A stretch of DNA of 64,000 nt from assembly GCA_903936565.1 (NCBI GenBank), contig CAIZVZ010000001.1, forward strand, positions 29,401 to 93,400. The letters are read 5' to 3'. Under the pieces are notes generated by a model. It was not told the origin of the DNA. It did no database searches and saw nothing but the letters and a program-made list of their open reading frames with translations. Positions 1 through 64,000 of the stretch are shown here, piece by piece. The DNA is from an uncultured bacterium (lineage in GTDB: Bacteria; Patescibacteriota; Minisyncoccia; Phycocordibacterales; CAIZLB01). How positions within the stretch are numbered: the first letter of the stretch is position 1; each line of letters opens with the position of its first letter. Both the position numbers and the translations under genes were made by a program.

Positions 1-57
1 CTAGCAAGAATACAAAGAGCCGAAACATTTTTGAAAGAGAAGTTGGTACTTTCATAG
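1..57 (+). CDS. 3' end of an upstream gene (partial); in-frame ...LARIQRAETFLKEKLVLS* ending with TAG at 55-57
   Basis: Open frame running off the 5' window edge and ending at TAG 55-57; no product call possible. Confidence 0.25.
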   Translation, partial: LARIQRAETFLKEKLVLS

Positions 58-130
58 AGAACACCAACCTACGAGCAAAGTTGATAATTTCCATGAAAGT
101 CACAAACAAAAATAAGAAAACATACCAACA

Positions 131-1450
131 ATGAACATTAAAAATATTAAGATGAATTCAAAAAAATACTTCTATATCACTAGTGTTTTAATCGTCCTTA
201 TCTTAATATTTCAAATGAGTCCCTCAATTATTCATAAAGCATATTCCGCTACAGCTGAAGAATTGCAAGCAAAAATTGATGAAAAAAATAAGAATATTGA
301 GGCATTAAATAAAGAGATTCAGCTTTATGCCGATCTAACTGACAAGACGTCAAAAGAGGCGAAGACTCTTCAAAATAAAATCAAATCCTTAACTCAGAAC
401 GGCAAGATGTTGGATTCTGATATCAAGAAAACAAAGTCACAGATTAGCGTAGCTAATTTAGCTATACAAAAAATTGGAATAAACATTAAATCTTCCGAGG
501 ACAAGACTTCCCATTTTAGAAGTGTGATTGAACATGAACTCAAGGTTATTCAGTTTAATGAAGACACCTCTTTTGTTGAAAACATTCTCGGTAAAAGAAA
601 TTTATCAGACGCCTTGGTGGAAGTTGATAACATTAGAAAACTTAATGAGAACTTGGGTAAAGAGATAGATTCTTTGAAATCTGAAAAACAAATTCTTCTA
701 GAAAACAAGACCAAGAAGGAAGAAACAAAGAAACAATTAACAACCCTTCAGACTGAGCTATCTGGAAAGAAAAAAGTTGTTGAAGAAAACAAACAGGAAC
801 AGTCACAAATACTTAAGGAGACCAAAAACAAAGAGCAGACATATCAGCAGATCCTAGCCCAAAGAAAAGCCCAGAAAGAGGCCTTAGATAAGGAGTTATT
901 TGACTATGAGGCAGCACTTAAGTATACTCTAAATCCGTCCTTGATACCCACGTCGACATCAAAAGCTGCCTTCATTTGGCCATTTGATAAGGTCATAATT
1001 ACCCAATTATTCGGTAAAACATCTGCTTCAAAAAGGCTTTACGTCTCAGGAACACATAACGGAATAGACTTTGGAGCTAAAGTTGGAACACCGGTTAAAG
1101 CTGTAGCAAATGGGGTTGTTGCAGGAGCGGGGGACACAGACCTAACTTGCAAGGGCGCATCATTTGGGCGATGGATTTTGATAAAATTTGATAATGGATT
1201 AGCTGCCACATATGGCCACCTTTCAGTTATAAGTGTCACAGAGGGACAAAGGGTCACATCTGGAGAAATCATAGGCTACTCTGGTAACACTGGGTATTCT
1301 ACTGGACCGCACCTCCACATGAGTGTGTATGATGCGAGCGTGGTAAAAGCCGAAACCAGACCGAGTGTATCTTGTGGAGGAAAAATTTATAGAATGCCAA
1401 TCGCTCCAGTTGGTGCATACCTTGACCCTCGAGTGTATTTTCCAAAATAA
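131..1450 (+). CDS. M23 family metallopeptidase with N-terminal signal/TM and long coiled-coil (EnvC/LytM-like murein hydrolase activator/endopeptidase)
   Basis: N-terminal hydrophobic segment, ~250 aa K/E/Q-rich coiled coil, C-terminal LytM motifs HNGIDF and GNTGYSTGPHLHMSVY (HxxxD...HxH). Confidence 0.8.
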   Translation: MNIKNIKMNSKKYFYITSVLIVLILIFQMSPSIIHKAYSATAEELQAKIDEKNKNIEALNKEIQLYADLTDKTSKEAKTLQNKIKSLTQNGKMLDSDIKKTKSQISVANLAIQKIGINIKSSEDKTSHFRSVIEHELKVIQFNEDTSFVENILGKRNLSDALVEVDNIRKLNENLGKEIDSLKSEKQILLENKTKKEETKKQLTTLQTELSGKKKVVEENKQEQSQILKETKNKEQTYQQILAQRKAQKEALDKELFDYEAALKYTLNPSLIPTSTSKAAFIWPFDKVIITQLFGKTSASKRLYVSGTHNGIDFGAKVGTPVKAVANGVVAGAGDTDLTCKGASFGRWILIKFDNGLAATYGHLSVISVTEGQRVTSGEIIGYSGNTGYSTGPHLHMSVYDASVVKAETRPSVSCGGKIYRMPIAPVGAYLDPRVYFPK

Positions 1451-1526
1451 ATATAATCTAAAAACAAATATTTGAATAGTATAAAAGAATAGTAATTAAA
1501 ATTGAATTAAAAAACCAGATAAATAC

Positions 1527-3452
1527 ATGTGTGGAATTACAGGAATAATAGGAAATAAAAATCTAACATCTGGAACAATAGATTCTATGGTTGATATTAT
1601 TAGCCATAGAGGTCCAGATGACAGAGGGGTTCTAAAAGAAGACTCCTTTGCTTTTGGAATGCGAAGACTTTCAATAATTGATCTTGCCGGAGGACATCAA
1701 CCTATATCTAATGAAGACGGTACAATCACCGTTGTATTTAATGGAGAAATTTATAATTACAAAGAACTTCAGCCCGAGCTAATTGCCAGAGGGCATAAAT
1801 TTAAAACCGCAAGCGACACGGAAGGTCTTGTTCATCTATATGAGGAATACGGTAAAGATATGGTTAAGCATTTACGCGGAATGTTTGCATTTGCAATTTA
1901 TGATTCTAACAAGAAGCAGATCTTTATTGCTAGAGATAACTTTGGTATCAAGCCCTTATATTTCTCAACCGATAAAGATGCTACCTACGAGTCTAATCCA
2001 AACGGTGGAAACATTCTATCTTTTGGATCAGAAATTAAAAGCATATTACTAGACCCTCGCATAAAGAAAGAAATTAACCACGAAGGAGTATATCAATATC
2101 TCGCATTTCAGTATAATCCACTTAATGAAACAATGTTCAAGAGGATTTTCAAGTTGACCCCAGGCCATCACTTAACTATTGATTTAAGCAGGGAAAATGA
2201 ATCACCGTTTACAGTTGAACAATATTGGGAGTATAAATTTAATAATACAAATCAAGGGGATAAAAAAAATACTGAAGAATTATTTGCTCAGAGGACAAAG
2301 TCAATAATAACTGATTCTGTTAATCACCACATGATTAGCGATGTGCCAGTTGGAGTATTTCTTTCAGGTGGAATTGATAGTGGAATAATTGCCACCCTTG
2401 TTCAAGAAGAAAGGGATAAAATTAACGCTGGACCAGTCTCAACCTTTACAATAGGCTTCAAAGAAGTTAGTGAACATGCAAAGGCTAGGGAAGTGGCAAA
2501 TAAAATTGGCTCAAATCATAATGAAATTGAAATAACTTTTGAAGAATACCTGAATGAATTACCCAATATTGTTTGGTACTTTGATGAACCGGTTGCTGAT
2601 CCATCTGCTGTATCACTTTTCTTCCTCGCTAGGGAAGCGCGTAAGCAGGTCAAGGTTGTTCTCTCTGGAGAGGGTGCAGATGAGCTATTTGGAGGATACA
2701 ATATTTACAGAGAACCTATTGATGTTCGCCCACTTAGCTGTCTACCATTTATTGTGAAGAAATATTTTCTGCGTCCTTTTTTAAAATTGCCATTTAATTT
2801 TATCGGAAAAAATTATATCAGAAGGGGAGTGACTAGGTTGGAAGATAGGTATATTGGCAATGCAAATATTTTTACTGAGAAAGATAGAAATTTAATCTGG
2901 AAAAAAGACAAATATTCTCCAAAGTTTTTACCAAGAAAGGTCTTAGCTGGAGTTTATGAAAAAATAAGAGGGGAGAATGACTCAAGAAAAATGCAGTATG
3001 TTGATATTAAAACATGGCTTCGTGGCGACATCTTAGCGAAGGCTGACAAGATGACTATGGCCAACTCACTTGAGCTTCGAGTTCCCTTCTTGGACAAAGA
3101 AGTTGCGGAGTTCTCAGAAACAATTCCTGATAAGTTCAAATACAAAGATAAGAAAACCAAGTATATATTAAGACAAGCCTTTGCCAGCATCCTACCTAAA
3201 ACAACTTCAGATAGAAAGAAGCTAGGCTTCCCAACGCCATTTGGTGCATGGCTTAAGGATAGTCCAGATGAAGTTATGGATATCATACTTAAAAATGAAT
3301 ACATCAAAGAGTATATGAATATGGACTTCATTGAAGATCTGGTCAAAAAGCACGTTAGCGGAAAGATTATAGGAAAGGTAGATATATCAAGAAAGATTTA
3401 TGCACTATTAATGCTTTCTCTATGGTATAATGAATTCATAAAAGCAAAATAA
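1527..3452 (+). CDS. asnB: asparagine synthetase B (glutamine-hydrolysing)
   Basis: N-terminal MCGITG class-II amidotransferase nucleophile, PP-loop SGGIDSG, typical AsnB length 641 aa. Confidence 0.9.
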   Translation: MCGITGIIGNKNLTSGTIDSMVDIISHRGPDDRGVLKEDSFAFGMRRLSIIDLAGGHQPISNEDGTITVVFNGEIYNYKELQPELIARGHKFKTASDTEGLVHLYEEYGKDMVKHLRGMFAFAIYDSNKKQIFIARDNFGIKPLYFSTDKDATYESNPNGGNILSFGSEIKSILLDPRIKKEINHEGVYQYLAFQYNPLNETMFKRIFKLTPGHHLTIDLSRENESPFTVEQYWEYKFNNTNQGDKKNTEELFAQRTKSIITDSVNHHMISDVPVGVFLSGGIDSGIIATLVQEERDKINAGPVSTFTIGFKEVSEHAKAREVANKIGSNHNEIEITFEEYLNELPNIVWYFDEPVADPSAVSLFFLAREARKQVKVVLSGEGADELFGGYNIYREPIDVRPLSCLPFIVKKYFLRPFLKLPFNFIGKNYIRRGVTRLEDRYIGNANIFTEKDRNLIWKKDKYSPKFLPRKVLAGVYEKIRGENDSRKMQYVDIKTWLRGDILAKADKMTMANSLELRVPFLDKEVAEFSETIPDKFKYKDKKTKYILRQAFASILPKTTSDRKKLGFPTPFGAWLKDSPDEVMDIILKNEYIKEYMNMDFIEDLVKKHVSGKIIGKVDISRKIYALLMLSLWYNEFIKAK

Positions 3453-3472
3453 CAAAAACAATAATCTATTTT

Positions 3473-3721
3473 ATGAAAAATAAATTCTTAAGTCAGCTAT
3501 CTAATCGCCCAAGAGAAATTAACAACAAAGGCTTTATAGAGATCATAGTTGTAATTATTGTTGCTCTCGTATTACTTAATCTAATTGGAATAGATTTAAA
3601 AGCCGTTTTAGCTAAGGAGTCCGTTAAGCAATTCTTTGGATATGCTAAGGATATGACAATCCTAGTTTGGAATGATTTAAAACTAATTGTGGAGTTTATA
3701 AGAAATTTGGCGAACAACTAA
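3473..3721 (+). CDS. small membrane protein, hypothetical
   Basis: 82 aa ORF with one clear TM helix (IEIIVVIIVALVLLNLIG); an antisense ORF overlaps it, so the strand call is tentative. Confidence 0.3.
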   Translation: MKNKFLSQLSNRPREINNKGFIEIIVVIIVALVLLNLIGIDLKAVLAKESVKQFFGYAKDMTILVWNDLKLIVEFIRNLANN

Positions 3722-3806
3722 TCAATAAACAACTAATCAAAAGTGCCCCCGCCAAGATTTGTAAATCTACTTGCGGGAGCGACGAAATGTACCACACCAC
3801 CAGGTA

Positions 3807-4244
3807 TCAGAGAACCCTGATATTGGTGGTGGCGCCAATAAGGTGGCGGAAAACCTGAACGAAGATCTCGTAGCCATCGTGCGGATTCTCAACACGATGA
3901 CGAACTTGAGCCAGAACGTCCGCCAACTCAGTGAAGAAATCCTTCTCTGCTGCCGTAGTTGGTGTAGAGCAATCTGCATTATTGGAGACCCCGCAAATAA
4001 ATTCCGTAGAATGGATTGCGATTGTGTCACCGGTGCAGATTTCTTCCGGTTGAATTTTTGCTTGATAGAGTGCGGCTATGGCACCTCTTTGTTCCGGTTG
4101 CCAATCTGCCCAGAGCAATTGTATTGGTTTCATATTTCGATTACTAGCTTGGTGTTTGATTCGATTTGTTGCGTTAGGATTCGCGATTATTACAACAAAG
4201 GTCTCACTAAAGACATTTGCGATCACGGACCCATTTCCCAACAA
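3807..4244 (-). CDS. hypothetical protein encoded in a GC-rich islet (coding strand ambiguous; a 160-aa ORF also exists on + at 3771..4253)
   Basis: Local GC and GC3 clearly above flanks; minus-strand product less Cys/Arg-biased than the + alternative; imperfect hairpin plus T-run downstream on minus (3745-3790); TGA stop. Confidence 0.3.
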   Translation of the reverse strand: MLGNGSVIANVFSETFVVIIANPNATNRIKHQASNRNMKPIQLLWADWQPEQRGAIAALYQAKIQPEEICTGDTIAIHSTEFICGVSNNADCSTPTTAAEKDFFTELADVLAQVRHRVENPHDGYEIFVQVFRHLIGATTNIRVL

Positions 4245-4876
4245 ATTGACTAATTTTTGACGTCACAGAATCGCTCTACAGGCTCGATAAAATATCCAGA
4301 CGATAATTTATACCTATATGTTTTAATCAAAAAGTATTTATTTAAGTATAAATTACTTTTCGTTTTTTTGATCTTAACCTAGTCTGATTTTACGAAACAA
4401 GAGGGAAGTGGCCATCTAGCCAAATCCATTAATTCCCAAAACCTGTTCTAAGTTAAAATTTCAAAATCCACATACATAAGTCAGATCCAAGTCCGAGGAA
4501 AATGATATACCATAAGTCGCTCATGGTCAAAGAAAAGAGGATGCTTAACAGGTCAACATAAGCCAACTTCAAGCTAAAATCAATTTTATAGCCGAGGTAG
4601 CAACGGCCCTTATTTATATATATGTATGTCGCAAAAGATATATTGTGCGACGTGCCTATATTCTTAAACCCCGTTTCCCTGCATCCATTAAGGCCAGCTG
4701 ATTGATTGCGCTAAAATTGTTTTGAATTTCAAAACTGCCGGACTCTCCCACCTTTTAACTTTTATGAAAACTTTTCTACTTTAATTATTCAAATTTGAAA
4801 TTTCGTGAATTTTTGAAATTTGGCATAACTTAGCCAGCAGGCACCACTTCCCCGTTTTTGATAAAATTTCAACTGA

Positions 4877-5269
4877 CTAGGCTACTTGGCGGATCTCCAA
4901 AAACAGACTTAGACTATCAAGCGGAACAAAACTTATAGCAAAGCAATCTAACCCCATATCATTTGTTTGTTCTGAGAAGTAAATAGGCTTACCCTTTGCT
5001 ACTGCATACCCAAGTTCAAGCTTACAACTTGTTCCCATGTAGCCGCCTGGGGTTATCAAGTAAACAATATCGGCAGTATTGATGGCGTCGTAGTGTTCCA
5101 GGGCGAGCCTTTTCTTTTCCTCAATAGAGTCAGCATCATCTTTATTATTTGAACTGTAATCAATATTAGGAAAAAGAGGTTCTAGTCCAAGACCCTTTAG
5201 TTCAGCAATGGTGTTACGGACCAGATCACGATATTTCATACTACATCCAAGGACAATTTTCATGGGCAC
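4877..5269 (-). CDS. nucleoside 2-deoxyribosyltransferase-like / DNPH1(Rcl)-like protein
   Basis: Motif ADIVYLITPGGYMGTSCKLELGYAVAKGKPIYF matches the conserved ...S.G...E.GYA.A.GKP.. core of the 2-deoxyribosyltransferase-like Rossmann family. Confidence 0.5.
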   Translation of the reverse strand: MPMKIVLGCSMKYRDLVRNTIAELKGLGLEPLFPNIDYSSNNKDDADSIEEKKRLALEHYDAINTADIVYLITPGGYMGTSCKLELGYAVAKGKPIYFSEQTNDMGLDCFAISFVPLDSLSLFLEIRQVA

Positions 5270-5282
5270 ATTTTAGTATAGA

Positions 5283-5318
5283 ACATAACAAAACACCACC
5301 CCTTTCGGAGCGGTGTTT
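5283..5318 (-). terminator. rho-independent terminator (imperfect hairpin aacaccacccc/ggagcggtgtt followed by T-tract on minus strand)
   Basis: Hairpin plus T-run read on minus strand, downstream of CDS 5399..6037. Confidence 0.45.
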
Positions 5319-5398
5319 TGTTTAGATAGTTTTTTTATTCTGTGCAATGAATATTACATATCACTAATTGCAACTTCGTGGCCACTTATCTCCACTTG

Positions 5399-6037
5399 TT
5401 ACTTAATATTATCAGCTAGTATTTTGTTAGTATTGGCAGACATAGCCTTAGCTACTTCTGACTTTTTCCAACAAGGAGCTGATGATATCCATGGGGCTGT
5501 ACCCTCTTCCTCGTAAAGCAACTTGGCATATGCCATGTTACCCTCTGCGGAATAGATATCCATTCCCAACTTCTTAGCACGCTTTGCGTGGTAATATTCA
5601 TTAACTTGAGCTATACCAATGTCTTGGCTATTAGCTATTCCTCTAAGGGCAGTACCGTCTGCGTTAAATTGTCTAAATCTTGACTCACATTTAACGATCT
5701 CTGCCATTATAGGCGTATCCTTGAAATATAATCTAACCTTACTTTCTATTTCTGCGTTTCTATCAAGTTTAACTGTCTTTGCTTCTGGAGCTGCAACAGC
5801 ATCATTAATTGACTCTGCCTCTGCTACCTTAACAAAACTGATTTGTCTTGAAGATGTTGCGGTTATTGATGATTGTGTACTGGTTTCAGTTATCACAGGA
5901 TTGTCTGTTCCTACCATACCGGAAACAATCATCGCCATACCTATTGTAAGTTGTAAAATAAAGAATCTATTATGTTTGTAATGCGCATGTCTATGTCTGA
6001 GTTGGCTATACGCTTGCACGGAACTTAAAAAGCACAT
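5399..6037 (-). CDS. membrane-anchored lytic transglycosylase-like (lysozyme-like fold) protein
   Basis: N-terminal TM helix; C-terminal CESRFRQFNADG...DIGIAQVNEYYH resembles the family-1 lytic transglycosylase ES...GLMQ catalytic region. Confidence 0.5.
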   Translation of the reverse strand: MCFLSSVQAYSQLRHRHAHYKHNRFFILQLTIGMAMIVSGMVGTDNPVITETSTQSSITATSSRQISFVKVAEAESINDAVAAPEAKTVKLDRNAEIESKVRLYFKDTPIMAEIVKCESRFRQFNADGTALRGIANSQDIGIAQVNEYYHAKRAKKLGMDIYSAEGNMAYAKLLYEEEGTAPWISSAPCWKKSEVAKAMSANTNKILADNIK

Positions 6038-6283
6038 CCTTATGTGCTATGCCAATATACTAGCATGGCCAGCCAAATAAGTCAACCATTTTAGGGGTAC
6101 TTTTACCCCCTAAAAACACTAAAGTAGGGCTATACATAAGGATATAATCAATACAATATAGTTGACTATGCGTCAATCTATGTGTTTTAGTTTTAAGCCT
6201 TAAACATAGCCGTACAATCTTAAAAATGCCAATTTGGTCATTTTGGTATTATCCACATCCTCCACCCTAAAATACTTGACTTC

Positions 6284-6520
6284 TTATTTTGTCTTCTTAG
6301 CGGGCCTTTTCTTACTTTGCATCAAGATATCGTTCTGAAGGGTTAACTCCTTTTTAAAGGTCTCTCCTGCCCTATCAAGGGTCTTTGTATCGCAATTAAG
6401 GACAATACTAGCCGGCGTTCTATAGAGCCGTAGTAGATAAACCAATAAGCCGAAATTAGCCACCCCCAAGAGGATTGCTACCATGAAAATCCAAAAATGT
6501 ATTGATATTTTACTCATCAT
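6284..6520 (-). CDS. small membrane protein, hypothetical
   Basis: 78 aa with one TM helix (FWIFMVAILLGVANFGLLVYLL), basic C-terminus. Confidence 0.35.
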   Translation of the reverse strand: MMSKISIHFWIFMVAILLGVANFGLLVYLLRLYRTPASIVLNCDTKTLDRAGETFKKELTLQNDILMQSKKRPAKKTK

Positions 6521-6680
6521 AGGTTATACTGATGACCACTTCTCATATGGCACCAGCTGGGATATCATCTCATGATCGCCCCAAAGAAGTCATAAAGATT
6601 TTATAAAGATTTCCAAATTTTTAATAGAGTCTCAAAAGGAATGTTTTAAAATCCCAAATAACACAAAATAAGATAATAAT

Positions 6681-6953
6681 ATGGCAACAAAAAAAGCTGG
6701 AGGTTCAGCTAAAAACCTAACAGATTCAAATCCACAATACCTAGGTATAAAACTATACGCAGGTGAGCGTGCTCAAACTGGATCAATAATCGTAAGACAA
6801 AGAGGAACAAAGATCATGGCTGGTAAGAACGTAGGAGTTGGTAAAGACCACACTCTATACGCAACAGCCCCTGGTGTTGTAGAGTACTCAACAAAGAGAA
6901 AGGTAGACTTCGATAACAAGGTAAGCAAGAAGAAGGTTGTTAATGTTAAATAG
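6681..6953 (+). CDS. rpmA: 50S ribosomal protein L27
   Basis: [12 protein letters not shown]...[11 protein letters not shown]...GKDHTLYA is the canonical L27 sequence. Confidence 0.92.
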
Positions 6954-6986
6954 GTAGAACCCTTAAACTTTACAGTTAATAAAATG

Positions 6987-7013
6987 CCCGCCGTGATTGG
7001 CGGGTGTTTTGTT
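6987..7013 (+). terminator. rho-independent terminator of rpmA (cccgcc-gtgatt-ggcggg then TGTTTTGTT)
   Basis: 6-bp GC stem, 6-nt loop, T-tract immediately after; 34 nt downstream of the rpmA stop. Confidence 0.6.
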
Positions 7014-7028
7014 GGAATAATATTTCAG

Positions 7029-7061
7029 ATAAAAAAATAGACGCCGGCAGATTTGCCGGCG
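7029..7061 (-). terminator. rho-independent terminator for minus-strand gene 7089..8249 (cgccggc-agattt-gccggcg plus T-tract on minus)
   Basis: Perfect 7-bp GC stem; complement of aaaaaaata supplies the U-tract on minus strand. Confidence 0.55.
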
Positions 7062-7088
7062 CCCGTAGGTGCCACACTATTGAACTCG

Positions 7089-8249
7089 TCAGCCGTTACC
7101 GTTACTGCCATTGTAGTTGTACGGCGGATAGTACGGATCTGCTGGTTCCACGACATCCCCGATATTCCAAGCGGGGATTACGTAGTAGATGCCAGGCTCC
7201 GTGATGGGTAGGTTGAAACTCATAACGTTTTGGGTCGTATCAAGGCTTGGGGTGTAGGACACCCATTGCGAAGTCCCCGATTTCCGAACCAAAGCCGATG
7301 TAAACCATTTTCCTTCCGTGGTCCAAAAAGACACCTTGGAAGTAAGTGGGTGAGTCACCTTCAGCTCGGCAGTGATGTTGTCACCGTACCCACCTTTGAC
7401 GGTTGGAACGGCCACAAAGACATCACAGTCTTGCAGAGTAACCGTGCCCATAATACTCGCTTGGAACCTGGCGGCGTAGGCTGCGGAGCGCACTGGAACT
7501 CCACCTTTCCCAACATTCCAATACACCCAGTTGCCGACATAGGTACCATTGGTGTTAGGAGAAACGTGATTTGGTTGATTGCTAGTGTAAACCGCAAGAA
7601 TCCGATTCCCGCCCGTAAGCTGTTTTGGGTAGTAAACTTTCCCATTGCTGACCTGCAGGTTGTGGGTGTTCTGAGTACGACCGTTATCATCCAGTTCGTC
7701 CACAAACGCCGATTCGGCGCCGGGGATTGAAATTGGAATCAAGTCGGCCATTTTCAGGGCAAGACTCTTGTAGTCCTCAGGCATCACGTGGTTACCGTGC
7801 GAGTCCGTCACCAACATGAATTGTTTGGACCCACTAAATAGCAAGTCCCAATTGTCGTTGTAAACGGCTGCCCACGTGAAGAGTGGGTCGTCGTAGTTGA
7901 CCACGTCCACAGACAAACTAATGCTGTGGATGGTGTTGATAATCCCCGCGGCTGAGGCTTCCATCACCAAGGTCTGCGCGTTTGCCTTGTTACCGGTCGG
8001 CAGAGACGCGCTGATACTGATCGAGACACCGTACGCCTGTTCCTCGGCATAGGTCTGCAACATGTGCTTCGACATCAGCATTGGAAGCGCTGACTGGTTT
8101 GCCGGAGTGACCATTTGCTGAACCTGAGTGATCGGGGTTGGCGCCGATGGGACGGTTGGAGTTGATGTTGGTTCCCCCTGCCCTAGCGCGGTGAGCGCAA
8201 GGAGGGCCGATGTGATTAGCGCGCTGAGCGCATTGATTTTCGTTTTCAT
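7089..8249 (-). CDS. secreted hypothetical protein (signal peptide), GC-rich island gene 1
   Basis: N-terminal MKTKINALSALITSALLALTALG signal; GC and GC3 far above genome background; TGA stop. Confidence 0.6.
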   Translation of the reverse strand: MKTKINALSALITSALLALTALGQGEPTSTPTVPSAPTPITQVQQMVTPANQSALPMLMSKHMLQTYAEEQAYGVSISISASLPTGNKANAQTLVMEASAAGIINTIHSISLSVDVVNYDDPLFTWAAVYNDNWDLLFSGSKQFMLVTDSHGNHVMPEDYKSLALKMADLIPISIPGAESAFVDELDDNGRTQNTHNLQVSNGKVYYPKQLTGGNRILAVYTSNQPNHVSPNTNGTYVGNWVYWNVGKGGVPVRSAAYAARFQASIMGTVTLQDCDVFVAVPTVKGGYGDNITAELKVTHPLTSKVSFWTTEGKWFTSALVRKSGTSQWVSYTPSLDTTQNVMSFNLPITEPGIYYVIPAWNIGDVVEPADPYYPPYNYNGSNGNG

Positions 8250-8311
8250 GCGATTTCTGTATTTCCTGTATTTTCTGTGTTTGCTTTTTCTGTACCTATT
8301 CGTTGTTCTTG

Positions 8312-8572
8312 CTATTCTTCCAATGTTGGGCTGATGCGCAGCCCGTCAAAGTGAAGTACTTTTTTCCCATCAGCCGCGGACTGCGGATGTGGTGTTGCGA
8401 CCAACTCCTTTGCGGGAGTGGCCGTTGATGTTTGTTCACCCTGGGAAGGTTTGAATTTTCCACAGACGATAGCAATGGCGCCCAAAAGGCACACCACCGC
8501 GACAATAATGCTCGGTTTGTTCATTTTCATATTCAGTTGGCAAAGATTCACTGCCAAAAAGAACCGTATCAT
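8312..8572 (-). CDS. small secreted/lipoprotein-like hypothetical (likely start at internal MKMNKPSIIVAVV, ~8530)
   Basis: Signal-like segment IIVAVVCLLGAIAIVCG; inside the GC-rich island. Confidence 0.4.
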   Translation of the reverse strand: MIRFFLAVNLCQLNMKMNKPSIIVAVVCLLGAIAIVCGKFKPSQGEQTSTATPAKELVATPHPQSAADGKKVLHFDGLRISPTLEE

Positions 8573-8709
8573 GATTTGATATATATGTCAATAGTGCTCA
8601 TTGAAGATACATCTAAAATACTAAGTATTATAAGGATAATATTTAACAAAAAATCACCCCGACTCTCGCGAGCCGGGGCGTGGGGATGTAACCCAAACAT
8701 AATGAATGG

Positions 8710-9969
8710 TCAACCGCCCGGTTTATTCAGACGGTAAAATTGCTGAGCTGGTACGGAACCAGGTTGGCCGATAATCACGTACGCCATGTCACCCAGCGTT
8801 GAGGTGTAGAGGTATCCGTTGGCTTCCGCCACCAAAATCCTCTTCCCATCACCAGACATGGTCGCTGAGACAAAACGATACTGGTCGAAAGCACCAGAAC
8901 TGAGACACCCCGTTTTCATGGAATCCTCGGATGTGAAAATCCGACTTCTCCAGTCACCCAGGGCAACAATCTTGGTACAAGTCATATCGCTTGAGATGGA
9001 AGCCATTCCTTGTGCACCAGACGCTGAGGTTTGACTCCAGTTTGTTCCGCTGTCCATCGACATCCAGATCTCACCCCAGTGGGTAATCGAGATCAGTTTA
9101 CTTCCATCCGACGAGGATACTGCCGAAAGCCAGACATAGCTATTGCTGTAGTCCGTACCGTTAACAACTCCGTCGAGTGGATTTGGGATTCGAATCCATG
9201 TAGCACCACCGTCAGTTGATCGATACCTAGAACCACCGTTCACGAGCGCAAGCAACTTGAGCCCAGTTGAATCGGACGCGACTGCCGTCCAATTACGCAT
9301 ACCTGCGGCGGTACATGCTATCCACGACACACCTGAGTCCGTCGAGGTATAAATGTAGCCGTTTTGAACCGCTCCCGCCAGCCTCGTACCATCTGAGGAT
9401 GATGCGATTGCCACCCAGTTACGAGTAGTGTCAGATGTCCTTTGCATCCAAGTGAGACCAGCGTCAGTAGAGGTGTAAATATATCCGTACTTCACACCTG
9501 CCGCCAACTTGTTGCCACCTGCGCTTGTCGTAATACAACTCCATGCTCTTACTCCAGAAGCGACCGATTCCATCCACGTAGCACCGCTATCAGCGGATGT
9601 GCGGATGTTGGCATTAGTCGCGATAGCAACCAGCCTGGAGCCATCAAATGAAGAAGCTGTACCGACCCATGGTCGCTTAGCATCTGTCAGATGTGGAGTC
9701 AGAGCGGGGCCAGAAGCCGTACTAACATGATGCCAACCAGCCAAGTCAGCCGACTTTTCAACATCATAGTAACCGAGGGGTTTGGAAACCCATCTCAGCA
9801 CTGCGGGTGTCGTATCTGTTGCTGGCGAATAGGCCACCCCTTGCTGACCGATAACTTGCCCATGAGACAGTGAGCTTGCGCCCATCAACCCAAGTAGCGT
9901 CATCAAAGTCGCCAAGGCAAACCTTGCGAATCTCGTTGCAGGTCTTCCCTGCTTTGTATTTGTTTTCAT
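8710..9969 (-). CDS. secreted BNR/Asp-box repeat beta-propeller protein (sialidase/Ycf48-like fold)
   Basis: Signal peptide; at least five Asp-box motifs SxDxGxTW (YTSTDAGLTW, YTSTDSGVSW, RSTDGGATW, TSADSGATW, SMDSGTNW); GC-rich; TGA stop. Confidence 0.7.
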   Translation of the reverse strand: MKTNTKQGRPATRFARFALATLMTLLGLMGASSLSHGQVIGQQGVAYSPATDTTPAVLRWVSKPLGYYDVEKSADLAGWHHVSTASGPALTPHLTDAKRPWVGTASSFDGSRLVAIATNANIRTSADSGATWMESVASGVRAWSCITTSAGGNKLAAGVKYGYIYTSTDAGLTWMQRTSDTTRNWVAIASSSDGTRLAGAVQNGYIYTSTDSGVSWIACTAAGMRNWTAVASDSTGLKLLALVNGGSRYRSTDGGATWIRIPNPLDGVVNGTDYSNSYVWLSAVSSSDGSKLISITHWGEIWMSMDSGTNWSQTSASGAQGMASISSDMTCTKIVALGDWRSRIFTSEDSMKTGCLSSGAFDQYRFVSATMSGDGKRILVAEANGYLYTSTLGDMAYVIIGQPGSVPAQQFYRLNKPGG

Positions 9970-10048
9970 CGTTGTTCTTTTTCTTTCTGTGGTTTGATCA
10001 ATTTCAGTTTGATTTTTATTTTACACCTAAGCCCGTTAGACCTAGCGC

Positions 10049-11374
10049 TTGATTTCAGAGTGGACAGAAAGTCCGAAAATAAGAATACATCAAATTTGCA
10101 AAATGTCACCCCTAACCTTGACCCATCACCTTAACCTATGTTATAAAAAATATATGACTAATTTATCTAATGTGTCCGCCAGTGTCGGTCTTATCCCCCA
10201 CCAAATAATATCAACCTTCCTTTCAGTATCAATGAAGGATGTTTTTGATATGGTAATAGTGGCAATTTGTATATATCTTGTCCTAATCTTCATAAAGCAA
10301 ACAAAATCAACATTTATACTAATCGCCACCGTTGTTCTATTTAGCATAAACTTCATTTCCCAGGAATTTGACCTCGCACTAACTAGAAGAATTTTTGAAC
10401 CCCTACTCACCTTCTTTATCGCAATCTTCATTATTGTTTTTCAACCTGAGATTAGAAAGTTCTTCAAATGGATTAGTGCTGGAAGAAAGACAACTTTTGC
10501 AAAAGCCCTTTCACTTCCTGAAGAAAACGCTGAGACAATTGTAAGGTCAGTTTTTGAGATGGCAAAGAAACGCGTTGGCGCAATTATCGTTCTACCTGGT
10601 CAATACCCCCTTGATGACTTAATTGAAGGAGGTTTTCCTCTGGATGGTAAGATATCAATGCCCTTAATATTAAGTATTTTTGATTCATCTTCTCCTGGGC
10701 ACGACGGCGCTGTTTTAATCGAAGGTTCTAGAATAAAAATGTTTGGACTACACCTACCACTTGCTCGTGAGTTTTCAGAATACAGTAGAGTTGGAACAAG
10801 ACATCGTGCAACTGCCGGCATCACAGAAAAAACAGACGCTCTTGCAATCGCAGTATCTGAAGAGCGTGGTGAAGTTTCAATTTCTCAAGGCGGTAAATTA
10901 ACAAAAGTTAACACACCAGAGGAGCTGGCAACTGTGATTCAAAAATTTATGGATACAGAAAGTGATGCATCTGACAGCACCAAGAGTCTTAGCCACTATT
11001 TTCTAGTTAAAAATAGTTACACAAAAATTGCCGCGATATTACTCTCAATAATTTTCTGGTTCTTCCTCATTCACGCAGCTGGAATTGTTAAAAGCACCTA
11101 CACAATTCCTGTTGAATTCAAATATCTAAAGGATGACAAAACAATCAGCGCTGATTCAAAAAGTACAATAAAGGTTACTGTAACTGGAAACAACAAGGAT
11201 ATCGCAGGATTAAAACCAGAGGATATTCATGCTGTGATTGATGCAAGTAATTTTAAGATTGGTGAAAATGATTTAGAAATAAATCAAAGTAATATCAAGC
11301 TACCTTCGTATATTGAGCTGGATTCTTTTACACCAAAGACCTTAGAGATTAGCACAAAAGCAATCGTGAATTAA
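10049..11374 (+). CDS. cdaA: diadenylate cyclase CdaA fused to a C-terminal YbbR/CdaR-like domain (true start possibly downstream, e.g. ~10154 or ~10232)
   Basis: Three N-terminal TM helices, DAC domain motifs DGAVLIEG...LGTRHRATAGITEKTDALAIAVSEERGEVS, then a further TM and a YbbR-like beta-rich domain (TIKVTVTGNNKDIAGLKPEDIHAVIDAS...). Confidence 0.75.
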   Translation: MISEWTESPKIRIHQICKMSPLTLTHHLNLCYKKYMTNLSNVSASVGLIPHQIISTFLSVSMKDVFDMVIVAICIYLVLIFIKQTKSTFILIATVVLFSINFISQEFDLALTRRIFEPLLTFFIAIFIIVFQPEIRKFFKWISAGRKTTFAKALSLPEENAETIVRSVFEMAKKRVGAIIVLPGQYPLDDLIEGGFPLDGKISMPLILSIFDSSSPGHDGAVLIEGSRIKMFGLHLPLAREFSEYSRVGTRHRATAGITEKTDALAIAVSEERGEVSISQGGKLTKVNTPEELATVIQKFMDTESDASDSTKSLSHYFLVKNSYTKIAAILLSIIFWFFLIHAAGIVKSTYTIPVEFKYLKDDKTISADSKSTIKVTVTGNNKDIAGLKPEDIHAVIDASNFKIGENDLEINQSNIKLPSYIELDSFTPKTLEISTKAIVN

Positions 11375-12978
11375 AGCGGAAGATGATCTCCGTCCCCCAT
11401 AAAAATGGTCTTATTCTCACTCGTCATATTCTTCATGAATTTATTGATCCGCTCGTCAATCATTATGTGACGTCTAATCAAAGGTGTTTTCAAAATCATA
11501 CCTTCTAGACTTCTGCATCTACTAAGCGCAACGTAAGCTTGACCATGCGTAAATGTTCCTCTACCAAAGTCAACTATCACATTATTGTATGTCTTACCCT
11601 GCCCCTTATGAATTGTAATCGCCCAAGCGAGCCTGATTGGAAATTGTGCAAATGTTCCAACAACATCCGTGTCAACTGAGTCAAAATCTTTATCATATGA
11701 AAATTTAACCATCTCCCAAGTATATTTTGGAACGAGCGCCTCTGTCCCATTCTCAAGTCTCACATAAATTTCTTGCTTATATTCATTTATTTTTGTCACC
11801 GTTCCCAAATCGCCATTAACCCACCTCCCCTCTTTGTCATTATTGAGCATCATGATTCTAGCGTTCTCCTTAAGCGCCAAATCCTCATTGGTTGGTAAAT
11901 TTCTTTCAAACATTCCGCTTTTCTTGCCTTTAAAAATTATTTTATTTGTTTCAAGTTCATTCAATTTTCCATTATTAATTGCATCCGCCATGGCGTTTGT
12001 TGTAACTAGAAAAATATAATCATTGAATATTGAAGGATCTAGATTATCATCCGCAGGGTCTTGATGTCTTTTATTTAACAAATCTAAATGTGAATCTCTA
12101 ATATTTCCACTTCTTATGCCTTCCAAAATATCTATAAATTTACTATCGTCCTGTCTGTAAATTTTATTCAATTCAATTAATTTAAAATCAGCATCAACAA
12201 AAACTTTTGAGTCAAAAAAGTACGGGCTTTTGTAATATGATGAAAACATTTCCTCTTCATAACTTGTCACGACCGGTGGAAGTTGAAACAAATCCCCTAC
12301 CGCTATAATTTGCACACCACCAAATGGCAGATTTTTATTTTTTCCATTTAGACGCATGAACATGTCTACGCAATCAAGCAAATCTGCCCTAACCATTGAA
12401 ATCTCATCGATGATTATGGAATCTAAGTTTTTGTAAATTGCAGTGCTTCCTGTTGCTTTTTTTATTGAGACAGGGCTGACGTTTATTCCAAATTTAAAGA
12501 AAGAGTGAATTGTCTGTCCGCCAATGTTCACAGCTGAAACTCCAGTTGGTGCAAGAATCACAACTTTCTTTTTTGTGTTTTCTTTGAAGTATCGGAGGAG
12601 TGTCGTCTTTCCTGTTCCCGCCTTTCCTGTTAAAAAAATATTTTGTGACGTGCTCTCCATCGAGTTCAGAGCCATTAGTGTCTCATCGCTCAATTCAATT
12701 TTTTCTCCATTTATATAAAAACCATCTTTTTTTGATGCACCATTTACGCCATCACCCACTCCGCTCGCTTCAGCCTTTTCTCTTTCAATTTTAGCCAAAG
12801 TCTTTTTAAAAGTCTCCGTTTTTGATGGGCCAGTTTTTTTCTTAGCGCCACCTGTGCCGCCAGTATATTTTTTAAATTTAGAATATGAGGAAAATGCCAT
12901 AGCTAGAATTATATCACACAGAAGCACAAGCCTACTCTTAAAATTTCCAAAAAGTAGTTTATAAATAATTATTAACAT
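11371..12978 (-). CDS. Pif1-family (RecD-like SF1B) ATP-dependent DNA helicase (start probably at internal MAFSS, ~12900)
   Basis: Walker A LTGKAGTGKTTLL, APTGVSAVNIGGQTIHSFF, C-terminal TIHKGQGKTY...GQAYVALSRCRSLEGM typical of Pif1. Confidence 0.8.
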   Translation of the reverse strand: MLIIIYKLLFGNFKSRLVLLCDIILAMAFSSYSKFKKYTGGTGGAKKKTGPSKTETFKKTLAKIEREKAEASGVGDGVNGASKKDGFYINGEKIELSDETLMALNSMESTSQNIFLTGKAGTGKTTLLRYFKENTKKKVVILAPTGVSAVNIGGQTIHSFFKFGINVSPVSIKKATGSTAIYKNLDSIIIDEISMVRADLLDCVDMFMRLNGKNKNLPFGGVQIIAVGDLFQLPPVVTSYEEEMFSSYYKSPYFFDSKVFVDADFKLIELNKIYRQDDSKFIDILEGIRSGNIRDSHLDLLNKRHQDPADDNLDPSIFNDYIFLVTTNAMADAINNGKLNELETNKIIFKGKKSGMFERNLPTNEDLALKENARIMMLNNDKEGRWVNGDLGTVTKINEYKQEIYVRLENGTEALVPKYTWEMVKFSYDKDFDSVDTDVVGTFAQFPIRLAWAITIHKGQGKTYNNVIVDFGRGTFTHGQAYVALSRCRSLEGMILKTPLIRRHIMIDERINKFMKNMTSENKTIFMGDGDHLPL

Positions 12979-13062
12979 GAAAAATGAACAACAAAAATGG
13001 CGCGCTCATAAAGTACTATACCCCGTACTTAATGAGCGCGCCGACAAGTGACGCAGTGGAGA

Positions 13063-13503
13063 CTATGACACGGCAACAGCAGGTGGAGGTGGAAATGGGA
13101 TAGGATCCATATCACCCTCCGTCCACGGAGGAAGATCCGGCACATCTGTCGAATCACCAACGGCCGCAACACCAGAATCAGGATTCGACAAGTCCACACC
13201 CACGAGCAAGCTCTTGAAGTGTACCCGTTCAATTTTGCTGTATTTCCAGCGGATTTTAAGCATTTTGGCTTTCGCCTCCAACTTATCCACGGTTTTCAGG
13301 CCGAAGCCCTTTAGAACCAGCAAGGCTTCCGTGCCCAGCCGTCCAAGGTCTTTCAAGGTCTTCAATTGTTTCGATCCGCTCCGCCGGTTATTACACAGAC
13401 GGATACCCTCGATAGCCCTCTTGCTCAGGCCTAAGGTGGCGATGTCGAGGTTTCTGTTGATTGGGGCAGTTTTTCTCGCTTTTCTCTTTGATTTCATTGA
13501 CAA
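13063..13503 (-). CDS. stand-alone RNA polymerase alpha-subunit C-terminal-domain-like (HhH) protein, GC-rich
   Basis: LDIATLGLSKRAIEGIRLCNNRR...LKTLKDLGRLGTEALLVLKGFGLKTVDKL resembles alpha-CTD helix-hairpin-helix; Pro-rich tail; GC well above background. Confidence 0.45.
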   Translation of the reverse strand: MSMKSKRKARKTAPINRNLDIATLGLSKRAIEGIRLCNNRRSGSKQLKTLKDLGRLGTEALLVLKGFGLKTVDKLEAKAKMLKIRWKYSKIERVHFKSLLVGVDLSNPDSGVAAVGDSTDVPDLPPWTEGDMDPIPFPPPPAVAVS

Positions 13504-13665
13504 ATATTCCTCAGTTCGTTGTTTTAGGTGCTCTTCCTGGCGCGTCCAGCACTAGGGATTGCCGACGTGAATCATAAAACTTAATCAAATATATGTCAAT
13601 GATATATCAGTCAGTAAACTTCTCGATTCATGTATGTAAATAACTTTCAGATTTAATATAAAAAA

Positions 13666-13700
13666 TGTTGGCACCGAACTCTTCACGAGCTCGGTGCCAG
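13666..13700 (-). terminator. hairpin (ggcaccgaact...agctcggtgcc) plus T-tract on minus strand, downstream of lipoprotein gene; a second short hairpin ggcagt-attt-gactgcc follows at 13704-13720
   Basis: 10/11-bp stem read directly, T-run on minus strand. Confidence 0.4.
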
Positions 13701-13731
13701 ATGGCAGTATTTGACTGCCGGCAGTTTGGCC

Positions 13732-14226
13732 TTACTTCACTCCAGCAACCAAGCGGGGTGAACCAATGTGGTCATCGTAGGTGGTAGCGTTATGGTTCCC
13801 GATCTGCGCCAAGGTATTGCTACCTAAGTTGGAAGGCGGAAGGTCCAGGGTGCCAAAGTCGACCCAATAGGTCTCGCCCGCCTTGAAGTTCCCACTCACC
13901 AAGATCGGCTTCAGCGAACAAACCATCACCTGCGGATTGACGTGGTCCAACTTGGCCAACTCACAGGTGAGTGTGTGCTCACCAGGAGTGAGGAATGCGA
14001 TCCTCGACCCTGCCACCTTTTTGCCGACCTTCTTGCCGTCGATTTCACGAACAGCGATGGCCATCGAGCCCTTGAGGTTGCCACCCCTCGCGGTAACGAG
14101 CTTGATCTGCGCCATTTTCGTGGCGTCTGCGGTCCCCAGTCCTCCGATTGGCGTGCACGACGGCAAAGCCGGCAAAGCAATAGTGAGGATAATAAGGGCG
14201 AATTTCTTTAGTAGTGTTGCTTTCAA
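13732..14226 (-). CDS. lipoprotein, hypothetical (apparent TTG start), GC-rich
   Basis: Signal peptide with lipobox-like ALPSC; elevated GC. Confidence 0.5.
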   Translation of the reverse strand: MKATLLKKFALIILTIALPALPSCTPIGGLGTADATKMAQIKLVTARGGNLKGSMAIAVREIDGKKVGKKVAGSRIAFLTPGEHTLTCELAKLDHVNPQVMVCSLKPILVSGNFKAGETYWVDFGTLDLPPSNLGSNTLAQIGNHNATTYDDHIGSPRLVAGVK

Positions 14227-14406
14227 GTTTCAGTTCTATCAATTGGATTGTTTGGATTAAAAATCAACCACACGGTGTCGAAATCTATCCGAAAAACATG
14301 ATACCACCTAATCGGCATATTGTCAATTTGCAGTCACAAGTCTAATTTACGAATAACCTCATAACTGCTTATGATATAATTATAAAATTAGAACTAACCA
14401 AAAACC

Positions 14407-15273
14407 ATGCCTCAAGAAAATATAAGTATAGGTAAATTTAATGCTAGTGTAATTATAGTTAAAGAATCTTGGAATGTCTTAAAAAAGGACAAGGAAATAA
14501 TGTGGTTCCCTGTTTTATCCGGTTTTCTAACACTAATAGTGGTAGCAGCAATGGCCACCTTTTTCTATTTTACACTTCTTGGCGGTAGTACAACTGAATT
14601 CAAAATTGACGAGGCGATGGAGATCAATAACATTGTTATGTACACAACAATGTTTGCCTACTACTTAATAATATTCTTCATTGTTAATTTCTTTCAATCA
14701 GCACTTTTCATAATTGTTCAAGGCCGTTTTGCTGGTCAAGATCTAAATTTCAATGACGGAATACAAGGTGCTGGAAAATATATTGGAAAGATATTTGTCT
14801 GGTCTCTTATTTCAGCCACAGTAGGTTTAATTTTAAAAATAATTTCAGATAATTTCAAGGTTATTGGAAAAGTTGTTGCCGGCATATTCGGTGCTGCATG
14901 GGAAATACTCACCTACTTTAGTCTTCCCGCTCTAGTAATTGGAAACCTAAGTATCAAAGACTCATTCAAAGAATCGGCAGCTATCATTAAAAAAACTTGG
15001 GGAGAAACATTGATAGTGAGTTTTGGAGTGGGACTATTCTTTGTTGCTGTAGTTCTTCTTGCGATTGTAATATCAATAGGAATAATAATGCTAGCTCCGA
15101 CAACATATGTAATAATTTTGGTGTCCACTATATTTGTAATTTTCTATATTGCAATGATACTTCTTGCAACAACACTAAGCTCAATCTATAAATTAGCATT
15201 GTTTAATTACGCCAGAACAGGAAATATTCCACAGGGATTTTCAGAGTATATCATCAAGGATGCAATAAAATAA
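14407..15273 (+). CDS. polytopic integral membrane protein, hypothetical
   Basis: 288 aa with ~6 hydrophobic helices; no catalytic motif recognised. Confidence 0.55.
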   Translation: MPQENISIGKFNASVIIVKESWNVLKKDKEIMWFPVLSGFLTLIVVAAMATFFYFTLLGGSTTEFKIDEAMEINNIVMYTTMFAYYLIIFFIVNFFQSALFIIVQGRFAGQDLNFNDGIQGAGKYIGKIFVWSLISATVGLILKIISDNFKVIGKVVAGIFGAAWEILTYFSLPALVIGNLSIKDSFKESAAIIKKTWGETLIVSFGVGLFFVAVVLLAIVISIGIIMLAPTTYVIILVSTIFVIFYIAMILLATTLSSIYKLALFNYARTGNIPQGFSEYIIKDAIK

Positions 15274-15384
15274 TACACCGCCTGATTTTACCAACAGAAA
15301 AACCCCACCTACTCTTGGCAAAAAAGCGGTATGGCTTTCTGTTGGAGTTTTTGGTTGGGGTAGTTTGAGTGTTTTAAGTGAAGC

Positions 15385-15606
15385 TCAGATTGTTTTTTCA
15401 AGACTTCTGAGCAAGGCATTAGGGTCAATGAAACGTGCACGAACGTCCAAGAATCCACCTCTACCTAAATTTTCAGGGGGAATTTCAAGTACGTCTTTTT
15501 TTCTCTTATGTTCGCGTATGCGGTTCCAATAATGGAGCCTAACATCATTAAGTGCCTGACTGTTGGCATCTACGCCGGACTTACCAGTATTACTACTTTT
15601 ACTCAT
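15385..15606 (-). CDS. small hypothetical protein
   Basis: 73-aa ORF, basic, no motif. Confidence 0.25.
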   Translation of the reverse strand: MSKSSNTGKSGVDANSQALNDVRLHYWNRIREHKRKKDVLEIPPENLGRGGFLDVRARFIDPNALLRSLEKTI

Positions 15607-15769
15607 GTCGAATTATGGTTGTGGTTTATTCTTTCTTAATTAATAACTTCATCTTTCAATATACTTCAACAAATATCCTCAAAGATGTAGTCAAATTTAG
15701 AAGCCACTTTAGAAGGAACTATTACATCACGATATTATCATATTGTATAGAGCTGTCAATATACATTGA

Positions 15770-15810
15770 AAAAATAACCAAAAGTAAGGGGCCTCCATTG
15801 CAGGAGGCCC
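15770..15810 (-). terminator. rho-independent terminator (gggcctcc-attgca-ggaggccc with T-tract on minus) downstream of 16009..16338
   Basis: Perfect 8-bp GC stem, T-rich run on minus strand. Confidence 0.45.
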
Positions 15811-16008
15811 GATTTAATTTGTGCGGCCGTACGCTATCGGTGGTTTTCTCCACACGGTTTCTTGAGTTGTCTCTCTGCAAGTTATTTGATGTCACGCCTT
15901 TCTTGCTGGCGCTACTTTGACTATCTCATTTTGTACCTTCCTTCAATTGAACTGATTCAAAGTGAAACTCTCAACTTACGTTGAGCACTTTGATATTGCT
16001 GGTGGTTA

Positions 16009-16338
16009 TTAGTTTTTATGCACCGAACAAATGTTTTCGATCATCGCCACAACCGTGGCGAGACATAGGATGCTTTGGATCAGCAGGATCTCTGCTGGCA
16101 CCACGAGGGTGCACATCAAGATATTGCGGGTGGACCAAAGGCAACGGCCTCCGTCAACTCCATGATAGAACATGGGGAATTTGATGGAGGACCGGAGGAT
16201 AAGACCAATCCAAAGATAGAAAGCGAAGATTATCGGTAGGTAAATTACCCACACGGCGGCGGTGTGTGTCCACGTCGCGTGGACACCATCAGGATTCAGA
16301 TTCATACTTAATGGGGGTTGGTGTGTTCTGCAGTCCAC
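16009..16338 (-). CDS. small membrane protein (~3 TM), GC-rich islet
   Basis: 109 aa, hydrophobic helices, GC higher than flanks, own terminator. Confidence 0.4.
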   Translation of the reverse strand: MDCRTHQPPLSMNLNPDGVHATWTHTAAVWVIYLPIIFAFYLWIGLILRSSIKFPMFYHGVDGGRCLWSTRNILMCTLVVPAEILLIQSILCLATVVAMIENICSVHKN

Positions 16339-16568
16339 GTGACTGCATTTTTCAAGATACTTAGAGAATATATCCTAAAAAATGCAGTCACAAGACAGTC
16401 CATTTAAAGGTTCAATTACAATATCAATTATACCATAGCTTTACTCTATGTCAATGCTTATATAAAAACAAACATAATCTTATGTCCAAAAACTTAAGCG
16501 CCAAATACTAATCTCCAGATATTAGCTATCATTTTCCCCTATCTTTGCTAAAATATTTAGTATAAATT

Positions 16569-17498
16569 ATGAAAAAGCTGATTGAAATTATTTTTCTCAT
16601 TGCAATTATTATTCTAGGAATCACCCAGAAAGATTACCTGGTAAACACCTGGCAACGAGCCTTTCAACAATATTTTCCATGTAAACAGCCAATCTATTAC
16701 AGCATAGGAACATTCGATACCCGATTTGGAATATCAAAGGAAAAATTCATAAACGACCTCGCTTCAGCTGAAAAGATCTGGGAAGATCCTACTGGCATCA
16801 ATCTATTCGAATATTCTCCTAATGGAAATTTAAAAATTAATTTAATATACGACTCTCGACAGCTAACCACAGATGAACTTAGTAGCATGAACTCAACGCT
16901 TGATAACGGTAGAGAGACTTACGATAGGTTATCAACTGAATACAAACAACAGCTAGCTCTACATAATCAAAAAAATTCAGATTTTGAGTCAAGGCTTACA
17001 AATTTCAATGCGAGAAGAAAAGGCTACGAAACAGAGGTTGCGATGTACAATAGACAAGGTTCCGTAAGTACTGAAACTAAAAGTCGTCTAAACAATGAGA
17101 GGGATTATCTTAATACAGAATCTTCATCAATAAATCAATTGCAATCCGAATTGAATGATGAAGTAACAAAACTGAACGCAATGGTTGCCAACATAAATAA
17201 AAGCGCAAACAATCTAAACGCTGGCGTGAATCAATACAATACAATCAGTGCACCACTCGCAGAAGGTTTCAATGAAGGATTATACAAAAGTGATTCCAAA
17301 GGACAACAAATTGATGTGTATCAATTTAGCGATGATACAAAGTTAATCAGGGTTTTAGCACACGAATTAGGCCACGCCGTTGGACTAGAACACGTTGACG
17401 ATTCAGAAGCAATCATGCACAGACTAAACACAAGTATAAATATGAAAGCAACAGAAAGCGATTTAAATGAGATAAAACTGGTCTGTAGAACAAAATAA
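16569..17498 (+). CDS. membrane-anchored zinc metalloprotease, metzincin/matrixin-like, with central coiled-coil
   Basis: N-terminal TM; C-terminal HELGHAVGLEH (HExxHxxGxxH) followed by Met-turn-like AIMH. Confidence 0.62.
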   Translation: MKKLIEIIFLIAIIILGITQKDYLVNTWQRAFQQYFPCKQPIYYSIGTFDTRFGISKEKFINDLASAEKIWEDPTGINLFEYSPNGNLKINLIYDSRQLTTDELSSMNSTLDNGRETYDRLSTEYKQQLALHNQKNSDFESRLTNFNARRKGYETEVAMYNRQGSVSTETKSRLNNERDYLNTESSSINQLQSELNDEVTKLNAMVANINKSANNLNAGVNQYNTISAPLAEGFNEGLYKSDSKGQQIDVYQFSDDTKLIRVLAHELGHAVGLEHVDDSEAIMHRLNTSINMKATESDLNEIKLVCRTK

Positions 17499-17504
17499 TT
17501 CAAG

Positions 17505-17540
17505 ACAAAAACCCGCCAATTCACTAGCGGGTTTTTTCAA
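17505..17540. terminator. bidirectional rho-independent terminator (acccgc-caattcacta-gcgggt, A-run before, T-run after) between convergent genes
   Basis: Read directly; sits between stop of 16569..17498(+) and stop of 17544..19484(-). Confidence 0.55.
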
Positions 17541-17543
17541 TTT

Positions 17544-19484
17544 TTAACTAGCACCACCTCCTCCACCTCCTCCGCCGCCACCTGCACCACCTCCTCCACC
17601 TGAGGCACCACTAGCGCCCGATGAAGCAAAAGCAGATGAGAGACTTGAGCTAAACGAAGTCGAAAATGAAGATGCTGAGAAATTAGCCACACCCCCTGCA
17701 GCAACCCCTGCACCGCCTACATAAGTTCCATGGCCCGCATGTCCATACCAAGCAGGCTCTCCTGTGACAATAGAATCAAAGTTTTTTGCCCATTGCTTCT
17801 CCACCTTAAATATAATTGCATAAGGCAAATATTTTTCAAATATTTCAGGAGTAAGATTTTGCATTCTGTATCGCTCAGCAGTCTCAAGGTACAACTTAAA
17901 GCCCAACCATTCTTCTTTAAAAATTCTTCCCTCCTGTGAAAGTCTTGGGTTATATTTTGTAGATATTACTATTGTAATAATGGCCCATATTGACACAATT
18001 ACCAAACCTAAATATGGAGTTACTGTTTCCTGTTGAGAAATAACAATGAAGAAAAGTACAAAGGCAATAATTGATATCACGTACTGTAAGTCGAATATGG
18101 TTTTCCCATTTATCGGAACTTCATACGCCGAAGATTCATCGAGACTAAGCTCATTAAGAAGCTTCTTCTTTAGCTCAACCATATCTTGATACATCTCCCT
18201 CTTTTCAGTATTGGAAGCCGACTTCATTTTTGACGTGGAGAAACTTTCTCTTCCAGCAAACAAAATCCAAAGAAATCTTTTTTCATAATCATGCAATTTC
18301 TCATCAGATCCTATGTCTTTTAATTTAGTAACTTTATAATCTTTACTTCTCTTGAGAAGAGAATTAATAACAATTATTAAGAAAATAAGTACAATAAATA
18401 ACCCACTGTAATTTGAACCTCCACCTGAACTAAACACCACAAGTGCAACTGTTACTATAAATATTATTAATATTGAAGCAGAAATTATTTTTACAATCTT
18501 AAGGAAACCTAGTGTTTCTTCCTCCACTATTTTTACATAACCCCTAACCGCCAAATCAACAATTGTTGCAGACCACGCTCGGGGAGTACTACTTTCTGTA
18601 ACAATTAGTTCCGCCATAGCCGGTGGAAGGTTATGAGGTGGTTCATACTCAGCAATTACTGTTCCCCTACCCTTCTTTAATTTCTCCTTGAAAAGCCAGA
18701 ACAGAAATAGGAAAATTATTGTACCCAAAAATACAGCCAAAGATGCAAGGTGCGGCCAGTTTTTAGTGAACCAATATTTCCAAAAACTCGATTCATCAAT
18801 AAGACCTTTTGGCCAACCCAGGGCAATTGTAAACGATTGCTTAGGCGAAAACGGTCCCGCTGTGAAATGGTCAAGCGCATTATCAGATTCTTTGTATACT
18901 ATGTGTGAATTATTTGTGGCATCCGTTGTGTAAGTTGTAGCTTTAATATCTGAGGAAACAAAATTGTTGGCAGGCAGATAAATATAAACCGTAGAAGATT
19001 CTATGGGAACATCGTAATTCGTGAAGATATTCCAATAAACTTCATCATGGTCCTTATAAAAACCAAGCCCACCATGTACTTTATATTTTAAAATCCAAAG
19101 ATGATCCGTATTAGCAAGATTATAATACCACTCTACAATCATCTCACCGTTCTGTTTATAATATGTATATTTATTCCAACTTGTTGGTAATAACTTATCA
19201 AGTACCCCTGAAGAATATTGCAGAGGGGTACCCGTCTCTCCGTCCAATACTTCCACGTCTGTTATATCACTCATTCCATTTAGGGGAATATTTCTATAAC
19301 CCTTGTGGTATTCGCCTTTATATGAATAGAGCTGCTTCTCCTCGACAGTAAAGCTTGAATCCTTGTCCACCGTAATATTTGCATCAAAGGATTTATAGTA
19401 ATAGCTTTTGCCTTCTTGCGCAGAAAGATTCCCAAATGATAGCAAGAACAAAAATACTGGAACAACATATAATATCTTTTTCAT
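17544..19484 (-). CDS. DUF2207-like membrane protein with C-terminal poly-Gly/Ser tail
   Basis: Signal peptide, ~230-aa extracellular domain, several TM helices, C-terminal GGGGGAGGGGGGGGGGAS tail encoded by a CCTCC-rich tract at 17547-17640. Confidence 0.55.
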   Translation of the reverse strand: MKKILYVVPVFLFLLSFGNLSAQEGKSYYYKSFDANITVDKDSSFTVEEKQLYSYKGEYHKGYRNIPLNGMSDITDVEVLDGETGTPLQYSSGVLDKLLPTSWNKYTYYKQNGEMIVEWYYNLANTDHLWILKYKVHGGLGFYKDHDEVYWNIFTNYDVPIESSTVYIYLPANNFVSSDIKATTYTTDATNNSHIVYKESDNALDHFTAGPFSPKQSFTIALGWPKGLIDESSFWKYWFTKNWPHLASLAVFLGTIIFLFLFWLFKEKLKKGRGTVIAEYEPPHNLPPAMAELIVTESSTPRAWSATIVDLAVRGYVKIVEEETLGFLKIVKIISASILIIFIVTVALVVFSSGGGSNYSGLFIVLIFLIIVINSLLKRSKDYKVTKLKDIGSDEKLHDYEKRFLWILFAGRESFSTSKMKSASNTEKREMYQDMVELKKKLLNELSLDESSAYEVPINGKTIFDLQYVISIIAFVLFFIVISQQETVTPYLGLVIVSIWAIITIVISTKYNPRLSQEGRIFKEEWLGFKLYLETAERYRMQNLTPEIFEKYLPYAIIFKVEKQWAKNFDSIVTGEPAWYGHAGHGTYVGGAGVAAGGVANFSASSFSTSFSSSLSSAFASSGASGASGGGGGAGGGGGGGGGGAS

Positions 19485-19646
19485 TAATTATAATTTTAAC
19501 ATATAAAATTTGCATTTCATAAGCGATTAACAAGTAATCGATATTAAGAAATTTCGGCAAACAAAAGCCGCCCACCAGGGGTCGATGAACGACTTCTGTT
19601 GGGCGGTGCGAACCGGTTCACGGTGCGCGGACCAATTCAATGATCC

Positions 19647-21452
19647 TTAACATTCAGAACTCTGAGTGTACTGCCGGCAAAGTTCCCGAAACTCGGGGCA
19701 ATTGGCCATCAATTCATCATACGTTCCGCTTGCAATAATTCTACCATTTGCAAACATACAAACTCGATCGAAGAGTGGAAGAAGGTGAAGTTTGTGAATC
19801 GAGGAAATCATGGTTTTACCCGGAAAGCCCTCGAACATATCTCCATATACCCTTCTCTCAGTTCTCACATCGAGACTACTAGTGGGTTCATCAAAAAGCA
19901 ACATTTCCTTATCCGAGTCCGCGCAAGCAAGAAGCCCACGAGCCAAGGCAAGACGTTGCTTCTCGCCACCACTAAGACTTACCCCTTTCTCATTCATCAT
20001 GGAGTCCAAACCCTTCGGTAATCTCGCAATTACATCGGTAAGCCCGGCCATTTCCACATAACGCATAATTTCAGCGTCAGTGTAATCCGCACCAAGCGTG
20101 ATGTTCTCGCGAATAGTCGCAGCGAAAATCTCTGCCTCTTGCGGGACAAGAGTAATCGCTCTAGCAATTCCATCAAAGCCATGAGAAATTTCCCGTCCAT
20201 CCACCGAAAGATTTAATGACGATGGGTGATAAAGATTACGCATGACCTTGAGGAATGTAGTTTTACCACTACCACTCTCTCCTACTACAGCAATTTTTTC
20301 ACCGCTCCTAATCTCCAGCGACACGTCATCCAAGTGGAGCCTCGACGACTCCCCTACGTCTCCGTAGGAGAATGACAAATTACTAATACTGAGGCTTTGC
20401 CAACCTTTTGGCAATACGTGATTCGAAAAGCTCTCATCACGAAACGCACTGGAAAGCTCTTCGGCGTTTGACACGCTTGCTCGACGCATAACCGTATCGC
20501 TGTACAAGTAATTAAACCTGCTGAAGATGTCACTCATGTTACCTAGATACTTGTACAGCAAAAATACCTCTCCAAACAATGTACCACCTTTTGCGCCGAT
20601 GTGACTTAGAAAATACGCACCAAGGACTATTGCCACCATACTCGAGCAACACATTGAACTGACAAACCATTTGATTTCATTCAGCTGACTATTTCTCCTA
20701 AACAACGCATATGGCGCTTCTGTCTTCTTAACAATCGCATTAAAGACAAGCTTCTCTACACGAAGGACAATGACTGTCACAACATTGGCGATTGCATCGA
20801 CAATACTTGCGGAAATCTTGTTATCGTTTTGATTCAGCTCACGATATTGGACTATCAGTATTCTATCAAAGCGCATTACGATCCAGAACGTGAACACCAT
20901 CATGATGACCACGACAGCCGCCGATGGTGGAAACAGAACAGCAAGCGCGATGAAGCTCCCGAAGAATCGTACAAGCGCATAAATAATTTCGAACGAGTTT
21001 TTCGTAAACTGATACAAGGCTTGAATGCCCTTCTCAATCTTGTCGATAATCCCTCCCGAATGCTGACCAGCATGCCATTCCAGTGGAAGCGTAAAAATAC
21101 CTCGAAGGAGGTGCTTCCTATATGCAAGACGGACCTTGAATCCGTTCCCGGTTTCCATCACCCTTGCAGGGCCGTGCATAAGCCAAAAGAAAGCCATTGC
21201 ACCGACGGTTCCAGTTAACAACAGAAGTAGAGGGCGAATGTTGTCATTCGTTATTCCCTCACTCTGAATGATATTCATAATCTTGGCCCAAATCTGCGGC
21301 ATGACAACAACATCAAAAGTCTCCGCGAGGATAAAGATTATCCAAACGAAAAGAACAATTTTTCTGTTGCCTACCGAATAGTGCCAAGCCTCTTTGAAGA
21401 GGTACGCGAGCGGATTAAGCCCACCTTTTTTAGACTTAGTTTTCGATTTCAT
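19647..21452 (-). CDS. ABC transporter, fused permease/ATP-binding (exporter type)
   Basis: Six N-terminal TM helices; Walker A GESGSGKTT, signature LSGGEKQRLALARGLL, Walker B LLFDEPTSSLD. Confidence 0.88.
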   Translation of the reverse strand: MKSKTKSKKGGLNPLAYLFKEAWHYSVGNRKIVLFVWIIFILAETFDVVVMPQIWAKIMNIIQSEGITNDNIRPLLLLLTGTVGAMAFFWLMHGPARVMETGNGFKVRLAYRKHLLRGIFTLPLEWHAGQHSGGIIDKIEKGIQALYQFTKNSFEIIYALVRFFGSFIALAVLFPPSAAVVVIMMVFTFWIVMRFDRILIVQYRELNQNDNKISASIVDAIANVVTVIVLRVEKLVFNAIVKKTEAPYALFRRNSQLNEIKWFVSSMCCSSMVAIVLGAYFLSHIGAKGGTLFGEVFLLYKYLGNMSDIFSRFNYLYSDTVMRRASVSNAEELSSAFRDESFSNHVLPKGWQSLSISNLSFSYGDVGESSRLHLDDVSLEIRSGEKIAVVGESGSGKTTFLKVMRNLYHPSSLNLSVDGREISHGFDGIARAITLVPQEAEIFAATIRENITLGADYTDAEIMRYVEMAGLTDVIARLPKGLDSMMNEKGVSLSGGEKQRLALARGLLACADSDKEMLLFDEPTSSLDVRTERRVYGDMFEGFPGKTMISSIHKLHLLPLFDRVCMFANGRIIASGTYDELMANCPEFRELCRQYTQSSEC

Positions 21453-21572
21453 TTTCTACCGATTCCTTTCTGTTTTGTTGTTTGTGTGTTTGTATTGAAT
21501 TAAAAAGAGCTGAAAGAACTAAAAACACCGCTTTTACGCGGTGTTTTTATTATTTAAAGATATGGTTGATCT

Positions 21573-21710
21573 TTAAATCCTTTGAACACAGCGTAATTTC
21601 CCAATATTAGATAGAGGTGCTGAATAACCGTTATAAGACACAGCAAAATAAGCGCGATCATTTTGACTGTCGTGTATCGAAATATTGAATTGATTTTGCG
21701 TTTTTGTCAT
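21573..21710 (-). CDS. possible 45-aa small protein (MTKTQNQFNISIHDSQNDRAYFAVSYNGYSAPLSNIGKLRCVQRI) followed by a hairpin terminator
   Basis: Only ORF in a 535-bp intergenic region; hairpin aaaacaccgc-tttta-gcggtgtttt downstream at ~21520-21548; too short for composition evidence. Confidence 0.2.
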   Translation of the reverse strand: MTKTQNQFNISIHDSQNDRAYFAVSYNGYSAPLSNIGKLRCVQRI

Positions 21711-21987
21711 GGCTAATAATAGTTAATAATGGTTGTAGCATCTAATAAATGTCAATAGTCTAGGTTTTTAGGGCCTATACATAGTAATTTATGAGTCGAC
21801 TAGCAAATATTAAGACGTGGATGGGGCTGGATTATTACAAATATAAAAGCGACTTATCTTGACATAAGTCTAATCATATGTGAATATGTTACTGGATTGA
21901 AATCTTCACCTTGCTCTCCACAACAACATTCAATGGTTTTAAACAAACCAGAGCAAGGTTCTCACAAGCACGCTACCAAATAATCAG

Positions 21988-22512
21988 ATGAAGAAAATCA
22001 GAACACTCAAACCTGGCACCGTTTGTCGGGATAAAGCCACCGAACTCGATGGGACGATCACCCACTGGCTCTGCAACATGGGTCATGGGATTGAATACAT
22101 CTTTCAGCCCAAAGGCCTGAATGAATTTGGTCAACCCCTGCCGTGGATAAGGTTGGAATTAGAGCGGCTCGAAACCACGGACGATATGTTCGAGGAGGTC
22201 GATGTCCCTGTAGAAATCCTCGCCAGTCAAGTTACCGACAACGCCAGCGGCTTTACTGGTATGGCCGTGGGATTCGTCCGTCACATCAACGGATGCTTCC
22301 ACGTTGCCATCCAGCCGAAGGGCGTCCTGGAGAAGACAAAGACGCCAGTGAAACGGCTCGATTTTGACCTTCGCCAATGTAGCGGAGAGATGATCACCAA
22401 GATGACCGAAGAAGAGCTGGCGGCCAGTAAGCTGTCAAGGCCTTCTCCCGCTGGATGCGTCACTGATGACGGTCTTCCGTCGTCTTGCTCAAACACAGGC
22501 TTCTCGGAGTAA
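21988..22512 (+). CDS. hypothetical protein, GC-rich islet
   Basis: 174 aa, no TM, GC clearly above flanking DNA, own strong terminator. Confidence 0.4.
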   Translation: MKKIRTLKPGTVCRDKATELDGTITHWLCNMGHGIEYIFQPKGLNEFGQPLPWIRLELERLETTDDMFEEVDVPVEILASQVTDNASGFTGMAVGFVRHINGCFHVAIQPKGVLEKTKTPVKRLDFDLRQCSGEMITKMTEEELAASKLSRPSPAGCVTDDGLPSSCSNTGFSE

Positions 22513-22533
22513 CAACTCCGACGAAACCAAAAC

Positions 22534-22575
22534 AAGGCCGCTCCAGCCAGGAGCGGCCTTCCTTGTTATTTATTT
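22534..22575. terminator. bidirectional rho-independent terminator (11-bp stem aaggccgctcc/ggagcggcctt)
   Basis: Perfect 11-bp stem, T-rich on both sides; between convergent 21988..22512(+) and 22590..24899(-). Confidence 0.6.
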
Positions 22576-22589
22576 GTATTTACCGATTG

Positions 22590-24899
22590 TTATAGTGATG
22601 TCTTAACAACAGACATTGTTTTTGGTCCAAAATAACCCGAGGCAGGCGTTATCTTATTTGCCTTTTGATACTTAATTAAAGCAGCTTTTGTTGCTGGTCC
22701 AAATTTAGCACTTTCCTTACCTTTTGATCCAACGCCACTTTTTGCAACAAGAAACTTATTGTTATTTAAAAATTGTTGAAGCATCTTTACATCTTGTCCT
22801 GTCATGCCAAGTTTTAAATCACGTAAGAAAGACGCTTGTGATGATTGTAAATCAGATGATGAACTATATCTACAAAGCGCCGGTGAACTTGATGCAAAAA
22901 ATTCGTAGTTTAATGCTTTTGGATCTTTACATCCGTATATGATACTACCCGAAGAAGACTGGCCAAACGTTTGAGTTGAAACTGCAGGTTGAGCACTAAC
23001 ATTTATTGCAAAGGTTGCTGCAATACTATGTGCTGTTGTGACGTTAGTAAATCCATAAGAAGCAACCGGTCCAACAGAAACACCGTCAATCAATACATCC
23101 ACAGTGTGGTAGTTAGCTGATGGAGTAATGGTATAAACTTGAGAAGCACCATCATCTAGTGACGTTACCCCACTTGGACTAATCGTACCATTTGGTCCAG
23201 CTGATATAGTGATGGTGTGAGCAGTGGGAGAATTATAACGAGAGAGGTAAACATGAGAAACAAAGGCACTATTGTATTGTGGATATGTTACGTAAATATT
23301 ATTAGTTAAGTCCACTGCTATTTGAGGTGAGGAAACTGGATGAGCTACACCGAGGTCAATTGGAGTACCACTAGCAAAAGTATTGGTCCACGCAGACGCA
23401 TCACCATTCCAAATCCTAACATCTGTTCCATCATAACGTGAAAGATATATTTGGGGGTATGGATTAACGTTGGTATATTGCTGGTAAGTTACATAAACCT
23501 TACCATTTGTGTCTATAGCCAATTGAGGTACGGTTGCATCTTTTACTATACCCGTATCTATTGGATCACCATTCGCAAAAGTTGTGGTCCACGTAGATGC
23601 ACCGTTATCCCAAATCCTAACATCAGTACCATTATAACGTGAAAGGTAAATATGATTTTTTGTACCATTTGACTGATAATAAGTTACATAAACTCTACCG
23701 GTTGAATCTACTGCAACTTGGGGTGTGATCGCGCTTTGAGCTATACCTGTATCTATTGGAGTACCATTTGCAAAAGCTGTGGTCCATGATGAAGTGTTAC
23801 CGTCCCAGATTCTAACGTCGGTGCCATCATATCTAGAAAGATACACATGTAGATTAGAGCCATTACTCTGCTGATAAGTTATATAAACCCTACCCGCTCC
23901 GTCAACAGCCAATTGATTAGAATAAGCATCGTTTGCAGTACCGGTGTCTATAGGATCACCGTTAGCAAAAGTCGTGGTCCAAGATGAAGAATTACTATCC
24001 CAAATTCTAACATCAGTACCATCATAACGTGAAAGGTAGATGTGACTTTTAGCGCCATCTGATTGAGAATAAACTAAATAAACTTTGTTGGTTGAATCTA
24101 CAATTAGCTGTGGTTCAGAAGAACTATTAGCTGTACCCGTATCTACCGGAGTACCACTAGCAAAAGTATTGGTCCACGCAGACGCATCACCATTCCAAAT
24201 CCTAACATCTGTTCCATCGTAACGGGAAAGGTAGATATGAGTACTTACACCGTCAAATTGAAAATATGTTAAATAAACTTTATTATTTGAATCAATAGCC
24301 AACTGCGCAGAGCTAGCAGAGCTCGATATACCTGTATCTATTGGAGTACCATTTGCAAAAGTTGTGGTCCATAATGAAGTGTTACCATCCCAAATTCTAA
24401 CGTCTGTGCCATTATATCGGGAAAGATAAATATGGGTCACGAAACTGACTGTCTGTTGATAAATGACATAGACATTGTTATTGGCATCAATTGCCAATTG
24501 AGGTGCATTAGCATTATTTGCTGTGCCAAGGTCAATTGGAGTACCGCTAGCGAAGTTATTTGTCCATGCAGATGCGTCACCATTCCATATTTTAACATCC
24601 GTGCCGTCATGACGAGAAAGGTAGATGTGACTTGCGGAACCATTGGACTGTTGGAAAACAGTATATACCCTACCGTTTGAATCTGTAGCAACCTGAGGTG
24701 TTAATGCATTTTGAGCTATACCAGTATCTACTGGAGTACCGCTAGCCAAGGTATTTGTCCATGCGGATGCGTCACTATTCCAAATCTGCACAGATGAACT
24801 CGCCGCTGCCTTTGATGAGATTCCAAAAAATATAAAAACTGACACTAGTAAAATAATAGTAAATTTCTTATTCAACACCAAGGATGATATTTTAGACAT
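22590..24899 (-). CDS. cell-wall-associated repeat protein: signal peptide, ~10 tandem ~48-aa repeats, InlB-B-repeat-like domain, C-terminal peptidoglycan-binding (PG_binding_1-like) domain
   Basis: Repeat consensus IWNGDASAWTNTFASGTPIDTG....PQLAIDS.NKVYVTYQQS.G...HIYLSRYDGTDVR; TISAGPNGTISP...YTITPSANY; C-terminal GMTGQDVKMLQQFLN...ATKAALIKYQKANKI. Confidence 0.7.
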   Translation of the reverse strand: MSKISSLVLNKKFTIILLVSVFIFFGISSKAAASSSVQIWNSDASAWTNTLASGTPVDTGIAQNALTPQVATDSNGRVYTVFQQSNGSASHIYLSRHDGTDVKIWNGDASAWTNNFASGTPIDLGTANNANAPQLAIDANNNVYVIYQQTVSFVTHIYLSRYNGTDVRIWDGNTSLWTTTFANGTPIDTGISSSASSAQLAIDSNNKVYLTYFQFDGVSTHIYLSRYDGTDVRIWNGDASAWTNTFASGTPVDTGTANSSSEPQLIVDSTNKVYLVYSQSDGAKSHIYLSRYDGTDVRIWDSNSSSWTTTFANGDPIDTGTANDAYSNQLAVDGAGRVYITYQQSNGSNLHVYLSRYDGTDVRIWDGNTSSWTTAFANGTPIDTGIAQSAITPQVAVDSTGRVYVTYYQSNGTKNHIYLSRYNGTDVRIWDNGASTWTTTFANGDPIDTGIVKDATVPQLAIDTNGKVYVTYQQYTNVNPYPQIYLSRYDGTDVRIWNGDASAWTNTFASGTPIDLGVAHPVSSPQIAVDLTNNIYVTYPQYNSAFVSHVYLSRYNSPTAHTITISAGPNGTISPSGVTSLDDGASQVYTITPSANYHTVDVLIDGVSVGPVASYGFTNVTTAHSIAATFAINVSAQPAVSTQTFGQSSSGSIIYGCKDPKALNYEFFASSSPALCRYSSSSDLQSSQASFLRDLKLGMTGQDVKMLQQFLNNNKFLVAKSGVGSKGKESAKFGPATKAALIKYQKANKITPASGYFGPKTMSVVKTSL
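23324..24791. repeat. ~144-bp coding tandem repeats (~10 copies) within 22590..24899
   Basis: Recurrent near-identical DNA blocks (e.g. gcaaaagt(t/c)gtggtcca...tcccaaattctaacatc) matching the 48-aa protein repeat. Confidence 0.6.
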
Positions 24900-24976
24900 T
24901 AGATTAATTATACTGCAATGAACCTATCTCTACTACTATACGACTGTGGACAAGATTCATGCTAAGCTGATTATAA

Positions 24977-26113
24977 TTATTGCACAAAAGGCACTTCTTT
25001 CTGATTCTGTATTACATATTCCGTGAAGAATGGGCCACCTGTAACATCCCCATTCTTATCGAAACCAAATGTTCCGTTAACTCCATTGTAATCTTTAACT
25101 CCATATAGATAGTTTTTAATCTTACCCGAGTCATATCCAACCGCCTTAATTGCATTCATTGTCACATTTGCACGATCAAAGGATAAGCCAAGTAAGGTTG
25201 CATTAACTGGTTTAGATCCAAACTTTTGTTGATATTTAGAAATTAAATCTTCCAAGGCTGGTGAATTTTTAACACCATCACTCAACACTACCCCCTCGAG
25301 ATAAGTGCCACCAACAGCAAATGAATCTGGAGTTCCTAACGAAAAGTTACCATGAATTTTACCAGTAAACCCAGCCTGTCTAAGTTGCTTAACCAAAAGT
25401 GCTCCTGGTTTTCCTGAACTACCTGGACACACATAAACGACATCGGCTCCACCTTCTTTAATCTTCATTACAACATCTCTAAAATCAGTTGTTTTTCCTT
25501 CAAAGTTTTGATCAAAAACAATTTGAACATTATTTGCATTAAAGTTTTCTACCATTATCTTACGCACACCCTGTGCATAATCATTATTCTCTGAAATTAG
25601 GGCTACTTTTTTGAAACCTCCTTTTACGATTACATTCGCATCGAGTTTGGCAACATCTGAATCAGATGGTCCGTTTCTAAATACATAATCTCCAGAGTTT
25701 GCAATAGCCGGATTAGAAGAAAACGAAGAAAATAATATTACTTTATTTTGTTCTGCGATTGGAGCAATAGCTAAAGTTTCGGAACTACAAATACCGCCAA
25801 GAATTAACTTAACCTTATCTACATTAATTAGTTTTGAGGCGGCTGTGAGTGCGTCCTTTCCATTACATTTTCCATCTTCATAAATGACTTGGACTTGCCT
25901 GCCGTTAATACCCCCTTCAGCATTTATTTTATTTACAACTGTTTCTGTTGAGTATTTTTCAGTCTCACCATAAACTGCAGCGTCCCCAGAAAGTGGACCA
26001 ATATACCCTATTTTAATTGGACCCTTATCATTTAAATTATTTTTTCCACCAATTATTATTACTAAAATAATCAAAATTATTACCCCTGCTACAATCCAAA
26101 AATTTTTCTTCAT
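24977..26113 (-). CDS. ABC-type branched-chain amino acid (Leu/Ile/Val) substrate-binding protein family (Peripla_BP_6-like), membrane-anchored
   Basis: N-terminal TM anchor, IKIGYIGPLSGDAAVYGE...INAEGGINGRQV...EDGKCNG pattern typical of LivJ/K-type SBPs. Confidence 0.72.
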   Translation of the reverse strand: MKKNFWIVAGVIILIILVIIIGGKNNLNDKGPIKIGYIGPLSGDAAVYGETEKYSTETVVNKINAEGGINGRQVQVIYEDGKCNGKDALTAASKLINVDKVKLILGGICSSETLAIAPIAEQNKVILFSSFSSNPAIANSGDYVFRNGPSDSDVAKLDANVIVKGGFKKVALISENNDYAQGVRKIMVENFNANNVQIVFDQNFEGKTTDFRDVVMKIKEGGADVVYVCPGSSGKPGALLVKQLRQAGFTGKIHGNFSLGTPDSFAVGGTYLEGVVLSDGVKNSPALEDLISKYQQKFGSKPVNATLLGLSFDRANVTMNAIKAVGYDSGKIKNYLYGVKDYNGVNGTFGFDKNGDVTGGPFFTEYVIQNQKEVPFVQ

Positions 26114-26282
26114 ATGGAGGAATTATATCATGAACATTAGCCAGGTGTCATTGCATCAAAAAAACCCAGATGTCGGACCCGACATAACCCACCCCCCCCC
26201 TTACTTGGGACAGTTAATTGACAAAACTAAAGGGTCGCCGCTGAAACGGACGACCCTAGGGTTAAAATTAGTGATAGCTCTT

Positions 26283-26804
26283 TCAGGAGCCCTTCAGTAT
26301 CATCTCGTATATTGAGGTCGCAATGACCAACACTACGAGAGTAATACTTACTGTGTTGATGATAAATGGAATGATTTTTGTGAGCGGTTGCTCATTAAAC
26401 TCCTCCCACCAATCATAATAGTCTTCTTTCAGGTACCCGCAGCCAATAGCATCATATATGTATTTGATCCCATGGTAAGCGAATACAACAGTAATCATAA
26501 TTGACGGAACTCCAATGAGTAAGGCGGTTAAACCGTTTGTAAAGAAAAATGTTTGACCACCCTCTTTACATAAAGAAGACTCGTACTTATTCAGAATTAT
26601 CCACACCAGAGTTAGGGCAATCACGGAAACCAGATGCTTGAGTGACTGATTGACCTGATGAGAATTAAGCTGATAAGTTACATTAACAAAGAGCGGAGAC
26701 GTTTTCATACCTTTATAATTTAACCATGGATAACACATTTTGTCAATCATACCTACTTGAATTCTAATCTGAATCACAACAATCTCCAATTCAATAACCT
26801 CCAT
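26283..26804 (-). CDS. integral membrane protein, hypothetical
   Basis: 173 aa, 4-5 hydrophobic helices. Confidence 0.4.
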   Translation of the reverse strand: MEVIELEIVVIQIRIQVGMIDKMCYPWLNYKGMKTSPLFVNVTYQLNSHQVNQSLKHLVSVIALTLVWIILNKYESSLCKEGGQTFFFTNGLTALLIGVPSIMITVVFAYHGIKYIYDAIGCGYLKEDYYDWWEEFNEQPLTKIIPFIINTVSITLVVLVIATSIYEMILKGS

Positions 26805-26841
26805 GGAACGAAAAAAACCGCCGAAGCGGTTTTCTTTTCTA

Positions 26842-26917
26842 TGGTGGACCCGACAGGACTCGAACCTGCCACCCCCTCAGTGCAAGTGAGGTGCTCTACC
26901 AGATGAGCTACGGGCCC
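26842..26917 (-). tRNA. tRNA-Ala (anticodon UGC), CCA encoded
   Basis: Minus-strand sequence GGGCCCGUAGCUCAUCUGGUAGAGCACCUCACUUGCACUGAGGGGGUGGCAGGUUCGAGUCCUGUCGGGUCCACCA folds as a 76-nt cloverleaf; G3:U70 Ala identity pair; anticodon loop CUUGCAC; T-loop UUCGAGU. Confidence 0.9.
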
Positions 26918-26951
26918 GTTTGTTTATTTAATTGTTGAAAGCATTATAGCT

Positions 26952-27992
26952 TTATTTCCTTCCCAATGCAAGCTTCAAAATATGGCCAAGAAACTCATGG
27001 GCCTTGACCCCTACTGAACTAAGGGATTTGAAGATTGTTGCTTCCTCTTGTAAACTTGGTTGAGTATTAACCTCTAACAAATATACCCCACGCCTTGGAT
27101 GAATCAAAAAATCAAAAGTACCATAATGTCGCAAGTTGAAATGCTCCTTAATACTCCTTACAGCATTCTCAATTATCCCCTTCTCTTCTTCAGTAATCAT
27201 TGCTGGTGCCTCAAATTCATAATCTCCAGAATTTTTGGAAGACCAATCGAAATGACCACCCTTAGTATTTGCAACCACACCTCCTACCCCACCCATTCCG
27301 CTAACTCCCTTATGCTTAACTTGAACAGGTATAGTGTTATACAAATCTTGACCTCGAAAATCCTCAATGAAGCCAGAGATTATTTCCTTTCCAGTCAAAT
27401 ATTCCTCAACTACTATTTCTTCACTGAAACCTCGAGTATGTTCAAGGGCCTCCAATAATTCGTTGAAGTTATGTGCAACGGAAATTCCAAGCGAAGATCC
27501 AGAACTTCTTGGCTTAACAATAATTGGCATTGGAAATGATTTAAATAGATCGTGAGCAATCGGTTCAACATCTTCATCTAGTTTTATTTTTATCTCCTTA
27601 TAGTATGGAGATTTAATTCCTAGGTTTTTGAAATGCTCTTTTGCCAACGCTTTATTGAGTGCCATTGCGGACCCAAGTGCCTTTGTTCCAGTATACGGTT
27701 TAGCAAATGAATCTAGTATCCCCTGCACTCTTCCATCCCCACCATACGCTCCGTGCATTGCGTTAAATAGAACATCCACCTTACTAACCGCATCCTCTGG
27801 CGTCACAGGCGCCCCAGCAATGTGCCAAATACTGTCCCTGTCGACAAATATATCAACTGGTTCATATTCCTCACACAAAGGCTCCTTTTTAAGCAAACTC
27901 AAAATATGCTTCCCTGTAGTTAAGGAAATATCATATTCCTGAGAAGGTCCCCCTCGTAATACTCCCACCTTTGTCTTTGCTCTATATAACAT
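26952..27992 (-). CDS. ddl: D-alanine--D-alanine ligase (ATP-grasp), paralogue 1
   Basis: VGVLRGGPSQEYDISL, ...HGAYGGDGRVQGILD..., C-terminal GTFDFLI...YLLEVNTQPSL typical of Ddl. Confidence 0.78.
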   Translation of the reverse strand: MLYRAKTKVGVLRGGPSQEYDISLTTGKHILSLLKKEPLCEEYEPVDIFVDRDSIWHIAGAPVTPEDAVSKVDVLFNAMHGAYGGDGRVQGILDSFAKPYTGTKALGSAMALNKALAKEHFKNLGIKSPYYKEIKIKLDEDVEPIAHDLFKSFPMPIIVKPRSSGSSLGISVAHNFNELLEALEHTRGFSEEIVVEEYLTGKEIISGFIEDFRGQDLYNTIPVQVKHKGVSGMGGVGGVVANTKGGHFDWSSKNSGDYEFEAPAMITEEEKGIIENAVRSIKEHFNLRHYGTFDFLIHPRRGVYLLEVNTQPSLQEEATIFKSLSSVGVKAHEFLGHILKLALGRK

Positions 27993-28067
27993 GTCTGAAT
28001 TATAGCACGATGAAATAAATAATTATCCACAAAATTCAAAATTATCAAAAATAAAACCTAGATGGAT

Positions 28068-28104
28068 TACAAACAAATATACAGCACAGAATTATGTGCT
28101 GTAT
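28068..28104 (-). terminator. rho-independent terminator of giant gene 28135..32523 (10-bp stem atacagcaca/tgtgctgtat)
   Basis: Perfect 10-bp stem, loop gaatta, T-rich tract on minus strand. Confidence 0.5.
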
Positions 28105-28134
28105 ATTGTTTTTAGATTAAGTTGTCTATATTAT

Positions 28135-31100
28135 TTATTTTTCAATCACCTTCGGTACCTTGGAGCATTTCCCCTCCGCTAAAGCACTTAGGTTAGCTGT
28201 TATCGGATTACCATCTTCTCCGACTCCACTTGTATACTTAAGATCACAGTACAATGTATGCTTACCAACTCCTAATCTAATTAGCGCGGATGGTGTTGGA
28301 GTAACATTTACGGTATTAATACCCTTATCTACGTAACAGGAGGCATCGTGGACATTGTTATATACCACTCCGTTACCATCTATCATTGTTGTACTTGCAT
28401 ATCCGTAGAAATTACACTTCTCATCAGTACTTGATGCCCAACTTGGATTTGAGTAGAATCTAAGGCCTTTAATTGGTTTATTAGATGTCCCTACATATGG
28501 ATCATTCGTACAAGGACTTTTATTGACAAAGTTCGGTGACAACAAAATATTACTAGGAGCAGAAGGTATCACGTCTGTACCACTCATCATATATGCATAA
28601 GCAACATAATTTGATAACGACTGTGGATTGAAACCATTGCCGAGGGTAAATTGAGTGATACTAGCTGGAGTCTCTCCCAATAAGGTACTTGATTGATACA
28701 CATTATATCCATCTGCATTAGTTACACTATTCCATGTTATTGTTGCTCGATTAGACCCATTAACATCTGTACAATATTCACCACTTATCAATGGTGCCGC
28801 TACAGTCGTAGTTACAGGGTTAGTTGCATTAATATTGAAGATAGTCCAACTAGATATTTTTCCACTATTTTGATCCTGAGCCGCAACCTTCATAGGTGTT
28901 GTTGTTGCAGTAGCCCAAATATGATCTGCTGGAACTCTTACTCCATAAGCATAATAATCACTAACATAATCCACGGCGCTATCACTATTCCAATCGAATA
29001 GATATCTGACCCTATCATCAACAGTTTGTGCAAAAACTTTTTTGATTGCAAACATAATCGAAGCAAACAATGACTCCTTCTTGTTTTTCCCCATCGATCC
29101 TCCAGATCCCCCAGATGCATTATCTGACCATGCTTCATAGGTATTATTTTCTCCAACAGTAACATCATGTGGCCCTGCTACATTTGGCGCAGAAGGTGTA
29201 AGTTCTCCTATTGGTTGAATAACGTTGAAACTAATAGGATAAACAGACTCTCTAAATCTTAACTGATAAGGCGAATAGTAATCAACCAACGTATTTGGAC
29301 CAAAGTTTAGATCTTCATGATAGGAATTTAGAAAATTCTGATAAGTTGAATAACATCTATTTCTAGTGTAATTAAAATAAGGATATGGTACAGGACAACC
29401 GATTACAGTACCACTTGAATTTACCATCTTGTTAACATTTATACATCCAACCTCACCAGGCACACAAAATCCAACTCCATTATCATTTGTAAGATTATTT
29501 GATACATTTGCATTATTAACTGTCACTTGACGCTTATCATGTAGCGGTACAGCATTTGTCTTACAGATTCCATCTGACCCCTTCCATCCATAATAATAGT
29601 ATCCAAATGTTGGTGCATAATACATGTAAGCGGTTTTTGAACCAGGTATGGTTGGGGTACATGCAAATCCATCTGCAATGTCACATTCCCAATTTTCAGA
29701 GTCATTGTCCGGAACTAAGGGTGCACCCCACTCTGGATATGTGCTTGGGTCGATAATATAAGGATTAAGGCCACCAACACTAAATGAGAGGCTTTTGTTT
29801 GGAGGATCAACTGAAAGTGGAACAAAAATATCTATATTTTGAGTAATGCCAGTTACTGGATTTAGGTATGGCTTTGTGCCCACCTTGTTTCCTGGAGTAC
29901 AAATTTGGTTTGATGCTGGATATTCAGCATCAGCGATCCAACTACCATAAGGGGTGTCTTGTGTATACCCAATTCCTGACCAAACAATATTATTATTTGT
30001 TGTAGAATTTGTCTTGTCAAAATTAAAGTGTACTTTTGTGTCAATTATTAAGTTGCTTCCATTAGGAATTGCGATACCCAAATCATCTCTAACTGAAGAG
30101 TCATAACTTATAGACGATGTAGTAGGCTGAAGCGCAGGGGCCCAGTCACCGTCGGTCAAACTACCTGTGTCACTTGCCCAATAATATAAATATGGAGCAT
30201 CATTAACAATGGTTGAATACCAATAATTCCAAACATAGTCCCACACCCACCAGAATCCGGGAGGAATTGGCAAACCCGGCGGTTTAGGAACCTTATAATA
30301 CTCGTAAGACTTTACCAGCGTACTTGTATTGTGATTCCAACAAACACTTTTAACAGTAATATCTTTCCAACCTTTAGTGTTTGCAGGTGAATTGAATCTT
30401 ATATAAGTATTTGTGTGCTCAGTAATACGCGCCAACGCTCCTCCAATATGAAGACTTTTTACATTTTTAAAATTGTCACCATGAATCATTGAATCTACAC
30501 CTCCAGTAGTCGGACTATGAGGTGGCTGAGGAGGTCGAGAAAGTGTTTTTACTTTTGGATCGAGACATATGAATTTAAAAGTCCCCTTCTCTACGCATCG
30601 AGCAAGAATTGGTATAGGGTGATCTCTGAAAATTATTGGTTGAGGAGCCTCCCCTGATATTCTATCAAAGGTAAACATAATCAAGCTATCTGATTGGCTT
30701 ATAATAGTTCCAGGGTAAACGCCAACTCTAATCGCCCTTACTTGTGTCAATTTCGTACCTCCAGCAAAAGCGGTAACTTTTCTCGGATCACAGTTCATTT
30801 GATCTGGGCAATTCTCAGCTTCCATCGGTGTCATACTTTGAACATCAAAACACGAGTCTGAAGAACCACTATTTGAACCATTCGGGTCCGGGTATGTACC
30901 ACTGTTAGAATCTCCAGTACCAGAATCGGAGCCAGCATTCGGGTCATATCCCGTACCAGAATCGGAGCCGGTACCAGAATCGGAGCCAGCATTCGGGTCA
31001 TATCCCGTACCAGAATCGTAGCCGGTACCAGAATCGTACGACTCCTGAGCATGCGCGTTCAAATGGATCGAAAACGCACTGATTAGCATTCCAAAAATAA

Positions 31101-32523
31101 TCAAAATTCTAATTTTATTTTTCATCAGCTTTAGAAGAAAACTTTTAATTAAACGGTGCTTGAATGCAATAAAAATTATTATAAACAAGAGTATTAATAT
31201 ACCCAATATCTTTACTGTCATCATAAACCATTTATTTGAAACCAAATCTCCAAACATTGATGACTTACACTTATTTGGATCTACTGAATTACAATCGTAA
31301 GGTATATAAACTTCATCAACTAATTTTTGACCACTAAATAATGTTGCGTGTAATTTGAAATTCTTATAAGTTTTACTTGGTGTAAAATCTTGAGCAATAG
31401 CCCCCATATCTCCTTTTATCGAGCCATTATATTCATATGCCACGATTGTGTTGTTGTCCTCATCTAAAAGCTCCATCTTCAATTTATTGTCTTCGATTGG
31501 GGTATTACTATTTGATGCATTATGAAAACATGAGAATATTGTGTTATTTTGACCTGATATCAGTGGATAAGATGTAATTGAAGGAAAATTAATTCTGGGC
31601 ATATTTACTCCATCCCTTGCAAACCTAGCGGTCATTACAGACTTCGTATCTTTATAATTAAGCACTGCTTCAACATAGTAAACAGAGAAATTATTATCAC
31701 TAACAACTACTGGCAACTCAACAGTTTTGCCAGCCTCCATTATTGCAACATGAGTAACTGAACTGATTTTATTTTCAGGTGCTTGTGTGTCCCATTTATA
31801 AATATTAAACTCAACTTTTACAGCCTTTCTTTCTTTTGTACTATTGGAAATCGCAAAAGTTGTTGTCACAGGCTCCGTTGCACTGACAATTGGAGAAAAG
31901 GCGGCAGCTGTATATGGCTTATTATTAACCTTAACCCCATCTCTTTTAAACATAACCCCCGTAGCCTGCTGACCCGTGACAATAAAGCTAGACGAACCCC
32001 CGATGACATCATCAGTAAAACTTAGTCCTGCTAAATTAAATTTATTGCTAGTTACAAAATATGTAGCTATTCTATAGGTTCCACCAATTGCGTATGCTGG
32101 CAAATTCCATTTAAATGAAATAGGCAACTTTTCTCCAGCCATCAAGTTAATCTTATCTTGCACGACAAAGGTATCTAATACATCTGGCCCATTTCCATCA
32201 TTAATAGTTCTTGCTCTAAAAATCTTAGCATATAGCTTACCATCAACTATTGGATAATTATTTTCATTCAACAAATATCCAGAAAAATCCATAGTCGTTC
32301 CAGAGACATATTGTCCCATTCGTGGAATAGTACTTATTTTTACACTGTTAAATTTATAGTAGTCCGCGCATTCAGCATTAGTTGTGGTGGCAAAATATCT
32401 CTCACCCAAGTCTAGAGCAGAATCAGCCGATAGAACTTTACCACTGCCCAATATTGAAAAAGTGATTACAATTACGGACAAAATGATTGAAGAAAACAAC
32501 AATCTTTTAAAAGAAATTTTCAT
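28135..32523 (-). CDS. giant (1462 aa) surface protein: signal peptide, ~430-aa N-terminal ectodomain, internal TM hairpin whose second helix looks like a signal peptide (MKNKIRILIIFGMLISAFSIHLNAHA), Ser/Gly/Asp-rich linker, very large C-terminal ectodomain with FN3-like module
   Basis: Continuous ORF, hydrophobicity pattern, ITWNSVTNADGYNVYQSS FN3-like motif, C-terminal SCY...VGKHTLYC motif shared with 34025..37207. Confidence 0.7.
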   Translation of the reverse strand: MKISFKRLLFSSIILSVIVITFSILGSGKVLSADSALDLGERYFATTTNAECADYYKFNSVKISTIPRMGQYVSGTTMDFSGYLLNENNYPIVDGKLYAKIFRARTINDGNGPDVLDTFVVQDKINLMAGEKLPISFKWNLPAYAIGGTYRIATYFVTSNKFNLAGLSFTDDVIGGSSSFIVTGQQATGVMFKRDGVKVNNKPYTAAAFSPIVSATEPVTTTFAISNSTKERKAVKVEFNIYKWDTQAPENKISSVTHVAIMEAGKTVELPVVVSDNNFSVYYVEAVLNYKDTKSVMTARFARDGVNMPRINFPSITSYPLISGQNNTIFSCFHNASNSNTPIEDNKLKMELLDEDNNTIVAYEYNGSIKGDMGAIAQDFTPSKTYKNFKLHATLFSGQKLVDEVYIPYDCNSVDPNKCKSSMFGDLVSNKWFMMTVKILGILILLFIIIFIAFKHRLIKSFLLKLMKNKIRILIIFGMLISAFSIHLNAHAQESYDSGTGYDSGTGYDPNAGSDSGTGSDSGTGYDPNAGSDSGTGDSNSGTYPDPNGSNSGSSDSCFDVQSMTPMEAENCPDQMNCDPRKVTAFAGGTKLTQVRAIRVGVYPGTIISQSDSLIMFTFDRISGEAPQPIIFRDHPIPILARCVEKGTFKFICLDPKVKTLSRPPQPPHSPTTGGVDSMIHGDNFKNVKSLHIGGALARITEHTNTYIRFNSPANTKGWKDITVKSVCWNHNTSTLVKSYEYYKVPKPPGLPIPPGFWWVWDYVWNYWYSTIVNDAPYLYYWASDTGSLTDGDWAPALQPTTSSISYDSSVRDDLGIAIPNGSNLIIDTKVHFNFDKTNSTTNNNIVWSGIGYTQDTPYGSWIADAEYPASNQICTPGNKVGTKPYLNPVTGITQNIDIFVPLSVDPPNKSLSFSVGGLNPYIIDPSTYPEWGAPLVPDNDSENWECDIADGFACTPTIPGSKTAYMYYAPTFGYYYYGWKGSDGICKTNAVPLHDKRQVTVNNANVSNNLTNDNGVGFCVPGEVGCINVNKMVNSSGTVIGCPVPYPYFNYTRNRCYSTYQNFLNSYHEDLNFGPNTLVDYYSPYQLRFRESVYPISFNVIQPIGELTPSAPNVAGPHDVTVGENNTYEAWSDNASGGSGGSMGKNKKESLFASIMFAIKKVFAQTVDDRVRYLFDWNSDSAVDYVSDYYAYGVRVPADHIWATATTTPMKVAAQDQNSGKISSWTIFNINATNPVTTTVAAPLISGEYCTDVNGSNRATITWNSVTNADGYNVYQSSTLLGETPASITQFTLGNGFNPQSLSNYVAYAYMMSGTDVIPSAPSNILLSPNFVNKSPCTNDPYVGTSNKPIKGLRFYSNPSWASSTDEKCNFYGYASTTMIDGNGVVYNNVHDASCYVDKGINTVNVTPTPSALIRLGVGKHTLYCDLKYTSGVGEDGNPITANLSALAEGKCSKVPKVIEK
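30917..31040. repeat. 55-bp coding tandem repeat (2.2 copies) encoding SGTGYDPNAGSDSGTG linker
   Basis: taccagaatcggagccagcattcgggtcatatcccg occurs at 30917 and again at 30972. Confidence 0.5.
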
Positions 32524-32616
32524 ACATTAATTATAATGCACTTTGCAATTAACGTCTACAATAAAAAGTGCATAAGTGTTGAGAACTTTTTTGAAATGAC
32601 CATTGAAATAAATTGC

Positions 32617-33978
32617 TTATAAAAAATTCTTTTTCCTCCTATTTTTGTGAAATGCAATGGCAAAACGATGAGATTCAGCATTGATTCTTATGATTTGCTC
32701 ACTTATTTGCTTTTTAAAATTCTCAAATTTCTTCCAGTCTTCCTTATTGGCAAATAGGATATCTTTAGATTTATGATGACTATCTTTTACGACGCTACAA
32801 AATAGAATATTTGAGTTTTTTGTTACTTTTAAATTATTGCCTCTGTCTACATTATTATTCCAGGTATCATACGCTCTTTTCAATTGAATTTTATTTCCAT
32901 CCAAGACAACAATATCTGGACGCTCCCATTCTTCATGCTTTATCCTTCTATTAACGACCTCTTCCAGCGCACCGGGATCGTTTGCCTTCTCAAAATTATT
33001 AATTATAAATTTCCTGTATTGCCCCTTATCTAATTCTCCATTTTCCATAACAACCATCACTCCAACCATATCCTTACCTGACAAATGAGCTATGTCATAG
33101 GCCTCAATTCTAAGTCTACTGATGTAATCCTGCCCACCAGCACCAAGACCCTCCTCCCTTGCCACATCTTTAATGAGTGAAACATCCTGAATATGATTCA
33201 AGGCAAAAATAGTCCTCTTAATTTCCCCCGCCTTCTCAAACTCTTTAGTTTTAGCATATCCGGCCATCTGTTTTTCAAGACTCTTAAGCAGTGCCGGTTT
33301 TTTGCCTTCAAAAAACATTTTGATATTCTTTATCTGAACTCCATAATCCTTCTTAGAAATCTCCCCCGTACATACTCCAGGACATAAACCAATCATCCTA
33401 TTGAAGCATGGGCGTGGATTTATGTTCGTAGTAACAGTATTTGCACCACCCACATTGGAACCTTTGGCATCAGCGGCAATATAGGGCACACACTTATCCC
33501 TGAATGGAAATATTTTTCTAATTAACTTTAGTGCCTCCTTTAATTCACCGCCATATGGATATGGTCCAAAGACTTCCTTGTATAATTCTGATTTATTCTG
33601 CTCAAGCAATCTTCCACGAACAACAAGAACTCGGGGAAAATCCTCATCGGTTATGACCACATAATTGTAACTCTTATTATCCTTGTCTTTAGTATTGTAT
33701 TTAGGTTGTTTTTCTTTAATCAGTTGTGCCTCCAAGATTAAGGCTTCGAGCACTGAATCAGTGGACTGAAATTCAACCCTATCAGCAATAGTCACCATAT
33801 CGACCAAAAGTCGCCCCCTTGTCTTAATTAGGTCACTTGAAAAATAACTACGAACACGCTGTTTTAGGCTGGTTGCTTTTCCAACATACAGAAGATCCTT
33901 CGCATGCTTAAAAAGATAGACACCGGGCGAATCTGGCAACTTTGTTGCAAAAGATGATTCAAAATCCTTCTTATTCAT
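32617..33978 (-). CDS. uvrC: excinuclease ABC subunit C lacking the C-terminal (HhH)2 domain
   Basis: GIY-YIG PGVYLFK...LLYVGKATSLKQRVRSYF; FGPYPYG; LIRKIFPFRDKC; Cys cluster CFNRMIGLCPGVC; RIEAYDIAHLSGKDMVGVMVV; PDIVVLDGNKIQL; ends at ESHRFAIAFHKNRRKK where the HhH domain normally begins. Confidence 0.85.
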   Translation of the reverse strand: MNKKDFESSFATKLPDSPGVYLFKHAKDLLYVGKATSLKQRVRSYFSSDLIKTRGRLLVDMVTIADRVEFQSTDSVLEALILEAQLIKEKQPKYNTKDKDNKSYNYVVITDEDFPRVLVVRGRLLEQNKSELYKEVFGPYPYGGELKEALKLIRKIFPFRDKCVPYIAADAKGSNVGGANTVTTNINPRPCFNRMIGLCPGVCTGEISKKDYGVQIKNIKMFFEGKKPALLKSLEKQMAGYAKTKEFEKAGEIKRTIFALNHIQDVSLIKDVAREEGLGAGGQDYISRLRIEAYDIAHLSGKDMVGVMVVMENGELDKGQYRKFIINNFEKANDPGALEEVVNRRIKHEEWERPDIVVLDGNKIQLKRAYDTWNNNVDRGNNLKVTKNSNILFCSVVKDSHHKSKDILFANKEDWKKFENFKKQISEQIIRINAESHRFAIAFHKNRRKKNFL

Positions 33979-34024
33979 AACACAATGAGTCTATCATTTA
34001 TTTTTGATTTTTGCAGGATTCTTA

Positions 34025-37000
34025 TTAATCTTCCGTAAATTCAGAACTTGAGAAACATTCTCTTTTTTTATCGTACTCAACATCTATTGAATCATCATAA
34101 ATCCCCTTACACCACAAACTGTGTCTGCCGACAGAAACTTCAAGGTTTCCTGCTATAGATATCTTATTATCAGAACTTGCAACCTGTTCTGTTAGAGATA
34201 TTTGTCCGGTTTTATTTTTTAAGTAGCACGACTTAACGTTTTCTGCTTCCAAATACAATTTACACTTACCACCAATATTCGTATTATTTGGATTAAATTT
34301 AAAGGTATTAATCAAAGGTCCGCCACAAACCTCCGTTGTATCAACCCAAGACCAATTTGAAGTTGTAGTATCACATTTATTTGGAGTTTGTACACGACCT
34401 GTTATACGATTACATTTCTGTCCGGGCTTAACACCACAGGATGTTTGAACGGAAACATGACAGTTTTCAGTAATCGTAGAGCTAGATGTTTTGATTGAGA
34501 CACTTAAATTGTAATTTCCTATCGTATCATACTTTCTAGTATAAGTTGGGTCAGTCGCTCCTAAAATTGGACTGTTATTTTCCATCCATTGATAACTTAA
34601 AACCCCGCTACTAGCTGCGCTTGATTTAATTACTTCCAAAATTACATTATCACCCTGAGTCACGGGGTTAGGTTTGGCTATACACGCAAAATCATTATCA
34701 CCAATTACAGTCGGATCACAAGATGGGTCTGATAATAGATCACAACCTAGTGGCTTAGCTGTTGTAAAGGAAGACTTTCCAACAGTCCAAACCTCTCCAT
34801 TATAGACACTAACACGAAGATTATAATATGTATTTGGACTTAATCCTGATACCGTCCTATTTTTAGATACAGTACTTCTAACTGCATCAGCGCTTCCAGT
34901 AGACGCTAGATTCTTTAACATGCTTATAGCAGAATAAATCCTAGCTATAAATGTAGATCTGTTGACAGATGCCACAACATCCTCCTCTATAACCATAGTT
35001 CCATCTAAATTAAATGGATTACTTGGAAATGTATCATATTTTGATACTTCAATTTTATATTTTTTCTGAGGCTTAGTATCCGTATAATCCCATTTTACTC
35101 TTGCTGAATATTCTGCTAACTCATCAGCACTAGCAACAAGTGCTGGGTCACCCTCTTTGCTAACATCAGAAGGTCCGACTGTAAACTCAAAGTAATTAAC
35201 CATAGGACTTGAAACAGGCTTTCCAGGTCCATAACAGCGATACATATTATTTTTAGAACGTATAATACCTGAGTAGAATATTGAAGTTGGATTCTCGTCC
35301 AAGACTAATGTAGGGCTACCCCTTTTCCCAAACCCGCTTTCACCTTCATAAGCAGTAGTACATTTAAAAAATGAACCGTAAGTAACATTTAACGGCGGTC
35401 CAGCTTGATTACCTTTGATACCTCCAAAACGTGTAACATTTGAATGATAGAAAGCATTTGAATTAGTTCTCAGTATGTATTTACCAGGTTCCATAGGGGC
35501 AAACACCTTAGTTGATGTCCTATTTGCAGATGTAGGTGTAAAGCTTGCAAATTTATAATAACTATTTTGCCTATGATCACCAGATCCCGCGGCGGAATTA
35601 AAAGCAGAGACGGAGCTGACAAGCGTTCCATCTTCTTTGTATATTCCATAATCTACATGTGTCCAAAGAGTGGAGTTGTGACAAACCTGAGCCATACCTT
35701 GTGAATAAATGTCATTTCCCATATTTTCACCTGGCAAAAATACACTCTTAGCAAGAGATGTACTCAAATTAAATTGACCGGGATTTGTACATTGACCACC
35801 AGAACAGATTGGCACCTTTGCAAAATCAGGAGTAATTCTAGCTGCATGAACTTCTGAAGTGGAGAAACCTAGCACGAGCATAAATATCGCAATCGGTATA
35901 AGAACAGATTTCTTTCTTCTAAGATAAATAGCGCCAATGGCAAATACCACAATCAGTCCCAATATTAAATATTGTATAAAACCCATTCCCATTTTTGGTG
36001 CTGTATCAGTCAAGACCGTATTATACTTGGCAAGCTCAGCATTACCCTTTGTAATCACAACCTCCACACTTACAGAATCAGCATCAAAAGATACTGGTAA
36101 TTCAAAATTTACAATACTAGATAATGTATTTAGATCAATATCTTTTTGACTTGATGCAATAACTTCATTCTTCTCATTAGTTAGAGTCATCTTAATTGTA
36201 CTAGTTCCAATATCCTCAGAAAGACCTGTTTCTATGTTTACTGGAGAGCCTGTGTATTCAACATTAACAACTGCCATCTCTCCTTGTTTAAACTTTGATT
36301 GATTAATATTGACATTAGGAATGGTGGCCATTGCACCTTCTACAATCCACCTACTTGATATAAATGGTGCTCTTTCTTTTCCATTTGAATCAAGGAAATA
36401 CAGTTGCCCATCATATACTCCAGCCTTAGAAAAATCCTTAAGATCAAGTATTAACTCCTTTTTTTCACCCGCTTTGATTGTAAACATATCATATTCCTTA
36501 TTACCAACCTCTGGCCTGGATGGCGCCATATCATATACTTTTAATTTAGGAATTAAGTCTAGGTTGGCTGAAGAATTATTTTGTAATTCAAAAATTATCT
36601 TTGGGGCTGTATTTTTAGCAACAGTAGGACCTTGTTGTAATGTATATTCGGTATCCATAACTTTAAGAAAAGCATAATTAACTACAGCAGAATCCAAGAA
36701 AGCTCCTAATTTTATATTTCTTCCTGTAGATCCTAATACTTCACCTGTTTTCAGAATTGCAATGAATTCTATTCTTGCTGTATCAATATTAGCGCTAGCA
36801 GAATCAGGCATTTTAAATTTTATCTTAATCTCCTTACTTGAATTTTTAGGCAGAAAGACTTCTGCTATATTTTTTTGATATCCATATTCCTGAGAAGGAC
36901 TACCATCTTTACTGGTCATTAAAAATGCAGAAATTGATATATCTGAATAATCCACAGATGTCTTGTTACTCATTGGTATAACAATGTTTACAATATCACC

Positions 37001-37207
37001 CTGATTATAGACTCGGTCCTTAAAGACGGGTTCTGACATTCTAATTCCAAAAAGATCTTTATCGTTTAATATTTTCCCCTTAACTTCCCTAATATCTATT
37101 CTCTCTGGTGATCCACCTGTAGGAATTGTTAAATTTTCTGCAAAGGCAGGGGTTGTTGAAATTAAAAAGGACAGCGACAAAACATAGAATAATATTTTTT
37201 TCATCAT
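34025..37207 (-). CDS. giant (1060 aa) surface protein with the same architecture as 28135..32523: signal peptide, ~400-aa N-terminal ectodomain, internal TM hairpin (…IYLRRKKSVLIPIAIFMLVLGFSTSEVHAA), large C-terminal ectodomain with FN3-like module
   Basis: Hydrophobicity pattern; C-terminal SCY...VGRHSLWC motif paralogous to the other giant protein. Confidence 0.7.
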   Translation of the reverse strand: MMKKILFYVLSLSFLISTTPAFAENLTIPTGGSPERIDIREVKGKILNDKDLFGIRMSEPVFKDRVYNQGDIVNIVIPMSNKTSVDYSDISISAFLMTSKDGSPSQEYGYQKNIAEVFLPKNSSKEIKIKFKMPDSASANIDTARIEFIAILKTGEVLGSTGRNIKLGAFLDSAVVNYAFLKVMDTEYTLQQGPTVAKNTAPKIIFELQNNSSANLDLIPKLKVYDMAPSRPEVGNKEYDMFTIKAGEKKELILDLKDFSKAGVYDGQLYFLDSNGKERAPFISSRWIVEGAMATIPNVNINQSKFKQGEMAVVNVEYTGSPVNIETGLSEDIGTSTIKMTLTNEKNEVIASSQKDIDLNTLSSIVNFELPVSFDADSVSVEVVITKGNAELAKYNTVLTDTAPKMGMGFIQYLILGLIVVFAIGAIYLRRKKSVLIPIAIFMLVLGFSTSEVHAARITPDFAKVPICSGGQCTNPGQFNLSTSLAKSVFLPGENMGNDIYSQGMAQVCHNSTLWTHVDYGIYKEDGTLVSSVSAFNSAAGSGDHRQNSYYKFASFTPTSANRTSTKVFAPMEPGKYILRTNSNAFYHSNVTRFGGIKGNQAGPPLNVTYGSFFKCTTAYEGESGFGKRGSPTLVLDENPTSIFYSGIIRSKNNMYRCYGPGKPVSSPMVNYFEFTVGPSDVSKEGDPALVASADELAEYSARVKWDYTDTKPQKKYKIEVSKYDTFPSNPFNLDGTMVIEEDVVASVNRSTFIARIYSAISMLKNLASTGSADAVRSTVSKNRTVSGLSPNTYYNLRVSVYNGEVWTVGKSSFTTAKPLGCDLLSDPSCDPTVIGDNDFACIAKPNPVTQGDNVILEVIKSSAASSGVLSYQWMENNSPILGATDPTYTRKYDTIGNYNLSVSIKTSSSTITENCHVSVQTSCGVKPGQKCNRITGRVQTPNKCDTTTSNWSWVDTTEVCGGPLINTFKFNPNNTNIGGKCKLYLEAENVKSCYLKNKTGQISLTEQVASSDNKISIAGNLEVSVGRHSLWCKGIYDDSIDVEYDKKRECFSSSEFTED

Positions 37208-37364
37208 TCAATTATATACCACAACGCATAAGTTTAATAGGATGTAATATCCACATAATTATTTTTATCATTCCACTCTATTTTTAACCCCAAGCAATGG
37301 ACACACATTTACAAAGTAATCATTTAATTGGATTGATTTTTAATTAATTGCTATAATTTATCAC

Positions 37365-37946
37365 ATGAATACAATTATTGTTCTAACAACAGTGCAACTT
37401 GTAGCGATTGCACTTGGCGCGGCAAGCGCATTTATTATTGACATTTTTTTTATCACGTCTCTAAGTCATAGCAAACTTCGAAATCACGAAGTTTCAATGG
37501 TAAGAAGGTTGAGTCTACTTAGTATAGTTGCAGCCTGTCTTGCAATATTTCTACAAACCTTAATATTGTTTTCTATTAGAGAAACTATTCCCGATAGCTT
37601 TCTTTCCTTCTCGTTTGTAACAATTATATTTACAATTGCTGCTTTAATTTGTTCAATAACCTTAAGAAAAGTTCACCTCCCATCATTACTTAGACATCAA
37701 AATGATCATGCGCATTTATCTAATCACCATTTACATCACGGAGAAGATATCGTCCTTGTTTCAACAATCTCGACTGTGTCGTGGGTTTCGGTTTTAATCA
37801 TTTATGCAATAGCCCAAGATGGTCACTACAGTAGTCCATACCCCTTCATTGTTGGCTATATAATATTTGTAGTAGTAATGTCTGGCTTGACAAAGATGAT
37901 TAAGAGACATCTGCTTGATTCGAGAAAGCACAAAAAGTCCAAATAG
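37365..37946 (+). CDS. integral membrane protein with His-rich loop (HAHLSNHHLHHGED), hypothetical
   Basis: 193 aa, ~5 TM helices. Confidence 0.45.
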   Translation: MNTIIVLTTVQLVAIALGAASAFIIDIFFITSLSHSKLRNHEVSMVRRLSLLSIVAACLAIFLQTLILFSIRETIPDSFLSFSFVTIIFTIAALICSITLRKVHLPSLLRHQNDHAHLSNHHLHHGEDIVLVSTISTVSWVSVLIIYAIAQDGHYSSPYPFIVGYIIFVVVMSGLTKMIKRHLLDSRKHKKSK

Positions 37947-38089
37947 ACCCTTATTTTTAAGCGCCAAATTACATCACTAATATTTACGAAAAATATTCTT
38001 TGTTATACACAAGTTGTAAACATCTTTTACTCCGTTTCCAGCTTTTTTAATGACGAAAAAAATTCAAGGTATGCTAAAATTGGACTATC

Positions 38090-39520
38090 ATGGCGACAGA
38101 CACAAACACATACAAAAAGGGCAATTGGAATTCCAATAAAGTGGAGCCATTTCATAATAGAAGAGAGTTGCGAATTCCTCCGCACAGCATTGAAGCAGAG
38201 CAGGCTGTTTTGGGATCTGTCATGCTTCGTCAAGAAGCAATTATAGATATTTCAGACCTAATCAAAGCTGAATCATTTTACAGTGAAAAACATAGAATGA
38301 TCTTTTTAGCAATGCTTGAACTTTCAAGCAAGCATGAGCCAATCGACCTTCTTTCGGTACGAGCAAAAATTGAAGAACAAGGAATTCTTGATCAAATTGG
38401 AGGTGCCAGTTATTTAACAGAATTAGTTCACTCAGTTCCCTCTTCTGCAAACATTGAACACTATGCAGGACTTGTTAGGAAGAAGTTCATGATGAGGAAT
38501 TTAATTGGAGCGTCAGAGTTTATTTCTCAACTTGGTTTTGATGAGCAAGGAGACCTAGATGAAATTCTCGACCTTGCAGAGAAGAAGGTTTTTGAATTAA
38601 CTAACGTTGGAAATGCCAAGAAATTTACTGACCTTAAAAGTGCTCTTGAAGATACATGGAATAACATTGACAAGCTTCACAATTCCCCCAATGAAGTTAG
38701 AGGAGTTCCAACAGGCTTTAGAGATTTAGACAACAAATTGGCTGGCCTACAAAAATCTGACCTCATTATCCTAGCCGCCCGCCCTTCTGTTGGAAAGACA
38801 TCCTTTGCGCTAGATATCGCACGTCACGCTGCAGTTGAATGTAAGGTGCCAGTTTGCATCTTCTCACTGGAAATGAGTGCACAACAGCTAGCACAAAGAA
38901 TGCTCTCCGCAGCATCCCGTGTTGATTCATGGAAGATTAGAACTGCCAAGAATCTAAATGACAATGACTTTGAAATGTTACAACTTGGTCTTGGAAAACT
39001 AGGCGATGCACCAATTTACATTGATGATCAAGCTGGAAACAACATTGTCAAAATGAGAAGCTTTGCTAGAAGAATCAAGTCTGAAAAAGGTCTAGGACTT
39101 ATTATTGTTGACTACTTGCAGTTAATGTCCCCAACTGGAGCAAAAGCATCTGATAACCTAGTTCAACAAATTACAGAAATCTCTCGTTCCCTTAAGCACC
39201 TGGCTCGTGAGATGGATGTGCCAGTTCTTGCTCTGTCACAGCTCTCTCGTGCAGTTGAGCAACGTGGGGGAAAGCCTCGCCTTTCTGACCTTCGTGACTC
39301 TGGTTCTATTGAGCAGGACGCCGATGTTGTCATGTTCATTCACAGAGAAGACAGGTACAAGGAACACAATGAGCGTGACGGTATTGCTGAGATTCTAATT
39401 GAAAAGCACAGAAACGGACCAACTGGTGTTGTTAATCTTAAATTCGACGGTGAACATACATCCTTCATCTCAATCGAGAAGAGTGACTTTGGAGATTTTG
39501 AAGATCATATGCAGGGATAA
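38090..39520 (+). CDS. dnaB: replicative DNA helicase DnaB
   Basis: N-terminal EQAVLGSVML...; Walker A ARPSVGKTSFALDIA; FSLEMSAQQLAQRML; LSQLSRAVEQR; IIVDYLQLM. Confidence 0.92.
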   Translation: MATDTNTYKKGNWNSNKVEPFHNRRELRIPPHSIEAEQAVLGSVMLRQEAIIDISDLIKAESFYSEKHRMIFLAMLELSSKHEPIDLLSVRAKIEEQGILDQIGGASYLTELVHSVPSSANIEHYAGLVRKKFMMRNLIGASEFISQLGFDEQGDLDEILDLAEKKVFELTNVGNAKKFTDLKSALEDTWNNIDKLHNSPNEVRGVPTGFRDLDNKLAGLQKSDLIILAARPSVGKTSFALDIARHAAVECKVPVCIFSLEMSAQQLAQRMLSAASRVDSWKIRTAKNLNDNDFEMLQLGLGKLGDAPIYIDDQAGNNIVKMRSFARRIKSEKGLGLIIVDYLQLMSPTGAKASDNLVQQITEISRSLKHLAREMDVPVLALSQLSRAVEQRGGKPRLSDLRDSGSIEQDADVVMFIHREDRYKEHNERDGIAEILIEKHRNGPTGVVNLKFDGEHTSFISIEKSDFGDFEDHMQG

Positions 39521-39601
39521 ACTACGCTCAAAGTTGGCGATTTTTCTCTAAATTAATGGTAAAATAATCCGCAACAACCACACTAAACACCAACACACAA
39601 C

Positions 39602-40216
39602 ATGGACGCCTTAGACAAATTATCTGAAATATTCAAAAAGTTCCCAGGAATTGGCCCAAGACAAGCTAAGCGTTTTGTCTATCATATTTTGCAGGAAAAT
39701 GAAGAAGACATAGCGGAGCTTATCAACGCAATTAGTAATATCAAACGAGGTGTCTCAATTTGTGACAAATGCTACAGATATTTTGAGAACAAGAATAAGC
39801 AAATGGTTGTCCCCTGCCCGATATGTTCAAATACCAGTCGTGATCAAAGTACCCTGATGATTGTCGCCAAAGATATTGACCTGCTAGCTGTCGAGCGAAG
39901 CCGTGCTTATAATGGAGTATATTTTGTTTTAGGAAACACCGTACCCATTTTAGATGAAGAGCCTCACAAGAAGATTAGACAAGGTGAACTACTCTACAGA
40001 GTTGAGGAACTTACTAATTTAAAGGAAATAATAATCGCAACAAGTGTTAACACCGAGGGCGAGCATACAGCATTTTACCTAAATACCTTACTTAGACCCT
40101 ACAAAGAAAAAAGTGGATTCAAAATCACCACACTTGGTCGCGGACTTTCAACTGGAACAGAGTTGGAATACTCTGACGGTGATACACTGAAGAGTGCACT
40201 GGAGAATAGACACTAA
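39602..40216 (+). CDS. recR: recombination protein RecR
   Basis: HhH GIGPRQAKRFVYHIL, C4 zinc finger CDKCYRYFE...CPICS, Toprim region LMIVAKDIDLLAVE. Confidence 0.9.
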   Translation: MDALDKLSEIFKKFPGIGPRQAKRFVYHILQENEEDIAELINAISNIKRGVSICDKCYRYFENKNKQMVVPCPICSNTSRDQSTLMIVAKDIDLLAVERSRAYNGVYFVLGNTVPILDEEPHKKIRQGELLYRVEELTNLKEIIIATSVNTEGEHTAFYLNTLLRPYKEKSGFKITTLGRGLSTGTELEYSDGDTLKSALENRH

Positions 40217-40321
40217 TTTAAATAATTTTATAAAAATAACACCATCCGAAGATGGTGTGCCCCAAAGAATTGAACTTCGGTAACGGTTTGCAACCGAGTG
40301 GCGAATACCACTATTGAATGA

Positions 40322-40951
40322 TTACGGACCTAAGGGAAGTGCCCAAGGACTGTCGAACGGCAGTTGATAGTTCAAACAGCAGTAGATTAAGACGAACGCA
40401 AAAAGAAGAAAGAGTATACTATCGACAGGGTGTCGATATATCTCTGCGACTGTCTCAAGAAGTTTCTTCAGAATCGGTTGCACAAACCGCCTTCTCTCAA
40501 CTGGGGAATAAAACATTCTCCAGGTCGACGAAGCAATAGGTTCTCCCTTTTCTGTTTTTACTTCAATCAACCAATCACAGTACGCCCTTCCTTTTTTTAC
40601 AGATCGACTCATCAAGGTGTATGAGTACTGATAGAACATACCGATATGAAGCGGGCGCTTCAACTCGACAGAACCATAGCCCAAAGCGATTATCTCAATG
40701 TCCTCGTCGAACTCAAGGATTTTATGAATCCCCGACTTAGTCAGCGCGAGGACAAAATCCCCACAACACGTCAGACTCTTAAGATTCGATCTGAAGCGCC
40801 AGGCAGTAAACGGATTGATGTGAACCTTATTCCAGTCCCCTGTTGCGATTGCAAAAAGGATGAAGCGGAAGAAGGACACAATCAACCGATCAGACTGCCA
40901 GTAAAATCCTATGGGGAGATCGCCAATTTCAGATATTCTTTTAAGGTGCAT
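40322..40951 (-). CDS. MaoC-like (R)-hydratase/hotdog-fold protein with hydrophobic C-terminal extension
   Basis: FAIATGDWNKVHINPFTA matches the MaoC FA..SGD.NPIH.D...A motif; hairpin caccatc-cgaa-gatggtg plus T-run downstream on minus. Confidence 0.45.
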   Translation of the reverse strand: MHLKRISEIGDLPIGFYWQSDRLIVSFFRFILFAIATGDWNKVHINPFTAWRFRSNLKSLTCCGDFVLALTKSGIHKILEFDEDIEIIALGYGSVELKRPLHIGMFYQYSYTLMSRSVKKGRAYCDWLIEVKTEKGEPIASSTWRMFYSPVERRRFVQPILKKLLETVAEIYRHPVDSILFLLFAFVLIYCCLNYQLPFDSPWALPLGP

Positions 40952-41096
40952 TATCGTAACGGTATATTTTGCCCGGAATTAGGCTAAGACACAATAACAC
41001 TACTTACAGGCTTCGTCAATTTACCTCATCTTAAGTATATAAACAAAAGAAAAACCCCAAGCTCGAGGCTTGAGGTAATTCTTCAAAACATTGCGC

Positions 41097-41462
41097 TTAT
41101 GCGATGCTTGTAATCTTAACCTTAAAGAAAGGTTGTCTGTGTCCAAATTTCATAGATCTTGAACGAGACTTTTGCTTGTATCTCATTCCAACCACCTTAG
41201 GTGATCTGCCGATTTCTACGATCTCCCCTGTTACCTTAGCGCCGGTTATCATAGGTGCTCCAACAACTGTTTCTGTTCCGTTATCCTTAAGAAGCACGTC
41301 TGTGAACTCTACCTTCTCTCCTAGAGCGTGTTCTCCCTTAAGTATTTCCATACTGATAATAAGTCCTTCAGAAACTCTGTATTGTTTTGCCCCAGTTTTA
41401 ATAACGGCAAAAGCCCCCTCTGAACTTGCGATTTTTGGTGATATTTTATTAGTTATAGCCAT
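41097..41462 (-). CDS. rplU: 50S ribosomal protein L21
   Basis: AVIKTGAKQYRVSEG...GEKVEFTDVLL...KQKSRSRSMKFGHRQ canonical L21. Confidence 0.85.
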   Translation of the reverse strand: MAITNKISPKIASSEGAFAVIKTGAKQYRVSEGLIISMEILKGEHALGEKVEFTDVLLKDNGTETVVGAPMITGAKVTGEIVEIGRSPKVVGMRYKQKSRSRSMKFGHRQPFFKVKITSIA

Positions 41463-41564
41463 ATGGATGTAGAGTATACACTACGAGGCTAAGATAATCA
41501 AGTACCTAATTACCCCCACCAATTTTATAGACATTTTATATTTACTGGGGTAAAATTATAGCAA

Positions 41565-41852
41565 ATGCCTATAGATTTTGATGAAAACAAGCCTGGCGTC
41601 CCAAGATTTAGCCCTAATGGAAGATATTTAGGAAAGACCTTGCCCGTTAAAGAAAAGAAGGAGTATGGTCCTATTATTGCACTTATACTAAAAGTTAAAC
41701 TAGCCAAGGACGAGGATCATGCTAAGTTTATCTTATTCATTATAGTTCTCATTGCCTTTGGCTTAGCTATTCACTATGGAATCTTAACTTATAAAACATT
41801 CCATCCAGACGTAAACACCGCACCAATTGAATTGGATCAGGCAACTGAATAA
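41565..41852 (+). CDS. small membrane protein, hypothetical
   Basis: 95 aa, one TM (FILFIIVLIAFGLAI). Confidence 0.3.
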   Translation: MPIDFDENKPGVPRFSPNGRYLGKTLPVKEKKEYGPIIALILKVKLAKDEDHAKFILFIIVLIAFGLAIHYGILTYKTFHPDVNTAPIELDQATE

Positions 41853-41876
41853 GTACAATTCTTCCTTGCCATAATC

Positions 41877-43049
41877 CTATTCCTCCTCCGCCATTGTCGG
41901 CTTATCCAAAACAATAGGATCAATATCAGCAGTTACTGTACTCTCTGTAATTCTCATGACGTCTTTATCTACCTTTGCAAGCTCTTTGTGGGCCTTGTTA
42001 TAGTGGCTAACGGTAGTTCCTAGAGACTTCCCAAGAGATTGCATAAATTGCTCATAAGCACCCAAATGTTTTCCCAAGTCCTCTACTCTCTTTCTAATTT
42101 CTTTTGCAGACTCCTCAATTTGAAGTGCCTTAAGTCCCTGAAGAACAGTTTGCAAATATGCCAAGAATGACGTAGGCGAAGTTATAATCACATGCTTTTC
42201 TTTGAATGCATACTCGATCAAATCCCTAGTATTAATTTTAACTGAGCCAACTTGCGCAACCAAGAGATCATAATAAATAGCTTCGTGAGGGATGAACATG
42301 AAAGCAAATTCCATGGTATTTTCTGATGGCTTGATATATTTTGAGGTCTCATCAATTCTTGCTTTCAAGTCATTTCTGAATTGTTTCTCTAGCCGCTCCT
42401 TCTCAACAGGATCTCTTTCTGTTGAAAGCTTATTATAATTCTCCAAACTGAATTTAGAGTCCACCGGAATTATTTTATCTTTCACAAAAACCACCGCATC
42501 GACAATAGTGCCATCATTGAAGGCGTATTGCATTTGAAAACTTCCGGTAGGTAAAACATTTTTTAAGAGTGTCTCAAGATAATACTCACCCAAAATTCCA
42601 CGTTGCTTTGGATTTTTCAAAATATCCTGCAAGCTCTGTAATTGATCAGCGAATGAGACAACCTGCCTATTGGTCTCATCCAGTTTTGTTAAACGCTCCG
42701 TCACATCCTTTAGTAACTTAAACGATTCGCTAGTTTGATGCTGTACAGACTCCCTCATTTCCTTTGATGATTGATACATCTTAGTATCCATGGTCTTACT
42801 TACGTCCCCCAGCTTATTGTCCACATTTCTAGAAAGTTCATTTAGTTGCTGAAGTAGGATTTGCTGAGATGATTGAATGATATTTTGAGTAGACTGATCC
42901 TTAGCAAAAAACATCGCCTTTTCTTCCTCGCTTAGGCCCTTTGAATTGCCAGATTTGCGCATTAGAATGAATAAAACAACAATATTGATAATAATAATCA
43001 ATAAAGCTATAATAATTAACGCGATTGTGCCAAAAGATGATATGTTCAT
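41877..43049 (-). CDS. rmuC: DNA recombination protein RmuC
   Basis: N-terminal TM, long coiled-coil, DGTIVDAVVFVKDKIIPVDSKFSLENY characteristic of the RmuC domain. Confidence 0.78.
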   Translation of the reverse strand: MNISSFGTIALIIIALLIIIINIVVLFILMRKSGNSKGLSEEEKAMFFAKDQSTQNIIQSSQQILLQQLNELSRNVDNKLGDVSKTMDTKMYQSSKEMRESVQHQTSESFKLLKDVTERLTKLDETNRQVVSFADQLQSLQDILKNPKQRGILGEYYLETLLKNVLPTGSFQMQYAFNDGTIVDAVVFVKDKIIPVDSKFSLENYNKLSTERDPVEKERLEKQFRNDLKARIDETSKYIKPSENTMEFAFMFIPHEAIYYDLLVAQVGSVKINTRDLIEYAFKEKHVIITSPTSFLAYLQTVLQGLKALQIEESAKEIRKRVEDLGKHLGAYEQFMQSLGKSLGTTVSHYNKAHKELAKVDKDVMRITESTVTADIDPIVLDKPTMAEEE

Positions 43050-43129
43050 AAAATGATTATATCAAATTACTTGCAAATTAAACAATCTTAAAAGGTGCCG
43101 GAAATATAAACAAATAAACAACCAAATAT

Positions 43130-43585
43130 ATGACAATCTCTGAACAAATTAGAGGCGAGCTTAAGGAAGCAATGATGGCAAAAGATACCGTAAAAATGAT
43201 GACACTTCGGGGTCTTCTATCTGGCTTTACAAATGAATTGGTAGCGGTTGGTAAAAAGCCACAGGATGTTATTTCTGACGATGAAGCCATCGCCGTCATC
43301 AAACGTGCTGTTAAACAAAGAAAAGATGCTATAGAGCAATTTACAAATGGCGGTAGAGCTGATTTGGCAGATTCTGAGAAGGCAGAGCTTGCTGTACTTG
43401 AAGTGTATTTACCTGCACAAATGTCTAAAGAGGAAATTCAAAAAGTTGTTGAAGCAAAGAAAGCTGAACTTGGTGTAACTGATAAAACTGGCGCAGGAAT
43501 GCTTATGAGTACATGTATGAAGGAGTTGAAAGGTAAAGCTGATGGAGGGGATGTTAAGGCGGTGGTTGATGCGATGTTTTCATAA
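43130..43585 (+). CDS. GatB/YqeY domain protein
   Basis: Whole-length similarity to the YqeY family (MTISEQIRGELKEAMMAKDT...EVYLP..MSKEEI...). Confidence 0.85.
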   Translation: MTISEQIRGELKEAMMAKDTVKMMTLRGLLSGFTNELVAVGKKPQDVISDDEAIAVIKRAVKQRKDAIEQFTNGGRADLADSEKAELAVLEVYLPAQMSKEEIQKVVEAKKAELGVTDKTGAGMLMSTCMKELKGKADGGDVKAVVDAMFS

Positions 43586-43636
43586 AATCGTAATCATTTT
43601 ATTCGCCCTACAGAATTCTAAGTGTTATTAAAAAAG

Positions 43637-43674
43637 AGCGCGCACAGCCAGAGTGGCCATGCGCGTTTTTTTGT
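43637..43674 (+). terminator. rho-independent terminator of YqeY gene (gcgcgca...tgcgcg stem, T7 tract)
   Basis: GC hairpin followed by ttttttt. Confidence 0.6.
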
Positions 43675-43767
43675 TGAGTTTGTGGTCACTCCATGAATGG
43701 ATAGCAACCGATGTTTTTTGCATGCGCAACCAGGCTGGGTGCCGAATTGTGATGCAAACCGATTGAC

Positions 43768-44163
43768 CTACTGCTGAGTGGGTGGCTGAATCAATTCCTT
43801 GATATCGTTTGGGACAATCGCCCAAGGAACCGTTCCTGCATACTCCTTCAGCTTTCTGTAGGCCGCGTCTTCGCGGTTGCGATCGATAAGCACGGTCGCT
43901 GCTGTTTGCTGTCCTAAGACCAGCTTTTGAACAGCTTGACCGCGAATTTCTACGTATTCTTCTTTCAACGCCTCCATCTCCCTCACCCGGTAATCAACCG
44001 GGAAGATGAACTTGTCAACAAGCATCACCAAGACGACAATCGAGGCAAGAGCAAGGATCATGGACGAGAAAGACCAGCCACGAAGTGACTGCCGACAAGG
44101 AACGGGTGTGTATTTCATACCAAACAAAAGACTAGTACACAAACCACAAGCTGTCAACTGCAA
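43768..44163 (-). CDS. small membrane-anchored hypothetical, GC-rich islet (probable start at internal MILALASIVVLV)
   Basis: One TM helix; GC above background. Confidence 0.35.
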   Translation of the reverse strand: MQLTACGLCTSLLFGMKYTPVPCRQSLRGWSFSSMILALASIVVLVMLVDKFIFPVDYRVREMEALKEEYVEIRGQAVQKLVLGQQTAATVLIDRNREDAAYRKLKEYAGTVPWAIVPNDIKELIQPPTQQ

Positions 44164-44177
44164 ATTAAATCCGCTCC

Positions 44178-44696
44178 CTACTTCCCCCTCCTTATCTCCT
44201 CCAAAATCAATTCTAACTGTTTATCAATTTTCAAAAATTTCTCACCAATCTCTCTGTCTCTTTTGGTCTCCGAATCTTCGATGTCATCAATATCCTCAGC
44301 TAAGTCCTCATGTGACTCCTGAATATCATCAACATCTTCTTGAATATCCTCCACGTCTTCTTGAATTTCATCAATATCTTCCTGAATTTCATCCAAATCC
44401 TCCTCAACTTCTTCCAAACTTTCAGTGTTTCTATTCACTGTCATTTGAATAAAGATTGCAAGATAAATTGCCTCCAAAGAAACGATTGTTGTTAAAATTA
44501 GCAGCACTTCGTCTGTAGGAGCCCCAAGTGCAATTGAAACGAATGACATCGCAAATAGAAAAGTATGTGCATACAGTGAAGACTCTGACCCAATCCACAC
44601 TGATGCTTTTTCTGCAAAAGTTTTTTCAACTATTTTCTTCTCTTTCTTCTCTTTTTTAAAATTCTTTTCTTTCAGTTTGCGATTTGCGATGTTCAT
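44178..44696 (-). CDS. DUF1003-like two-TM protein with acidic tandem-repeat tail
   Basis: LLILTTIVSLEAIYLAIFIQMTVNRN resembles the DUF1003 core; C-terminus EDLDEIQEDIDEIQEDVEDIQEDVDDIQE (18-bp DNA period, ~44290-44420). Confidence 0.5.
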   Translation of the reverse strand: MNIANRKLKEKNFKKEKKEKKIVEKTFAEKASVWIGSESSLYAHTFLFAMSFVSIALGAPTDEVLLILTTIVSLEAIYLAIFIQMTVNRNTESLEEVEEDLDEIQEDIDEIQEDVEDIQEDVDDIQESHEDLAEDIDDIEDSETKRDREIGEKFLKIDKQLELILEEIRRGK

Positions 44697-44905
44697 AAAA
44701 TATTTTTTCTTAGACTGATACTATATTATTTAATATAACATACTTTTATTGTTTTTATCTAGAAAATTACCATGGTGGAAATGTGTATGTATTAAAACTA
44801 ACAACGAAATAACCCGCGCAGAGTTGTGGCAATGCGCGGGTCTATTTGGCCAGATTGGTTTGGTTGATCGAGAGCGTTGCTGGCCAGCAACACTTTCGAT
44901 TTGAA

Positions 44906-45313
44906 TTATTTCCCGCCCTCTTCCTCGATCATGAGGTTGTAGGTAGGGTAATTGCTGATGTACGATGACACCCTCCATGATAGGCGCTCCCCTTCGGGGA
45001 GAGCCTTGACAGCGTCTTGCAACGCCTTTAAGGCAATGTCGAATTCCTTTTTAGCCAAGACGGGGGAAACCCCGCCGTCGCCACCAGGATTTTCCGACTG
45101 GACCCAGTCCCTTTCGGCGTCGAGAGCATTTAGATAAGCCTCTTCAACCTCTGGGATGTCCCCGCTCGAGTTTATGAAAGGCAGAATTACTCCGAAGAGC
45201 ACCCCCGCCGACGCAATCACAGCGAGAAGGTACAAGGTGCAGGTAATCCAAGGATTCGACGACTTACTGATTCGGTTCTTGCTCATCTGCCTTAAATAGT
45301 AACACATTACCAT
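44906..45313 (-). CDS. small membrane-anchored hypothetical, GC-rich islet (probable start at MSKNRISK)
   Basis: One TM helix, GC above background; hairpin cccgcgca...tgcgcggg plus T-run downstream on minus (~44808-44850). Confidence 0.35.
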   Translation of the reverse strand: MVMCYYLRQMSKNRISKSSNPWITCTLYLLAVIASAGVLFGVILPFINSSGDIPEVEEAYLNALDAERDWVQSENPGGDGGVSPVLAKKEFDIALKALQDAVKALPEGERLSWRVSSYISNYPTYNLMIEEEGGK

Positions 45314-45416
45314 GTTTTTGTAAAGGTCTGAGTGTAGACAAATTTACAACCTTATTTATCAACATATTTTAGCATCACACTATTCCCCACCCCTCATTAC
45401 ATGCTATCATATAGAC

Positions 45417-45659
45417 ATGTTAATACATGCCTTATCGATAATTGTTTTGGTATTAATAAGTGCGATATTTGGTCCGTTTATGGCACTTGCATATCCAAGT
45501 TATAGTATTTTATTTAAAATTATTTTAATACTTGGACTAGCTGCTGCCGTTGGAATAATTATTTTCGGAGTAAAGAAAAAGAAATATTTAATAATTCTTA
45601 TTGGAGTATTGATTTGGACAATGATTGGATTATTCTATGGACTAAGCACAGCATCATAA
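45417..45659 (+). CDS. small 2-TM membrane protein, hypothetical
   Basis: 80 aa, two hydrophobic helices; hairpin plus T-tract terminator at ~45695-45735. Confidence 0.35.
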   Translation: MLIHALSIIVLVLISAIFGPFMALAYPSYSILFKIILILGLAAAVGIIIFGVKKKKYLIILIGVLIWTMIGLFYGLSTAS

Positions 45660-45774
45660 TTTTTAATTTATTTTGATAATTAATAAGCAATAAAAAACTT
45701 CCACCATAGCGATGGAAGTTTTTTATTTTCAACCTACTGTTTTAAAGGCCAAACCTCTCCAGTGCATTGTAAAA

Positions 45775-46515
45775 TTAACTCTTCTTCGCAAATCCTGAAA
45801 ATGCTTGCAATATTTCAAGTGGAACAGTAAATACGACTGTATTTGATTGATCTGAAGAAATATCATTTATTGCTTGAAGAGTTCTAAGATGCAATGCACC
45901 AGGAGTTGATGCCAACATCTTTGCAGCTTCCGCCATGTTCGATGATGCAGCAAGTTCTCCCTCGGATGTGATTATCACAGCCCTCTTCTCTCTTTCAGCT
46001 TCAGCTTGCTTTGCAATAGTTCTCTCCATATTCTCTGGAAGCTTTACGTCCTTAAGTTCAACTGAAGAAACTTCAAGTCCCCAGGACTTACTCACGGTCT
46101 CAACAAGAACCTCAATTCTATCAGCCACCTTATCTCTACTTGCCAATAGCTCATCCAATGTAACTTCTCCAACCACATTTCTCATTGTAGTTTGAGCATA
46201 TTGCATAATTGCATATCTAAAGTTCTCAATTTCAAGAATAGCCTTCTCAGCATCTGCTACTTTGTAATAGATGACAGCGTTAACGTTCACTGGGACGTTA
46301 TCCTTTGTAATAGCATTTTGATCTGGAACATCCACAGCCTTAGTTCTAAGATCAACCTTTTGATATGATTGAATTATAGGAAATACAATTCTCCATCCAG
46401 GATTCATTGTCTTATGAAATTTACCAAACATAAATTTAAGACCCTTCTCATATTGATTAACTTGACGGACTGATATAAGTATCAGAACAACGACAACGAT
46501 TATTGATGCTACCAT
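45775..46515 (-). CDS. SPFH/Band-7 (stomatin/HflC-like) membrane protein
   Basis: N-terminal TM then SPFH pattern VRQVNQYEKGLKFMFGKF...GWRIVFPIIQSYQKVDLR...VDVPDQNAITKDNVPVNVNAVIYYKV. Confidence 0.8.
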   Translation of the reverse strand: MVASIIVVVVLILISVRQVNQYEKGLKFMFGKFHKTMNPGWRIVFPIIQSYQKVDLRTKAVDVPDQNAITKDNVPVNVNAVIYYKVADAEKAILEIENFRYAIMQYAQTTMRNVVGEVTLDELLASRDKVADRIEVLVETVSKSWGLEVSSVELKDVKLPENMERTIAKQAEAEREKRAVIITSEGELAASSNMAEAAKMLASTPGALHLRTLQAINDISSDQSNTVVFTVPLEILQAFSGFAKKS

Positions 46516-46663
46516 ATTATTTTTATTATTTTATTAAACCAACAATAACTATATTTTAGCGTATTTATGGAAATATACCAGCGTATTTGGCCATATCCAG
46601 CAGAGAGGCAATCTCAAGACCTTATTCAATGACGGAGATACAACAAGCACCAAAGTCTGCAAA

Positions 46664-49270
46664 TCATCCTTTTCTACCCGATAGTTTAGCAAATCTAATA
46701 AAACCATATTTAGTAATTTCAATCAAAATTACATTGAAAATATTCCACAAAACAATTACCCACAAATAGCTTAGTGGAATTGACCCTACTTGAAAAATAT
46801 CCTTCATAAGTTCGTTTGTCATAGTCAAAAATATCATTAAAAATCCAATCCAAATAGACATGTTCAAGCGCATATTAGAAAATGGATTATACTGAAAAAT
46901 TAATTTATCTAAATTTTTGAATGAATACGCAACGGATAATGCATAAGTTGCAAAACAAACAAAGAACACGGAGTGTGCCAACTGCTGATCAACAGTCTTT
47001 ATCAAGACAAAATATAAGATAAAAAGAAATATGGAGCTTACGATACCAATTCCAAACGCCAGAAACTTAACTTTAGAGTTGAATATTTTATCTTTTATTT
47101 GACGGGTATTTACGACAAACGTCTTATCGTATGCAAAAGCAAGCGCGGGCAATGTCCCCGTCAAAATATTAACCCATATTATCTGCAATGCTGTGAGTGG
47201 TAGACTGATTGCAAACAGAAGTGATCCTGTAACGACGAACACCGCACCTAGTGAGCTTGACATTAGATATATAAAAACCTTTTGAATATTAGCTTTTATC
47301 TTATGACCTTCAACAATAGTATTTGCGATAGTCTTAAAACTGTTATCTATCAATATCATATCCGCCGCCCCCTTAGCAACATCAGTGGCGGATGCTAGAG
47401 AAATTCCCATATCCATAGAGTTTAGTGCTGGAGCATCATTAACACCATCCCCCGTCATTGCCACAACCTCCCCCAGTTTTCTATATAAATTACCAATCCT
47501 CAACTTGTCTTCAGGTGTGACTCGGGCAAAAATTTTAACGTGGTTTAAGGTTTTAAGTAGCTGGGAATCATCCATTGTTTTAATTTCTTCTCCTGTGAGA
47601 ATTTCGCTGTCTGATACTTTGATACTGACTTTTTCTGCAATAAACTTAACGGTACCAGCCAAGTCTCCCGATATGATTTTTACCTTAACCCCCTTTCTCT
47701 GTATTCCAGATATATATTCATGCATATTCTCCCTTAAGGGATCTGAGAACGCAAAGAGCCCTATTACCTTTAAGCGACTTATATCTTCATCGTTCTTTGT
47801 TTTGTCACTCTTCTTGTAAGATACTGCAATTAATCTTTTACCTTGATTGCTTAACTTTTCAAATATTTCAAGTAATTTAGTTTTTTCATCAGCCTTCAAA
47901 TTTGAGTTTTCAACTAATATGTCCGGTGCCCCCATCACTATTTTTTTATGATCTGATGAAACAGATATTGAGTATTTATTAGTTGAATTAAATGGTAATA
48001 ACAATTTATTCTTTAAAACCTTATCAATATCTATTTCATGATCATAAATAGTTTTTAGTATAATTGTATCAAAAGCAGAACCTTTGTATAACCAATCCTT
48101 TTTATTTTTAGTAACCTTTTCTACCTCAGCTTCAATATTTGAGAAAGCAAATTTGAGTAACTTCTCATGTTTCTGACTGTATACACTGACGCTCGACAAC
48201 CCGTCTTCAAGCAACTCATTTATTGTGTAGATGTTAGTCAATGACAATTCAGCCCTTGTTAAGGTTCCTGTTTTATCTGTTAATATCAGAGTGGTTGAAC
48301 CAAGTGTTTCGGTTGATGATAATTTTCTAATTAAACCACCCTTCTTAGAAATATTTAAAACTCCAACAGAAAGTATTACAGTCAGAGCAATTGGCAATGC
48401 CTCAGGGACGGCTCCGACGGCAATAGCAGATGCAAGAACCAACATATCAAACATTTCCTCCCCTCTACTTACCCCCAACACAAATATCAACACCACTATT
48501 ACAAGTGTTATCAGAAATATATACCAAGACATTTGCTGTACAGCATTTTGTGTTGGTGTTTGTGTTTTCTTTGTTCCCGATATAGACAAGGCAATCTTTC
48601 CTATCTCAGTATTTTCACCAATGCTTGTAACAATCGCCTTACCGTGTCCATTAGTCGTAAATGTACCTGCATATAGATAATTGTGTCTATTAATTAAATC
48701 ATTACCCTCGACGATACCACCTGCTTTATCAACAGGTATTGATTCCCCGGTTATAATAGATTCATCGATTTTTAGTTCTGAAGATTCCAAAATCCTACAA
48801 TCAGCTGGTATTCTTGAACCATAGTTAACTATAATTATATCGCCTGGAACCAATTCAACAGCATCGATTTCCTTTGCTATTCCATTCCTTATGATACTAA
48901 CTGTATTTTTTATGAAAGAATTTAATTTCTCTATCGTGCTCTCCGCCTTGAATTCCTGCCATGTACTAAAAAAGACATTTATTAATATCGCAGCAAGTAT
49001 AACAATAGTCTCAATAATTTCGTTTAGATAGAATGTGATGGAGGAAGCGAATATGAGTATGAATATTAAGGGGCTTAGGAATTGAATAAAAAACAACTTC
49101 AATAGCCCACTTCTTTTTTTGTCTCTAATTATGTTATTACCGTACTTCTCTCTCTTGGCGTCAATCTGTGAGTCATCGAGACCTTCTATTTTTGAATCAA
49201 ATATCTCAAATAACGTTTCCTTTTTCAATAACCAATATTTGGTATCTTCTGCATTCTTTTCATTTAGCAT
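46664..49270 (-). CDS. P-type cation-transporting ATPase (type II, Ca2+/Mg2+-like)
   Basis: DKTGTLT phosphorylation motif, TGDGVNDAPAL hinge, ~10 TM helices, 868 aa. Confidence 0.9.
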   Translation of the reverse strand: MLNEKNAEDTKYWLLKKETLFEIFDSKIEGLDDSQIDAKREKYGNNIIRDKKRSGLLKLFFIQFLSPLIFILIFASSITFYLNEIIETIVILAAILINVFFSTWQEFKAESTIEKLNSFIKNTVSIIRNGIAKEIDAVELVPGDIIIVNYGSRIPADCRILESSELKIDESIITGESIPVDKAGGIVEGNDLINRHNYLYAGTFTTNGHGKAIVTSIGENTEIGKIALSISGTKKTQTPTQNAVQQMSWYIFLITLVIVVLIFVLGVSRGEEMFDMLVLASAIAVGAVPEALPIALTVILSVGVLNISKKGGLIRKLSSTETLGSTTLILTDKTGTLTRAELSLTNIYTINELLEDGLSSVSVYSQKHEKLLKFAFSNIEAEVEKVTKNKKDWLYKGSAFDTIILKTIYDHEIDIDKVLKNKLLLPFNSTNKYSISVSSDHKKIVMGAPDILVENSNLKADEKTKLLEIFEKLSNQGKRLIAVSYKKSDKTKNDEDISRLKVIGLFAFSDPLRENMHEYISGIQRKGVKVKIISGDLAGTVKFIAEKVSIKVSDSEILTGEEIKTMDDSQLLKTLNHVKIFARVTPEDKLRIGNLYRKLGEVVAMTGDGVNDAPALNSMDMGISLASATDVAKGAADMILIDNSFKTIANTIVEGHKIKANIQKVFIYLMSSSLGAVFVVTGSLLFAISLPLTALQIIWVNILTGTLPALAFAYDKTFVVNTRQIKDKIFNSKVKFLAFGIGIVSSIFLFILYFVLIKTVDQQLAHSVFFVCFATYALSVAYSFKNLDKLIFQYNPFSNMRLNMSIWIGFLMIFLTMTNELMKDIFQVGSIPLSYLWVIVLWNIFNVILIEITKYGFIRFAKLSGRKG

Positions 49271-49314
49271 TATTCAATTATATGCGATTAACACTGATTG
49301 GTCGAGGAATATTT

Positions 49315-49363
49315 AAAATACAACAACAGAAAAGGTGGGCGCGGGAGTTTCCCGCGCCCACCT
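49315..49363 (-). terminator. rho-independent terminator (perfect 14-bp stem aggtgggcgcggga/tcccgcgcccacct, 3-nt loop, T-tract on minus) downstream of 49429..50019
   Basis: Read directly. Confidence 0.6.
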
Positions 49364-49428
49364 GTGAATCATTAATCACCAGTAGACACCAGTGCGAACG
49401 ATCCACAATTCTAATCACAATACCACCA

Positions 49429-50019
49429 CTACCGAATGCACATGCACCAGACCCAAGGTAGAATCACAAACACCCCCGTCACAGTACTTACCCCAGTGAA
49501 TAGTCGGTCCTGAATAGTCCAGGTCTTGATCGACAAACTTCCGGCTGAAATAAATGCTATAGAGTTGGCAATCAAAAACCCAGTGTTTGCAAGAATGGGA
49601 CTCTCCAGTGGAAATCGATAGGTCAAAATCCAATACGGTATCCCGGCAATAGTGGAAGCGATGACAGAAATCACCAACGCCCATTTTTCACCCTTCTTGC
49701 CCTTTGTGAACAAAAGCACAACGCACATGACAACCAGAATGGCGATAAAACCATCGAGAGCAGTCAAGGTTGTATACCTATGCTTACAGGCCAAAACAAA
49801 AGTCATGACCGTGGCTCCAATTGCATAGACCTTTGGCACAGATGGTGTTGCACCACCTTGTTTCTTCGTGGTGATAAACGATATCCAGGTTAGCGCAGTC
49901 CACAAGGCAAATGAAGCAAAAGACAAGCCCTTGCCGTTTTGCATGAATGCGCAAACGATTAGATACGAGTAGCAGATGGCGATTAGCCATAAAACATACT
50001 TATCAATTTTCTTTTTCAA
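49429..50019 (-). CDS. integral membrane protein (~5 TM), hypothetical, moderately GC-rich
   Basis: 196 aa, hydrophobic helices. Confidence 0.45.
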   Translation of the reverse strand: MKKKIDKYVLWLIAICYSYLIVCAFMQNGKGLSFASFALWTALTWISFITTKKQGGATPSVPKVYAIGATVMTFVLACKHRYTTLTALDGFIAILVVMCVVLLFTKGKKGEKWALVISVIASTIAGIPYWILTYRFPLESPILANTGFLIANSIAFISAGSLSIKTWTIQDRLFTGVSTVTGVFVILPWVWCMCIR

Positions 50020-50196
50020 TTTTCAATTTCCCTTCTTGTTTGTTGTTTATATTTCAAAGCAGATCCAAAAGCACATAGATTACATGCACCATTCCAGCAC
50101 ACTTATAGACACCCTTGGAACTGCCAGGAAATATTTAAAATAAATAGCGTCTGAACAAGTTATACCACAAAAAAGCGTTCTATCAAAGAAACTAAT

Positions 50197-50841
50197 CTAC
50201 CTATTAATTTTCAATTTCTTGTAATCGTTAGCTAGTCTAAAGTTTTTAACATAAGGGAAAAGAATAACTAGAACAAGTGCGGCAACAGTGTTGAATAATG
50301 CTGATATTATAAAGACTGTTGAAAATCCATAGTTCGTTGCGACATAACCACCAATCAGTCCTCCAACAGACGCTGATATCGTCAATCCACCGACGCTAAA
50401 CAGACTCCATTCATAACCCTGACTGTCTTTATCAATATGATGAGAAAAGATTGCATAATATGAAGCCATAATACAAGCATCTGCGATACCTGTAAAAATA
50501 TTTAGTACATACAAATGCCAAACATCTTTAATCAAGATAAAGGCAAAACTATAGATAATTGCCATCAAAATTCCAAAAAGTAGGATGTAGAAATCATCGC
50601 GCTCGCCTTTCATCATGTCCAACCTTCTAGCGATTGGGATTTGAAAAATAGCTTTAACGATTGAGTATATCGCAATAGACACCCCAACCACAGCTAGTGT
50701 TGCACCAACAACGTGCTGAGTAACGTAGATTGCAATTATAGGCAAATATAAACCTGCGGAAACATTAAACAAAAAAATAAAAGTTAATAAAGTCTTTATT
50801 GCCTTATTAATAATTGAGTGATTTTTATTTTTTACTACCAT
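50197..50841 (-). CDS. MFS-like 6-TM membrane protein of half the usual length
   Basis: Six helices and MFS-like loop IARRLDMMKGERD; only 214 aa. Confidence 0.4.
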   Translation of the reverse strand: MVVKNKNHSIINKAIKTLLTFIFLFNVSAGLYLPIIAIYVTQHVVGATLAVVGVSIAIYSIVKAIFQIPIARRLDMMKGERDDFYILLFGILMAIIYSFAFILIKDVWHLYVLNIFTGIADACIMASYYAIFSHHIDKDSQGYEWSLFSVGGLTISASVGGLIGGYVATNYGFSTVFIISALFNTVAALVLVILFPYVKNFRLANDYKKLKINR

Positions 50842-50886
50842 GATATATATAATATCATGAAAAGATACAATTAATATTCGATTAGT

Positions 50887-51855
50887 CTAGAATAGTATCT
50901 TCCCTTCAGGAGAATATAATTCAACAGATTTAATACTCTTGTACTGTGTCAAAGTATCCTTAATTACGCTCATCAGATGAGAGCTCTCACAACTACTCAA
51001 CCCTCCTATTGGACGTCCTTCTGGTGTTTTATCACTCGCAAGCACAACCTTTGCAACTCCACCCGCAACACTAACTGATTTATATACACCATACTTTGAT
51101 AATTCAGAATCAAACAGGATTTCAAGTGAAGCATTGGCAACCGCAGAAGTTATCGGGATTTGATAAGTAACTTTTTTTGTTATCCCACAATCTTTAGTCT
51201 TCGCCATTTCTTTGTCTTGTAAATACACAATCAAAGACATCGTCTCTGACGGTGGAGTTGTTGCAGTTGATGTAGACACCTTGCTGCCCACCACCACAGC
51301 CGCACTCTGATCCAAAATCAAAGGTAATTCAAATGTATCAACAGGCGGCATTCCCGATGCATTCTCTTCTGTAAAAACAGCCTTTAATTCAGTTCCATTA
51401 GCAAGACCTACTCCTTCGTTATTAAAATTTAAGCCGACAGAAAACAAGCTATTAACTTCGGTCCAATTTTCAGCGATAACAGGTTTTGATTCACCAAGTT
51501 TTTTCCACTCACCATCACTGCTTCTAAAATATATTTGTGCAACTCCCGCTTGACCCTCAAATATTTGCCAAGAGCACCCATTTACTTTACTGTTTGAATT
51601 ATCAATTACCCCCTTAATTACCAAAGGAAATCCAACCCTGCTTTTTGGTGAATGCGAAGTGACCGTCAAACCACACTTACTATTTGTTACGACTGACACG
51701 CCACTATTCTTGGGAATAATTTGACTCCAAAAACTAGAGTTAATTCTCAAATATACATACGCTCCAACAACAATTATTAAAAGCCCAATAATTTCAAGCA
51801 ATAAAATTAGTATTCCCCCGCTTTTGTATTTTTTCATATTATATATATTATACAA
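50887..51855 (-). CDS. secreted/membrane-anchored hypothetical protein (possible GerMN/Gmad2-like C-terminal domain)
   Basis: N-terminal TM; domain assignment weak. Confidence 0.4.
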   Translation of the reverse strand: MYNIYNMKKYKSGGILILLLEIIGLLIIVVGAYVYLRINSSFWSQIIPKNSGVSVVTNSKCGLTVTSHSPKSRVGFPLVIKGVIDNSNSKVNGCSWQIFEGQAGVAQIYFRSSDGEWKKLGESKPVIAENWTEVNSLFSVGLNFNNEGVGLANGTELKAVFTEENASGMPPVDTFELPLILDQSAAVVVGSKVSTSTATTPPSETMSLIVYLQDKEMAKTKDCGITKKVTYQIPITSAVANASLEILFDSELSKYGVYKSVSVAGGVAKVVLASDKTPEGRPIGGLSSCESSHLMSVIKDTLTQYKSIKSVELYSPEGKILF

Positions 51856-51876
51856 TAAAACAGACCGAATGTTGCA

Positions 51877-52281
51877 CTAATCAGCCTTAACCAATAACTG
51901 TAGTCCCTTCCTTAACATATCAACATACTTCCCGTCTCTACTGGCTGGATGAGGTAGATACTGACTTTTTACACCATTTTCAATTAAGACCTTCTCAATG
52001 TATTTTCCTAAGGAAATTAGTACATAACCATCCTTCTCAAATTTCATCAATTTATTTTTTGTCGCCTTATCCAATACCCTTGAATCCTCTTCTTCTTTGG
52101 AATTCCACAAATCAAAGTATATCGGATCAATACTGAGATCCAATACAATTTTTCTCAATATTCTACCAGAAGTCGTTTTAGGGTGGAATGGTTCATCGTA
52201 ACCCTTAGGGTATCCGCCAATAAGAACAATTTTATTCTTCATAATCTTCCAGCGAATAAACATCAAAAGCAATCTCCTCAT
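51877..52281 (-). CDS. uracil-DNA glycosylase superfamily-like small protein (start probably internal MKNKIVLIGG ~52242)
   Basis: VLIGGYPKGYDEPFHPKTTSGRIL resembles UDG family-4 motif A (GEAPG..E...G.PF.G..G); C-terminal HPASR resembles motif B HPSP. Confidence 0.42.
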   Translation of the reverse strand: MRRLLLMFIRWKIMKNKIVLIGGYPKGYDEPFHPKTTSGRILRKIVLDLSIDPIYFDLWNSKEEEDSRVLDKATKNKLMKFEKDGYVLISLGKYIEKVLIENGVKSQYLPHPASRDGKYVDMLRKGLQLLVKAD

Positions 52282-52561
52282 AAGGGTGAACTTTCTTTAC
52301 AGCTTCAATTACCGCTTTCAAGATATCTCTAGGTACCACAACCTCTATCTTTTCCTCCTCTACAGATTCATAATTCATTGCTTCCCCTATTGCTGGATTA
52401 GAGTTTTCGTTACCTCTAAACCTACCTGTACCGATTGTCGAAAAAGAACAAAGATCATAATTTCCTATTTTACCCGCACCTGCCTTACCAAGTGCTTCAC
52501 GCACAATGTCGGCATGAGAAAGTGGAGTGAAGATAACAAGTTTTACATTAGATGATGTCAT
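52232..52561 (-). CDS. stand-alone Nif3/YqfO insertion-domain (PII-like) protein
   Basis: KLVIFTP...VREALGKAGAGKIGNYDLCSF...GTGRFRGNENSNPAIGE...KIEVVVPRDIL...HPYEEIAFDVYSL matches the inserted domain of Nif3-family proteins. Confidence 0.45.
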   Translation of the reverse strand: MTSSNVKLVIFTPLSHADIVREALGKAGAGKIGNYDLCSFSTIGTGRFRGNENSNPAIGEAMNYESVEEEKIEVVVPRDILKAVIEAVKKVHPYEEIAFDVYSLEDYEE

Positions 52562-52585
52562 ATAATTAATTAAAAAAATGTAATA

Positions 52586-53992
52586 CTATTTAATATTCCC
52601 AACCAAAGTCTTACAGCTTTCAACAGAGCCTGTTGTATCATCTTTAACACTATCACATATACTGCTATCATAATTTCTTTGAGCAACTAAATAGAAACAA
52701 CTGTTCCTTGTGGCTGAGAAAGTATTTTTAGCATCAATGGGTATATTAAAACAAATTTTAGGATTGCCAGACGCTACAGCAACACCTTGAAAGCACTTAT
52801 TTTTATTTTCATCCAAATCGAAACCATCATTTTTATTTACCGTATTACACAATGCTTGATCTTGTTCTAAATAGGCTTTATTAATTATAAAAGCAGACGT
52901 ACTCTCCACTTCTTTAATATAGCCAGAGTGTGTATATTTTGGAACACCATTAGTATATAATGCCTTCATCAGAGCGGCTGGATTATCTTTAATCGTAAAT
53001 ACTGGAGTCTTAGCATCCGTTCGAACATTATTCAATTCGTATAGTTTAATATAGTATTGACCCGTTGGAATAGACAACATAGGCACTGTCCAGTCCACAT
53101 TCTTAGATTGTCCCATACGGAAACCTTCAGAAAAATTTGACGCATCTGGATTAACTTCATGATCATCTGATGCTCTAAATAATCTCATTTTGATTGTCGA
53201 TACATCTATACTACTTTTCCACGTAATATTAACTTTGTCATCATATTTGAATATATCCCCTGCTTTTGGAGTTAGAAAATTAAATGCAAACACTGGTTTA
53301 TTAACAGGAATGGAAATAGAAGCCTCTGTATTTTTAAATTGAGTACCGTAACCACCAGAACAATTTAAGTCAACCTTCAAATTATTTTCATAATCATTTC
53401 CAGCACGGGCATAAATTTCAACAGAGTCTACACCCTTTCTGTTGTTAATTGGGTCACTCATCATCTTACCGATGTCTCCCCCGTCAACATAGGGGATGTC
53501 TGAAAATCCACCAAACTTACAATGATCCATACCTGGGGCATTCCAAGATATTTTTATCTTTGAACCAAAATCAACTCTTGGTATGTCGGATAAACCATTA
53601 ACTTTAACGCTAATAGGATTAGTCTTAGCGCTCACACCTTGTAGAAAAACATAAGGTCCATTATTTGGGAATGTGTCACCATCAGCTAGGAATAATATCT
53701 TAGTCTTATCTGCTACTGCTTTTTTACTATTGTCAGAACTAGAGACGGAATCAGTTTTAGGACTGATAGGCTTACTTGTTTCTGGTTGCACTTGTGCTTG
53801 TTCAGCTACAGGTTTTTGAACATTACCACTCTGATTATCTGATAAGGTATCTTCTGTTACTTTAGTGGCACTTGTACTATTCGAATTTGAATTACTTTTT
53901 TGATTATAAGTATATATCCCCCCTCCGACACCCAGCAAAACAATTACAGCTAACACAAGCGGAACAACAAAACCTTGATTATGATTTTTCAT
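52586..53992 (-). CDS. secreted hypothetical protein (N-terminal TM anchor, S/N-rich linker)
   Basis: 468 aa; no recognisable catalytic motif. Confidence 0.5.
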   Translation of the reverse strand: MKNHNQGFVVPLVLAVIVLLGVGGGIYTYNQKSNSNSNSTSATKVTEDTLSDNQSGNVQKPVAEQAQVQPETSKPISPKTDSVSSSDNSKKAVADKTKILFLADGDTFPNNGPYVFLQGVSAKTNPISVKVNGLSDIPRVDFGSKIKISWNAPGMDHCKFGGFSDIPYVDGGDIGKMMSDPINNRKGVDSVEIYARAGNDYENNLKVDLNCSGGYGTQFKNTEASISIPVNKPVFAFNFLTPKAGDIFKYDDKVNITWKSSIDVSTIKMRLFRASDDHEVNPDASNFSEGFRMGQSKNVDWTVPMLSIPTGQYYIKLYELNNVRTDAKTPVFTIKDNPAALMKALYTNGVPKYTHSGYIKEVESTSAFIINKAYLEQDQALCNTVNKNDGFDLDENKNKCFQGVAVASGNPKICFNIPIDAKNTFSATRNSCFYLVAQRNYDSSICDSVKDDTTGSVESCKTLVGNIK

Positions 53993-54021
53993 ATACTAAT
54001 ATTGTACCTTAAAATCTTTAA

Positions 54022-54324
54022 TTAATTAAACCTCTCTACGTCCCTTTTTACAACCTTATCCAAACTTTTCCTTATCGCATTATCAAGACTTATATTATTG
54101 GAATTTGCATAACAAATTAGTGTGTAGATAATATCACCAATCTCCTCTTCCACATCTTGCTCAACCTCTTCGAGTTTTTTCTTTTTTGGACCATAGACAT
54201 GGTTAACCAATCTTGCAAATTCACCGCCCTCCTCAAATAGTCGCGCCAATATCTCATGTGGACTCCAGTAGGGCCAATTATTATCCTTGAACCACTTATC
54301 CAGTTCTTTTTGGTATTTTTCCAT
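54022..54324 (-). CDS. mazG: MazG-like nucleotide pyrophosphohydrolase
   Basis: EEGGEFARLV and EEIGDIIYTLICYAN EExxE motifs. Confidence 0.8.
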   Translation of the reverse strand: MEKYQKELDKWFKDNNWPYWSPHEILARLFEEGGEFARLVNHVYGPKKKKLEEVEQDVEEEIGDIIYTLICYANSNNISLDNAIRKSLDKVVKRDVERFN

Positions 54325-54390
54325 AACACTTAAATTATACTACCAAAATATAGATGTGCCATCAGATGCGCCACCGAATAGGTGCAGGTA

Positions 54391-55878
54391 CTATTTCCCT
54401 AATTCCTCATCAATCAACCTCGCACTTATTCTTCCTGATTCAACAATTGTTGGCAATCCACTACCGGGATGTGTTCCACCACCTACAATGTATAAATTAG
54501 AATACCCCTCTAGCCTATTGTGGGGGCGCAGATAAAGCATTTGGTCTAATGCATGAGACAAGTTAAATACACCGCCTTTGTAGACACTGAATTCATTTTG
54601 CCAATCGAGCGGAGTGATCACCTTCTCAACTTCAATATATTGCCTAATATCTTTAAGTTCTGTTTTCTCTTCAATCTTATCTAATATCAAATCTCGAAAC
54701 TTACTTTTTTCCTTTTCCCAATCTATATTTCCTTTTAGATTAGGAACCGGTACAAGCACATATAGAGTAGACTTTCCTTCAGGTGCCAAGGAATCATCGG
54801 TGACCGACGGATTATGAATATAAAACGATGGGTCGGCAGAGAGAGTCATTCTTTCATATATTTCCTCTGTATTATTTTTATAATCTTCACTGAAAACTAT
54901 ATTGTGATGCGGAATATTATATTTCTTTGAAATTCCCAAATAAATCATAAACGTTGAGCAAGAATAATCACGTCCATTTAAATTTTTATCTGTATACTTC
55001 GGACGGTGACTCTCCGGTATTAAATGAGACATTCCATATGCAAAATCAGCATTCATGATTATAGAATCAGCGTAAAACTTTTCTCCATTTTCTAATTCAA
55101 CACCTATAGCTTTATTTTTATCAAAGATAATTTCTTTCACTCCTGTGCTAAGTTTAATAATCGCACCTGAATCTTGTGCAGCTTTTGCAAGTCCTTCTGA
55201 AATCTTATGTACCCCACCCTGTGGATGATACACACCAAATGCGTGCTCAACATAAGATAAGATTGTAAAAGCCCCAGGACATTTCCAAGGAGACATCCCT
55301 AGATACTTAGCCTGAAATGCCATGGCAATTTTAAAATCTTCACTTTTAAAGTATTTAGATAAAACTCCGTGAACTGATTTTCCAAGATCCATTACAGGAA
55401 AGGCTTTCAGAAGCTTTAATCTTAAATAGTTATACCAACGCATATATGGAACCGTCAGACACTTATACAACCTATCGTACTTTACCTTCTGAGACTTCAT
55501 ATATTTATCATATCCATCAATCTCCCCAGGAAATACTCTGGTTATTTCCTTCTTTAGGTTTTCCTTATCAAAATGCACAAAAAAATCCGTTCCATCTGCA
55601 TATTTTAATCTATACATTGGATCAAGACGTGTCATGGTCATATAGTCTTCAATATTCTTACCAGCTTCCTTAAAGGTCTCACTAAAGACATCGGGTAGCA
55701 TCACAAAGGTCGGCCCAAGCTCGAACTTGAATCCATTCAAGTTCATGACTGAGTTTCTACCACCAAAATGGGACTTCTTCTCATATATAGTCACATTATA
55801 ACCTTTGCTAGCCAAGAGCATTGCCGATGTTAGACCACCCGGTCCTGCTCCAATGATGATTATCGATTTATTTTTCAT
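54391..55878 (-). CDS. CrtI/phytoene-desaturase-family FAD-dependent oxidoreductase
   Basis: N-terminal IIIGAGPGGLTSAMLLASKGYNVTIYEKKSHFGGR dinucleotide-binding motif; C-terminal YIVGGGTHPGSGLPTIVESG typical of the CrtI family. Confidence 0.75.
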   Translation of the reverse strand: MKNKSIIIIGAGPGGLTSAMLLASKGYNVTIYEKKSHFGGRNSVMNLNGFKFELGPTFVMLPDVFSETFKEAGKNIEDYMTMTRLDPMYRLKYADGTDFFVHFDKENLKKEITRVFPGEIDGYDKYMKSQKVKYDRLYKCLTVPYMRWYNYLRLKLLKAFPVMDLGKSVHGVLSKYFKSEDFKIAMAFQAKYLGMSPWKCPGAFTILSYVEHAFGVYHPQGGVHKISEGLAKAAQDSGAIIKLSTGVKEIIFDKNKAIGVELENGEKFYADSIIMNADFAYGMSHLIPESHRPKYTDKNLNGRDYSCSTFMIYLGISKKYNIPHHNIVFSEDYKNNTEEIYERMTLSADPSFYIHNPSVTDDSLAPEGKSTLYVLVPVPNLKGNIDWEKEKSKFRDLILDKIEEKTELKDIRQYIEVEKVITPLDWQNEFSVYKGGVFNLSHALDQMLYLRPHNRLEGYSNLYIVGGGTHPGSGLPTIVESGRISARLIDEELGK

Positions 55879-55943
55879 TGAGTATGATTATACCATTTAT
55901 TTATGCTGCGAAAAGGCCTTCGAAGCCATTATAGTCACCTACA

Positions 55944-56372
55944 CTAATTATACAGCGCATACCCCTTAGTCAATGTATCAACTTCCTTGGATAATCCATA
56001 TAACAAACAACCAAAATATTTAAAGTCCTCCGTTTTTTTCAGCAGCATAGAATCACACAGATCGTAATCATGCCTTGTATCAAGCATTTCTTTAGGAAAA
56101 TCTATGAGGGTAATACCTTCTACCTCCTTAGCCCCGATAATCAAATCAGATATCTCATCCGAATTTCCACTTTTAATTATAAAACCATACCTTGCGATTC
56201 CTTTGTGTCCAAAACCTGAGGCATCAAGAAGGATCTCTCTTCCCATTAAATCATCATCCCTATTTACTCCAAGCGATACCGCCATATGGCCAAGTACATT
56301 CAATGCCTGCCATTTTTCAATTTCAGTATTTATCACTGCAACAATTTTCTTTTGTTTATAGTCGTAAGTCAT
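55944..56372 (-). CDS. DUF2000-like small protein
   Basis: 142 aa, KIVAVINTEIEKWQALNVLGHMAVSLG pattern reminiscent of DUF2000; weak. Confidence 0.33.
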   Translation of the reverse strand: MTYDYKQKKIVAVINTEIEKWQALNVLGHMAVSLGVNRDDDLMGREILLDASGFGHKGIARYGFIIKSGNSDEISDLIIGAKEVEGITLIDFPKEMLDTRHDYDLCDSMLLKKTEDFKYFGCLLYGLSKEVDTLTKGYALYN

Positions 56373-56456
56373 ATTAATATTATAAATTTTGATGATCTGG
56401 ATTATATCACAATATCATACATAGACACCCCTAAGGACATGAGTTAATATTAGACT

Positions 56457-56651
56457 ATGGAAATAAGGGAATTAACCAACGCGAGCAAACTAAATGATAT
56501 TATTGATATCTATAAAACCTACAACCCCAGCTCGGAGGAAATAGCGGAAGCAGATATAGCTCTTAAGGAGGACATTACTGAACTCGGAACTAATCGTGCA
56601 TTCTTTATAGCAGAGGATGAGAAAGTTTTTTATCTATATAAAATAATTTAA
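56457..56651 (+). CDS. small hypothetical protein (first gene of a TAATG-coupled pair)
   Basis: 64-aa ORF on opposite strand to all neighbours; stop overlaps next start (TAATG). Confidence 0.25.
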   Translation: MEIRELTNASKLNDIIDIYKTYNPSSEEIAEADIALKEDITELGTNRAFFIAEDEKVFYLYKII

Positions 56652-56833
56652 TGTTAAATAAATCACCTTATGGCTTTTTGTATCGTTTCATCTTAGACGC
56701 AGTTGTCTTAATCACAATTGATGTTTTTTTCTTGCAGATGTCAAATGCACCAACATCCACTTTTATCAGAGACATCTTTATTATTTTAGTAATTAGTTTT
56801 GCAGACGCCTGGTTTAGGTTTAGATCTTTTTAA
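56651..56833 (+). CDS. small single-TM hypothetical protein (second gene of coupled pair)
   Basis: 60 aa, TM helix LDAVVLITIDVFFL. Confidence 0.25.
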   Translation: MLNKSPYGFLYRFILDAVVLITIDVFFLQMSNAPTSTFIRDIFIILVISFADAWFRFRSF

Positions 56834-56838
56834 AGATG

Positions 56839-57207
56839 CTATCGAACAATCTCCGTATCAAACCATTGCTCCTGAAAATGAATTGCAGACATAATTTCTT
56901 CATCTGTCATTTCAACCCCCTCTGGAACAACTATAAGCTTATCGTCATCATTATCTCTTCTGTGAGCTATAGCAATACAGACACCATCGCCTGAAGCAAC
57001 CGGCTCATTAACACCTAATAAATAAGCATCGAGCTCTTCCCCATCTGGTGCAGTTATTCCATCGATATAACCATAATTAGCTTCATAAACGAAACCATGT
57101 TTTGGATGCTTTGTGCCCAGCGCGCGATCTATTGTAACTTTTACCTTCTTACCAAGTTGATCTTTAGCGAGAATAAGTGATATTGAGTTTTCTTTTTGTG
57201 TTTCCAT
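56839..57207 (-). CDS. short inorganic-pyrophosphatase-like protein
   Basis: YEANYGYIDGT and DGEELDAYLLGVNEPVASGDGVCIAIAHRRDNDDDKLIVV resemble the family-I PPase core (DGDPLDVLVL...D.KI.AV); only 122 aa. Confidence 0.42.
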   Translation of the reverse strand: METQKENSISLILAKDQLGKKVKVTIDRALGTKHPKHGFVYEANYGYIDGITAPDGEELDAYLLGVNEPVASGDGVCIAIAHRRDNDDDKLIVVPEGVEMTDEEIMSAIHFQEQWFDTEIVR

Positions 57208-57237
57208 ATTTATTTATATTACTTAATAATAGATTAC

Positions 57238-57957
57238 TTACTCTTTTTCAAAAGTAAACACCGTACAAATATATTCGTCACTATTTAATTTATCCTTCTT
57301 AATAAGCTTCAGACCATTATCCTCAAGTAGTGCCTTATAGTAGTCTTCTTCTCTATCATAATCGATAACAGTACCCATGTCCGGTATTTCAACATAATGA
57401 AGATATTCCTTATATTCAATACCCTTAAATTCAATAACATTCTGCTCTATAAATAGATCCTTTTTGGTTTCTAATTTATTCCTCAAATACTCCTCATTAG
57501 ACACGACAATAATCAACTTCCCTTTTTCTTTTAGCATCGCCGATATTTTTTGAGCAATTTCAATTAGATCTATCTCAATAAAATGAGGAAAAATATAAAT
57601 TGCGGTGACGAAATCAAACTTCTTATCCGTTGTATAATCTTGGAATGATTTCTGGCTTATTTCAACATCACCTTTATCTGTATCACTATTTATAAAGTAA
57701 TCATAACTTTTTTTAGATGGTTCACATCCAGAGATGGAAATATTGTCGCCAAATTTGTCTTTTAACATTCTTATAAAAAAACCAATCCCCGACCCTATAT
57801 CAAATAAACTAATAGGCGTATCGCCTTTTGAGATAATTTCATCTATTACAAATTTGTTTACAGCCACATTAAGCTGTGTCTTGTCTTGATTTACCCAATT
57901 AATCTTGTCGTATTGTTGAAAGAAGAAGTTTCGATTTTTCATTTTCACATAATACAA
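57238..57957 (-). CDS. class I SAM-dependent methyltransferase
   Basis: Motif I LFDIGSGIGFF; acidic motif II. Confidence 0.7.
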   Translation of the reverse strand: MYYVKMKNRNFFFQQYDKINWVNQDKTQLNVAVNKFVIDEIISKGDTPISLFDIGSGIGFFIRMLKDKFGDNISISGCEPSKKSYDYFINSDTDKGDVEISQKSFQDYTTDKKFDFVTAIYIFPHFIEIDLIEIAQKISAMLKEKGKLIIVVSNEEYLRNKLETKKDLFIEQNVIEFKGIEYKEYLHYVEIPDMGTVIDYDREEDYYKALLEDNGLKLIKKDKLNSDEYICTVFTFEKE

Positions 57958-57990
57958 TAAATTGTCTGTTTTTGCTATATGTAGTTTATT

Positions 57991-58488
57991 TTACCTAGTT
58001 AACTTCTTCTCCATTACAACAACATCAAGATACGCACCCTCACTCTTCTTAAAATCATTCTTTAAAAACTCAACTTGTTCGTAGCCATTTTTACTATAAA
58101 ATTCTATTGTCTTTGGTTTATCTCCCATAACATACAATCTGCTTTTTGTAGACCCGAAATTTTTTGCCCACTCTTCTTGATTTGAAATTAGTTCTTTTGC
58201 AACACCCCTTCCACGATACTCAGGCATAACACCAAGCTTACCCAAAATCACCACACCATCCTCTCCTTCTTGAAAATGAACTTCCCCCATTCCAACAGCA
58301 ACACCACCCTCTGTGGCAATAAAAGTTTTCTTTGTATCTTTGCTAAGTTTTTCACTCCAAATTTGATCAGTCAGTTTTGATACAATATCATATTCATCAG
58401 CAAAAGCGTCTGGGTCATTTTTAAGTAAAGTTAAAAATAAATTTCTTACGCTCATCCAGTCATGAGTTGTAGCGATTCTAATTTCCAT
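57991..58488 (-). CDS. GNAT family N-acetyltransferase
   Basis: Motif A VMPEYRGRGVAKELI. Confidence 0.75.
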   Translation of the reverse strand: MEIRIATTHDWMSVRNLFLTLLKNDPDAFADEYDIVSKLTDQIWSEKLSKDTKKTFIATEGGVAVGMGEVHFQEGEDGVVILGKLGVMPEYRGRGVAKELISNQEEWAKNFGSTKSRLYVMGDKPKTIEFYSKNGYEQVEFLKNDFKKSEGAYLDVVVMEKKLTR

Positions 58489-58531
58489 ATATTGATTATA
58501 TCAGAATTTTGTGTGAACTAAAGGTATCCAA

Positions 58532-59047
58532 CTACGCCAACCCCATGATCTCTCCCACAACATCATCTATATTCCCCTCTGTACTAACTGGAATTGCCCC
58601 AAGGGAAAGCATTAGCAGATCAAACTCACTTTGCCATAGAACGTTGTCCTCTTGTTCAGCTTTAGTCTTGCCGTATCCAGATTTATTATTCCTGGTTTCC
58701 AAGCGGCGTGTTAAAGTTTCAGGATTTGACTGCAATAAAATTACCTTATCAAAAGTCGACAGAAATTCGGCTTGATTGCTACCACTAGTTGTTCCCGCTG
58801 CTATAATATCATTATATTGACTGAGTATTTCTTTCAATTTATCAATATCACACAGACGGTCAACATTATCAAACCAATCTTTTGAATGCACTGGGGAATA
58901 TTTAACCCTTTCCTTTGTATTATTATCCTGCCAAAAAAATAATCCAGGGATGTCATGAAGATCAATAGCTTCAACACCTCGCTTATTAAGTTCTTGTACA
59001 ATTGTGGATTTTCCAGTTCCAGCGATGCCTGTTATTAGTGTTTTCAT
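58532..59047 (-). CDS. P-loop NTPase, nucleoside/nucleotide-kinase-like
   Basis: Walker A ITGIAGTGKST at N-terminus, 171 aa. Confidence 0.6.
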   Translation of the reverse strand: MKTLITGIAGTGKSTIVQELNKRGVEAIDLHDIPGLFFWQDNNTKERVKYSPVHSKDWFDNVDRLCDIDKLKEILSQYNDIIAAGTTSGSNQAEFLSTFDKVILLQSNPETLTRRLETRNNKSGYGKTKAEQEDNVLWQSEFDLLMLSLGAIPVSTEGNIDDVVGEIMGLA

Positions 59048-59069
59048 TTATCAAATATAGCACAAAATA

Positions 59070-59999
59070 TTATGTAGCCGACTCCAATAGGCAATTTATC
59101 AACTCTTTCATAGACAAACCGTAGGCCTCAGCCTCAGCTGGTATAAAAGATGTTTTTGTCATACCAGGCAAAGTATTAGTTTCTAGAACGTATATTTTAT
59201 TCGATTCAGTCAATATGAAGTCCGTTCTTGAAATTGACTTACAGTCCAAAAGAACATGGCACCTTAATGCAATGTCCTGAATTTTTGCAGCAGCATTAAC
59301 TTCAATATCAGCTGGTGTTATTTCTAAACATTCGCCAAGCGTATATTTTGCTTTATAATCAAATATTTTTGTTGAATCAACAATTATTTCCGAAACAGGC
59401 AAGGCGACAACCTTACCATCAATCTCTATAACCCCACAAGTGAATTCCCTACCTAAGATGAATTCCTGTGCGAGCATATCTTTATAAATTGAAAAGATGT
59501 CCTCTTGCATTTCTTCGTACTCCGCTAAGGAATTACATTTAAAAAGACCTATACTTGAACCCTCATTTACGGGTTTTATAATTATCGGAAAATCTATAGA
59601 AATCTTTGGATTATCTTTTGTTATAATTTGCCCTTTAGGTATACAAAGATCGTTTTCAGCAAATAATTTATTTGATGCATTTTTATCAATAGCAATCCCT
59701 GAAGATACACTTCCAGATCCTACAAATGGAATACCAGCCCTTTCTAAAAGTTCCTGGAGTGTGCCGTCTTCACCAAAGGTTCCATGAAGAACGGGGTAAA
59801 CAATGTCACACTCTGTCTCAATTACATCATTGATATTAAATTCGCTGTCTTTGGGAATAAAAAGTTCCACTACATCAAATTTTGAAGTATCAATATTTTC
59901 AATTACATTTTTAGCAGAACTAATTGACACTTCGTGTTCATTTGACGGTCCCCCGTATAGTATAGCTACCTTAAGCTTTTTTGTTGATTCCTCATTCAT
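59070..59999 (-). CDS. ddl: D-alanine--D-alanine ligase (ATP-grasp), paralogue 2
   Basis: VAILYGGPSNEHEVS..., LHGTFGEDGTLQELLERAGIPFVGSG, C-terminal LETNTLPGMTKTS. Confidence 0.8.
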   Translation of the reverse strand: MNEESTKKLKVAILYGGPSNEHEVSISSAKNVIENIDTSKFDVVELFIPKDSEFNINDVIETECDIVYPVLHGTFGEDGTLQELLERAGIPFVGSGSVSSGIAIDKNASNKLFAENDLCIPKGQIITKDNPKISIDFPIIIKPVNEGSSIGLFKCNSLAEYEEMQEDIFSIYKDMLAQEFILGREFTCGVIEIDGKVVALPVSEIIVDSTKIFDYKAKYTLGECLEITPADIEVNAAAKIQDIALRCHVLLDCKSISRTDFILTESNKIYVLETNTLPGMTKTSFIPAEAEAYGLSMKELINCLLESAT

Positions 60000-60009
60000 G
60001 GCATTTATA

Positions 60010-60612
60010 TCACTTCATCTTATTGATCAAAGTCTCATCTTTCAACTGCTCCACCGACTTAAATACAATACCATTTAGCCCATATTCCTTTGCCTTAAGC
60101 ACGTTTTTCTCGCCATCATCAATAAAGACTGCCTCATCTGGCGCAACCCCCAATTTCTGCAATGTAATATCAAATATTTCCTTACTTGGCTTTTTAATTC
60201 CAAGTTCCCAAGAAAAGGACATAACATCGAACATTTCTCGTATCCCCCACTTGTCCAAAACACTTGATTCGAACACAGTAGTATTTGATATAAATCCGAG
60301 CTTATAGTTTTCTTTAAGTTTGATTAGCAAATCTTTCATTCCTTCAAACATAGTTGCTTTTTCTATACCTTCTCTAAATAGATTTATTATAAATTCTTCA
60401 TTTTCAATATTATCCTTAATATTGAATTCCCTGAGAAAATTTATTGCCATTTCCTTTTCTGACTTCCAATTATTTAATTGGACGGAGGTCTCATATAAAT
60501 GCATAAATTCTGAAGATTTTTCAATTCCGAATCTCTCTTGCAGCGACCTTGAAATACCGACATTCTTTGTTCCAAGCGTCTCCCACAGGTCAAAAATAAT
60601 TGCTTTTATCAT
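60010..60612 (-). CDS. HAD-superfamily hydrolase
   Basis: Motif I IIFDLWETL, motif II FISNT, motif IV FIDDGEKN. Confidence 0.75.
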   Translation of the reverse strand: MIKAIIFDLWETLGTKNVGISRSLQERFGIEKSSEFMHLYETSVQLNNWKSEKEMAINFLREFNIKDNIENEEFIINLFREGIEKATMFEGMKDLLIKLKENYKLGFISNTTVFESSVLDKWGIREMFDVMSFSWELGIKKPSKEIFDITLQKLGVAPDEAVFIDDGEKNVLKAKEYGLNGIVFKSVEQLKDETLINKMK

Positions 60613-60674
60613 TTGGTCATTATAGCAAATTATCAGAAGTTATAAACATATCAGCCTACTTTTGTTTAGTAGAA

Positions 60675-61790
60675 TTATTGCCTTTCAGAACACCTATGTT
60701 GACCCGTATCAGTCTTCGACATAGTCTTTAAATCCAAGATTACGTAAGTATCAATCGCAGATCCCAATCCTCGAGAATTATTAAGTTCAAGATTTGAGCA
60801 GTTTTCATTTGTAGCCTCTTCAGATGTGTTTGACCAATAACTTATTTTATTATTCTTTATCGTCACAGGTTTTGAATATGAGTCATTATAAACCATCTGT
60901 CTCTTTGTTAGATCAAATATTGTTAAGCCGCGTGGTTCAGGTCCAGTTCCTTCATCAATAATTAGAAAATTATTCTCTAGTGCAAATACATATTGAGCAC
61001 CATCGTTATTTTTTATCTCAAAATCTTGATCTTCTTTATCATATTTACACGAAATATTTTGATTAACTGATGTTTTGTATTTTATAAGAATATCAGATCC
61101 AACACTTTCGGTGAGTCTCTTTGAGACTATGAAATATTTAGCATTTTCAAAGCAATCATTTTGATATACTCTACTATTTAGTATGCAAACTTTTGGCGAA
61201 TTATAATTTGGCGTTGCATCTTTACCTCCATTTTGCATACACCACTCATATTTAACCTTATCAGACACCTCTATCGCAGTAGACGTTGCTTCAACTTTAT
61301 CAGGATCGCAAAGTTTTGTTGGAGTAAAGATTGGCGTAGCATCACCAACATTTTTTGATACCCCCATTGAATCCACACACCACCAGCTATTCATACCCGA
61401 AACATAGGCTGCTGTAGCCCAAGAATTTCCATTTGCAAAACACCTCGTCCTATTAATTGGGGAAGTTCCAACAATATTTAATATTTTTAATATATTATCT
61501 GGTCCATAAGAGGTGCGGTCATTAAAAAATGAACCTTCATCTGTATTTGGTCTGATTGTACAATTATCGAGTCTAAAACTTCCATAACTATCATTATGCT
61601 TAGAAGCATAAATTTCTGCATCTGTTCTAAGGCTATTCAAGGAGTGGATGAGTGGATTGTTATCTGGGCTATTTTTAGGCAAAGAGTCCCCGGAAAATAA
61701 TCCAAGCATAACGTATAATATTATCGCTATTAAGATAATTACAAATGTTATTCTGAAATAGACATCTTGAATCATCAATTTTATTTTCAT
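60675..61790 (-). CDS. secreted Cys-rich hypothetical protein (N-terminal TM anchor)
   Basis: 371 aa; ~14 Cys. Confidence 0.45.
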   Translation of the reverse strand: MKIKLMIQDVYFRITFVIILIAIILYVMLGLFSGDSLPKNSPDNNPLIHSLNSLRTDAEIYASKHNDSYGSFRLDNCTIRPNTDEGSFFNDRTSYGPDNILKILNIVGTSPINRTRCFANGNSWATAAYVSGMNSWWCVDSMGVSKNVGDATPIFTPTKLCDPDKVEATSTAIEVSDKVKYEWCMQNGGKDATPNYNSPKVCILNSRVYQNDCFENAKYFIVSKRLTESVGSDILIKYKTSVNQNISCKYDKEDQDFEIKNNDGAQYVFALENNFLIIDEGTGPEPRGLTIFDLTKRQMVYNDSYSKPVTIKNNKISYWSNTSEEATNENCSNLELNNSRGLGSAIDTYVILDLKTMSKTDTGQHRCSERQ

Positions 61791-61952
61791 GGATCAATAA
61801 TAACATAAATTACTTAAATCATTCATACCCACGGTATAGACTGAAATAATGTTAATCTATAACCACCCGCAGCTTCGGCCACTTTTTTAACCAATTTTTA
61901 CTTTCGACTCTATTAATGGACGTCTCTAGGTCCATTTTACGAACAGGATCAA

Positions 61953-62711
61953 CTATTCAGACAAATGCGGCTTCGTTATGAAATACTGCAAACTATTAAA
62001 CCACTGACCAGCTGCATCAGATTTTCTTGAAAGTAATAACGTGGCGCCCATTTTATTAAAAAGCTTTTCAGCCTCTTTTTGAGAAATATAATGCATTTCC
62101 ATGTGAGGAGTTTTTACAAAAAAGAATACCAGGCGTCTCCAGATGAGCATGGCACGATAAATAACCTCAACAAGTATTTTATATTTTGTTTTTATTTCAG
62201 TTGGTTCTTGAAAAATAAGTAACCCACCAGGCTTTAGAGTTCGATACATTTCTACAATATACATCTTAGCCAGATTTGGACTCATGTGTTGAAGTGTAAT
62301 ATTACTATATATAAAATCAAAAGAGTCAGACTCAAATAAACTCAAATCCGATTTCAGATTCAAATGAAATGAAACCCTACCCACATTTTTGTTATATTCT
62401 GATGCTTTGTCCACCATGGTAGGTGATATGTCTACCCCCTTAACCTCACTGAAATATTCAGCCAAAGCTTGTGTAAGCCTTCCAACTCCACATCCAAAAT
62501 CAAGTGCACATCCAAAGTTCAATGGCAATGATTGATTTTTTACGTACGAAATAACTTCATCAATCTCACTTTTTCCAGTTTCAAAAAACTCTTGTAAATC
62601 CCACCTTGAATTTTTCTTCTCATCATGGGTTATAATTGACCAAAGTGGGTCTGTTGTAGCATGTTTTTCCCAATTTGCATGTACAGCATTTAAATGTTTT
62701 TTCAAATTCAT
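61953..62711 (-). CDS. class I SAM-dependent methyltransferase
   Basis: Motif I LDFGCGVGRLT, post-I VKGVDISPTMV, LKPGGLLIF. Confidence 0.75.
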   Translation of the reverse strand: MNLKKHLNAVHANWEKHATTDPLWSIITHDEKKNSRWDLQEFFETGKSEIDEVISYVKNQSLPLNFGCALDFGCGVGRLTQALAEYFSEVKGVDISPTMVDKASEYNKNVGRVSFHLNLKSDLSLFESDSFDFIYSNITLQHMSPNLAKMYIVEMYRTLKPGGLLIFQEPTEIKTKYKILVEVIYRAMLIWRRLVFFFVKTPHMEMHYISQKEAEKLFNKMGATLLLSRKSDAAGQWFNSLQYFITKPHLSE

Positions 62712-62797
62712 ATATTAGAACTATACCATAGATATTTGTGACAGCCACATGCTACCGAGTAGATGATCACAGTTTTACTCATTATACTCAGAAATAC

Positions 62798-63187
62798 CTA
62801 CTCATTTCGTTTACTCATCCATCTAATAAAATCCTTAAGTACCGCAACTACCGAGACTAATAAAATTACAGCCAGAATTGGACCAATTAGTAAATTACCT
62901 ATTGACCAAGAATCGATGATAATTGACAATTCATTATCTTGAACACCGATAATAATCAAAATAATATAAAGTAATATAAATACGTATGCAAGGTAATTTT
63001 TCTTCACAACAGATACCTGTGCAACATTTGAGTCCTTCCTTCTATTCATAAAATACGTCAAAGTAAATAATATCCAAATCGGAATTAAAATCATTCCAAA
63101 CAAAAGGGGTTCTCCTGGAAAAAATACCGGGAACAACAACAGCAGAATAGTAACGATTACATATATTGATATGTTTTTATATTTCAT
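62798..63187 (-). CDS. small polytopic membrane protein, hypothetical
   Basis: 129 aa, 4 hydrophobic helices. Confidence 0.4.
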   Translation of the reverse strand: MKYKNISIYVIVTILLLLFPVFFPGEPLLFGMILIPIWILFTLTYFMNRRKDSNVAQVSVVKKNYLAYVFILLYIILIIIGVQDNELSIIIDSWSIGNLLIGPILAVILLVSVVAVLKDFIRWMSKRNE

Positions 63188-63312
63188 ATTTAAATTGTAT
63201 CACAACAATCTGTAATATTTACACCCGTCAGCATTATCTGTTACGGAATTGTAAAAGGAGCTTGCTGCTGATAACAGTATGACTTATCTAATTAGTTGTC
63301 AAATAATAAATC

Positions 63313-64000
63313 CTATTTTTCAACTAGATACATCAACACCTTATAATCAAACCTAAACATTCCTTCAATCAAACATTCCGATACACTCCTCTCATTTTCT
63401 TCCATATACTTTTCTTTTTGTTCATCGCTAAGTAGATTGAATGTTGAATGTGATGTAATAAAGCCTAATATTTCATCTTTAGTATACCACTCAGTTAAAT
63501 CAAGTTCTTTAAACTGAACCTTCGTAAAACCTACTCTATAAAAAATATCTGCCGTGATTGGCTCCTTACCTGACTCTGCTTTGCCACTAAAATACTTCTT
63601 AAAATTAAGATGGGCAAATTCAGGAATATTCCTTTTTGTAATCCCCTTTCCACTTTTATAAAATACGACCAATTTACCATCGTTCTTCAGTAATTTAAAT
63701 ATTTTTTTTCCAGCGACATCATAATCAAGCCAGCTATATGCTGCGGCCGCGGTTACCAGGTCAAAAGAATCATCTGGATATGAAATATCTTCAACCTTAC
63801 CAATAACGTATTCAACATTGTCACCGGCTTCCAATTGAGCAGCCTCCACCATTTCTCTCTCCTTATCGATTCCAATAATCTTTTGGTAGTGTTTAGCAAG
63901 ATGATTTGTAACAATTCCAGTACCACAGCCAATATCTAAAACATTAGAATCTTTGCCATCACAAAATGCATAAATAAGTTCATATACCTGATCTGGATAG
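63313..64000 (-). CDS. class I SAM-dependent methyltransferase (Methyltransf_11/UbiE-like); 5' end beyond window
   Basis: Frame stays open upstream of the listed ATG to the window edge and encodes VLDIGCGTGIVTNHLAKHYQKIIGIDKEREMV (motif I), then LKNDGKLVVF. Confidence 0.75.
   Translation of the reverse strand, partial: YPDQVYELIYAFCDGKDSNVLDIGCGTGIVTNHLAKHYQKIIGIDKEREMVEAAQLEAGDNVEYVIGKVEDISYPDDSFDLVTAAAAYSWLDYDVAGKKIFKLLKNDGKLVVFYKSGKGITKRNIPEFAHLNFKKYFSGKAESGKEPITADIFYRVGFTKVQFKELDLTEWYTKDEILGFITSHSTFNLLSDEQKEKYMEENERSVSECLIEGMFRFDYKVLMYLVEK

Follow-up and report, generated by a model that had tools for sequence, protein, structure and literature searches.

Does a sharply bounded GC-rich block in an AT-rich bacterial genome represent one piece of foreign DNA, or can it be put together from units with different histories? 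The question is raised by a stretch of 64,000 nucleotides from an uncultured bacterium (GCA_903936565.1, CAIZVZ010000001.1:29401-93400; the whole stretch is called the window here), in which the preliminary description recognised, at about 7.07-10.0 kb, three genes for secreted proteins. We lean slightly towards reading this block as a composite, flexible "secretome slot" extending from rpmA to cdaA/pif1 and holding two independent foreign-looking units of different age. The backbone genes encode L27, CdaA, PIF1, DnaB, UvrC and Ddl, and relatives of this DnaB carry the names Parcubacteria, Paceibacterota and Taylorbacteria; to judge from its genes, the host is an AT-rich and ultra-small Patescibacterium of the Parcubacteria/Paceibacteria type.

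The compositional contrast itself is readily confirmed. The block (7.04-9.97 kb) has a GC content of about 0.51 versus 0.37; the 1-kb bins across 7001-10000 give 0.513, 0.488 and 0.517, most of the window lying at about 0.33-0.40, and a 200-nt scan climbs at about 7000 and drops at about 9900-10000, with a sharp step at both borders. Third codon positions had also been said to be enriched, and they are: GC3 is 0.628 in the 386-aa gene, 0.529 in the 86-aa ORF (8312-8572) and 0.498 in the 419-aa gene (about 0.23-0.38 in typical genes of the window), four-fold-site GC is 0.606, 0.548 and 0.436, respectively (median 0.275, sd 0.126, in a comparison set of 57 other window ORFs), and codons ending in G are strongly over-represented. 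Since four-fold sites and G-ending codons are enriched, this is not only an amino-acid effect, although about half of the GC excess of the 419-aa gene is found in codon positions 1 and 2 (GC2 0.574). When 123 sliding windows of 2.9 kb are compared in tetranucleotide usage, none deviates more strongly than the block (r = 0.11 to the rest), which ranks third in GC-normalised dinucleotide signature (109 versus a median of 55), so that GC, synonymous GC and oligonucleotides all set it apart from the rest of the window. The preliminary description was also right about stop codons: two of the three block genes end in TGA (the third in TAG), versus 4 of the 58 others (Fisher p = 0.023). The enrichment is restricted to coding sequence, the spacers inside the block having a GC content of 0.21-0.37 (0.35 in host spacers), and GC3 is even along each gene, without mosaic composition or a recombination breakpoint. 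Nor is the block unique, at least ten further ORFs scattered through the window (13063-13503, 13732-14226, 21988-22512 and 44906-45313, for instance) being GC-rich at synonymous sites.

Sharp steps at both borders are what one would expect if DNA of a GC-rich organism had been joined to an AT-rich contig by a chimeric assembly or a binning artefact, an explanation whose probability we consider practically negligible. The exact 419-aa and 386-aa proteins are found on 28-29 contigs (more than 50 collection blocks, drawn from NCBI, JGI, ENA and Logan, the longest of 224,964 bp), with identical neighbours on 13 of the 13 contigs read, and misassembly is excluded, since assemblies made independently have arrived at one and the same arrangement. 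Moreover, GC-rich orthologues occupy the same slot in relatives, and the AT-rich promoter upstream of the 419-aa gene is conserved along with the gene.

The organisation of the block suggests two units rather than one. Its left neighbour, rpmA (L27, 6681-6953), is followed by a terminator-like hairpin on the plus strand (6976-7015, an 18-pair stem and then a T-run), which marks the left border and stands back to back, as previously noted, with an intrinsic-terminator-like hairpin on the minus strand (7039-7064, 11 pairs including 8 G-C, then ATTTTTTTAT) that closes a two-gene cassette. All three block genes lie on the minus strand, and their products probably are exported, as had been proposed, each having by eye an N-terminal hydrophobic segment of signal type, which homologues have kept. 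The cassette begins with a gene for a 71-aa membrane protein (8312-8527; the mechanical ORF of 86 aa extends to 8572, and the start was taken as 8527 because of the promoter position), followed by the gene for the 386-aa secreted protein (7089-8249). Its promoter (8563-8591, minus strand), in a spacer of 0.21 GC, consists of TTGACA (8591-8586), 17 nt and TACGGT (8568-8563), and when the sequences preceding the small ORF are aligned, 6 of 8 loci show a promoter of the TTGACA-17-TAnAnT type in this position. The 419-aa gene (8710-9969) is followed by another intrinsic-terminator-like hairpin on the minus strand (8655-8680, again 11 pairs including 8 G-C, then ATTTTTTGTT), which stands between the two transcription units and whose region is kept in the locus L003 (the blastn match covers window positions 10108-8648). 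A promoter-like site for the 419-aa gene, GTGACA-16-TATTCT (10082-10109, minus strand), is present in the AT-rich spacer shared with the divergent cdaA and is conserved in L003 and in the genus-level relatives L001 and L008; the interval 9963-10112 is conserved with L001 by blastn. Just downstream of this site is the element CGGACTTTCTGTCCACTCTGAA (10054-10075, minus strand), a palindrome of the form GGAC-N5-GTCC and an invariant block of the four-locus alignment, that occurs once in the window, where chance would give 0 occurrences, once in each of the same three loci and not at all in the nine other loci; an operator and a 5'-UTR hairpin are both conceivable roles. A search of the spacers for regulatory RNAs in Rfam gave nothing but noise at E <= 1. 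On this sequence evidence the block comprises two predicted transcription units that start from separate AT-rich promoters and end at separate terminators; they also differ in four-fold-site GC (0.44 for the 419-aa gene versus 0.61 for the cassette).

What kind of protein is encoded by the 419-aa gene? The preliminary description counted at least five Asp-boxes, and the translation indeed contains five canonical ones (SADSGATW, STDAGLTW, STDSGVSW, STDGGATW and SMDSGTNW) plus two degenerate ones. The AlphaFold2 model (pLDDT 80) has seven blades, which fits the seven Asp-boxes, with one motif per blade as in Asp-box (BNR) propellers; by profile, Sortilin-Vps10 in Pfam reaches 32.2 bits, just below the 33-bit cut-off, and BNR is below its cut-off too. 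The best Foldseek match is Ycf48 (5ojr, E 1e-14, TM 0.73 on the target), so that the label "Ycf48-like" appears appropriate for the modelled fold. Like Ycf48/HCF136 (PDB 5ojr, 2xbg), the protein would be a seven-bladed Asp-box propeller of about 300 residues; however, identity is about 16%, there is no Pfam PSII_BNR match at E <= 0.1, and the protein has in addition a signal peptide (by eye), a small N-terminal beta segment, an RIPNPLDG loop and a C-terminal FYRL tail. No photosynthesis genes occur in the host backbone of the window, and we do not assign the protein to the Ycf48/HCF136 family, as the fold matches but not the function, in a non-photosynthetic host.

The sialidase FRIP motif, which in that family is accompanied by an arginine triad and a Tyr/Glu nucleophile pair, sits N-terminally, whereas the "RIP" tripeptide of the 419-aa protein is in mid-protein. 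The SxDxGxTW repeats are also found in the classical Asp-box enzymes, namely bacterial sialidases of family GH33 and xyloglucanases of family GH74 (PMC2716378), and there are weak profile matches to GH74 and to an NCBIfam "glycosylhydrolase" model, the latter well below its cut-off. Yet a sialidase propeller has six blades and a GH74 enzyme contains two seven-bladed propellers in tandem, whereas the model here is a single seven-bladed one; given the seven blades, and since the 50 best structural matches include no sialidase, a GH33 identity is rejected, and the proposed carbohydrate module finds no support in the predicted fold. We would rather see in this propeller a non-catalytic ligand-binding platform.

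The history of the propeller can be followed in relatives (four loci examined). An orthologue adjoins cdaA in L008 and sits between pif1 and rpmA in L001, and the orthologues are colinear over their full length. Amino-acid identity is 42-48% for the propeller versus 71-98% for backbone proteins, and dN is 0.49-0.55 versus 0.01-0.15 at backbone dS values already of 1.1-3.2 (3.2 for cdaA versus 1.3 for pif1, all of them saturated). In a neighbour-joining tree, the propeller and the orthologues of the relatives form a clade versus 30 other family members. With same-slot orthologues of 42-48% identity and a shared promoter and palindrome, the propeller is old in the lineage and fast-evolving. The most conserved 20-residue bin is an invariant loop between blades 4 and 5 (RIPNPLDGVVNGxDY), and loop-focused variation is not significant. 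Despite the saturation of backbone synonymous sites, the orthologues hold a GC3 of 0.45-0.50 in three lineages, so that a single old acquisition would require either a very GC-rich donor or a force maintaining GC. The excess is not intrinsic to the family, because members elsewhere have native GC3 (0.105 on a virus-like contig of 0.25 GC, 0.525 on a contig of 0.52 GC); for the same reason, neither of these two outgroup members is the donor. Among GTDB species representatives, the donor search gave a single match, a Patescibacteria MAG with a 32%-identical propeller. In the scenario that we prefer, this putatively Sec-exported propeller would have entered the lineage before the genus-level relatives split and would have stayed beside its conserved promoter and palindrome, its protein evolving 4- to 20-fold faster than the backbone and its synonymous sites becoming only partly adjusted to the host.

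The cassette tells a different story. Its 386-aa protein has a signal peptide (by eye), a Pro/Thr-rich linker and an all-beta part with several sandwich domains, and belongs to an unannotated family that is large and divergent (341 clusters at 50% identity) yet uniform in length. The 71-aa protein appears to be a single-pass membrane protein, of signal-anchor type by eye, with a conserved C-terminal motif LHFDGLxxxPxxQ/E (also written LHFxGLHxxPxxQ). In all eight cassette loci examined, the large gene is preceded, at a distance of 41-71 nt, by a counterpart of the small gene (in L006, as a weak tblastn match). In six other loci the cassette is found without a propeller match (tblastn), at unrelated, Patescibacteria-like positions, its neighbourhoods being as different as dnaJ/trpS, R-M/amidase and PBP/alr; several of the short contigs are Patescibacterial by neighbouring genes only. 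The large gene has a GC content of 0.536 +/- 0.03 versus 0.43 +/- 0.055 in the flanks and exceeds them in every one of the 8 loci (Wilcoxon p = 0.008), with GC3 of 0.53-0.71 across loci and family members only about 45% identical; over these eight loci, in hosts of 0.37-0.54 GC, its correlation with host GC is not significant. Its composition is native in one locus only, L007, from a host of 0.54 GC labelled Parcubacteria. By these sequence comparisons, the spread of the cassette is best explained by horizontal transfer within Patescibacteria, from GC-richer lineages. It would thus be a self-contained unit (a strong sigma-70-type promoter, an anchored small protein, an all-beta secreted protein of about 340-386 aa and a terminator) that keeps about 0.54 GC whatever the GC of the host. 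Natural transformation is the presumed route of its movement.

The slot itself is variable, the interval from rpmA to cdaA/pif1 holding different exported-protein genes in the window, L001 and L008. The cassette, patchy across genomes, is absent from the same slot in both relatives: L001 has there a Y1 transposase (IS200/IS605), a 230-aa protein, a PG_binding protein and a CAP protein, and L008 a different 324-aa gene. The 230-aa gene was considered as a possible member of the cassette family and ruled out (hhalign probability 0.1%). In L003, an 80%-identical propeller is followed by a small transmembrane ORF and then by a very divergent member of the cassette family (hhalign probability 96%).

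Such a slot recalls the replacement flexible genomic islands of aquatic prokaryotes, in which islands for surface structures are swapped at fixed positions (Lopez-Perez, Martin-Cuadrado and Rodriguez-Valera 2014, PMC4033161). The fixed position, its occupation by genes that are alike in kind but differ or diverge strongly between genomes (here, genes for exported proteins), the lack of integrase and repeat hallmarks and the presumed tie to exposed structures under phage or host pressure are common to both. However, replacement islands were described in strains of one species and are mostly glycosylation clusters, whereas the comparison here is between genus-level relatives (dS >1) and concerns single proteins, and the propeller, unlike the content of such islands, is orthologous across relatives rather than replaced. 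The genes bordering replacement islands show peaks of synonymous substitution, a mark of homologous recombination; at this slot the dS values of cdaA and pif1 given above are saturated. Like classical integrative islands, the block is atypical in GC and in its use of codons and oligonucleotides and carries accessory genes for secreted proteins, but it measures only 3 kb, consists of two independent units and has its GC rise confined to coding sequences. No direct, inverted or flanking repeats at the block were found in the window, no integrase or recombinase domain in the neighbouring proteins scanned, and no tRNA near the block (the only one of the window is at 26842-26917); without integrase, adjacent tRNA and flanking repeats, a classical integrative island is ruled out. 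In groundwater Patescibacteria, hundreds of islands and single transferred genes have been reported, most of them exchanged within the phylum (PMC12455944), which matches the distribution of the cassette; the main text of that study does not mention BNR or sialidase, and the cassette family and its GC constancy were not found there.

How do other explanations compare with this composite reading? The most obvious, and the one closest to the preliminary description, is a single recent island of three genes from outside the phylum (from Verrucomicrobiota or Bacteroidota, for example), encoding a carbohydrate-active or host-interaction module. It would account well for the strongly atypical GC and oligonucleotide signature and for the excess of TGA stops, the propeller family (more than 1000 homologues) does have named matches in Verrucomicrobia, Flavobacteriales and Undibacterium, and L003 has a propeller, a small ORF and a family member in this same order. 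We nevertheless consider it improbable, because same-slot propeller orthologues forming a clade exist in relatives with backbone dS >1, the spacers are AT-rich and conserved with these relatives, and the fold is not that of a sialidase, while separate promoters and terminators, different four-fold-site GC and the six cassette loci without a propeller match speak against acquisition as one unit. What stands of the earlier idea is that the synonymous sites look foreign; one unit and a recent arrival are not supported, since there are two units and the propeller is old. It is still less probable (very improbable, in our opinion) that the block is the remnant of a prophage or of a defence system, or the target of a diversity-generating retroelement. 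The secreted proteins are hypervariable, the propeller has a weak PHROG match (1.5e-6, to a family of unknown function), and one member of its family is on the AT-rich virus-like contig mentioned above; on the other hand, the cassette proteins have no PHROG match, no relatives on viral contigs and no viral structural match were found for them, no template/variable repeat pair involves the block, and neither a reverse-transcriptase nor an integrase domain turned up in the scanned proteins of the window, among them those of the flanking genes.

Finally, the genes might be native and vertically inherited, their GC being kept high by codon or mRNA selection, or by gene conversion with a GC bias at surface loci that are hypervariable and prone to recombination. 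This we find doubtful, but several observations speak for it: the enrichment is confined to coding sequence and uniform along each gene, it survives in the propeller orthologues over saturated synonymous divergence, cassette GC is nearly constant across hosts of 0.37-0.54 GC among members only about 45% identical, and the GC-rich ORFs 13063-13503 and 13732-14226 have syntenic orthologues, at only 31-36% identity. Against it, the propeller family has members elsewhere whose GC3 is entirely native, the cassette occupies unrelated positions in different genomes, rpmA, although highly expressed, is not GC3-rich, and biased gene conversion, as far as its effects in bacteria are known, falls far short of the roughly 30 points of GC3 at issue. 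In the composite reading, both foreign-looking units may encode surface or extracellular binding proteins, in contact with host cells or exposed to phages; the small protein would tether the beta-sandwich protein to the membrane, and diversifying selection and exchange would be behind the hypervariability. The structural matches behind this functional reading are weak or generic.

Patescibacteria spend their lives attached to other microbes, and little is known about the means by which they recognise their hosts and hold on to them. The locus provides specific candidates in the fast-evolving propeller, which is lineage-specific and accompanied by a conserved, presumably regulatory element, and in the two-gene cassette, which is unannotated and occurs across the phylum. 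It is also a clean example of how composition-based island calling fuses units of different age and origin. The constant GC of the cassette in hosts of 0.37-0.54 GC poses a small, testable puzzle on gene flow and amelioration in streamlined genomes. We suggest, quite tentatively, that the cassette is a previously undescribed, promoter-carrying surface-protein unit (a small anchor plus a beta-sandwich protein of about 340 aa) that circulates among Patescibacteria and keeps about 0.54 GC. If so, this constancy would call either for a dedicated reservoir of high GC from which transfer is very frequent, or for an active force, such as selection or a GC bias of conversion at hypervariable loci; the same force would explain the many other GC-rich hypervariable small genes in these AT-rich genomes. 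As a measure of variability, cluster size at 90% identity was tried and dropped, since GC-rich and AT-rich small genes were not told apart by it.

Most 1-kb bins of the window have a GC content of 0.33-0.40, and those from 7001 to 10000 reach 0.513, 0.488 and 0.517, with a step up at about 7000 and a step down at about 9900-10000 (200-nt resolution). The preliminary description took this block for a single, horizontally acquired island of three secreted-protein genes. Its factual elements (GC, GC3, three minus-strand ORFs, TGA stops, Asp-boxes, hairpins) are all confirmed, and part of its interpretation stands: the block looks foreign, and its products exported and, for one, Ycf48-like. One recent island it is not, since it consists of two transcription units, of which one carries an old, orthologous propeller and the other a cassette found elsewhere at unrelated positions; a carbohydrate link was not demonstrated, and no donor lineage was found for the block genes.

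The foreign look of the composition is clear. The ORFs of 386 aa (7089-8249, stop TGA), 86 aa (8312-8572, stop TAG) and 419 aa (8710-9969, stop TGA), all on the minus strand, have GC3 values of 0.628, 0.529 and 0.498 (0.23-0.38 in typical window genes) and four-fold-site GC of 0.606, 0.548 and 0.436 versus a median of 0.275 in 57 other ORFs, so that the enrichment goes beyond an amino-acid effect, as had been claimed. All four-fold codon families in the block show an excess of G-ending codons. Among 123 sliding 2.9-kb windows, the block is the most deviant in tetranucleotide frequency (r = 0.11), bearing out the comparison proposed earlier, and the third in GC-normalised dinucleotide signature; TGA ends two of its three genes versus 4/58 others (Fisher p = 0.023). 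The enrichment is restricted to coding sequence, the spacers inside the block being host-like (0.21-0.37 GC). Synonymous-site GC is also high in at least ten other ORFs of the window; the block is thus not unique, and such mosaic composition extends over the genome.

Another GC-rich patch (0.50-0.58) lies at 13063-14226. Of its two minus-strand genes, one encodes 146 aa that weakly match an RNA-polymerase alpha-CTD-like domain and the other a putative lipoprotein of 164 aa (LPSC lipobox); in a genus-level relative (L001), each has a syntenic orthologue at only 31-36% identity, versus 78-93% for flanking genes. Elevated GC and synonymous-site GC are likewise seen, in the AT-rich backbone, in ORFs 3771-4253, 16009-16338, 19647-21452, 21988-22512, 40322-40951, 43768-44163, 44906-45313 and 49429-50019, mostly without Pfam match (19647-21452 is an ABC transporter). 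ORF 16009-16338 is absent from the contig's public annotation, and ORF 3771-4253 (plus strand) overlaps a public minus-strand gene call at 3807-4226.

An assembly artefact is ruled out: the exact 419-aa and 386-aa proteins occur on 28-29 contigs (NCBI, JGI, ENA, Logan; the longest of 224,964 bp), with identical neighbours in all 13 contigs read. The host is an AT-rich Patescibacterium; the backbone genes of the window encode L27, CdaA, PIF1 helicase, DnaB, UvrC, Ddl and RmuC, and relatives of its DnaB (65-75% identity) bear the names Parcubacteria, Paceibacterota, Taylorbacteria or "Patescibacteria group".

The signals in and around the block show that it is made of two independent transcription units. 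At its left edge, the terminators noticed previously are back-to-back terminator-like hairpins at 6976-7015 (plus) and 7064-7039 (minus). A strong terminator-like hairpin (8680-8655, minus) lies 3' of the propeller gene, and the cassette has its own minus-strand promoter in a 0.21-GC spacer (TTGACA 8591-8586, 17 nt, TACGGT 8568-8563), with a TTGACA-17-TAnAnT promoter at the equivalent place in 6/8 homologous loci; from its position, the small gene starts at 8527 and encodes 71 aa. The propeller gene has a promoter-like site, GTGACA-16-TATTCT (10109-10082, minus), followed 3' by the conserved element CGGACTTTCTGTCCACTCTGAA (10075-10054, minus), a GGAC-N5-GTCC palindrome. This element, invariant in the alignment of four loci, occurs once in the window (none expected by chance) and once in each of L001, L008 (another genus-level relative) and L003 (a short contig), and is absent from every other locus. 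The palindrome could be an operator for some regulator or a 5'-UTR hairpin; no covariation was seen in it among the loci compared. Promoter and palindrome (10054-10109; elsewhere L001 12622-12642, L003 1660-1680, L008 13180-13200) accompany the propeller gene even where its upstream neighbour is a different one. The mechanical cdaA ORF (10049-11374) begins with TTG at 10049; public calls give a 400-aa product from 10172, which leaves a 202-nt divergent promoter region common to cdaA and the propeller gene.

The propeller unit is shown to be old, orthologous and fast-evolving, with a conserved cis-element. In relatives whose PIF1 is 93% identical to that of the window, a colinear orthologue is found at the equivalent position, next to cdaA in L008 (47% amino-acid identity) and between pif1 and rpmA in L001 (42%); L003 carries an 80%-identical copy with promoter, palindrome and terminator and a different upstream neighbour. 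A neighbour-joining tree of propeller domains groups these orthologues into one clade, apart from 30 other members of the family. Across the same genomes, identity of backbone proteins is 71-98%; since propeller dN is 0.49-0.55 versus 0.01-0.15 for the backbone, whose dS (1.1-3.2) is saturated, we conclude that the propeller has long been present in this lineage and that its protein sequence evolves 4- to 20-fold faster than those of the backbone. In L001, cdaA is absent at this place and an IS200/IS605 Y1 transposase (11692-12261) separates pif1 from the propeller gene; this transposase is the only mobility gene near the slot (the rpmA-cdaA/pif1 interval) in any locus examined.

In the 419-aa protein, five Asp-boxes are canonical and two more are degenerate, in line with the "at least five" first reported. 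Its homologues (more than 1000, from Verrucomicrobia, Flavobacteriales, Undibacterium and Patescibacteria) are annotated as "photosystem II stability/assembly factor-like", "exo-alpha-sialidase" or hypothetical. The AlphaFold2 model (pLDDT 80) is one seven-bladed propeller, with Ycf48 as top solved structural match (5ojr, E 1e-14, TM 0.73 on target), then generic WD40 and GH74 propellers. The fold is thus shared with Ycf48, but membership of that family is rejected, as Pfam PSII_BNR does not match the protein; a GH33 sialidase identity is rejected too, given the seven blades and no sialidase among the top 50 structural matches. The best-conserved stretch among orthologues, and best-conserved non-structural segment, is the invariant loop IPNPLDGVVNGTDYSNSYVW (residues 260-274), whose "RIP" tripeptide resembles the sialidase FRIP motif, probably by coincidence because it lies mid-protein in a seven-bladed fold. 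An outgroup family member is borne by L013 (ENA GROS21-1 scaffold_6, 132,897 bp, 0.25 GC), with genes for a 1516-aa SNF2-type helicase, Evr1/Alr sulfhydryl oxidase, HNH and Laminin_G_3 proteins and a TnpB-like gene, a set reminiscent of a giant virus or very AT-rich symbiont.

The second unit is shown to be a self-contained cassette of patchy distribution and host-independent GC. The 386-aa protein has no match in Pfam, NCBIfam, PHROG or PDB sequences; a word-index search gave only 12 relatives (one named Candidatus Parcubacteria), and a profile search of 1.84 billion representatives gave 341 family members (174 with E <= 1e-10), nearly all of 320-380 aa with full-length matches. On these searches, the family appears previously undescribed. 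In all eight cassette loci examined (the window, L005, L006, L007 and L009-L012), an ORF of 56-81 aa lies 41-71 nt upstream of the large gene; its product has a membrane helix at the N-terminus and, C-terminally, the motif LH(F/Y)xGLHxxPxxQ. The contexts are unrelated: the dnaJ-trpS interval, beside a restriction-modification system and amidase, or between a YkuD/PBP gene and alr. In 8/8 loci the large gene is richer in GC than its flanks (0.536 +/- 0.030, GC3 0.53-0.71, versus 0.430 +/- 0.055; Wilcoxon p = 0.008); its GC does not correlate significantly with that of the host (r = 0.36), and only in L007 (0.54 GC, labelled Parcubacteria) is its composition native. Other genes occupy the cassette position in L001 and L008. 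In L003 a small membrane ORF comes after the propeller, and then a truncated protein remotely matching the 386-aa family profile (hhalign probability 96%, E 5e-9, 28% identity); the order is kept, and the cassette either has been swapped or has diverged much further than the propeller. In L011 (3600-6800) the cassette occupies one end of a 3.2-kb block of 0.53-0.61 GC (flanks 0.35-0.40) that also holds two minus-strand metabolic-looking genes (177 and 512 aa); this other genome has a composite GC-rich island larger than that of the window.

How the GC came to be high is less certain. At synonymous sites the propeller is poorer in GC than the cassette (0.44 versus 0.61), which fits an older arrival, partly ameliorated; about half of the propeller's overall GC excess comes from a composition rich in Gly, Ala, Ser, Thr and Trp (GC2 0.574). 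A live rival, which we consider rather unlikely, is that some force maintains GC in these genes: propeller GC3, 0.45-0.51 in 4/4 loci, persists through saturated divergence, and cassette GC is constant across hosts, neither being fully explained. A GC3 of about 0.5 is not a property of the propeller family, other members having 0.105 on a 0.25-GC contig and 0.525 on a 0.52-GC contig.

The content of the slot varies among relatives and consists of exported-type proteins (PG_binding plus CAP-domain in L001). Such a pattern recalls the replacement flexible genomic islands known from aquatic microbes (PMC4033161) and agrees with the reported predominance of within-phylum exchange in the HGT of Patescibacteria (PMC12455944). 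The locus would belong with known flexible or horizontally influenced surface-protein loci, with an undescribed protein family inside. Its genes are predicted to encode binding proteins that act at the cell surface or outside the cell; the propeller may be a non-catalytic platform, the small protein may anchor the beta-sandwich protein, and host-contact or phage pressure might drive diversification. Two further window genes encode a 769-aa, probably cell-wall-anchored protein (22590-24899; a 195-nt (65-aa) unit repeated seven times in tandem, with 67-79% identity between copies, and a C-terminal PG_binding_1 domain) and a 1462-aa, probably giant surface protein (28135-32523) with an IPT/TIG domain and a short 18-nt tandem repeat array at 30914-31039.

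What the first reader, a model, noticed from the sequence alone, without database searches (positions are those of the whole stretch)
16009..50019. Recurrent small GC-rich islets, each a single membrane/secreted gene with its own strong GC hairpin terminator
Besides the large island, short GC-elevated genes occur at 3767-4260, 13063-14226, 16009-16338, 21988-22512, 43768-44163, 44906-45313 and 49429-50019. Most encode single-TM or polytopic membrane proteins of unknown function. Several are followed by unusually long perfect GC stems (for example 15789-15810, 22534-22560 and the 14-bp stem at 49333-49363) that stand out in AT-rich DNA. This looks like piecemeal acquisition of envelope proteins, or a second compositional class of genes, rather than one mobile element, since no integrase or transposase is present.
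Basis: seen in the sequence. Interest (0 to 1): 0.5.

Follow-up and report, generated by a model that had tools for sequence, protein, structure and literature searches.

The report
GC-rich single-gene cassettes in CPR genome
An AT-rich genome of an ultra-small (Patescibacteria/CPR) bacterium carries about a dozen short GC-rich genes, each with its own promoter and terminator and most encoding fast-evolving envelope proteins. They sit in fixed slots between conserved genes and have stayed GC-rich over long evolutionary time, so they are a real second class of genes, not assembly errors or fresh imports.

Summary
The 45 backbone genes have GC3 of 0.31 ± 0.04 (maximum 0.43).

- **Not artefacts or RNA genes.** The contig is identical in independent assemblies, and there are no Rfam or tRNA hits. 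Protein homologues exist for 6 of the 7 islets searched plus i21988 and i8710 (none for i43768; i7089, i8312 and i40322 were not searched). GC3 is the highest codon position in 10 of 12.
- **Self-contained units.** Nine of ten tested 3' ends have a stable hairpin (-19 to -31 kcal/mol). The three best sigma-70 promoter matches in 20 kb all sit upstream of islets.
- **Products.** Nine of 12 have a signal peptide or transmembrane segment; three are soluble.
- **No mobility genes.** No integrase, transposase, phage gene or flanking repeat was found.
- **Slots are conserved.** In sister genomes the promoter, leader or terminator is alignable. The coding sequence is 36-52% identical (backbone 73-98%) or swapped for an unrelated gene.
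- **GC-richness is long-lived.** Homologues are GC-rich in other CPR genomes for five of six families. One conserved 174-aa family has raised GC3 in 29 of 32 loci. Passive decay after one old transfer cannot explain this.

The likeliest reading is single-gene "replacement islets" kept GC-rich by recurrent recombination, biased gene conversion or selection. "Piecemeal acquisition" is only partly right.

The parts
3807..4133 (-). Islet i3807: 108-aa soluble protein of unknown function. GC 0.48, GC3 0.47.
   Evidence: Composition. No TM segment. One homologue at 43% identity (P0150); it is syntenic in L027 next to AsnB and L27 and is GC-rich there (0.48 against 0.36).
4502..4530 (-). Promoter-like site (TTGACC-17-TATCAT) about 370 nt upstream of i3807. 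It lies inside a conserved non-coding block.
8710..9969 (-). Islet i8710: secreted BNR/Sortilin-type beta-propeller, 419 aa. GC 0.52, GC3 0.50.
   Evidence: Pfam PF15902. More than 1000 homologues in many phyla. Syntenic orthologues are only 43-48% identical in L006 and L009, while the promoter region is alignable.
8655..8680 (-). Hairpin terminator of i8710 (11 bp, -22.9 kcal/mol).
8312..8572 (-). Islet i8312: 86-aa single-TM protein. GC3 0.53.
7089..8249 (-). Islet i7089: 386-aa secreted protein with a signal peptide. GC 0.53, GC3 0.63.
   Evidence: No tblastn match in the L009 locus, which spans this slot. No Pfam or PHROG family.
7039..7064 (-). Hairpin terminator of i7089 (11 bp, -21.6 kcal/mol).
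14298..14326 (-). Promoter of i13732 (TTGACA-17-TATCAT with an extended TG; 11 of 12 matches).
13732..14226 (-). Islet i13732: 164-aa lipoprotein with an LPSC lipobox. GC 0.55, GC3 0.69.
   Evidence: Homologues at 58%, 36% and 26-31% identity. The L025 homologue has GC 0.54 against 0.32 in its flank.
13669..13699 (-). Hairpin terminator of i13732 (13 bp, -25.9 kcal/mol).
13571..13599 (-). Promoter of i13063 (TTGACA-17-TATGAT; 11 of 12 matches). Its -35 hexamer is conserved in L009.
13063..13497 (-). Islet i13063: 144-aa soluble protein with a weak helix-hairpin-helix (RNA polymerase alpha-CTD-like) match. GC 0.51, GC3 0.57.
   Evidence: Pfam match is weak (E = 0.005). The L009 orthologue is 39% identical in protein and keeps the promoter, 5'UTR and terminator.
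12999..13042 (-). Long hairpin terminator of i13063 (-31.3 kcal/mol), conserved in L009.
16427..16454 (-). Perfect sigma-70 consensus promoter of i16009 (TTGACA-16-TATAAT with an extended TG; 12 of 12 matches).
   Evidence: The -10 element and the leader are conserved in L006.
16335..16396 (-). 5' leader of i16009 with the inverted repeat GTGACTGCATTTTT...AAAAATGCAGTCAC. It is conserved in L006 ahead of a different gene.
16009..16305 (-). Islet i16009: 98-aa protein with two TM segments. GC 0.50, GC3 0.63.
   Evidence: The 98-aa form is called in public data and has four homologues at 26-36% identity. The L026 homologue has GC3 0.70 in a flank of GC 0.40. TM prediction.
15789..15810 (.). G/C hairpin about 200 nt downstream of i16009 (8 bp, -18.9 kcal/mol). 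It scores as a terminator on both strands.
21988..22512 (+). Islet i21988: 174-aa cytoplasmic protein built from tandem SH3/Tudor/KOW-like barrels. It belongs to a conserved CPR family. GC 0.53, GC3 0.62.
22534..22560 (.). Bidirectional hairpin terminator between i21988 and the convergent 769-aa gene (11 bp, -22.6 kcal/mol).
40322..40951 (-). Islet i40322: 209-aa protein with a C-terminal TM segment. GC 0.45, GC3 0.50.
   Evidence: Its 90% cluster has a single member, seen on 29 contigs.
43768..44118 (-). Islet i43768: ORFan of about 116 aa with one TM segment; the start codon is uncertain. GC 0.51, GC3 0.58.
   Evidence: No homologue among 1.84 billion representatives. Absent in L028. TM prediction.
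43639..43665 (-). Hairpin terminator of i43768 (12 bp, -20.9 kcal/mol).
44906..45313 (-). Islet i44906: 135-aa protein with one TM segment. GC 0.52, GC3 0.65.
   Evidence: The orthologue in L028 is 52% identical next to YqeY (97%) and RmuC (99%), with an alignable 3' region.
44865..44900 (-). Hairpin at the 3' end of i44906 (-19.5 kcal/mol).
49429..50019 (-). Islet i49429: 196-aa polytopic membrane protein with at least four TM segments. GC 0.45, GC3 0.52.
   Evidence: About 50 homologous clusters at 25-47% identity. The L029 homologue is not GC-rich. TM prediction.
49333..49363 (-). Hairpin terminator of i49429 (14 bp, -31.1 kcal/mol).

Best explanation
**What they are.** The islets are autonomous single-gene expression cassettes: a sigma-70-type promoter, one short gene and a Rho-independent hairpin terminator. 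They occupy fixed slots between conserved backbone genes in an AT-rich Patescibacteria (CPR, Paceibacteria-like) chromosome. Most payloads are small secreted, lipid-anchored or membrane proteins. They evolve 5-25 times faster than the backbone at the protein level, or are exchanged outright for unrelated genes, while the slot and often its promoter, leader and terminator persist.

**What is shown.**
- They are compositional outliers.
- They are real and mostly shown to be protein-coding.
- Each is its own transcription unit.
- The slots are conserved, with hyper-divergent or swapped payloads.
- The GC-richness recurs in homologues in other CPR genomes.
- It cannot be a passively decaying relic of one old transfer.

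**What is inferred.**
- The slots are recombination-prone. Alleles and payloads are replaced by homologous recombination through the conserved flanks, so no integrase is needed. CPR bacteria are thought to take up DNA naturally.
- That recurrent recombination keeps the cassettes GC-rich. It could act through GC-biased gene conversion, through exchange with a GC-richer accessory gene pool shared among CPR lineages, or both.
- Diversifying selection on the cell surface, from phage or host contact, drives the turnover.
- They work like miniature "replacement flexible genomic islands".
For: **Composition.**
- Islet GC3 is 0.47-0.69 against 0.31 ± 0.04 for the backbone, z = 3.7-8.7.
- Both G- and C-ending codons and GC-rich amino acids are raised.
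- The dinucleotide signature differs: delta* is 0.093 against 0.040 ± 0.015 for random backbone subsets, and CpG is 0.94 against 0.66.

**Not an artefact.**
- The exact 174-aa protein is listed in 44 blocks of the collection, always with the same neighbours.
- Four contigs from different samples are identical over 10-16 kb apart from one mismatch.

**Coding.**
- Protein homologues were found for 8 of the 9 islets searched; i43768 has none.
- GC3 is the highest codon position in 10 of 12 islets; i3807 and i8710 are the exceptions.
- There are no Rfam or tRNA hits.

**Own transcription signals.**
- The three best promoter matches in 3.2-23 kb sit upstream of i16009, i13732 and i13063.
- Five of 12 islets score at least 10 of 12 promoter matches, against 6 of 45 backbone genes.
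- Nine of ten 3' ends have hairpins of -19 to -31 kcal/mol.

**Slots.**
- In sister genomes (PIF1 91-96% identical in protein), backbone proteins are 73-98% identical. Islet orthologues are 36-48% identical or absent.
- The i13063 orthologue keeps its promoter, 5'UTR and terminator.
- The i16009 promoter and leader are followed in L006 by an unrelated 49-aa ORF.
- The i44906 3' region is conserved in L028.
- Sister loci carry their own GC-rich (0.46-0.55) signal-peptide genes at the same spots.

**Rates.** Islet dN is 0.49-0.70 against 0.01-0.18 for the backbone. Four-fold sites differ at 0.61-0.83 against 0.22-0.63.

**Persistence.**
- Homologues are GC-rich relative to their flanks in L025, L026, L027, L028, L001 and L003.
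- The 174-aa family exceeds the median GC3 of its neighbours in 29 of 32 loci and ranks first in 18 of 32.
- A decay model needs an ancestral GC3 above 0.83, and above 1 for most.

**No mobility machinery.** No integrase, transposase or reverse transcriptase among scanned ORFs, no flanking repeats, no PHROG family with a known function and no relatives on viral contigs.

**Literature.**
- Replacement islands keep their position across species, encode exposed structures and are exchanged by homologous recombination (PMC4119200).
- Recombining bacterial genes have higher GC3, mainly through non-optimal GC-ending codons (PMC4450053).
- Most detected gene transfer in Patescibacteria occurs between Patescibacteria (PMC12455944).
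Against: - Recombination at the slots was not measured. The available population contigs are clonal, with one mismatch in more than 57 kb compared.
- Published gBGC effects in bacteria are a few GC3 points, not 20-35 (PMC4450053).
- No GC-rich donor genome was found for any islet.
- i21988 diverges in step with the backbone (dS 1.9 against 2.0 for Ddl; dN/dS 0.09) and is strongly conserved. Its GC-richness therefore cannot come from allele turnover and fits selection better.
- Three products are soluble.
- The i49429 homologue in L029 is not GC-rich.
- Only one 64-kb window and 10-20 kb of each relative were examined, so the genome-wide picture is unknown.
Confidence: 0.5

Rival explanations
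1. Gene-specific selection holds the cassettes GC-rich in place. Selection on nucleotide content or codon choice, for high expression or for mRNA stability or structure, would act on these strongly transcribed genes. Recombination and transfer would play no special role.
For: - i21988 looks vertically inherited. It recurs next to ddl, its dS equals the backbone's and its dN/dS is 0.09. Yet its GC3 is raised in 29 of 32 genomes.
- The rise is strongest for C-ending codons of two-fold pyrimidine boxes: TTC, TAC, ATC, AAC and GAC.
- Islets carry the strongest promoter matches, and the family's upstream regions score above those of its neighbours (9.3 against 8.5).
- Selection for GC in bacterial genes is documented (PMC2936529).
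Against: - G-ending and rare codons also rise sharply (CGG 0.19 against 0.01, TCG 0.26 against 0.06, CTG 0.22 against 0.06), and amino-acid composition shifts too.
- Ribosomal proteins L27 and L21 in the same window are not raised (GC3 0.31 and 0.34).
- It is hard to see why near-ORFans evolving at dN 0.5-0.7 would be under strong synonymous selection.
- This does not explain the payload swaps.
Confidence: 0.22
2. Each islet would be a separate, fairly recent horizontal acquisition from GC-richer donors that has not yet ameliorated.
For: - Composition, codon usage and dinucleotide signature look foreign.
- i43768 is an ORFan.
- i7089 is absent in L009.
- The i16009 payload is replaced in L006.
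- i8710 has homologues in Verrucomicrobia, Flavobacteriales and Undibacterium.
- Gene transfer is common in Patescibacteria (PMC12455944).
Against: - Orthologous slots with conserved regulatory flanks exist in genomes separated by a backbone dS above 1.
- Homologues in distant CPR genomes are syntenic and also GC-rich.
- Every homologue context examined was a CPR-like AT-rich genome. No donor was found.
- The decay arithmetic excludes old one-off transfers.
- There are no integrases, repeats or tRNA borders.
Confidence: 0.2
3. The islets are phage morons or remnants of a degraded prophage or other mobile element.
For: - The architecture is moron-like: promoter, one gene and terminator, with deviant composition.
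- There are weak PHROG hits for i21988 (E = 1.6e-5) and i8710.
Against: - The flanking genes are housekeeping genes: cdaA, PIF1, ddl, uvrC, dnaB, recR, rmuC, L21 and L27.
- No phage structural, integrase or transposase genes were found.
- Five scans of viral contigs found no relatives.
- The islets are scattered over 46 kb.
Confidence: 0.05
4. The islets are artefacts: assembly chimeras, contaminating reads, or non-coding structured RNAs misread as ORFs.
For: - GC-rich DNA gives long spurious ORFs on both strands.
- The 16009 ORF was not called by one gene caller.
Against: - The sequence is the same, apart from one mismatch, in independent samples and assemblers.
- Protein-level homologues were found for eight of the nine islets searched (i43768 has none), and GC3 is the highest codon position in 10 of 12.
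- The 174-aa family gives an AlphaFold model with pLDDT 91.6.
- There are no Rfam hits.
Confidence: 0.02

Closest known systems
Replacement flexible genomic islands of aquatic bacteria (Alteromonas, SAR11, Prochlorococcus; Rodriguez-Valera and Lopez-Perez concept; PMC4119200)
   Same: - They sit at the same chromosomal position and in the same context across related species.
- Their content is non-homologous or extremely divergent between conserved flanks.
- Their products are exposed on the cell surface.
- No integrase is present, and exchange is attributed to homologous recombination.
   Different: - The units here are single genes of 0.3-1.3 kb, not clusters of 7 kb or more, typically larger than 15 kb (PMC4119200).
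- Each has its own promoter and terminator.
- They are GC-richer than the genome; the Alteromonas islands in PMC4119200 are listed at only 36-43% GC.
- The organism is an ultra-small CPR bacterium.
- Three payloads are cytoplasmic.
Phage morons (independent transcription units inserted between phage genes; recalled from Juhala and Hendrix, 2000, not checked here)
   Same: The unit is one gene flanked by its own promoter and a Rho-independent terminator, and its nucleotide composition differs from the surrounding DNA.
   Different: - The surroundings here are chromosomal housekeeping genes, not a prophage.
- No relatives were found on viral contigs.
- The slots are conserved between species.
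Classical horizontally acquired genomic islands, and the transfer events reported in Patescibacteria (PMC12455944)
   Same: - Composition is deviant and the genes are accessory or hypothetical.
- Membrane-related functions are common.
- Exchange appears to be mostly within Patescibacteria.
   Different: - There is no integrase, no tRNA border and no direct repeats.
- The units are single genes.
- The GC-richness persists across lineages whose backbone dS exceeds 1.
GC-biased gene conversion at recombining bacterial genes (PMC4450053)
   Same: - GC3 is raised mainly through non-optimal G- and C-ending codons.
- The association is with loci that recombine or vary.
   Different: - The effect here (+0.16 to +0.37 in GC3) is roughly ten times the published bacterial effects.
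- Recombination was not measured here.

Membership tests
Classical genomic island or integrative element | Integrase, recombinase or transposase gene in or beside the island | tested here: not met
   Pfam scans of about 60 ORFs across the window found none.
Classical genomic island or integrative element | Flanking direct repeats or insertion at a tRNA gene | tested here: not met
   No repeat family links the islet borders. The only tRNA (Ala, 26842-26917) is not adjacent to any islet.
Classical genomic island or integrative element | Composition deviates from the host genome | tested here: met
   GC3 z = 3.7-8.7; delta* 0.093 against 0.040 ± 0.015.
Replacement flexible genomic island | Same genomic context in related strains or species | tested here: met
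   The slots next to PIF1, cdaA, DUF6159, YqeY and AsnB are conserved in L006, L007, L009, L027 and L028.
Replacement flexible genomic island | Content between conserved flanks is unrelated or extremely divergent | tested here: met
   Islet proteins are 36-52% identical or absent, against 73-98% for the backbone. The payload at the 16009 slot is swapped.
Replacement flexible genomic island | Encodes structures exposed on the cell surface | tested here: inconclusive
   Nine of 12 products have a signal peptide, lipobox or TM segment by hydropathy; three are soluble. No function is known.
Replacement flexible genomic island | Multi-gene cluster (typically larger than 15 kb; smallest listed 7 kb) | tested here: not met
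   The units are one gene of 0.3-1.3 kb; the largest group (7089-9969) is 2.9 kb.
Replacement flexible genomic island | Exchanged by homologous recombination in the flanks | not testable with these tools
   This needs population data. The available same-species contigs are clonal.
Phage moron | Own promoter and terminator around a single gene | tested here: met
Phage moron | Located within a phage or prophage genome | tested here: not met
   The neighbours are housekeeping genes. No PHROG family with a known function. No relatives on viral contigs.
Integron gene cassette | Tandem array beside an IntI integrase, with attC sites | tested here: not met
   The islets are scattered singletons in both orientations with no integrase. 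The 3' hairpins are followed by T-runs, as in terminators.
Structured non-coding RNA gene | Match to a known RNA family, or absence of coding signal | tested here: not met
   No Rfam hit at gathering threshold, and only chance-level hits at E of 1 or below. Protein homologues exist for eight of nine islets searched, and GC3 is the highest codon position in 10 of 12.
Diversity-generating retroelement target | Reverse transcriptase plus a template/variable repeat pair | tested here: not met
   No such repeat pair in 3-51 kb and no reverse transcriptase among scanned ORFs. Divergence spans whole coding sequences.

The most novel reading that the evidence does not exclude
CPR bacteria may possess integrase-free "expression slots". 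A slot would be a conserved promoter, leader and terminator frame between housekeeping genes whose payload gene is repeatedly exchanged or overwritten by recombination. A strong GC-favouring process tied to that recombination (gBGC far stronger than reported for bacteria) or gene-specific selection would then create a stable, family-linked GC-rich gene class. Even a vertically inherited, conserved family (the 174-aa tandem-barrel protein) carries this mark across dozens of lineages.
Probability: 0.2. Interest if true: 0.65.

Novelty: new variant of a known kind. Interest (0 to 1): 0.42.

Why it matters
CPR/Patescibacteria have tiny genomes and live attached to other cells, and their surface proteins are largely unknown. 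This result picks out a compact, recognisable class of fast-turnover envelope genes, recognisable by GC3, their own promoter and their own terminator. These are good candidates for host- or phage-interface factors.

The result also shows that compositional "foreignness" in these genomes can be long-lived, so GC-based transfer calls would misdate such genes. If the GC-richness is driven by recombination, these slots would be an unusually strong natural test case for GC-biased gene conversion in bacteria.

The conserved 174-aa family is a widespread, confidently folded CPR protein with no assigned function.

Tried and rejected
- **Non-coding RNA.** The islets could have been rRNA, tRNA or other RNA genes, which are the usual GC peaks in AT-rich genomes. 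Rfam and ARAGORN found only one tRNA-Ala, elsewhere in the window.
- **Repeated element (MITE or IS).** No DNA repeats link the islets, and i43768 and i44906 are unrelated. The 12-mer CTTGTGACTGCA shared by two islet promoter regions is within chance.
- **Chimeric assembly.** The same-species contigs match the window over 10-16 kb, with one mismatch in total, in four samples.
- **Prophage or morons.** PHROGs and five viral-contig scans were negative.
- **Ribosomal-protein-type translational selection.** L27 and L21 are not GC3-rich, and G-ending rare codons rise as well.
- **Recent recombination in L028.** The near-identical RmuC and YqeY proteins suggested a recent recombinant tract. DNA identity is only 85%, so this was dropped.
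- **Concatenated query.** A concatenation of four islet proteins in the search for homologous proteins returned nothing and wasted one search. A similar seven-protein concatenation worked in the search of protein representatives.
- **Donor for i8710.** Its homologues come from many phyla at a similar 35-45% identity, which is uninformative about a donor.

Full report
**Context.** The window is 38% GC. It carries housekeeping genes typical of a small Patescibacteria (CPR) genome: asnB, L27, cdaA, a PIF1 helicase, ddl, uvrC, dnaB, recR, L21, rmuC, yqeY and a P-type ATPase. Homologues of its genes come from MAGs labelled Paceibacterota or Patescibacteria and from uncultured lake bacteria.

**Check of the observation.**
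- The 45 backbone genes have GC3 of 0.310 ± 0.043, with a maximum of 0.425.
- The islet coding sequences have GC3 of 0.47-0.685 (z = 3.7-8.7). None overlaps the backbone range.
- The class is larger than listed. It also includes 7089-8249, 8312-8572 and 8710-9969 (the "large island") and 40322-40951. The ABC transporter at 19647-21452 is mildly raised.
- Nine of the ten islet 3' ends folded have a hairpin of -19 to -31 kcal/mol; i3807 lacks one.
- Backbone genes also have terminators, mostly A-tract/stem/T-tract hairpins of -12 to -26 kcal/mol. Only the G/C-only stems are special to the islets.

**Are they genes?**
- Rfam at gathering threshold and ARAGORN find only one tRNA-Ala, away from any islet. 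Permissive Rfam searches of two islets give only chance-level hits.
- Ten of the 12 islets have GC3 as the highest codon position in the proposed frame; in i3807 and i8710 another position is higher.
- Eight of the ten islet sequences looked up are present verbatim in public gene catalogues, on 6-32 contigs each. The 145-aa i3807 and 109-aa i16009 forms are not, but shorter forms of both are.
- A full HMMER scan of 1.84 billion representative proteins with seven concatenated islet proteins gave these results:

| Islet | Homologues found |
|---|---|
| i13063 | 2 distant |
| i13732 | 3 |
| i16009 | 4 proteins of about 97 aa, 26-36% identical |
| i3807 | 1 at 43% |
| i44906 | 2 |
| i49429 | about 50 clusters |
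| i43768 | none |

- i21988 has more than 140 homologous clusters at 50-74% identity. Its AlphaFold model has pLDDT 91.6 and shows two SH3/Tudor/KOW-like barrels.
- i8710 is a BNR/Sortilin-type propeller with more than 1000 homologues.

These results show protein-coding for the eight islets with homologues; for i43768, i7089, i8312 and i40322 it rests on ORF structure and codon-position GC.

**Are they assembly artefacts?** No. The exact 174-aa protein is listed in 44 blocks of the collection, always with the same neighbours. Four contigs from different samples and assemblers match the window over 10-16 kb with a single mismatch in total.

**Anatomy.**
- The three best sigma-70 matches in 3.2-23 kb lie directly upstream of i16009, i13732 and i13063 in the correct orientation. 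They are 16454-16427 (12 of 12 with extended TG), 14326-14298 and 13599-13571 (11 of 12 each).
- Five of 12 islets have a promoter match of at least 10 of 12 within 150 nt upstream (420 nt for i3807), against 6 of 45 backbone genes.
- Hydropathy analysis gives signal peptides or lipoboxes in i7089, i8710 and i13732, and one to four or more TM segments in i8312, i16009, i40322, i43768, i44906 and i49429. i3807, i13063 and i21988 are soluble.
- No Pfam family with a known function fits the small islets.
- No integrase, transposase or reverse transcriptase was found among about 60 ORFs scanned.
- No repeats connect the islets or flank them.

**Nature of the compositional shift.**
- Both C-ending and G-ending codons rise:

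| Codon | Islets | Backbone |
|---|---|---|
| ATC | 0.56 | 0.15 |
| CTG | 0.22 | 0.06 |
| TCG | 0.26 | 0.06 |
| CGG | 0.19 | 0.01 |

- Amino-acid use shifts toward Ala, Gly, Pro and Trp and away from Lys, Asn, Ile and Phe.
- Ribosomal proteins L27 and L21 in the same window have ordinary GC3 (0.31 and 0.34). This is not the codon bias of highly expressed genes.
- The GC-normalised dinucleotide signature also differs. Delta* is 0.093 against 0.040 ± 0.015 for random backbone subsets. CpG is depleted in the backbone (0.66) but not in the islets (0.94).

**Comparative evidence.** A scan of one genome per species with the PIF1 helicase recovered four sister species (L006-L009; best-segment identity 89-95%; 91-96% in the pairwise comparisons).
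- Backbone proteins are 73-98% identical in the L006/L009 pairwise alignments. DNA similarity stops at the islet borders.
- Islet proteins are either absent or 36-48% identical in the pairwise alignments (26-47% by tblastn).
- Sister loci carry their own GC-rich (0.46-0.55), signal-peptide-bearing genes at the same positions. These also lack Pfam families.

| Measure | Islet orthologues | Backbone |
|---|---|---|
| dN | 0.49-0.70 | 0.01-0.18 |
| Four-fold sites differing | 0.61-0.83 | 0.22-0.63 (0.45-0.56 for most) |

Three slots were examined at base level:
- **i13063 against L009.** The -35 hexamer, 5'UTR and terminator are alignable, and the terminator is nearly identical. The coding sequence is 39% identical in protein.
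- **i16009 against L006.** The -10 element and a leader with the inverted repeat GTGACTGCATTTTT...AAAAATGCAGTCAC are conserved. They are followed by an unrelated 49-aa acidic ORF of ordinary composition. This is a payload swap behind conserved expression signals.
- **i44906 against L028.** The 3' region, including the hairpin, is alignable. The neighbours YqeY and RmuC are 97-99% identical, while the islet protein is 52% identical.

i3807 has a 43%-identical homologue in L027 at the same place, between asnB and L27.

**Persistence of GC-richness.** Homologues in other CPR genomes are GC-rich relative to their own flanks:

| Locus | Gene GC | Flank GC |
|---|---|---|
| L025 | 0.54 | 0.32 |
| L026 | 0.54 (GC3 0.70) | 0.40 |
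| L027 | 0.48 | 0.36 |
| L028 | 0.45 | 0.37 |
| L001 | 0.47 | 0.39 (whole-locus GC) |
| L003 | 0.48 | 0.34 (whole-locus GC) |
| L029 (the i49429 homologue, the one exception) | 0.36 | 0.34 |

For the 174-aa family, 72 metagenomic loci were fetched.
- The gene is GC-richer than its flanks in 53 of 55 loci.
- Its GC3 exceeds the median of neighbouring genes in 29 of 32 loci.
- It ranks first among its neighbours in 18 of 32 loci; about 3-4 would be expected by chance.
- The mean GC3 excess is +0.15.
- The family recurs next to ddl in 8 loci, with Ddl identity ranging from 28 to 83%.
- Between the window and L001 it diverges in step with Ddl: dS is 1.9 against 2.0, and dN/dS is 0.09.

**Why a single old transfer fails.** Backbone dS between the window and L006 or L009 is 1.0-1.7 for most genes. 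A two-state relaxation toward the backbone GC3 of 0.31 would leave only 22-50% of any initial excess. The present values would then need an ancestral GC3 of 0.83 to above 1 for i13063, i13732 and i21988. This is my own simple model; it assumes that the backbone GC3 reflects the mutational equilibrium. The GC-richness must therefore be actively maintained, or renewed after the species split.

**Mechanism.**
- Shown: the islets are self-transcribed single-gene cassettes in conserved slots, with hyper-divergent or swapped payloads and a long-lived GC-rich composition.
- Inferred: the slots are recombination-prone. Alleles and payloads enter by homologous recombination through the conserved flanks, so no integrase is needed.
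- Inferred: recombination-linked processes keep them GC-rich. These could be GC-biased gene conversion (PMC4450053), exchange with a GC-richer accessory pool shared among CPR lineages (most Patescibacteria transfers are within the phylum; PMC12455944), or both.
- Inferred: turnover is driven by diversifying selection on surface proteins, as proposed for replacement flexible genomic islands (PMC4119200).
- Main rival: gene-specific selection for GC. This fits the conserved, apparently vertical 174-aa family better than allele turnover does. The class may have mixed causes.
- Plain recent transfer explains some members (i43768, i7089 and the i16009 payload) but not the class.
- Phage morons, integron cassettes, DGR targets, RNA genes and chimeras were tested and rejected (see the membership table).

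**Limits.**
- Recombination rates could not be measured, because the population contigs are clonal.
- Only 10-20 kb of each relative was available.
- No donor genome was identified.
- TM and signal-peptide calls rest on simple hydropathy.
- Promoter and terminator calls are consensus matches without transcript data.

**Verdict.** The phenomenon is a small-scale, GC-rich, CPR version of replacement genomic islands and morons: a new variant of a known kind and of moderate interest. One open question is sharp: what keeps these genes GC-rich?

Noticed in passing
window 4351-4821 (core at about 4625-4652, minus strand): There is a conserved non-coding block upstream of islet i3807.
- It is 83% identical to L009, although about half of backbone four-fold sites differ between these genomes.
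- A 28-nt core, ACGTCGCACAATATATCTTTTGCGACAT, is invariant in three genomes and contains the inverted repeat GTCGCA..TGCGAC.
- It has no ORF of 40 aa or more and no Rfam hit.
- The minus-strand fold z-score is only -2.4.

It may be a long leader, a regulatory region or an undescribed RNA.
   Followed up: partly
window 16335-16396 (minus strand); L006 7850-7906: The i16009 leader carries a 14-nt inverted repeat, GTGACTGCATTTTT...AAAAATGCAGTCAC. It is conserved in sister genome L006 even though the downstream gene is different. It may be an operator or a 5'UTR regulatory hairpin.
   Followed up: partly
window 21988-22512; alignment A1; loci L030-L101: The 174-aa protein defines a widespread CPR family of more than 140 clusters at 90% identity, with no Pfam family.
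- It folds confidently (pLDDT 91.6) as two SH3/Tudor/KOW-like barrels.
- Cys103, His105 and Cys131 are invariant; His26 and His99 are nearly so. This may be a metal-binding site.
- It recurs next to ddl.

Its function is unknown.
   Followed up: partly
window-wide (backbone against islets): CpG is strongly depleted in backbone genes (relative abundance 0.66) but not in the islets (0.94). TpA shows the reverse pattern (0.81 against 0.62).
   Followed up: no
window 22590-24899 (minus strand), repeats at 23276-24686: A 769-aa secreted protein contains seven or more tandem 195-nt (65-aa) repeats at 66-79% identity, plus a C-terminal peptidoglycan-binding domain. It resembles a beta-propeller wall protein.
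   Followed up: no
window 30914-31039 and 44317-44400: There are short in-frame tandem repeats in two genes. One is a set of 18-nt units in the 1462-aa TIG-domain protein. The other is a set of 21-nt units encoding acidic heptads in the DUF948-like gene at 44178-44696.
   Followed up: no
window 5399-6953 against L009 17492-19157: The segment from L27 to the 212-aa gene has dS of about 0.3 against L009, while other backbone genes show dS of 1.0-1.7. This suggests a mosaic history, with recombination between these lineages in this segment.
   Followed up: no
L006 9240-9926; L007 8442-9128; L009 6446-7129: At the PIF1-upstream slot, three sister genomes carry 227-228-aa, GC-rich, signal-peptide proteins of similar size. 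The L009 protein has a sub-threshold match to the outer-membrane beta-barrel domain PF13505 (E = 0.003). That would be unexpected in bacteria thought to lack an outer membrane.
   Followed up: partly
L028 5087-5533: A relative with near-identical RmuC and YqeY proteins carries an IS200-like Y1 transposase about 1.6 kb from the slot. The gene order around the i44906 homologue also differs from the window.
   Followed up: no

What the first reader, a model, noticed from the sequence alone, without database searches (positions are those of the whole stretch)
28135..37207. uvrC lacking its HhH domain sits between two paralogous giant surface proteins that share an internal TM-hairpin/second-signal-peptide architecture
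Three co-directional minus-strand genes with 46- and 93-bp gaps: a 1060-aa surface protein, a 453-aa UvrC that stops at the ESHRFAI motif where the (HhH)2 domain normally starts, and a 1462-aa surface protein. The two giants are built the same way. Each has a cleavable-looking N-terminal signal, a ~400-430-aa ectodomain, a TM helix and a short basic loop (RRKKS; KHRLIKSFLLKLMKNK). This is followed by a second hydrophobic helix ending in an AxA-type site (VHAA; AHA), a 600-970-aa C-terminal ectodomain with an FN3-like module, and a shared terminal motif SCY-x(25-35)-VG[KR]H[TS]L[YW]C. The same unusual layout appearing twice argues against a one-off fusion artefact. It suggests a family of two-ectodomain envelope proteins anchored by a TM hairpin and possibly cleaved by signal peptidase at the internal site. 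Co-transcription with a DNA-repair nuclease is odd and unexplained.
Basis: partly seen in the sequence, partly recalled or inferred. Interest (0 to 1): 0.7.

Follow-up and report, generated by a model that had tools for sequence, protein, structure and literature searches.

The report
Fused anchor-plus-secreted surface protein pairs
The two giant genes are each an in-frame fusion of a conserved neighbouring gene pair (a membrane-anchored stalk protein and a secreted surface protein) that is widespread in Parcubacteria-type ultra-small bacteria, which explains the odd internal "second signal peptide"; the short UvrC between them is normal for this lineage and sits there by chance.

Summary
The three minus-strand ORFs, the 46- and 93-bp gaps, the HhH-less UvrC and the SP/ectodomain/TM/basic loop/TM-AxA/ectodomain layout are all present. 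Identical ORF lengths recur in independently assembled contigs.

A (1462 aa) and B (1060 aa) are not similar by BLASTP. They are remote homologues by profile comparison (hhalign 98%, E 3e-14) and share a C-terminal domain. They belong to a large, unnamed Parcubacteria family. It has no Pfam or NCBIfam model for the N-domain, and about 2,100 50%-identity clusters match at E<=1e-30.

The key result is that the same modules often occur as two adjacent genes. One is an N gene: signal peptide, three beta-sandwich domains and a C-terminal TM anchor. The other, 13-31 bp away, is a C gene that starts with an ordinary cleavable signal peptide. So the "second TM" in A and B is the retained signal peptide of the C module. 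Fused and split states interchanged at least about 22 times.

Cleavage by signal peptidase is likely but unproven. The short UvrC is clade-typical (8/8 relatives by Pfam). uvrC synteny holds only in the closest relatives. Biological role is unknown; a two-part surface structure is my inference.

The parts
28135..32523 (-). Gene A, 1462 aa: fused N-module plus C-module surface protein
   Evidence: ORF. Full-length homologues P0001, P0002, P0005, P0011. N-domain HMM 527.6 bits, post-domain 181.4, PKD-like 80.1, C-terminal 33.1.
32425..32523 (-). A residues 1-33: N-terminal Sec-type signal peptide (MKISFKR..., h-region, VLSA|D)
   Evidence: Sequence; hydropathy peak. The cleavage site is inferred from the -3/-1 rule.
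31234..32406 (-). A residues 40-430: conserved N-domain of three beta-sandwich domains. Invariant C52, Y56, N86, N88, Y90, P91, W139, P142, G166, L167, F169, R300, C332, Y409, C411.
   Evidence: Alignment invariants. AF2 pLDDT about 95 and all-beta. Only generic Ig/MG/CARDB-like fold matches.
31162..31230 (-). A residues 432-454: TM1, the stop-transfer anchor. It is homologous to the C-terminal TM anchor of split N genes.
   Evidence: Split forms end just after this helix.
31108..31161 (-). A residues 455-472: basic cytoplasmic loop KHRLIKSFLLKLMKNKIR. It contains an internal ATG (M467, 31123-31125) that looks like the relic start codon of the C gene.
   Evidence: DNA. MKNK is conserved at this position in P0001, P0005 and P0009. 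Loop net charge is never negative across the family.
31048..31107 (-). A residues 473-492: TM2, a retained signal peptide (h-region ILIIFGMLISAFSI, c-region HLNAHA|Q)
   Evidence: In split loci the equivalent segment is the N-terminal signal peptide of the C gene.
30853..31047 (-). A residues 493-557: disordered Gly/Ser/Asp-rich linker. It is encoded partly by a 54-bp x 2.2 tandem repeat at 30917-31036.
   Evidence: AF2 pLDDT about 30; tandem repeat.
30349..30528 (-). A residues 666-725: IPT/TIG domain
   Evidence: Pfam PF01833, 24.9 bits, above the 20.9 cut-off.
29497..30243 (-). A residues 761-1009: conserved 'post-hairpin' beta domain. In most relatives it directly follows the AxA site (consensus ...EAKSVxW...).
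   Evidence: The same domain follows the signal peptide in separate C genes.
28780..29217 (-). A residues 1103-1248: PKD-like domain (family consensus TDPDGD..Y..DW)
   Evidence: Family HMM 80.1 bits; consensus.
28138..28494 (-). A residues 1344-1462: Cys-containing C-terminal domain with CY...GKHTLYC, ending ...KVIEK-COOH
   Evidence: E at position -2 in 116 of 200 family members.
32617..33978 (-). uvrC, 453 aa: GIY-YIG (18-95), UVR motif (230-260), PF08459 endonuclease (290-441). It has no (HhH)2 and no PF22920 middle domain.
34025..37207 (-). Gene B, 1060 aa: divergent fused member of the same superfamily
   Evidence: hhalign against the A family.
37139..37207 (-). B residues 1-23: N-terminal signal peptide (MMKKILF...PAFA|E)
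   Evidence: Cleavage site inferred.
36008..37045 (-). B residues about 55-400: divergent N-domain, all-beta
   Evidence: hhalign A97-430 aligns to B94-400. N-domain HMM gives only 7.6 bits. The AF2 model is all-beta at pLDDT 60-83.
35921..35992 (-). B residues 406-429: TM1 anchor
35909..35920 (-). B residues 430-433: RRKK cytoplasmic loop
35843..35908 (-). B residues 434-455: TM2, a signal-peptide-like segment ending VHA|A
34784..35125 (-). B residues 695-808: FN3-like region (below threshold)
   Evidence: Pfam fn3 20.9 bits against a cut-off of 25.
34466..34681 (-). B residues 843-914: PKD-like region (below threshold)
   Evidence: Pfam PKD_4 20.9 bits against a cut-off of 27.
34100..34336 (-). 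B residues 958-1036: C-terminal domain shared with A (CY...VGRHSLWC)
   Evidence: A-family C-terminal HMM 21.5 bits. Bridging proteins P0014 and P0018 combine an A-like N-domain with a B-like C-terminus at E about 1e-16.
28076..28107 (.). 13-bp-stem palindromic terminator-like hairpin downstream of gene A. It is the only such site on the minus strand in this region.

Best explanation
A and B are two diverged copies of a Parcubacteria-specific envelope cassette made of two modules.

Module N is a Sec signal peptide, about 380 aa of three tandem beta-sandwich domains with a near-invariant residue set, a YDCxxIDPxxC motif and a C-terminal TM anchor with a basic tail. Module C is a Sec signal peptide followed by a variable string of beta domains. 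These include the 'post' domain, PKD/TIG/FN3/BNR-type modules, and a Cys-containing C-terminal domain that usually ends in ...E-x-COOH.

In many relatives N and C are separate genes 13-31 bp apart. In A and B they are fused in frame. The anchor of N (TM1), its basic tail (the loop) and the signal peptide of C (TM2 plus AxA) together form the 'TM hairpin'.

Inferred mechanism:
- The first signal peptide exports module N.
- TM1 stops transfer, and the basic loop stays in the cytoplasm.
- TM2 re-initiates export of module C.
- Signal peptidase I probably cuts after the small-x-small site (A: AHA|Q, after residue 492; B: VHA|A, after residue 455). This would give the same two mature products as the split genes: a membrane-anchored conserved stalk and a free, variable surface module that presumably stays associated with it.

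What is shown: the homology, the family-wide architecture, the split gene pairs and the repeated fusion/fission. What is inferred: the topology, the cleavage, the N-C association and the surface (adhesion or envelope-scaffold) role.

The uvrC between A and B is a genuine but minimal UvrC of the type normal for this clade. It is a neighbour, not a functional partner.
For: 1. Family-wide layout. 80 of 80 A homologues and 113 of 114 further cluster representatives carry the TM pair at about 410-560. The loop is short (median 5 aa), with median net charge +2 and never negative. A small-x-small site follows TM2, most often [AV]EA|KSVxW (70 of 81 by a strict regex).

2. Family size. 2,125 50%-identity representatives match at E<=1e-30, though some of these may match only the profile's widespread PKD-like positions. 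In most of the top 150 the best-scoring match runs from the N-domain well into the C module.

3. Split forms. An N-domain-only profile returns 173 hits. The best 120 are 365-607 aa (median 476), and most of those inspected end right after one TM helix plus a short tail. In 4 of 4 split loci examined, a C-type gene lies 13-31 bp away. It starts with a canonical signal peptide and carries one or more of the post, PKD-like and C-terminal domains, or, in L046, a conserved tail motif (L043, L044, L045, L046).

4. Interchange. The fused/split state changes at least 22 times on an NJ tree of 306 N-domains, against 93 for shuffled labels. This suggests the two states are functionally interchangeable.

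5. The A clade keeps a relic 'MKNK' start at the TM2 n-region.

6. A and B are related: hhalign 98.2%, E 2.7e-14; C-terminal domain 21.5 bits; bridging proteins P0014, P0018 and P0023.

7. Structure. The N-domain is three confident beta-sandwiches, followed by two helices.

8. Real ORFs. The same ORF lengths occur in independent assemblies and in related genomes L001, L003 and L004.

9. UvrC. 8 of 8 relatives lack HhH and PF22920, while 2 non-CPR controls and a Gracilibacteria UvrC keep HhH. uvrC-A synteny is seen only in L001, L003 and L004.
Against: - Cleavage at the internal site is not demonstrated, and no SignalP/DeepTMHMM run was possible.
- TM2 is not clearly shorter than TM1. Uncharged-run medians are 19 and 20 aa, so length does not separate 'signal peptide' from 'anchor'.
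- In A and its close relatives a long disordered Gly/Ser/Asp linker follows TM2 directly. That makes more sense as a tether to an uncleaved anchor.
- K is the most common residue at +1.
- B's link to the family rests on profile-profile comparison, part of whose score comes from the hydrophobic segments. The N-domain HMM alone gives only 7.6 bits. B lacks the post domain and the invariant residues of the A-type N-domain.
- Fold searches give only generic beta-sandwich matches, so the biological role is unassigned.
- Sampling of fused and split forms is biased by how the two searches ranked hits, and some 'split' entries may be truncated or frameshifted genes.
Confidence: 0.7

Rival explanations
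1. One reading: a single uncleaved polypeptide with two ectodomains, held in the membrane by a permanent TM hairpin. TM2 acts as a reverse signal-anchor, and the Gly/Ser linker tethers the outer module.
For: The disordered GS/D-rich linker sits directly after TM2 in A and its clade. The TM2 uncharged run is as long as TM1. The hairpin is retained in nearly all fused members.
Against: The homologous segment in split relatives is an ordinary N-terminal signal peptide with an AxA site. The small-x-small site is conserved after TM2. Frequent fusion/fission is easiest to explain if both states give the same mature products.
Confidence: 0.27
2. Artefact: each giant ORF is really two ordinary genes merged by a sequencing or assembly error (a missed stop or frameshift).
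For: Split two-gene versions do exist in relatives. A has an in-frame ATG at the junction.
Against: Identical 1462-aa and 1059/1060-aa ORFs occur on the independently assembled contigs shown, out of at least 13 carrying the locus. The closest genomes L001, L003 and L004 have fused A homologues of 1434, 1430 and 1830 aa. About 190 distinct fused cluster representatives exist. There is no stop in 4.4 kb and 3.2 kb of 33-38% GC DNA.
Confidence: 0.02
3. B-uvrC-A is a functional operon that links DNA repair to these envelope proteins.
For: The genes are co-directional, the gaps are short, and no terminator-like site lies between them. The uvrC then A order is kept in L001, L003 and L004.
Against: B is not upstream of uvrC in those genomes. 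The remaining CPR loci fetched with uvrC (L005-L021) show no A or B neighbour. Family members elsewhere follow PBP2, ftsZ, rpoC, recO, smc or rpsJ. A TATAAT-like box lies just upstream of the A and B start codons.
Confidence: 0.04
4. Functional reading: N and C form a two-component S-layer-like coat. N would be the membrane stalk and C the outer, variable canopy, analogous to Sulfolobus SlaB/SlaA.
For: N has the SlaB-like parts list (signal peptide, three beta-sandwich domains, C-terminal TM; the SlaB architecture is recalled from my own knowledge). The family is widespread among Parcubacteria lineages (Kaiser-, Moran-, Taylorbacteria) and sits among housekeeping genes. The C modules are variable.
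Against: There is no lattice or expression evidence. Fold matches are generic. A different six-Ig-domain protein has been proposed as the Patescibacteria S-layer protein (bioRxiv 10.1101/2024.05.28.596244); I could not test whether it is related.
Confidence: 0.12

Closest known systems
Internal signal peptides in viral envelope polyproteins (flavivirus prM/E/NS1 junctions, bunyavirus Gn-Gc); from my own knowledge
   Same: An upstream ectodomain ends in a stop-transfer TM helix. A short cytoplasmic turn follows, then a second helix that acts as the signal sequence for the next ectodomain and carries a signal-peptidase site.
   Different: Those are viral polyproteins processed by the host ER signal peptidase. 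Here the gene is a chromosomal bacterial one, the two modules also exist as separate genes, and cleavage is only inferred.
Bradyrhizobium japonicum FbcH cytochrome b-c1 precursor (recalled from memory; not found in the paper library)
   Same: A bacterial fusion of two normally separate membrane or periplasmic proteins, in which an internal signal-peptide-like segment is reported to be cleaved to give two mature proteins.
   Different: It is an unrelated respiratory protein with no beta-sandwich ectodomains, and a single lineage-specific fusion rather than repeated fusion/fission.
Sulfolobales S-layer pair SlaB (anchor) / SlaA (canopy); from my own knowledge
   Same: Adjacent genes, where one protein has a signal peptide, beta-sandwich domains and a C-terminal TM anchor, and the other is a large secreted beta-rich partner.
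   Different: No sequence or specific fold relationship was found. No coiled coil was predicted in N. The organisms are bacteria. Lattice formation was not tested.
CARDB / alpha-2-macroglobulin MG-type beta-sandwich arrays
   Different: TM-scores are very low (TMq <= 0.18). A itself gets no Pfam CARDB hit. No thioester or bait region was seen, but that was only by eye.
Canonical UvrC (TIGR00194) and the UvrC homologue Cho
   Same: GIY-YIG 3'-incision domain, UVR motif and PF08459 RNase H-like 5'-incision domain, with the DDH-type motifs visible by eye (EAYDIAH, VVLDGN, ESHRFAI).
   Different: It lacks the (HhH)2 domain and the PF22920 middle domain. It scores 280.3 against the 285.45 cut-off of TIGR00194. 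Unlike Cho, it keeps the C-terminal endonuclease domain.

Membership tests
Unnamed Parcubacteria N/C envelope family (defined here) | Conserved N-domain (three beta-sandwiches; invariant C52, Y56, N86, N88, Y90, P91, W139 and others) | tested here: met
   A scores 527.6 bits against the family HMM, so A is a member. B scores only 7.6 bits, but hhalign gives 98.2%, E 2.7e-14. B is a divergent relative that lacks the invariant set.
Unnamed Parcubacteria N/C envelope family | TM anchor after the YDCxxIDPxxC motif, followed either by a stop codon and an adjacent signal-peptide-led C gene (split form) or by a basic loop and a signal-peptide-like TM2 (fused form) | tested here: met
   A has YDCNSVDPNKC plus the TM pair. 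B has the TM pair but not the Cys motif.
Unnamed Parcubacteria N/C envelope family | Post-hairpin beta domain (consensus EAKSVxW...YYW...) | tested here: met
   A residues 761-1009 score 181.4 bits. It is not detected in B (score <= 0), so this feature is met for A only.
Unnamed Parcubacteria N/C envelope family | C-terminal Cys domain with a conserved extreme C-terminus | tested here: met
   A 33.1 bits, B 21.5 bits. The CY...G[KR]H.L.C motif is in 16 distinct members. A ends ...IEK and B ends ...TED.
Sec signal peptide / signal peptidase I substrate (internal site) | Positively charged n-region, hydrophobic h-region, small-x-small at -3/-1, and no Pro at +1 | tested here: met
   A: KLMKNKIR / ILIIFGMLISAFSI / AHA|Q. 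B: RRKK / SVLIPIAIFMLVLGFSTS / VHA|A. The rule was applied by regex and by eye, not with SignalP.
Sec signal peptide / signal peptidase I substrate (internal site) | Actual proteolytic cleavage in vivo | not testable with these tools
   Needs proteomics or expression experiments.
Sortase-anchored (LPXTG) surface proteins | LPXTG-type motif just before a C-terminal TM helix and basic tail | tested here: not met
   The sequence before TM1 is ...SSMFGDLVSNKW in A and ...LTDTAPKMGMG in B. Family members share YDCxxIDPxxC, with no LPXTG (read by eye).
UvrC, excinuclease ABC subunit C (TIGR00194 / Pfam architecture) | GIY-YIG nuclease domain | tested here: met
   PF01541, 34.7 bits against a 22.6 cut-off; matches 1yd6/1ycz.
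UvrC | UvrB-interacting UVR motif | tested here: inconclusive
   PF02151, 17.1 bits, below the 21.5 cut-off.
UvrC | C-terminal RNase H-like endonuclease domain | tested here: met
   PF08459, 102.1 bits. Aligns to 2nrt_A residues 23-164.
UvrC | (HhH)2 DNA-binding domain | tested here: not met
   There is no HHH hit at E<=0.1, and the protein ends 12 residues after the endonuclease domain. The same holds in 8 of 8 relatives, while both controls have it.
UvrC | Equivalog score threshold (TIGR00194) | tested here: not met
   280.3 bits against a cut-off of 285.45. The score is just below threshold, as expected from the missing domains.
   fn3 20.9 bits (cut-off 25) and PKD_4 20.9 bits (cut-off 27). 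The B structure model is too poor to decide.
Proposed Patescibacteria six-Ig-domain S-layer protein (bioRxiv 10.1101/2024.05.28.596244) | Homology to A0A1G2EN61, A0A0G1WWP5 and the other listed proteins | not tested
   Those sequences could not be retrieved, and the afdb50 library was unavailable. The paper mentions no internal TM hairpin.

The most novel reading that the evidence does not exclude
Parcubacteria carry a lineage-wide two-part surface device. A highly conserved membrane-anchored beta-sandwich stalk (N) would hold a rapidly diversifying secreted partner (C), possibly through C's conserved extreme C-terminal tail (...E-x-COOH or ...WKEVAP-COOH). When the two genes fuse, the product would be a true bacterial polyprotein, resolved by signal peptidase at an internal signal peptide. 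That would make these genomes a natural series of fused and split states of one export pathway, and N/C a candidate for the host-contact or envelope structure of these episymbionts.
Probability: 0.3. Interest if true: 0.65.

Novelty: new variant of a known kind. Interest (0 to 1): 0.5.

Why it matters
Parcubacteria and their relatives are mostly uncultured, and their cell-surface biology is almost entirely unknown. This family is large and its N-domain is strongly conserved. Every database copy is labelled hypothetical (one carries a CARDB label), and no Pfam or NCBIfam model covers the N-domain.

Recognising it as an anchor-plus-secreted-partner cassette gives a concrete candidate for envelope or host-contact functions. 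The repeated fusion and fission give a simple, testable prediction: internal signal-peptidase processing. It also has practical value for annotation. The apparent 'TM hairpin giants' and the roughly 470-aa 'CARDB-like' proteins with their neighbours should be annotated as one system.

Separately, the clade-wide loss of the (HhH)2 and middle domains of UvrC raises a question. In E. coli the HhH domain is needed for 5' incision (from my own knowledge). How nucleotide excision repair makes that cut in these bacteria is open.

Tried and rejected
- BLASTP of A against B gave no significant similarity (best E 0.074). Profile methods were needed.
- Pfam and NCBIfam gave nothing for the N-domain or hairpin.
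- The afdb50 fold library was unavailable.
- The AF2 model of B from a 4-sequence alignment was too poor to use (pLDDT 44.5).
- I looked for a conserved operon partner that would hint at function. Neighbours are varied housekeeping genes: PBP2, ftsZ, rpoC with the S26 peptidase, recO, smc and rpsJ/rplC. Nothing is consistent, and the S26 signal peptidase is adjacent in only one locus.
- Comparing TM1 and TM2 lengths to separate anchor from signal peptide was not discriminating.
- The promoter and terminator scan gave promoter-like hits at chance level, so operon structure is unresolved.
- Literature searches for HhH-less UvrC in Patescibacteria, for this family, and for bacterial internal-signal-peptide polyproteins found no direct description.
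- Exact-sequence cluster look-up gave only 'hypothetical protein' or 'CARDB domain-containing protein' names.
- I considered and rejected an LPXTG/sortase signal, alpha-2-macroglobulin membership and an assembly artefact.

Full report
**What is in the window**

Three co-directional minus-strand ORFs occupy 28135-37207. These are A (28135-32523, 1462 aa), uvrC (32617-33978, 453 aa) and B (34025-37207, 1060 aa). The gaps are 93 and 46 bp.

The surrounding genes are ddl, tRNA-Ala, dnaB, recR, rplU, rmuC and yqeY. GC content is low, at 33-40%. Homologues are named Paceibacterota, Kaiser-, Moran- and Taylorbacteria, or Parcubacteria. Together these place the window in a Parcubacteria-type member of the Patescibacteria (CPR).

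The exact UvrC protein is found on at least 13 independently assembled contigs (34 index blocks). Wherever the flanking genes are complete they are 1462 aa and 1059/1060 aa. The long ORFs are therefore not an assembly accident.

**UvrC**

Pfam finds GIY-YIG (34.7 bits), a sub-threshold UVR motif (17.1 bits) and the PF08459 RNase H-like endonuclease domain (102.1 bits). It finds no helix-hairpin-helix domain. TIGR00194 scores 280.3 against a cut-off of 285.45.

Against solved structures, residues 289-451 align to residues 23-164 of the 220-residue T. maritima C-terminal fragment 2nrt_A. To my knowledge the unmatched C-terminal end of that chain is where its (HhH)2 domain lies.

This is not peculiar to the locus:
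- Among 35 loci fetched from species-representative genomes, about 20 CPR relatives have a UvrC of 396-500 aa. Several non-CPR hits are 605-679 aa.
- Pfam on ten of them shows that 8 of 8 Parcubacteria/Magasanikbacteria proteins lack both HhH and the PF22920 middle domain. Two non-CPR controls have both.
- A Gracilibacteria UvrC, translated with code 25, is about 618 aa from its first Met and its C-terminus reads, by eye, as an HhH motif. The loss is clade-specific rather than phylum-wide.

**The layout of A and B**

Hydropathy, the AF2 model and direct reading agree.
- A: signal peptide (1-33), N ectodomain, TM1 (about 432-454), the loop KHRLIKSFLLKLMKNKIR, TM2 (473-486) ending HLNAHA|QE, then about 970 aa.
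- B: signal peptide (1-23), N ectodomain, TM1 (about 406-429), RRKK, TM2 (434-451) ending EVHA|AR, then about 600 aa.

**Are A and B related?**

BLASTP says no (best E 0.074). Profile methods say yes.

The A-family alignment against the B-family alignment gives hhalign probability 98.2%, E 2.7e-14. It spans 349 co-linear columns covering A97-490 and B94-458. Part of that score comes from the hydrophobic segments. The N-domain HMM alone gives B only 7.6 bits, although B is still the second-best ORF in the whole window after A.

The C-terminal domain HMM hits B 958-1036 at 21.5 bits. It is found in A, B and 14 other distinct members, with 0-1 hits in control regions. Proteins P0014, P0018 and P0023 combine an A-type N-domain with a B-type C-terminus at E down to 1e-16. 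B is therefore a divergent relative. It lacks the invariant residues of the A-type N-domain and the post-hairpin domain.

**A large, unnamed family**

A has 80 detectable homologues of 874-1830 aa. Essentially all have the N-terminal signal and two hydrophobic helices at about 410-560.

The N-domain is strongly conserved, with 20 invariant positions including four Cys, NxNxYP, GLSFTDD and RINFPS. After TM2 most members read [AV]EA|KSVxW. The inter-helix loop has a median length of 5 aa and median net charge +2, and is never negative.

A profile search of 1.84 billion cluster representatives finds 2,125 proteins at E<=1e-30. Some of these may match only the profile's widespread PKD-like positions. 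The top 150 are 686-1965 aa. In most of them the best-scoring match runs from the N-domain well into the C module. Of the 114 new representatives, 113 have the helix pair. No Pfam or NCBIfam model covers the N-domain. Source names are 'hypothetical protein' or, once, 'CARDB domain-containing protein'.

**The key result: the same modules as two genes**

Searching with an N-domain-only profile returned 173 hits. The best 120 are 365-607 aa (median 476). Most of those inspected end just after a single TM helix plus a short tail, for example ...IWIYRRVSRKPNTTQLPPM. A few are truncated or look frameshifted.

I examined four such loci on long contigs:
- L043: the N gene (486 aa) is followed 31 bp later by a 477-aa gene. 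That gene starts MAGAFKKGVTIYVIGMIIVLALPVIAAADTYALKW and carries the post (116.7 bits), PKD-like and C-terminal domains. A second C-type gene lies just upstream.
- L044: the N gene (463 aa) is followed 13 bp later by a 453-aa gene with the signal peptide MKKIYTLSLALVLAGVLAVSSDAEA|V, plus PKD-like and C-terminal domains.
- L045: a C gene (487 aa, ...LTSAQ|SVVW) lies 14 bp upstream of the N gene. The pair sits between rpsJ and rplC.
- L046: two tandem pairs are present, a divergent 417-aa N-like gene with an 805-aa gene, and a 505-aa N gene with a 1619-aa C gene.

So TM1 of A and B corresponds to the C-terminal anchor of an N protein. TM2 plus the AxA site corresponds to the N-terminal signal peptide of a C protein. 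In the A clade the loop even keeps an in-frame ATG and an MKNK n-region at the right place.

On an NJ tree of 306 N-domains, the fused/split state changes at least 22 times, against 93 for shuffled labels. The tree is approximate and the sampling is biased. The result still argues for repeated, tolerated fusion and fission.

**Structure**

The AF2 model of A(1-1010) has mean pLDDT 76.6 and pTM 0.60. It shows three confident beta-sandwich domains (residues 50-420, pLDDT about 95) and helices at 431-466 and 471-487. A disordered Gly/Ser/Asp linker covers 487-555, followed by a beta-rich TIG region and a beta-rich post domain.

**How it most likely works**

These points are shown:
- the homology between A and B;
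- the family-wide architecture;
- the split gene pairs;
- the equivalence of TM2 to a signal peptide.

These steps are inferred:
- The first signal peptide exports N.
- TM1 stops transfer, and the basic loop stays inside (positive-inside rule).
- TM2 restarts export of C.
- Signal peptidase I then cuts after AHA (A) or VHA (B). This gives the same two products as the split genes: a conserved anchored stalk and a variable free module that presumably binds it.

The fused/split interchange and the conserved AxA site favour cleavage. Three things argue for an uncleaved tether in at least the A clade:
- the long disordered linker right after TM2 in A, which is partly a 54-bp tandem repeat;
- the similar lengths of TM1 and TM2;
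- the frequent Lys at +1.

I put cleavage at roughly 55-60%.

The biological role is open. It could be adhesion or host contact, an envelope scaffold, or an S-layer component. A different six-Ig-domain protein has been proposed as the Patescibacteria S-layer protein (bioRxiv 10.1101/2024.05.28.596244). I could not test whether it is related.

**Linkage to uvrC**

The order uvrC then A-homologue is kept only in the three closest genomes, L001, L003 and L004, where UvrC identity is 66-78%. B is not upstream in those genomes. The remaining CPR loci fetched with uvrC (L005-L021) show no A or B neighbour.

Family members elsewhere sit after mreBCD-PBP2, ftsAZ, rpoBC (next to an S26 signal peptidase), recO, smc or rpsJ. 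These are dense housekeeping neighbourhoods typical of small genomes.

No terminator-like site separates the three genes. TATAAT-like boxes lie a few bases upstream of the A and B start codons, but promoter-like hits are at chance level. Co-transcription is unresolved, and a functional link is unlikely.

**Comparison with known systems and novelty**

The closest mechanistic analogues are viral envelope polyproteins with anchor-plus-internal-signal helix pairs, and the B. japonicum FbcH cytochrome b-c1 precursor. Both are recalled from my own knowledge. Architecturally the split pair resembles archaeal SlaB/SlaA.

None of these is a family relationship. A is a clear member, and B a divergent relative, of an undescribed Parcubacteria family. 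I rate the finding as a new variant of known kinds (Sec-exported beta-sandwich surface proteins, and gene fusion with an internal signal peptide). Interest is moderate. The UvrC aspect is ordinary for the clade, though the clade-wide domain loss deserves a note.

Noticed in passing
window 32617-33978; loci L001-L021, L027: UvrC in Parcubacteria/Magasanikbacteria relatives lacks both the (HhH)2 domain and the PF22920 middle domain (8 of 8 by Pfam; about 20 proteins are 396-500 aa). A Gracilibacteria UvrC (code 25) is about 618 aa and appears to keep HhH. This is a clade-wide minimal UvrC, not a local truncation.
   Followed up: partly
family-wide; A 28138-28180, B 34028-34070: The extreme C-termini of the C modules are conserved. 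116 of 200 members have Glu at position -2 (...VIEK, ...SFQEL, ...LEEI). Another group ends ...[WF][KR]E[IV][AS]P(F). This may be a docking or sorting tail; it was not tested.
   Followed up: partly
window 30917-31036: A near-perfect 54-bp x 2.2 tandem repeat (98% matches) encodes the SGTGYD/GSDSGTG linker directly after TM2 of A. It is likely length-variable between strains.
   Followed up: no
window 26952-27992 and 59070-59999: There are two D-Ala-D-Ala ligase (ddl) genes in one 64-kb window. One lies immediately downstream of gene A.
   Followed up: no
window 8001-10000 (ORFs 7089-8249 and 8710-9969, minus strand): A GC-rich stretch (0.50 against about 0.37 elsewhere) overlaps a BNR/Sortilin-like ORF and an ORF with no Pfam match. 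It could be acquired DNA or a composition-biased repeat protein.
   Followed up: no
window 32530-32535 and about 37211-37216: TATAAT-like boxes lie only 3-7 nt upstream of the ATG of A and of B, and no Shine-Dalgarno sequence is visible. This suggests leaderless or near-leaderless transcripts. Promoter-like hits overall are at chance level.
   Followed up: partly
window 28076-28107: A 13-bp-stem palindromic, bidirectional terminator-like hairpin lies between gene A and ddl.
   Followed up: no
L045 3523-6392; L046 1232-11402: In one relative the C/N pair is inserted between rpsJ and rplC of the ribosomal protein operon. In another, two N/C pairs lie in tandem (one divergent), which mirrors the A and B duplication in this window.
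   Followed up: partly
window 22590-24899 (minus strand): A 769-aa secreted protein has a C-terminal PG_binding_1 domain. Similar peptidoglycan-binding proteins were reported as highly expressed in cultured Paceibacteria (PMC10936435).
   Followed up: no
window 17544-19484 (minus strand): A DUF2207 membrane protein (646 aa) has a large ectodomain followed by several TM helices. It is another uncharacterised envelope protein in the window.
   Followed up: no
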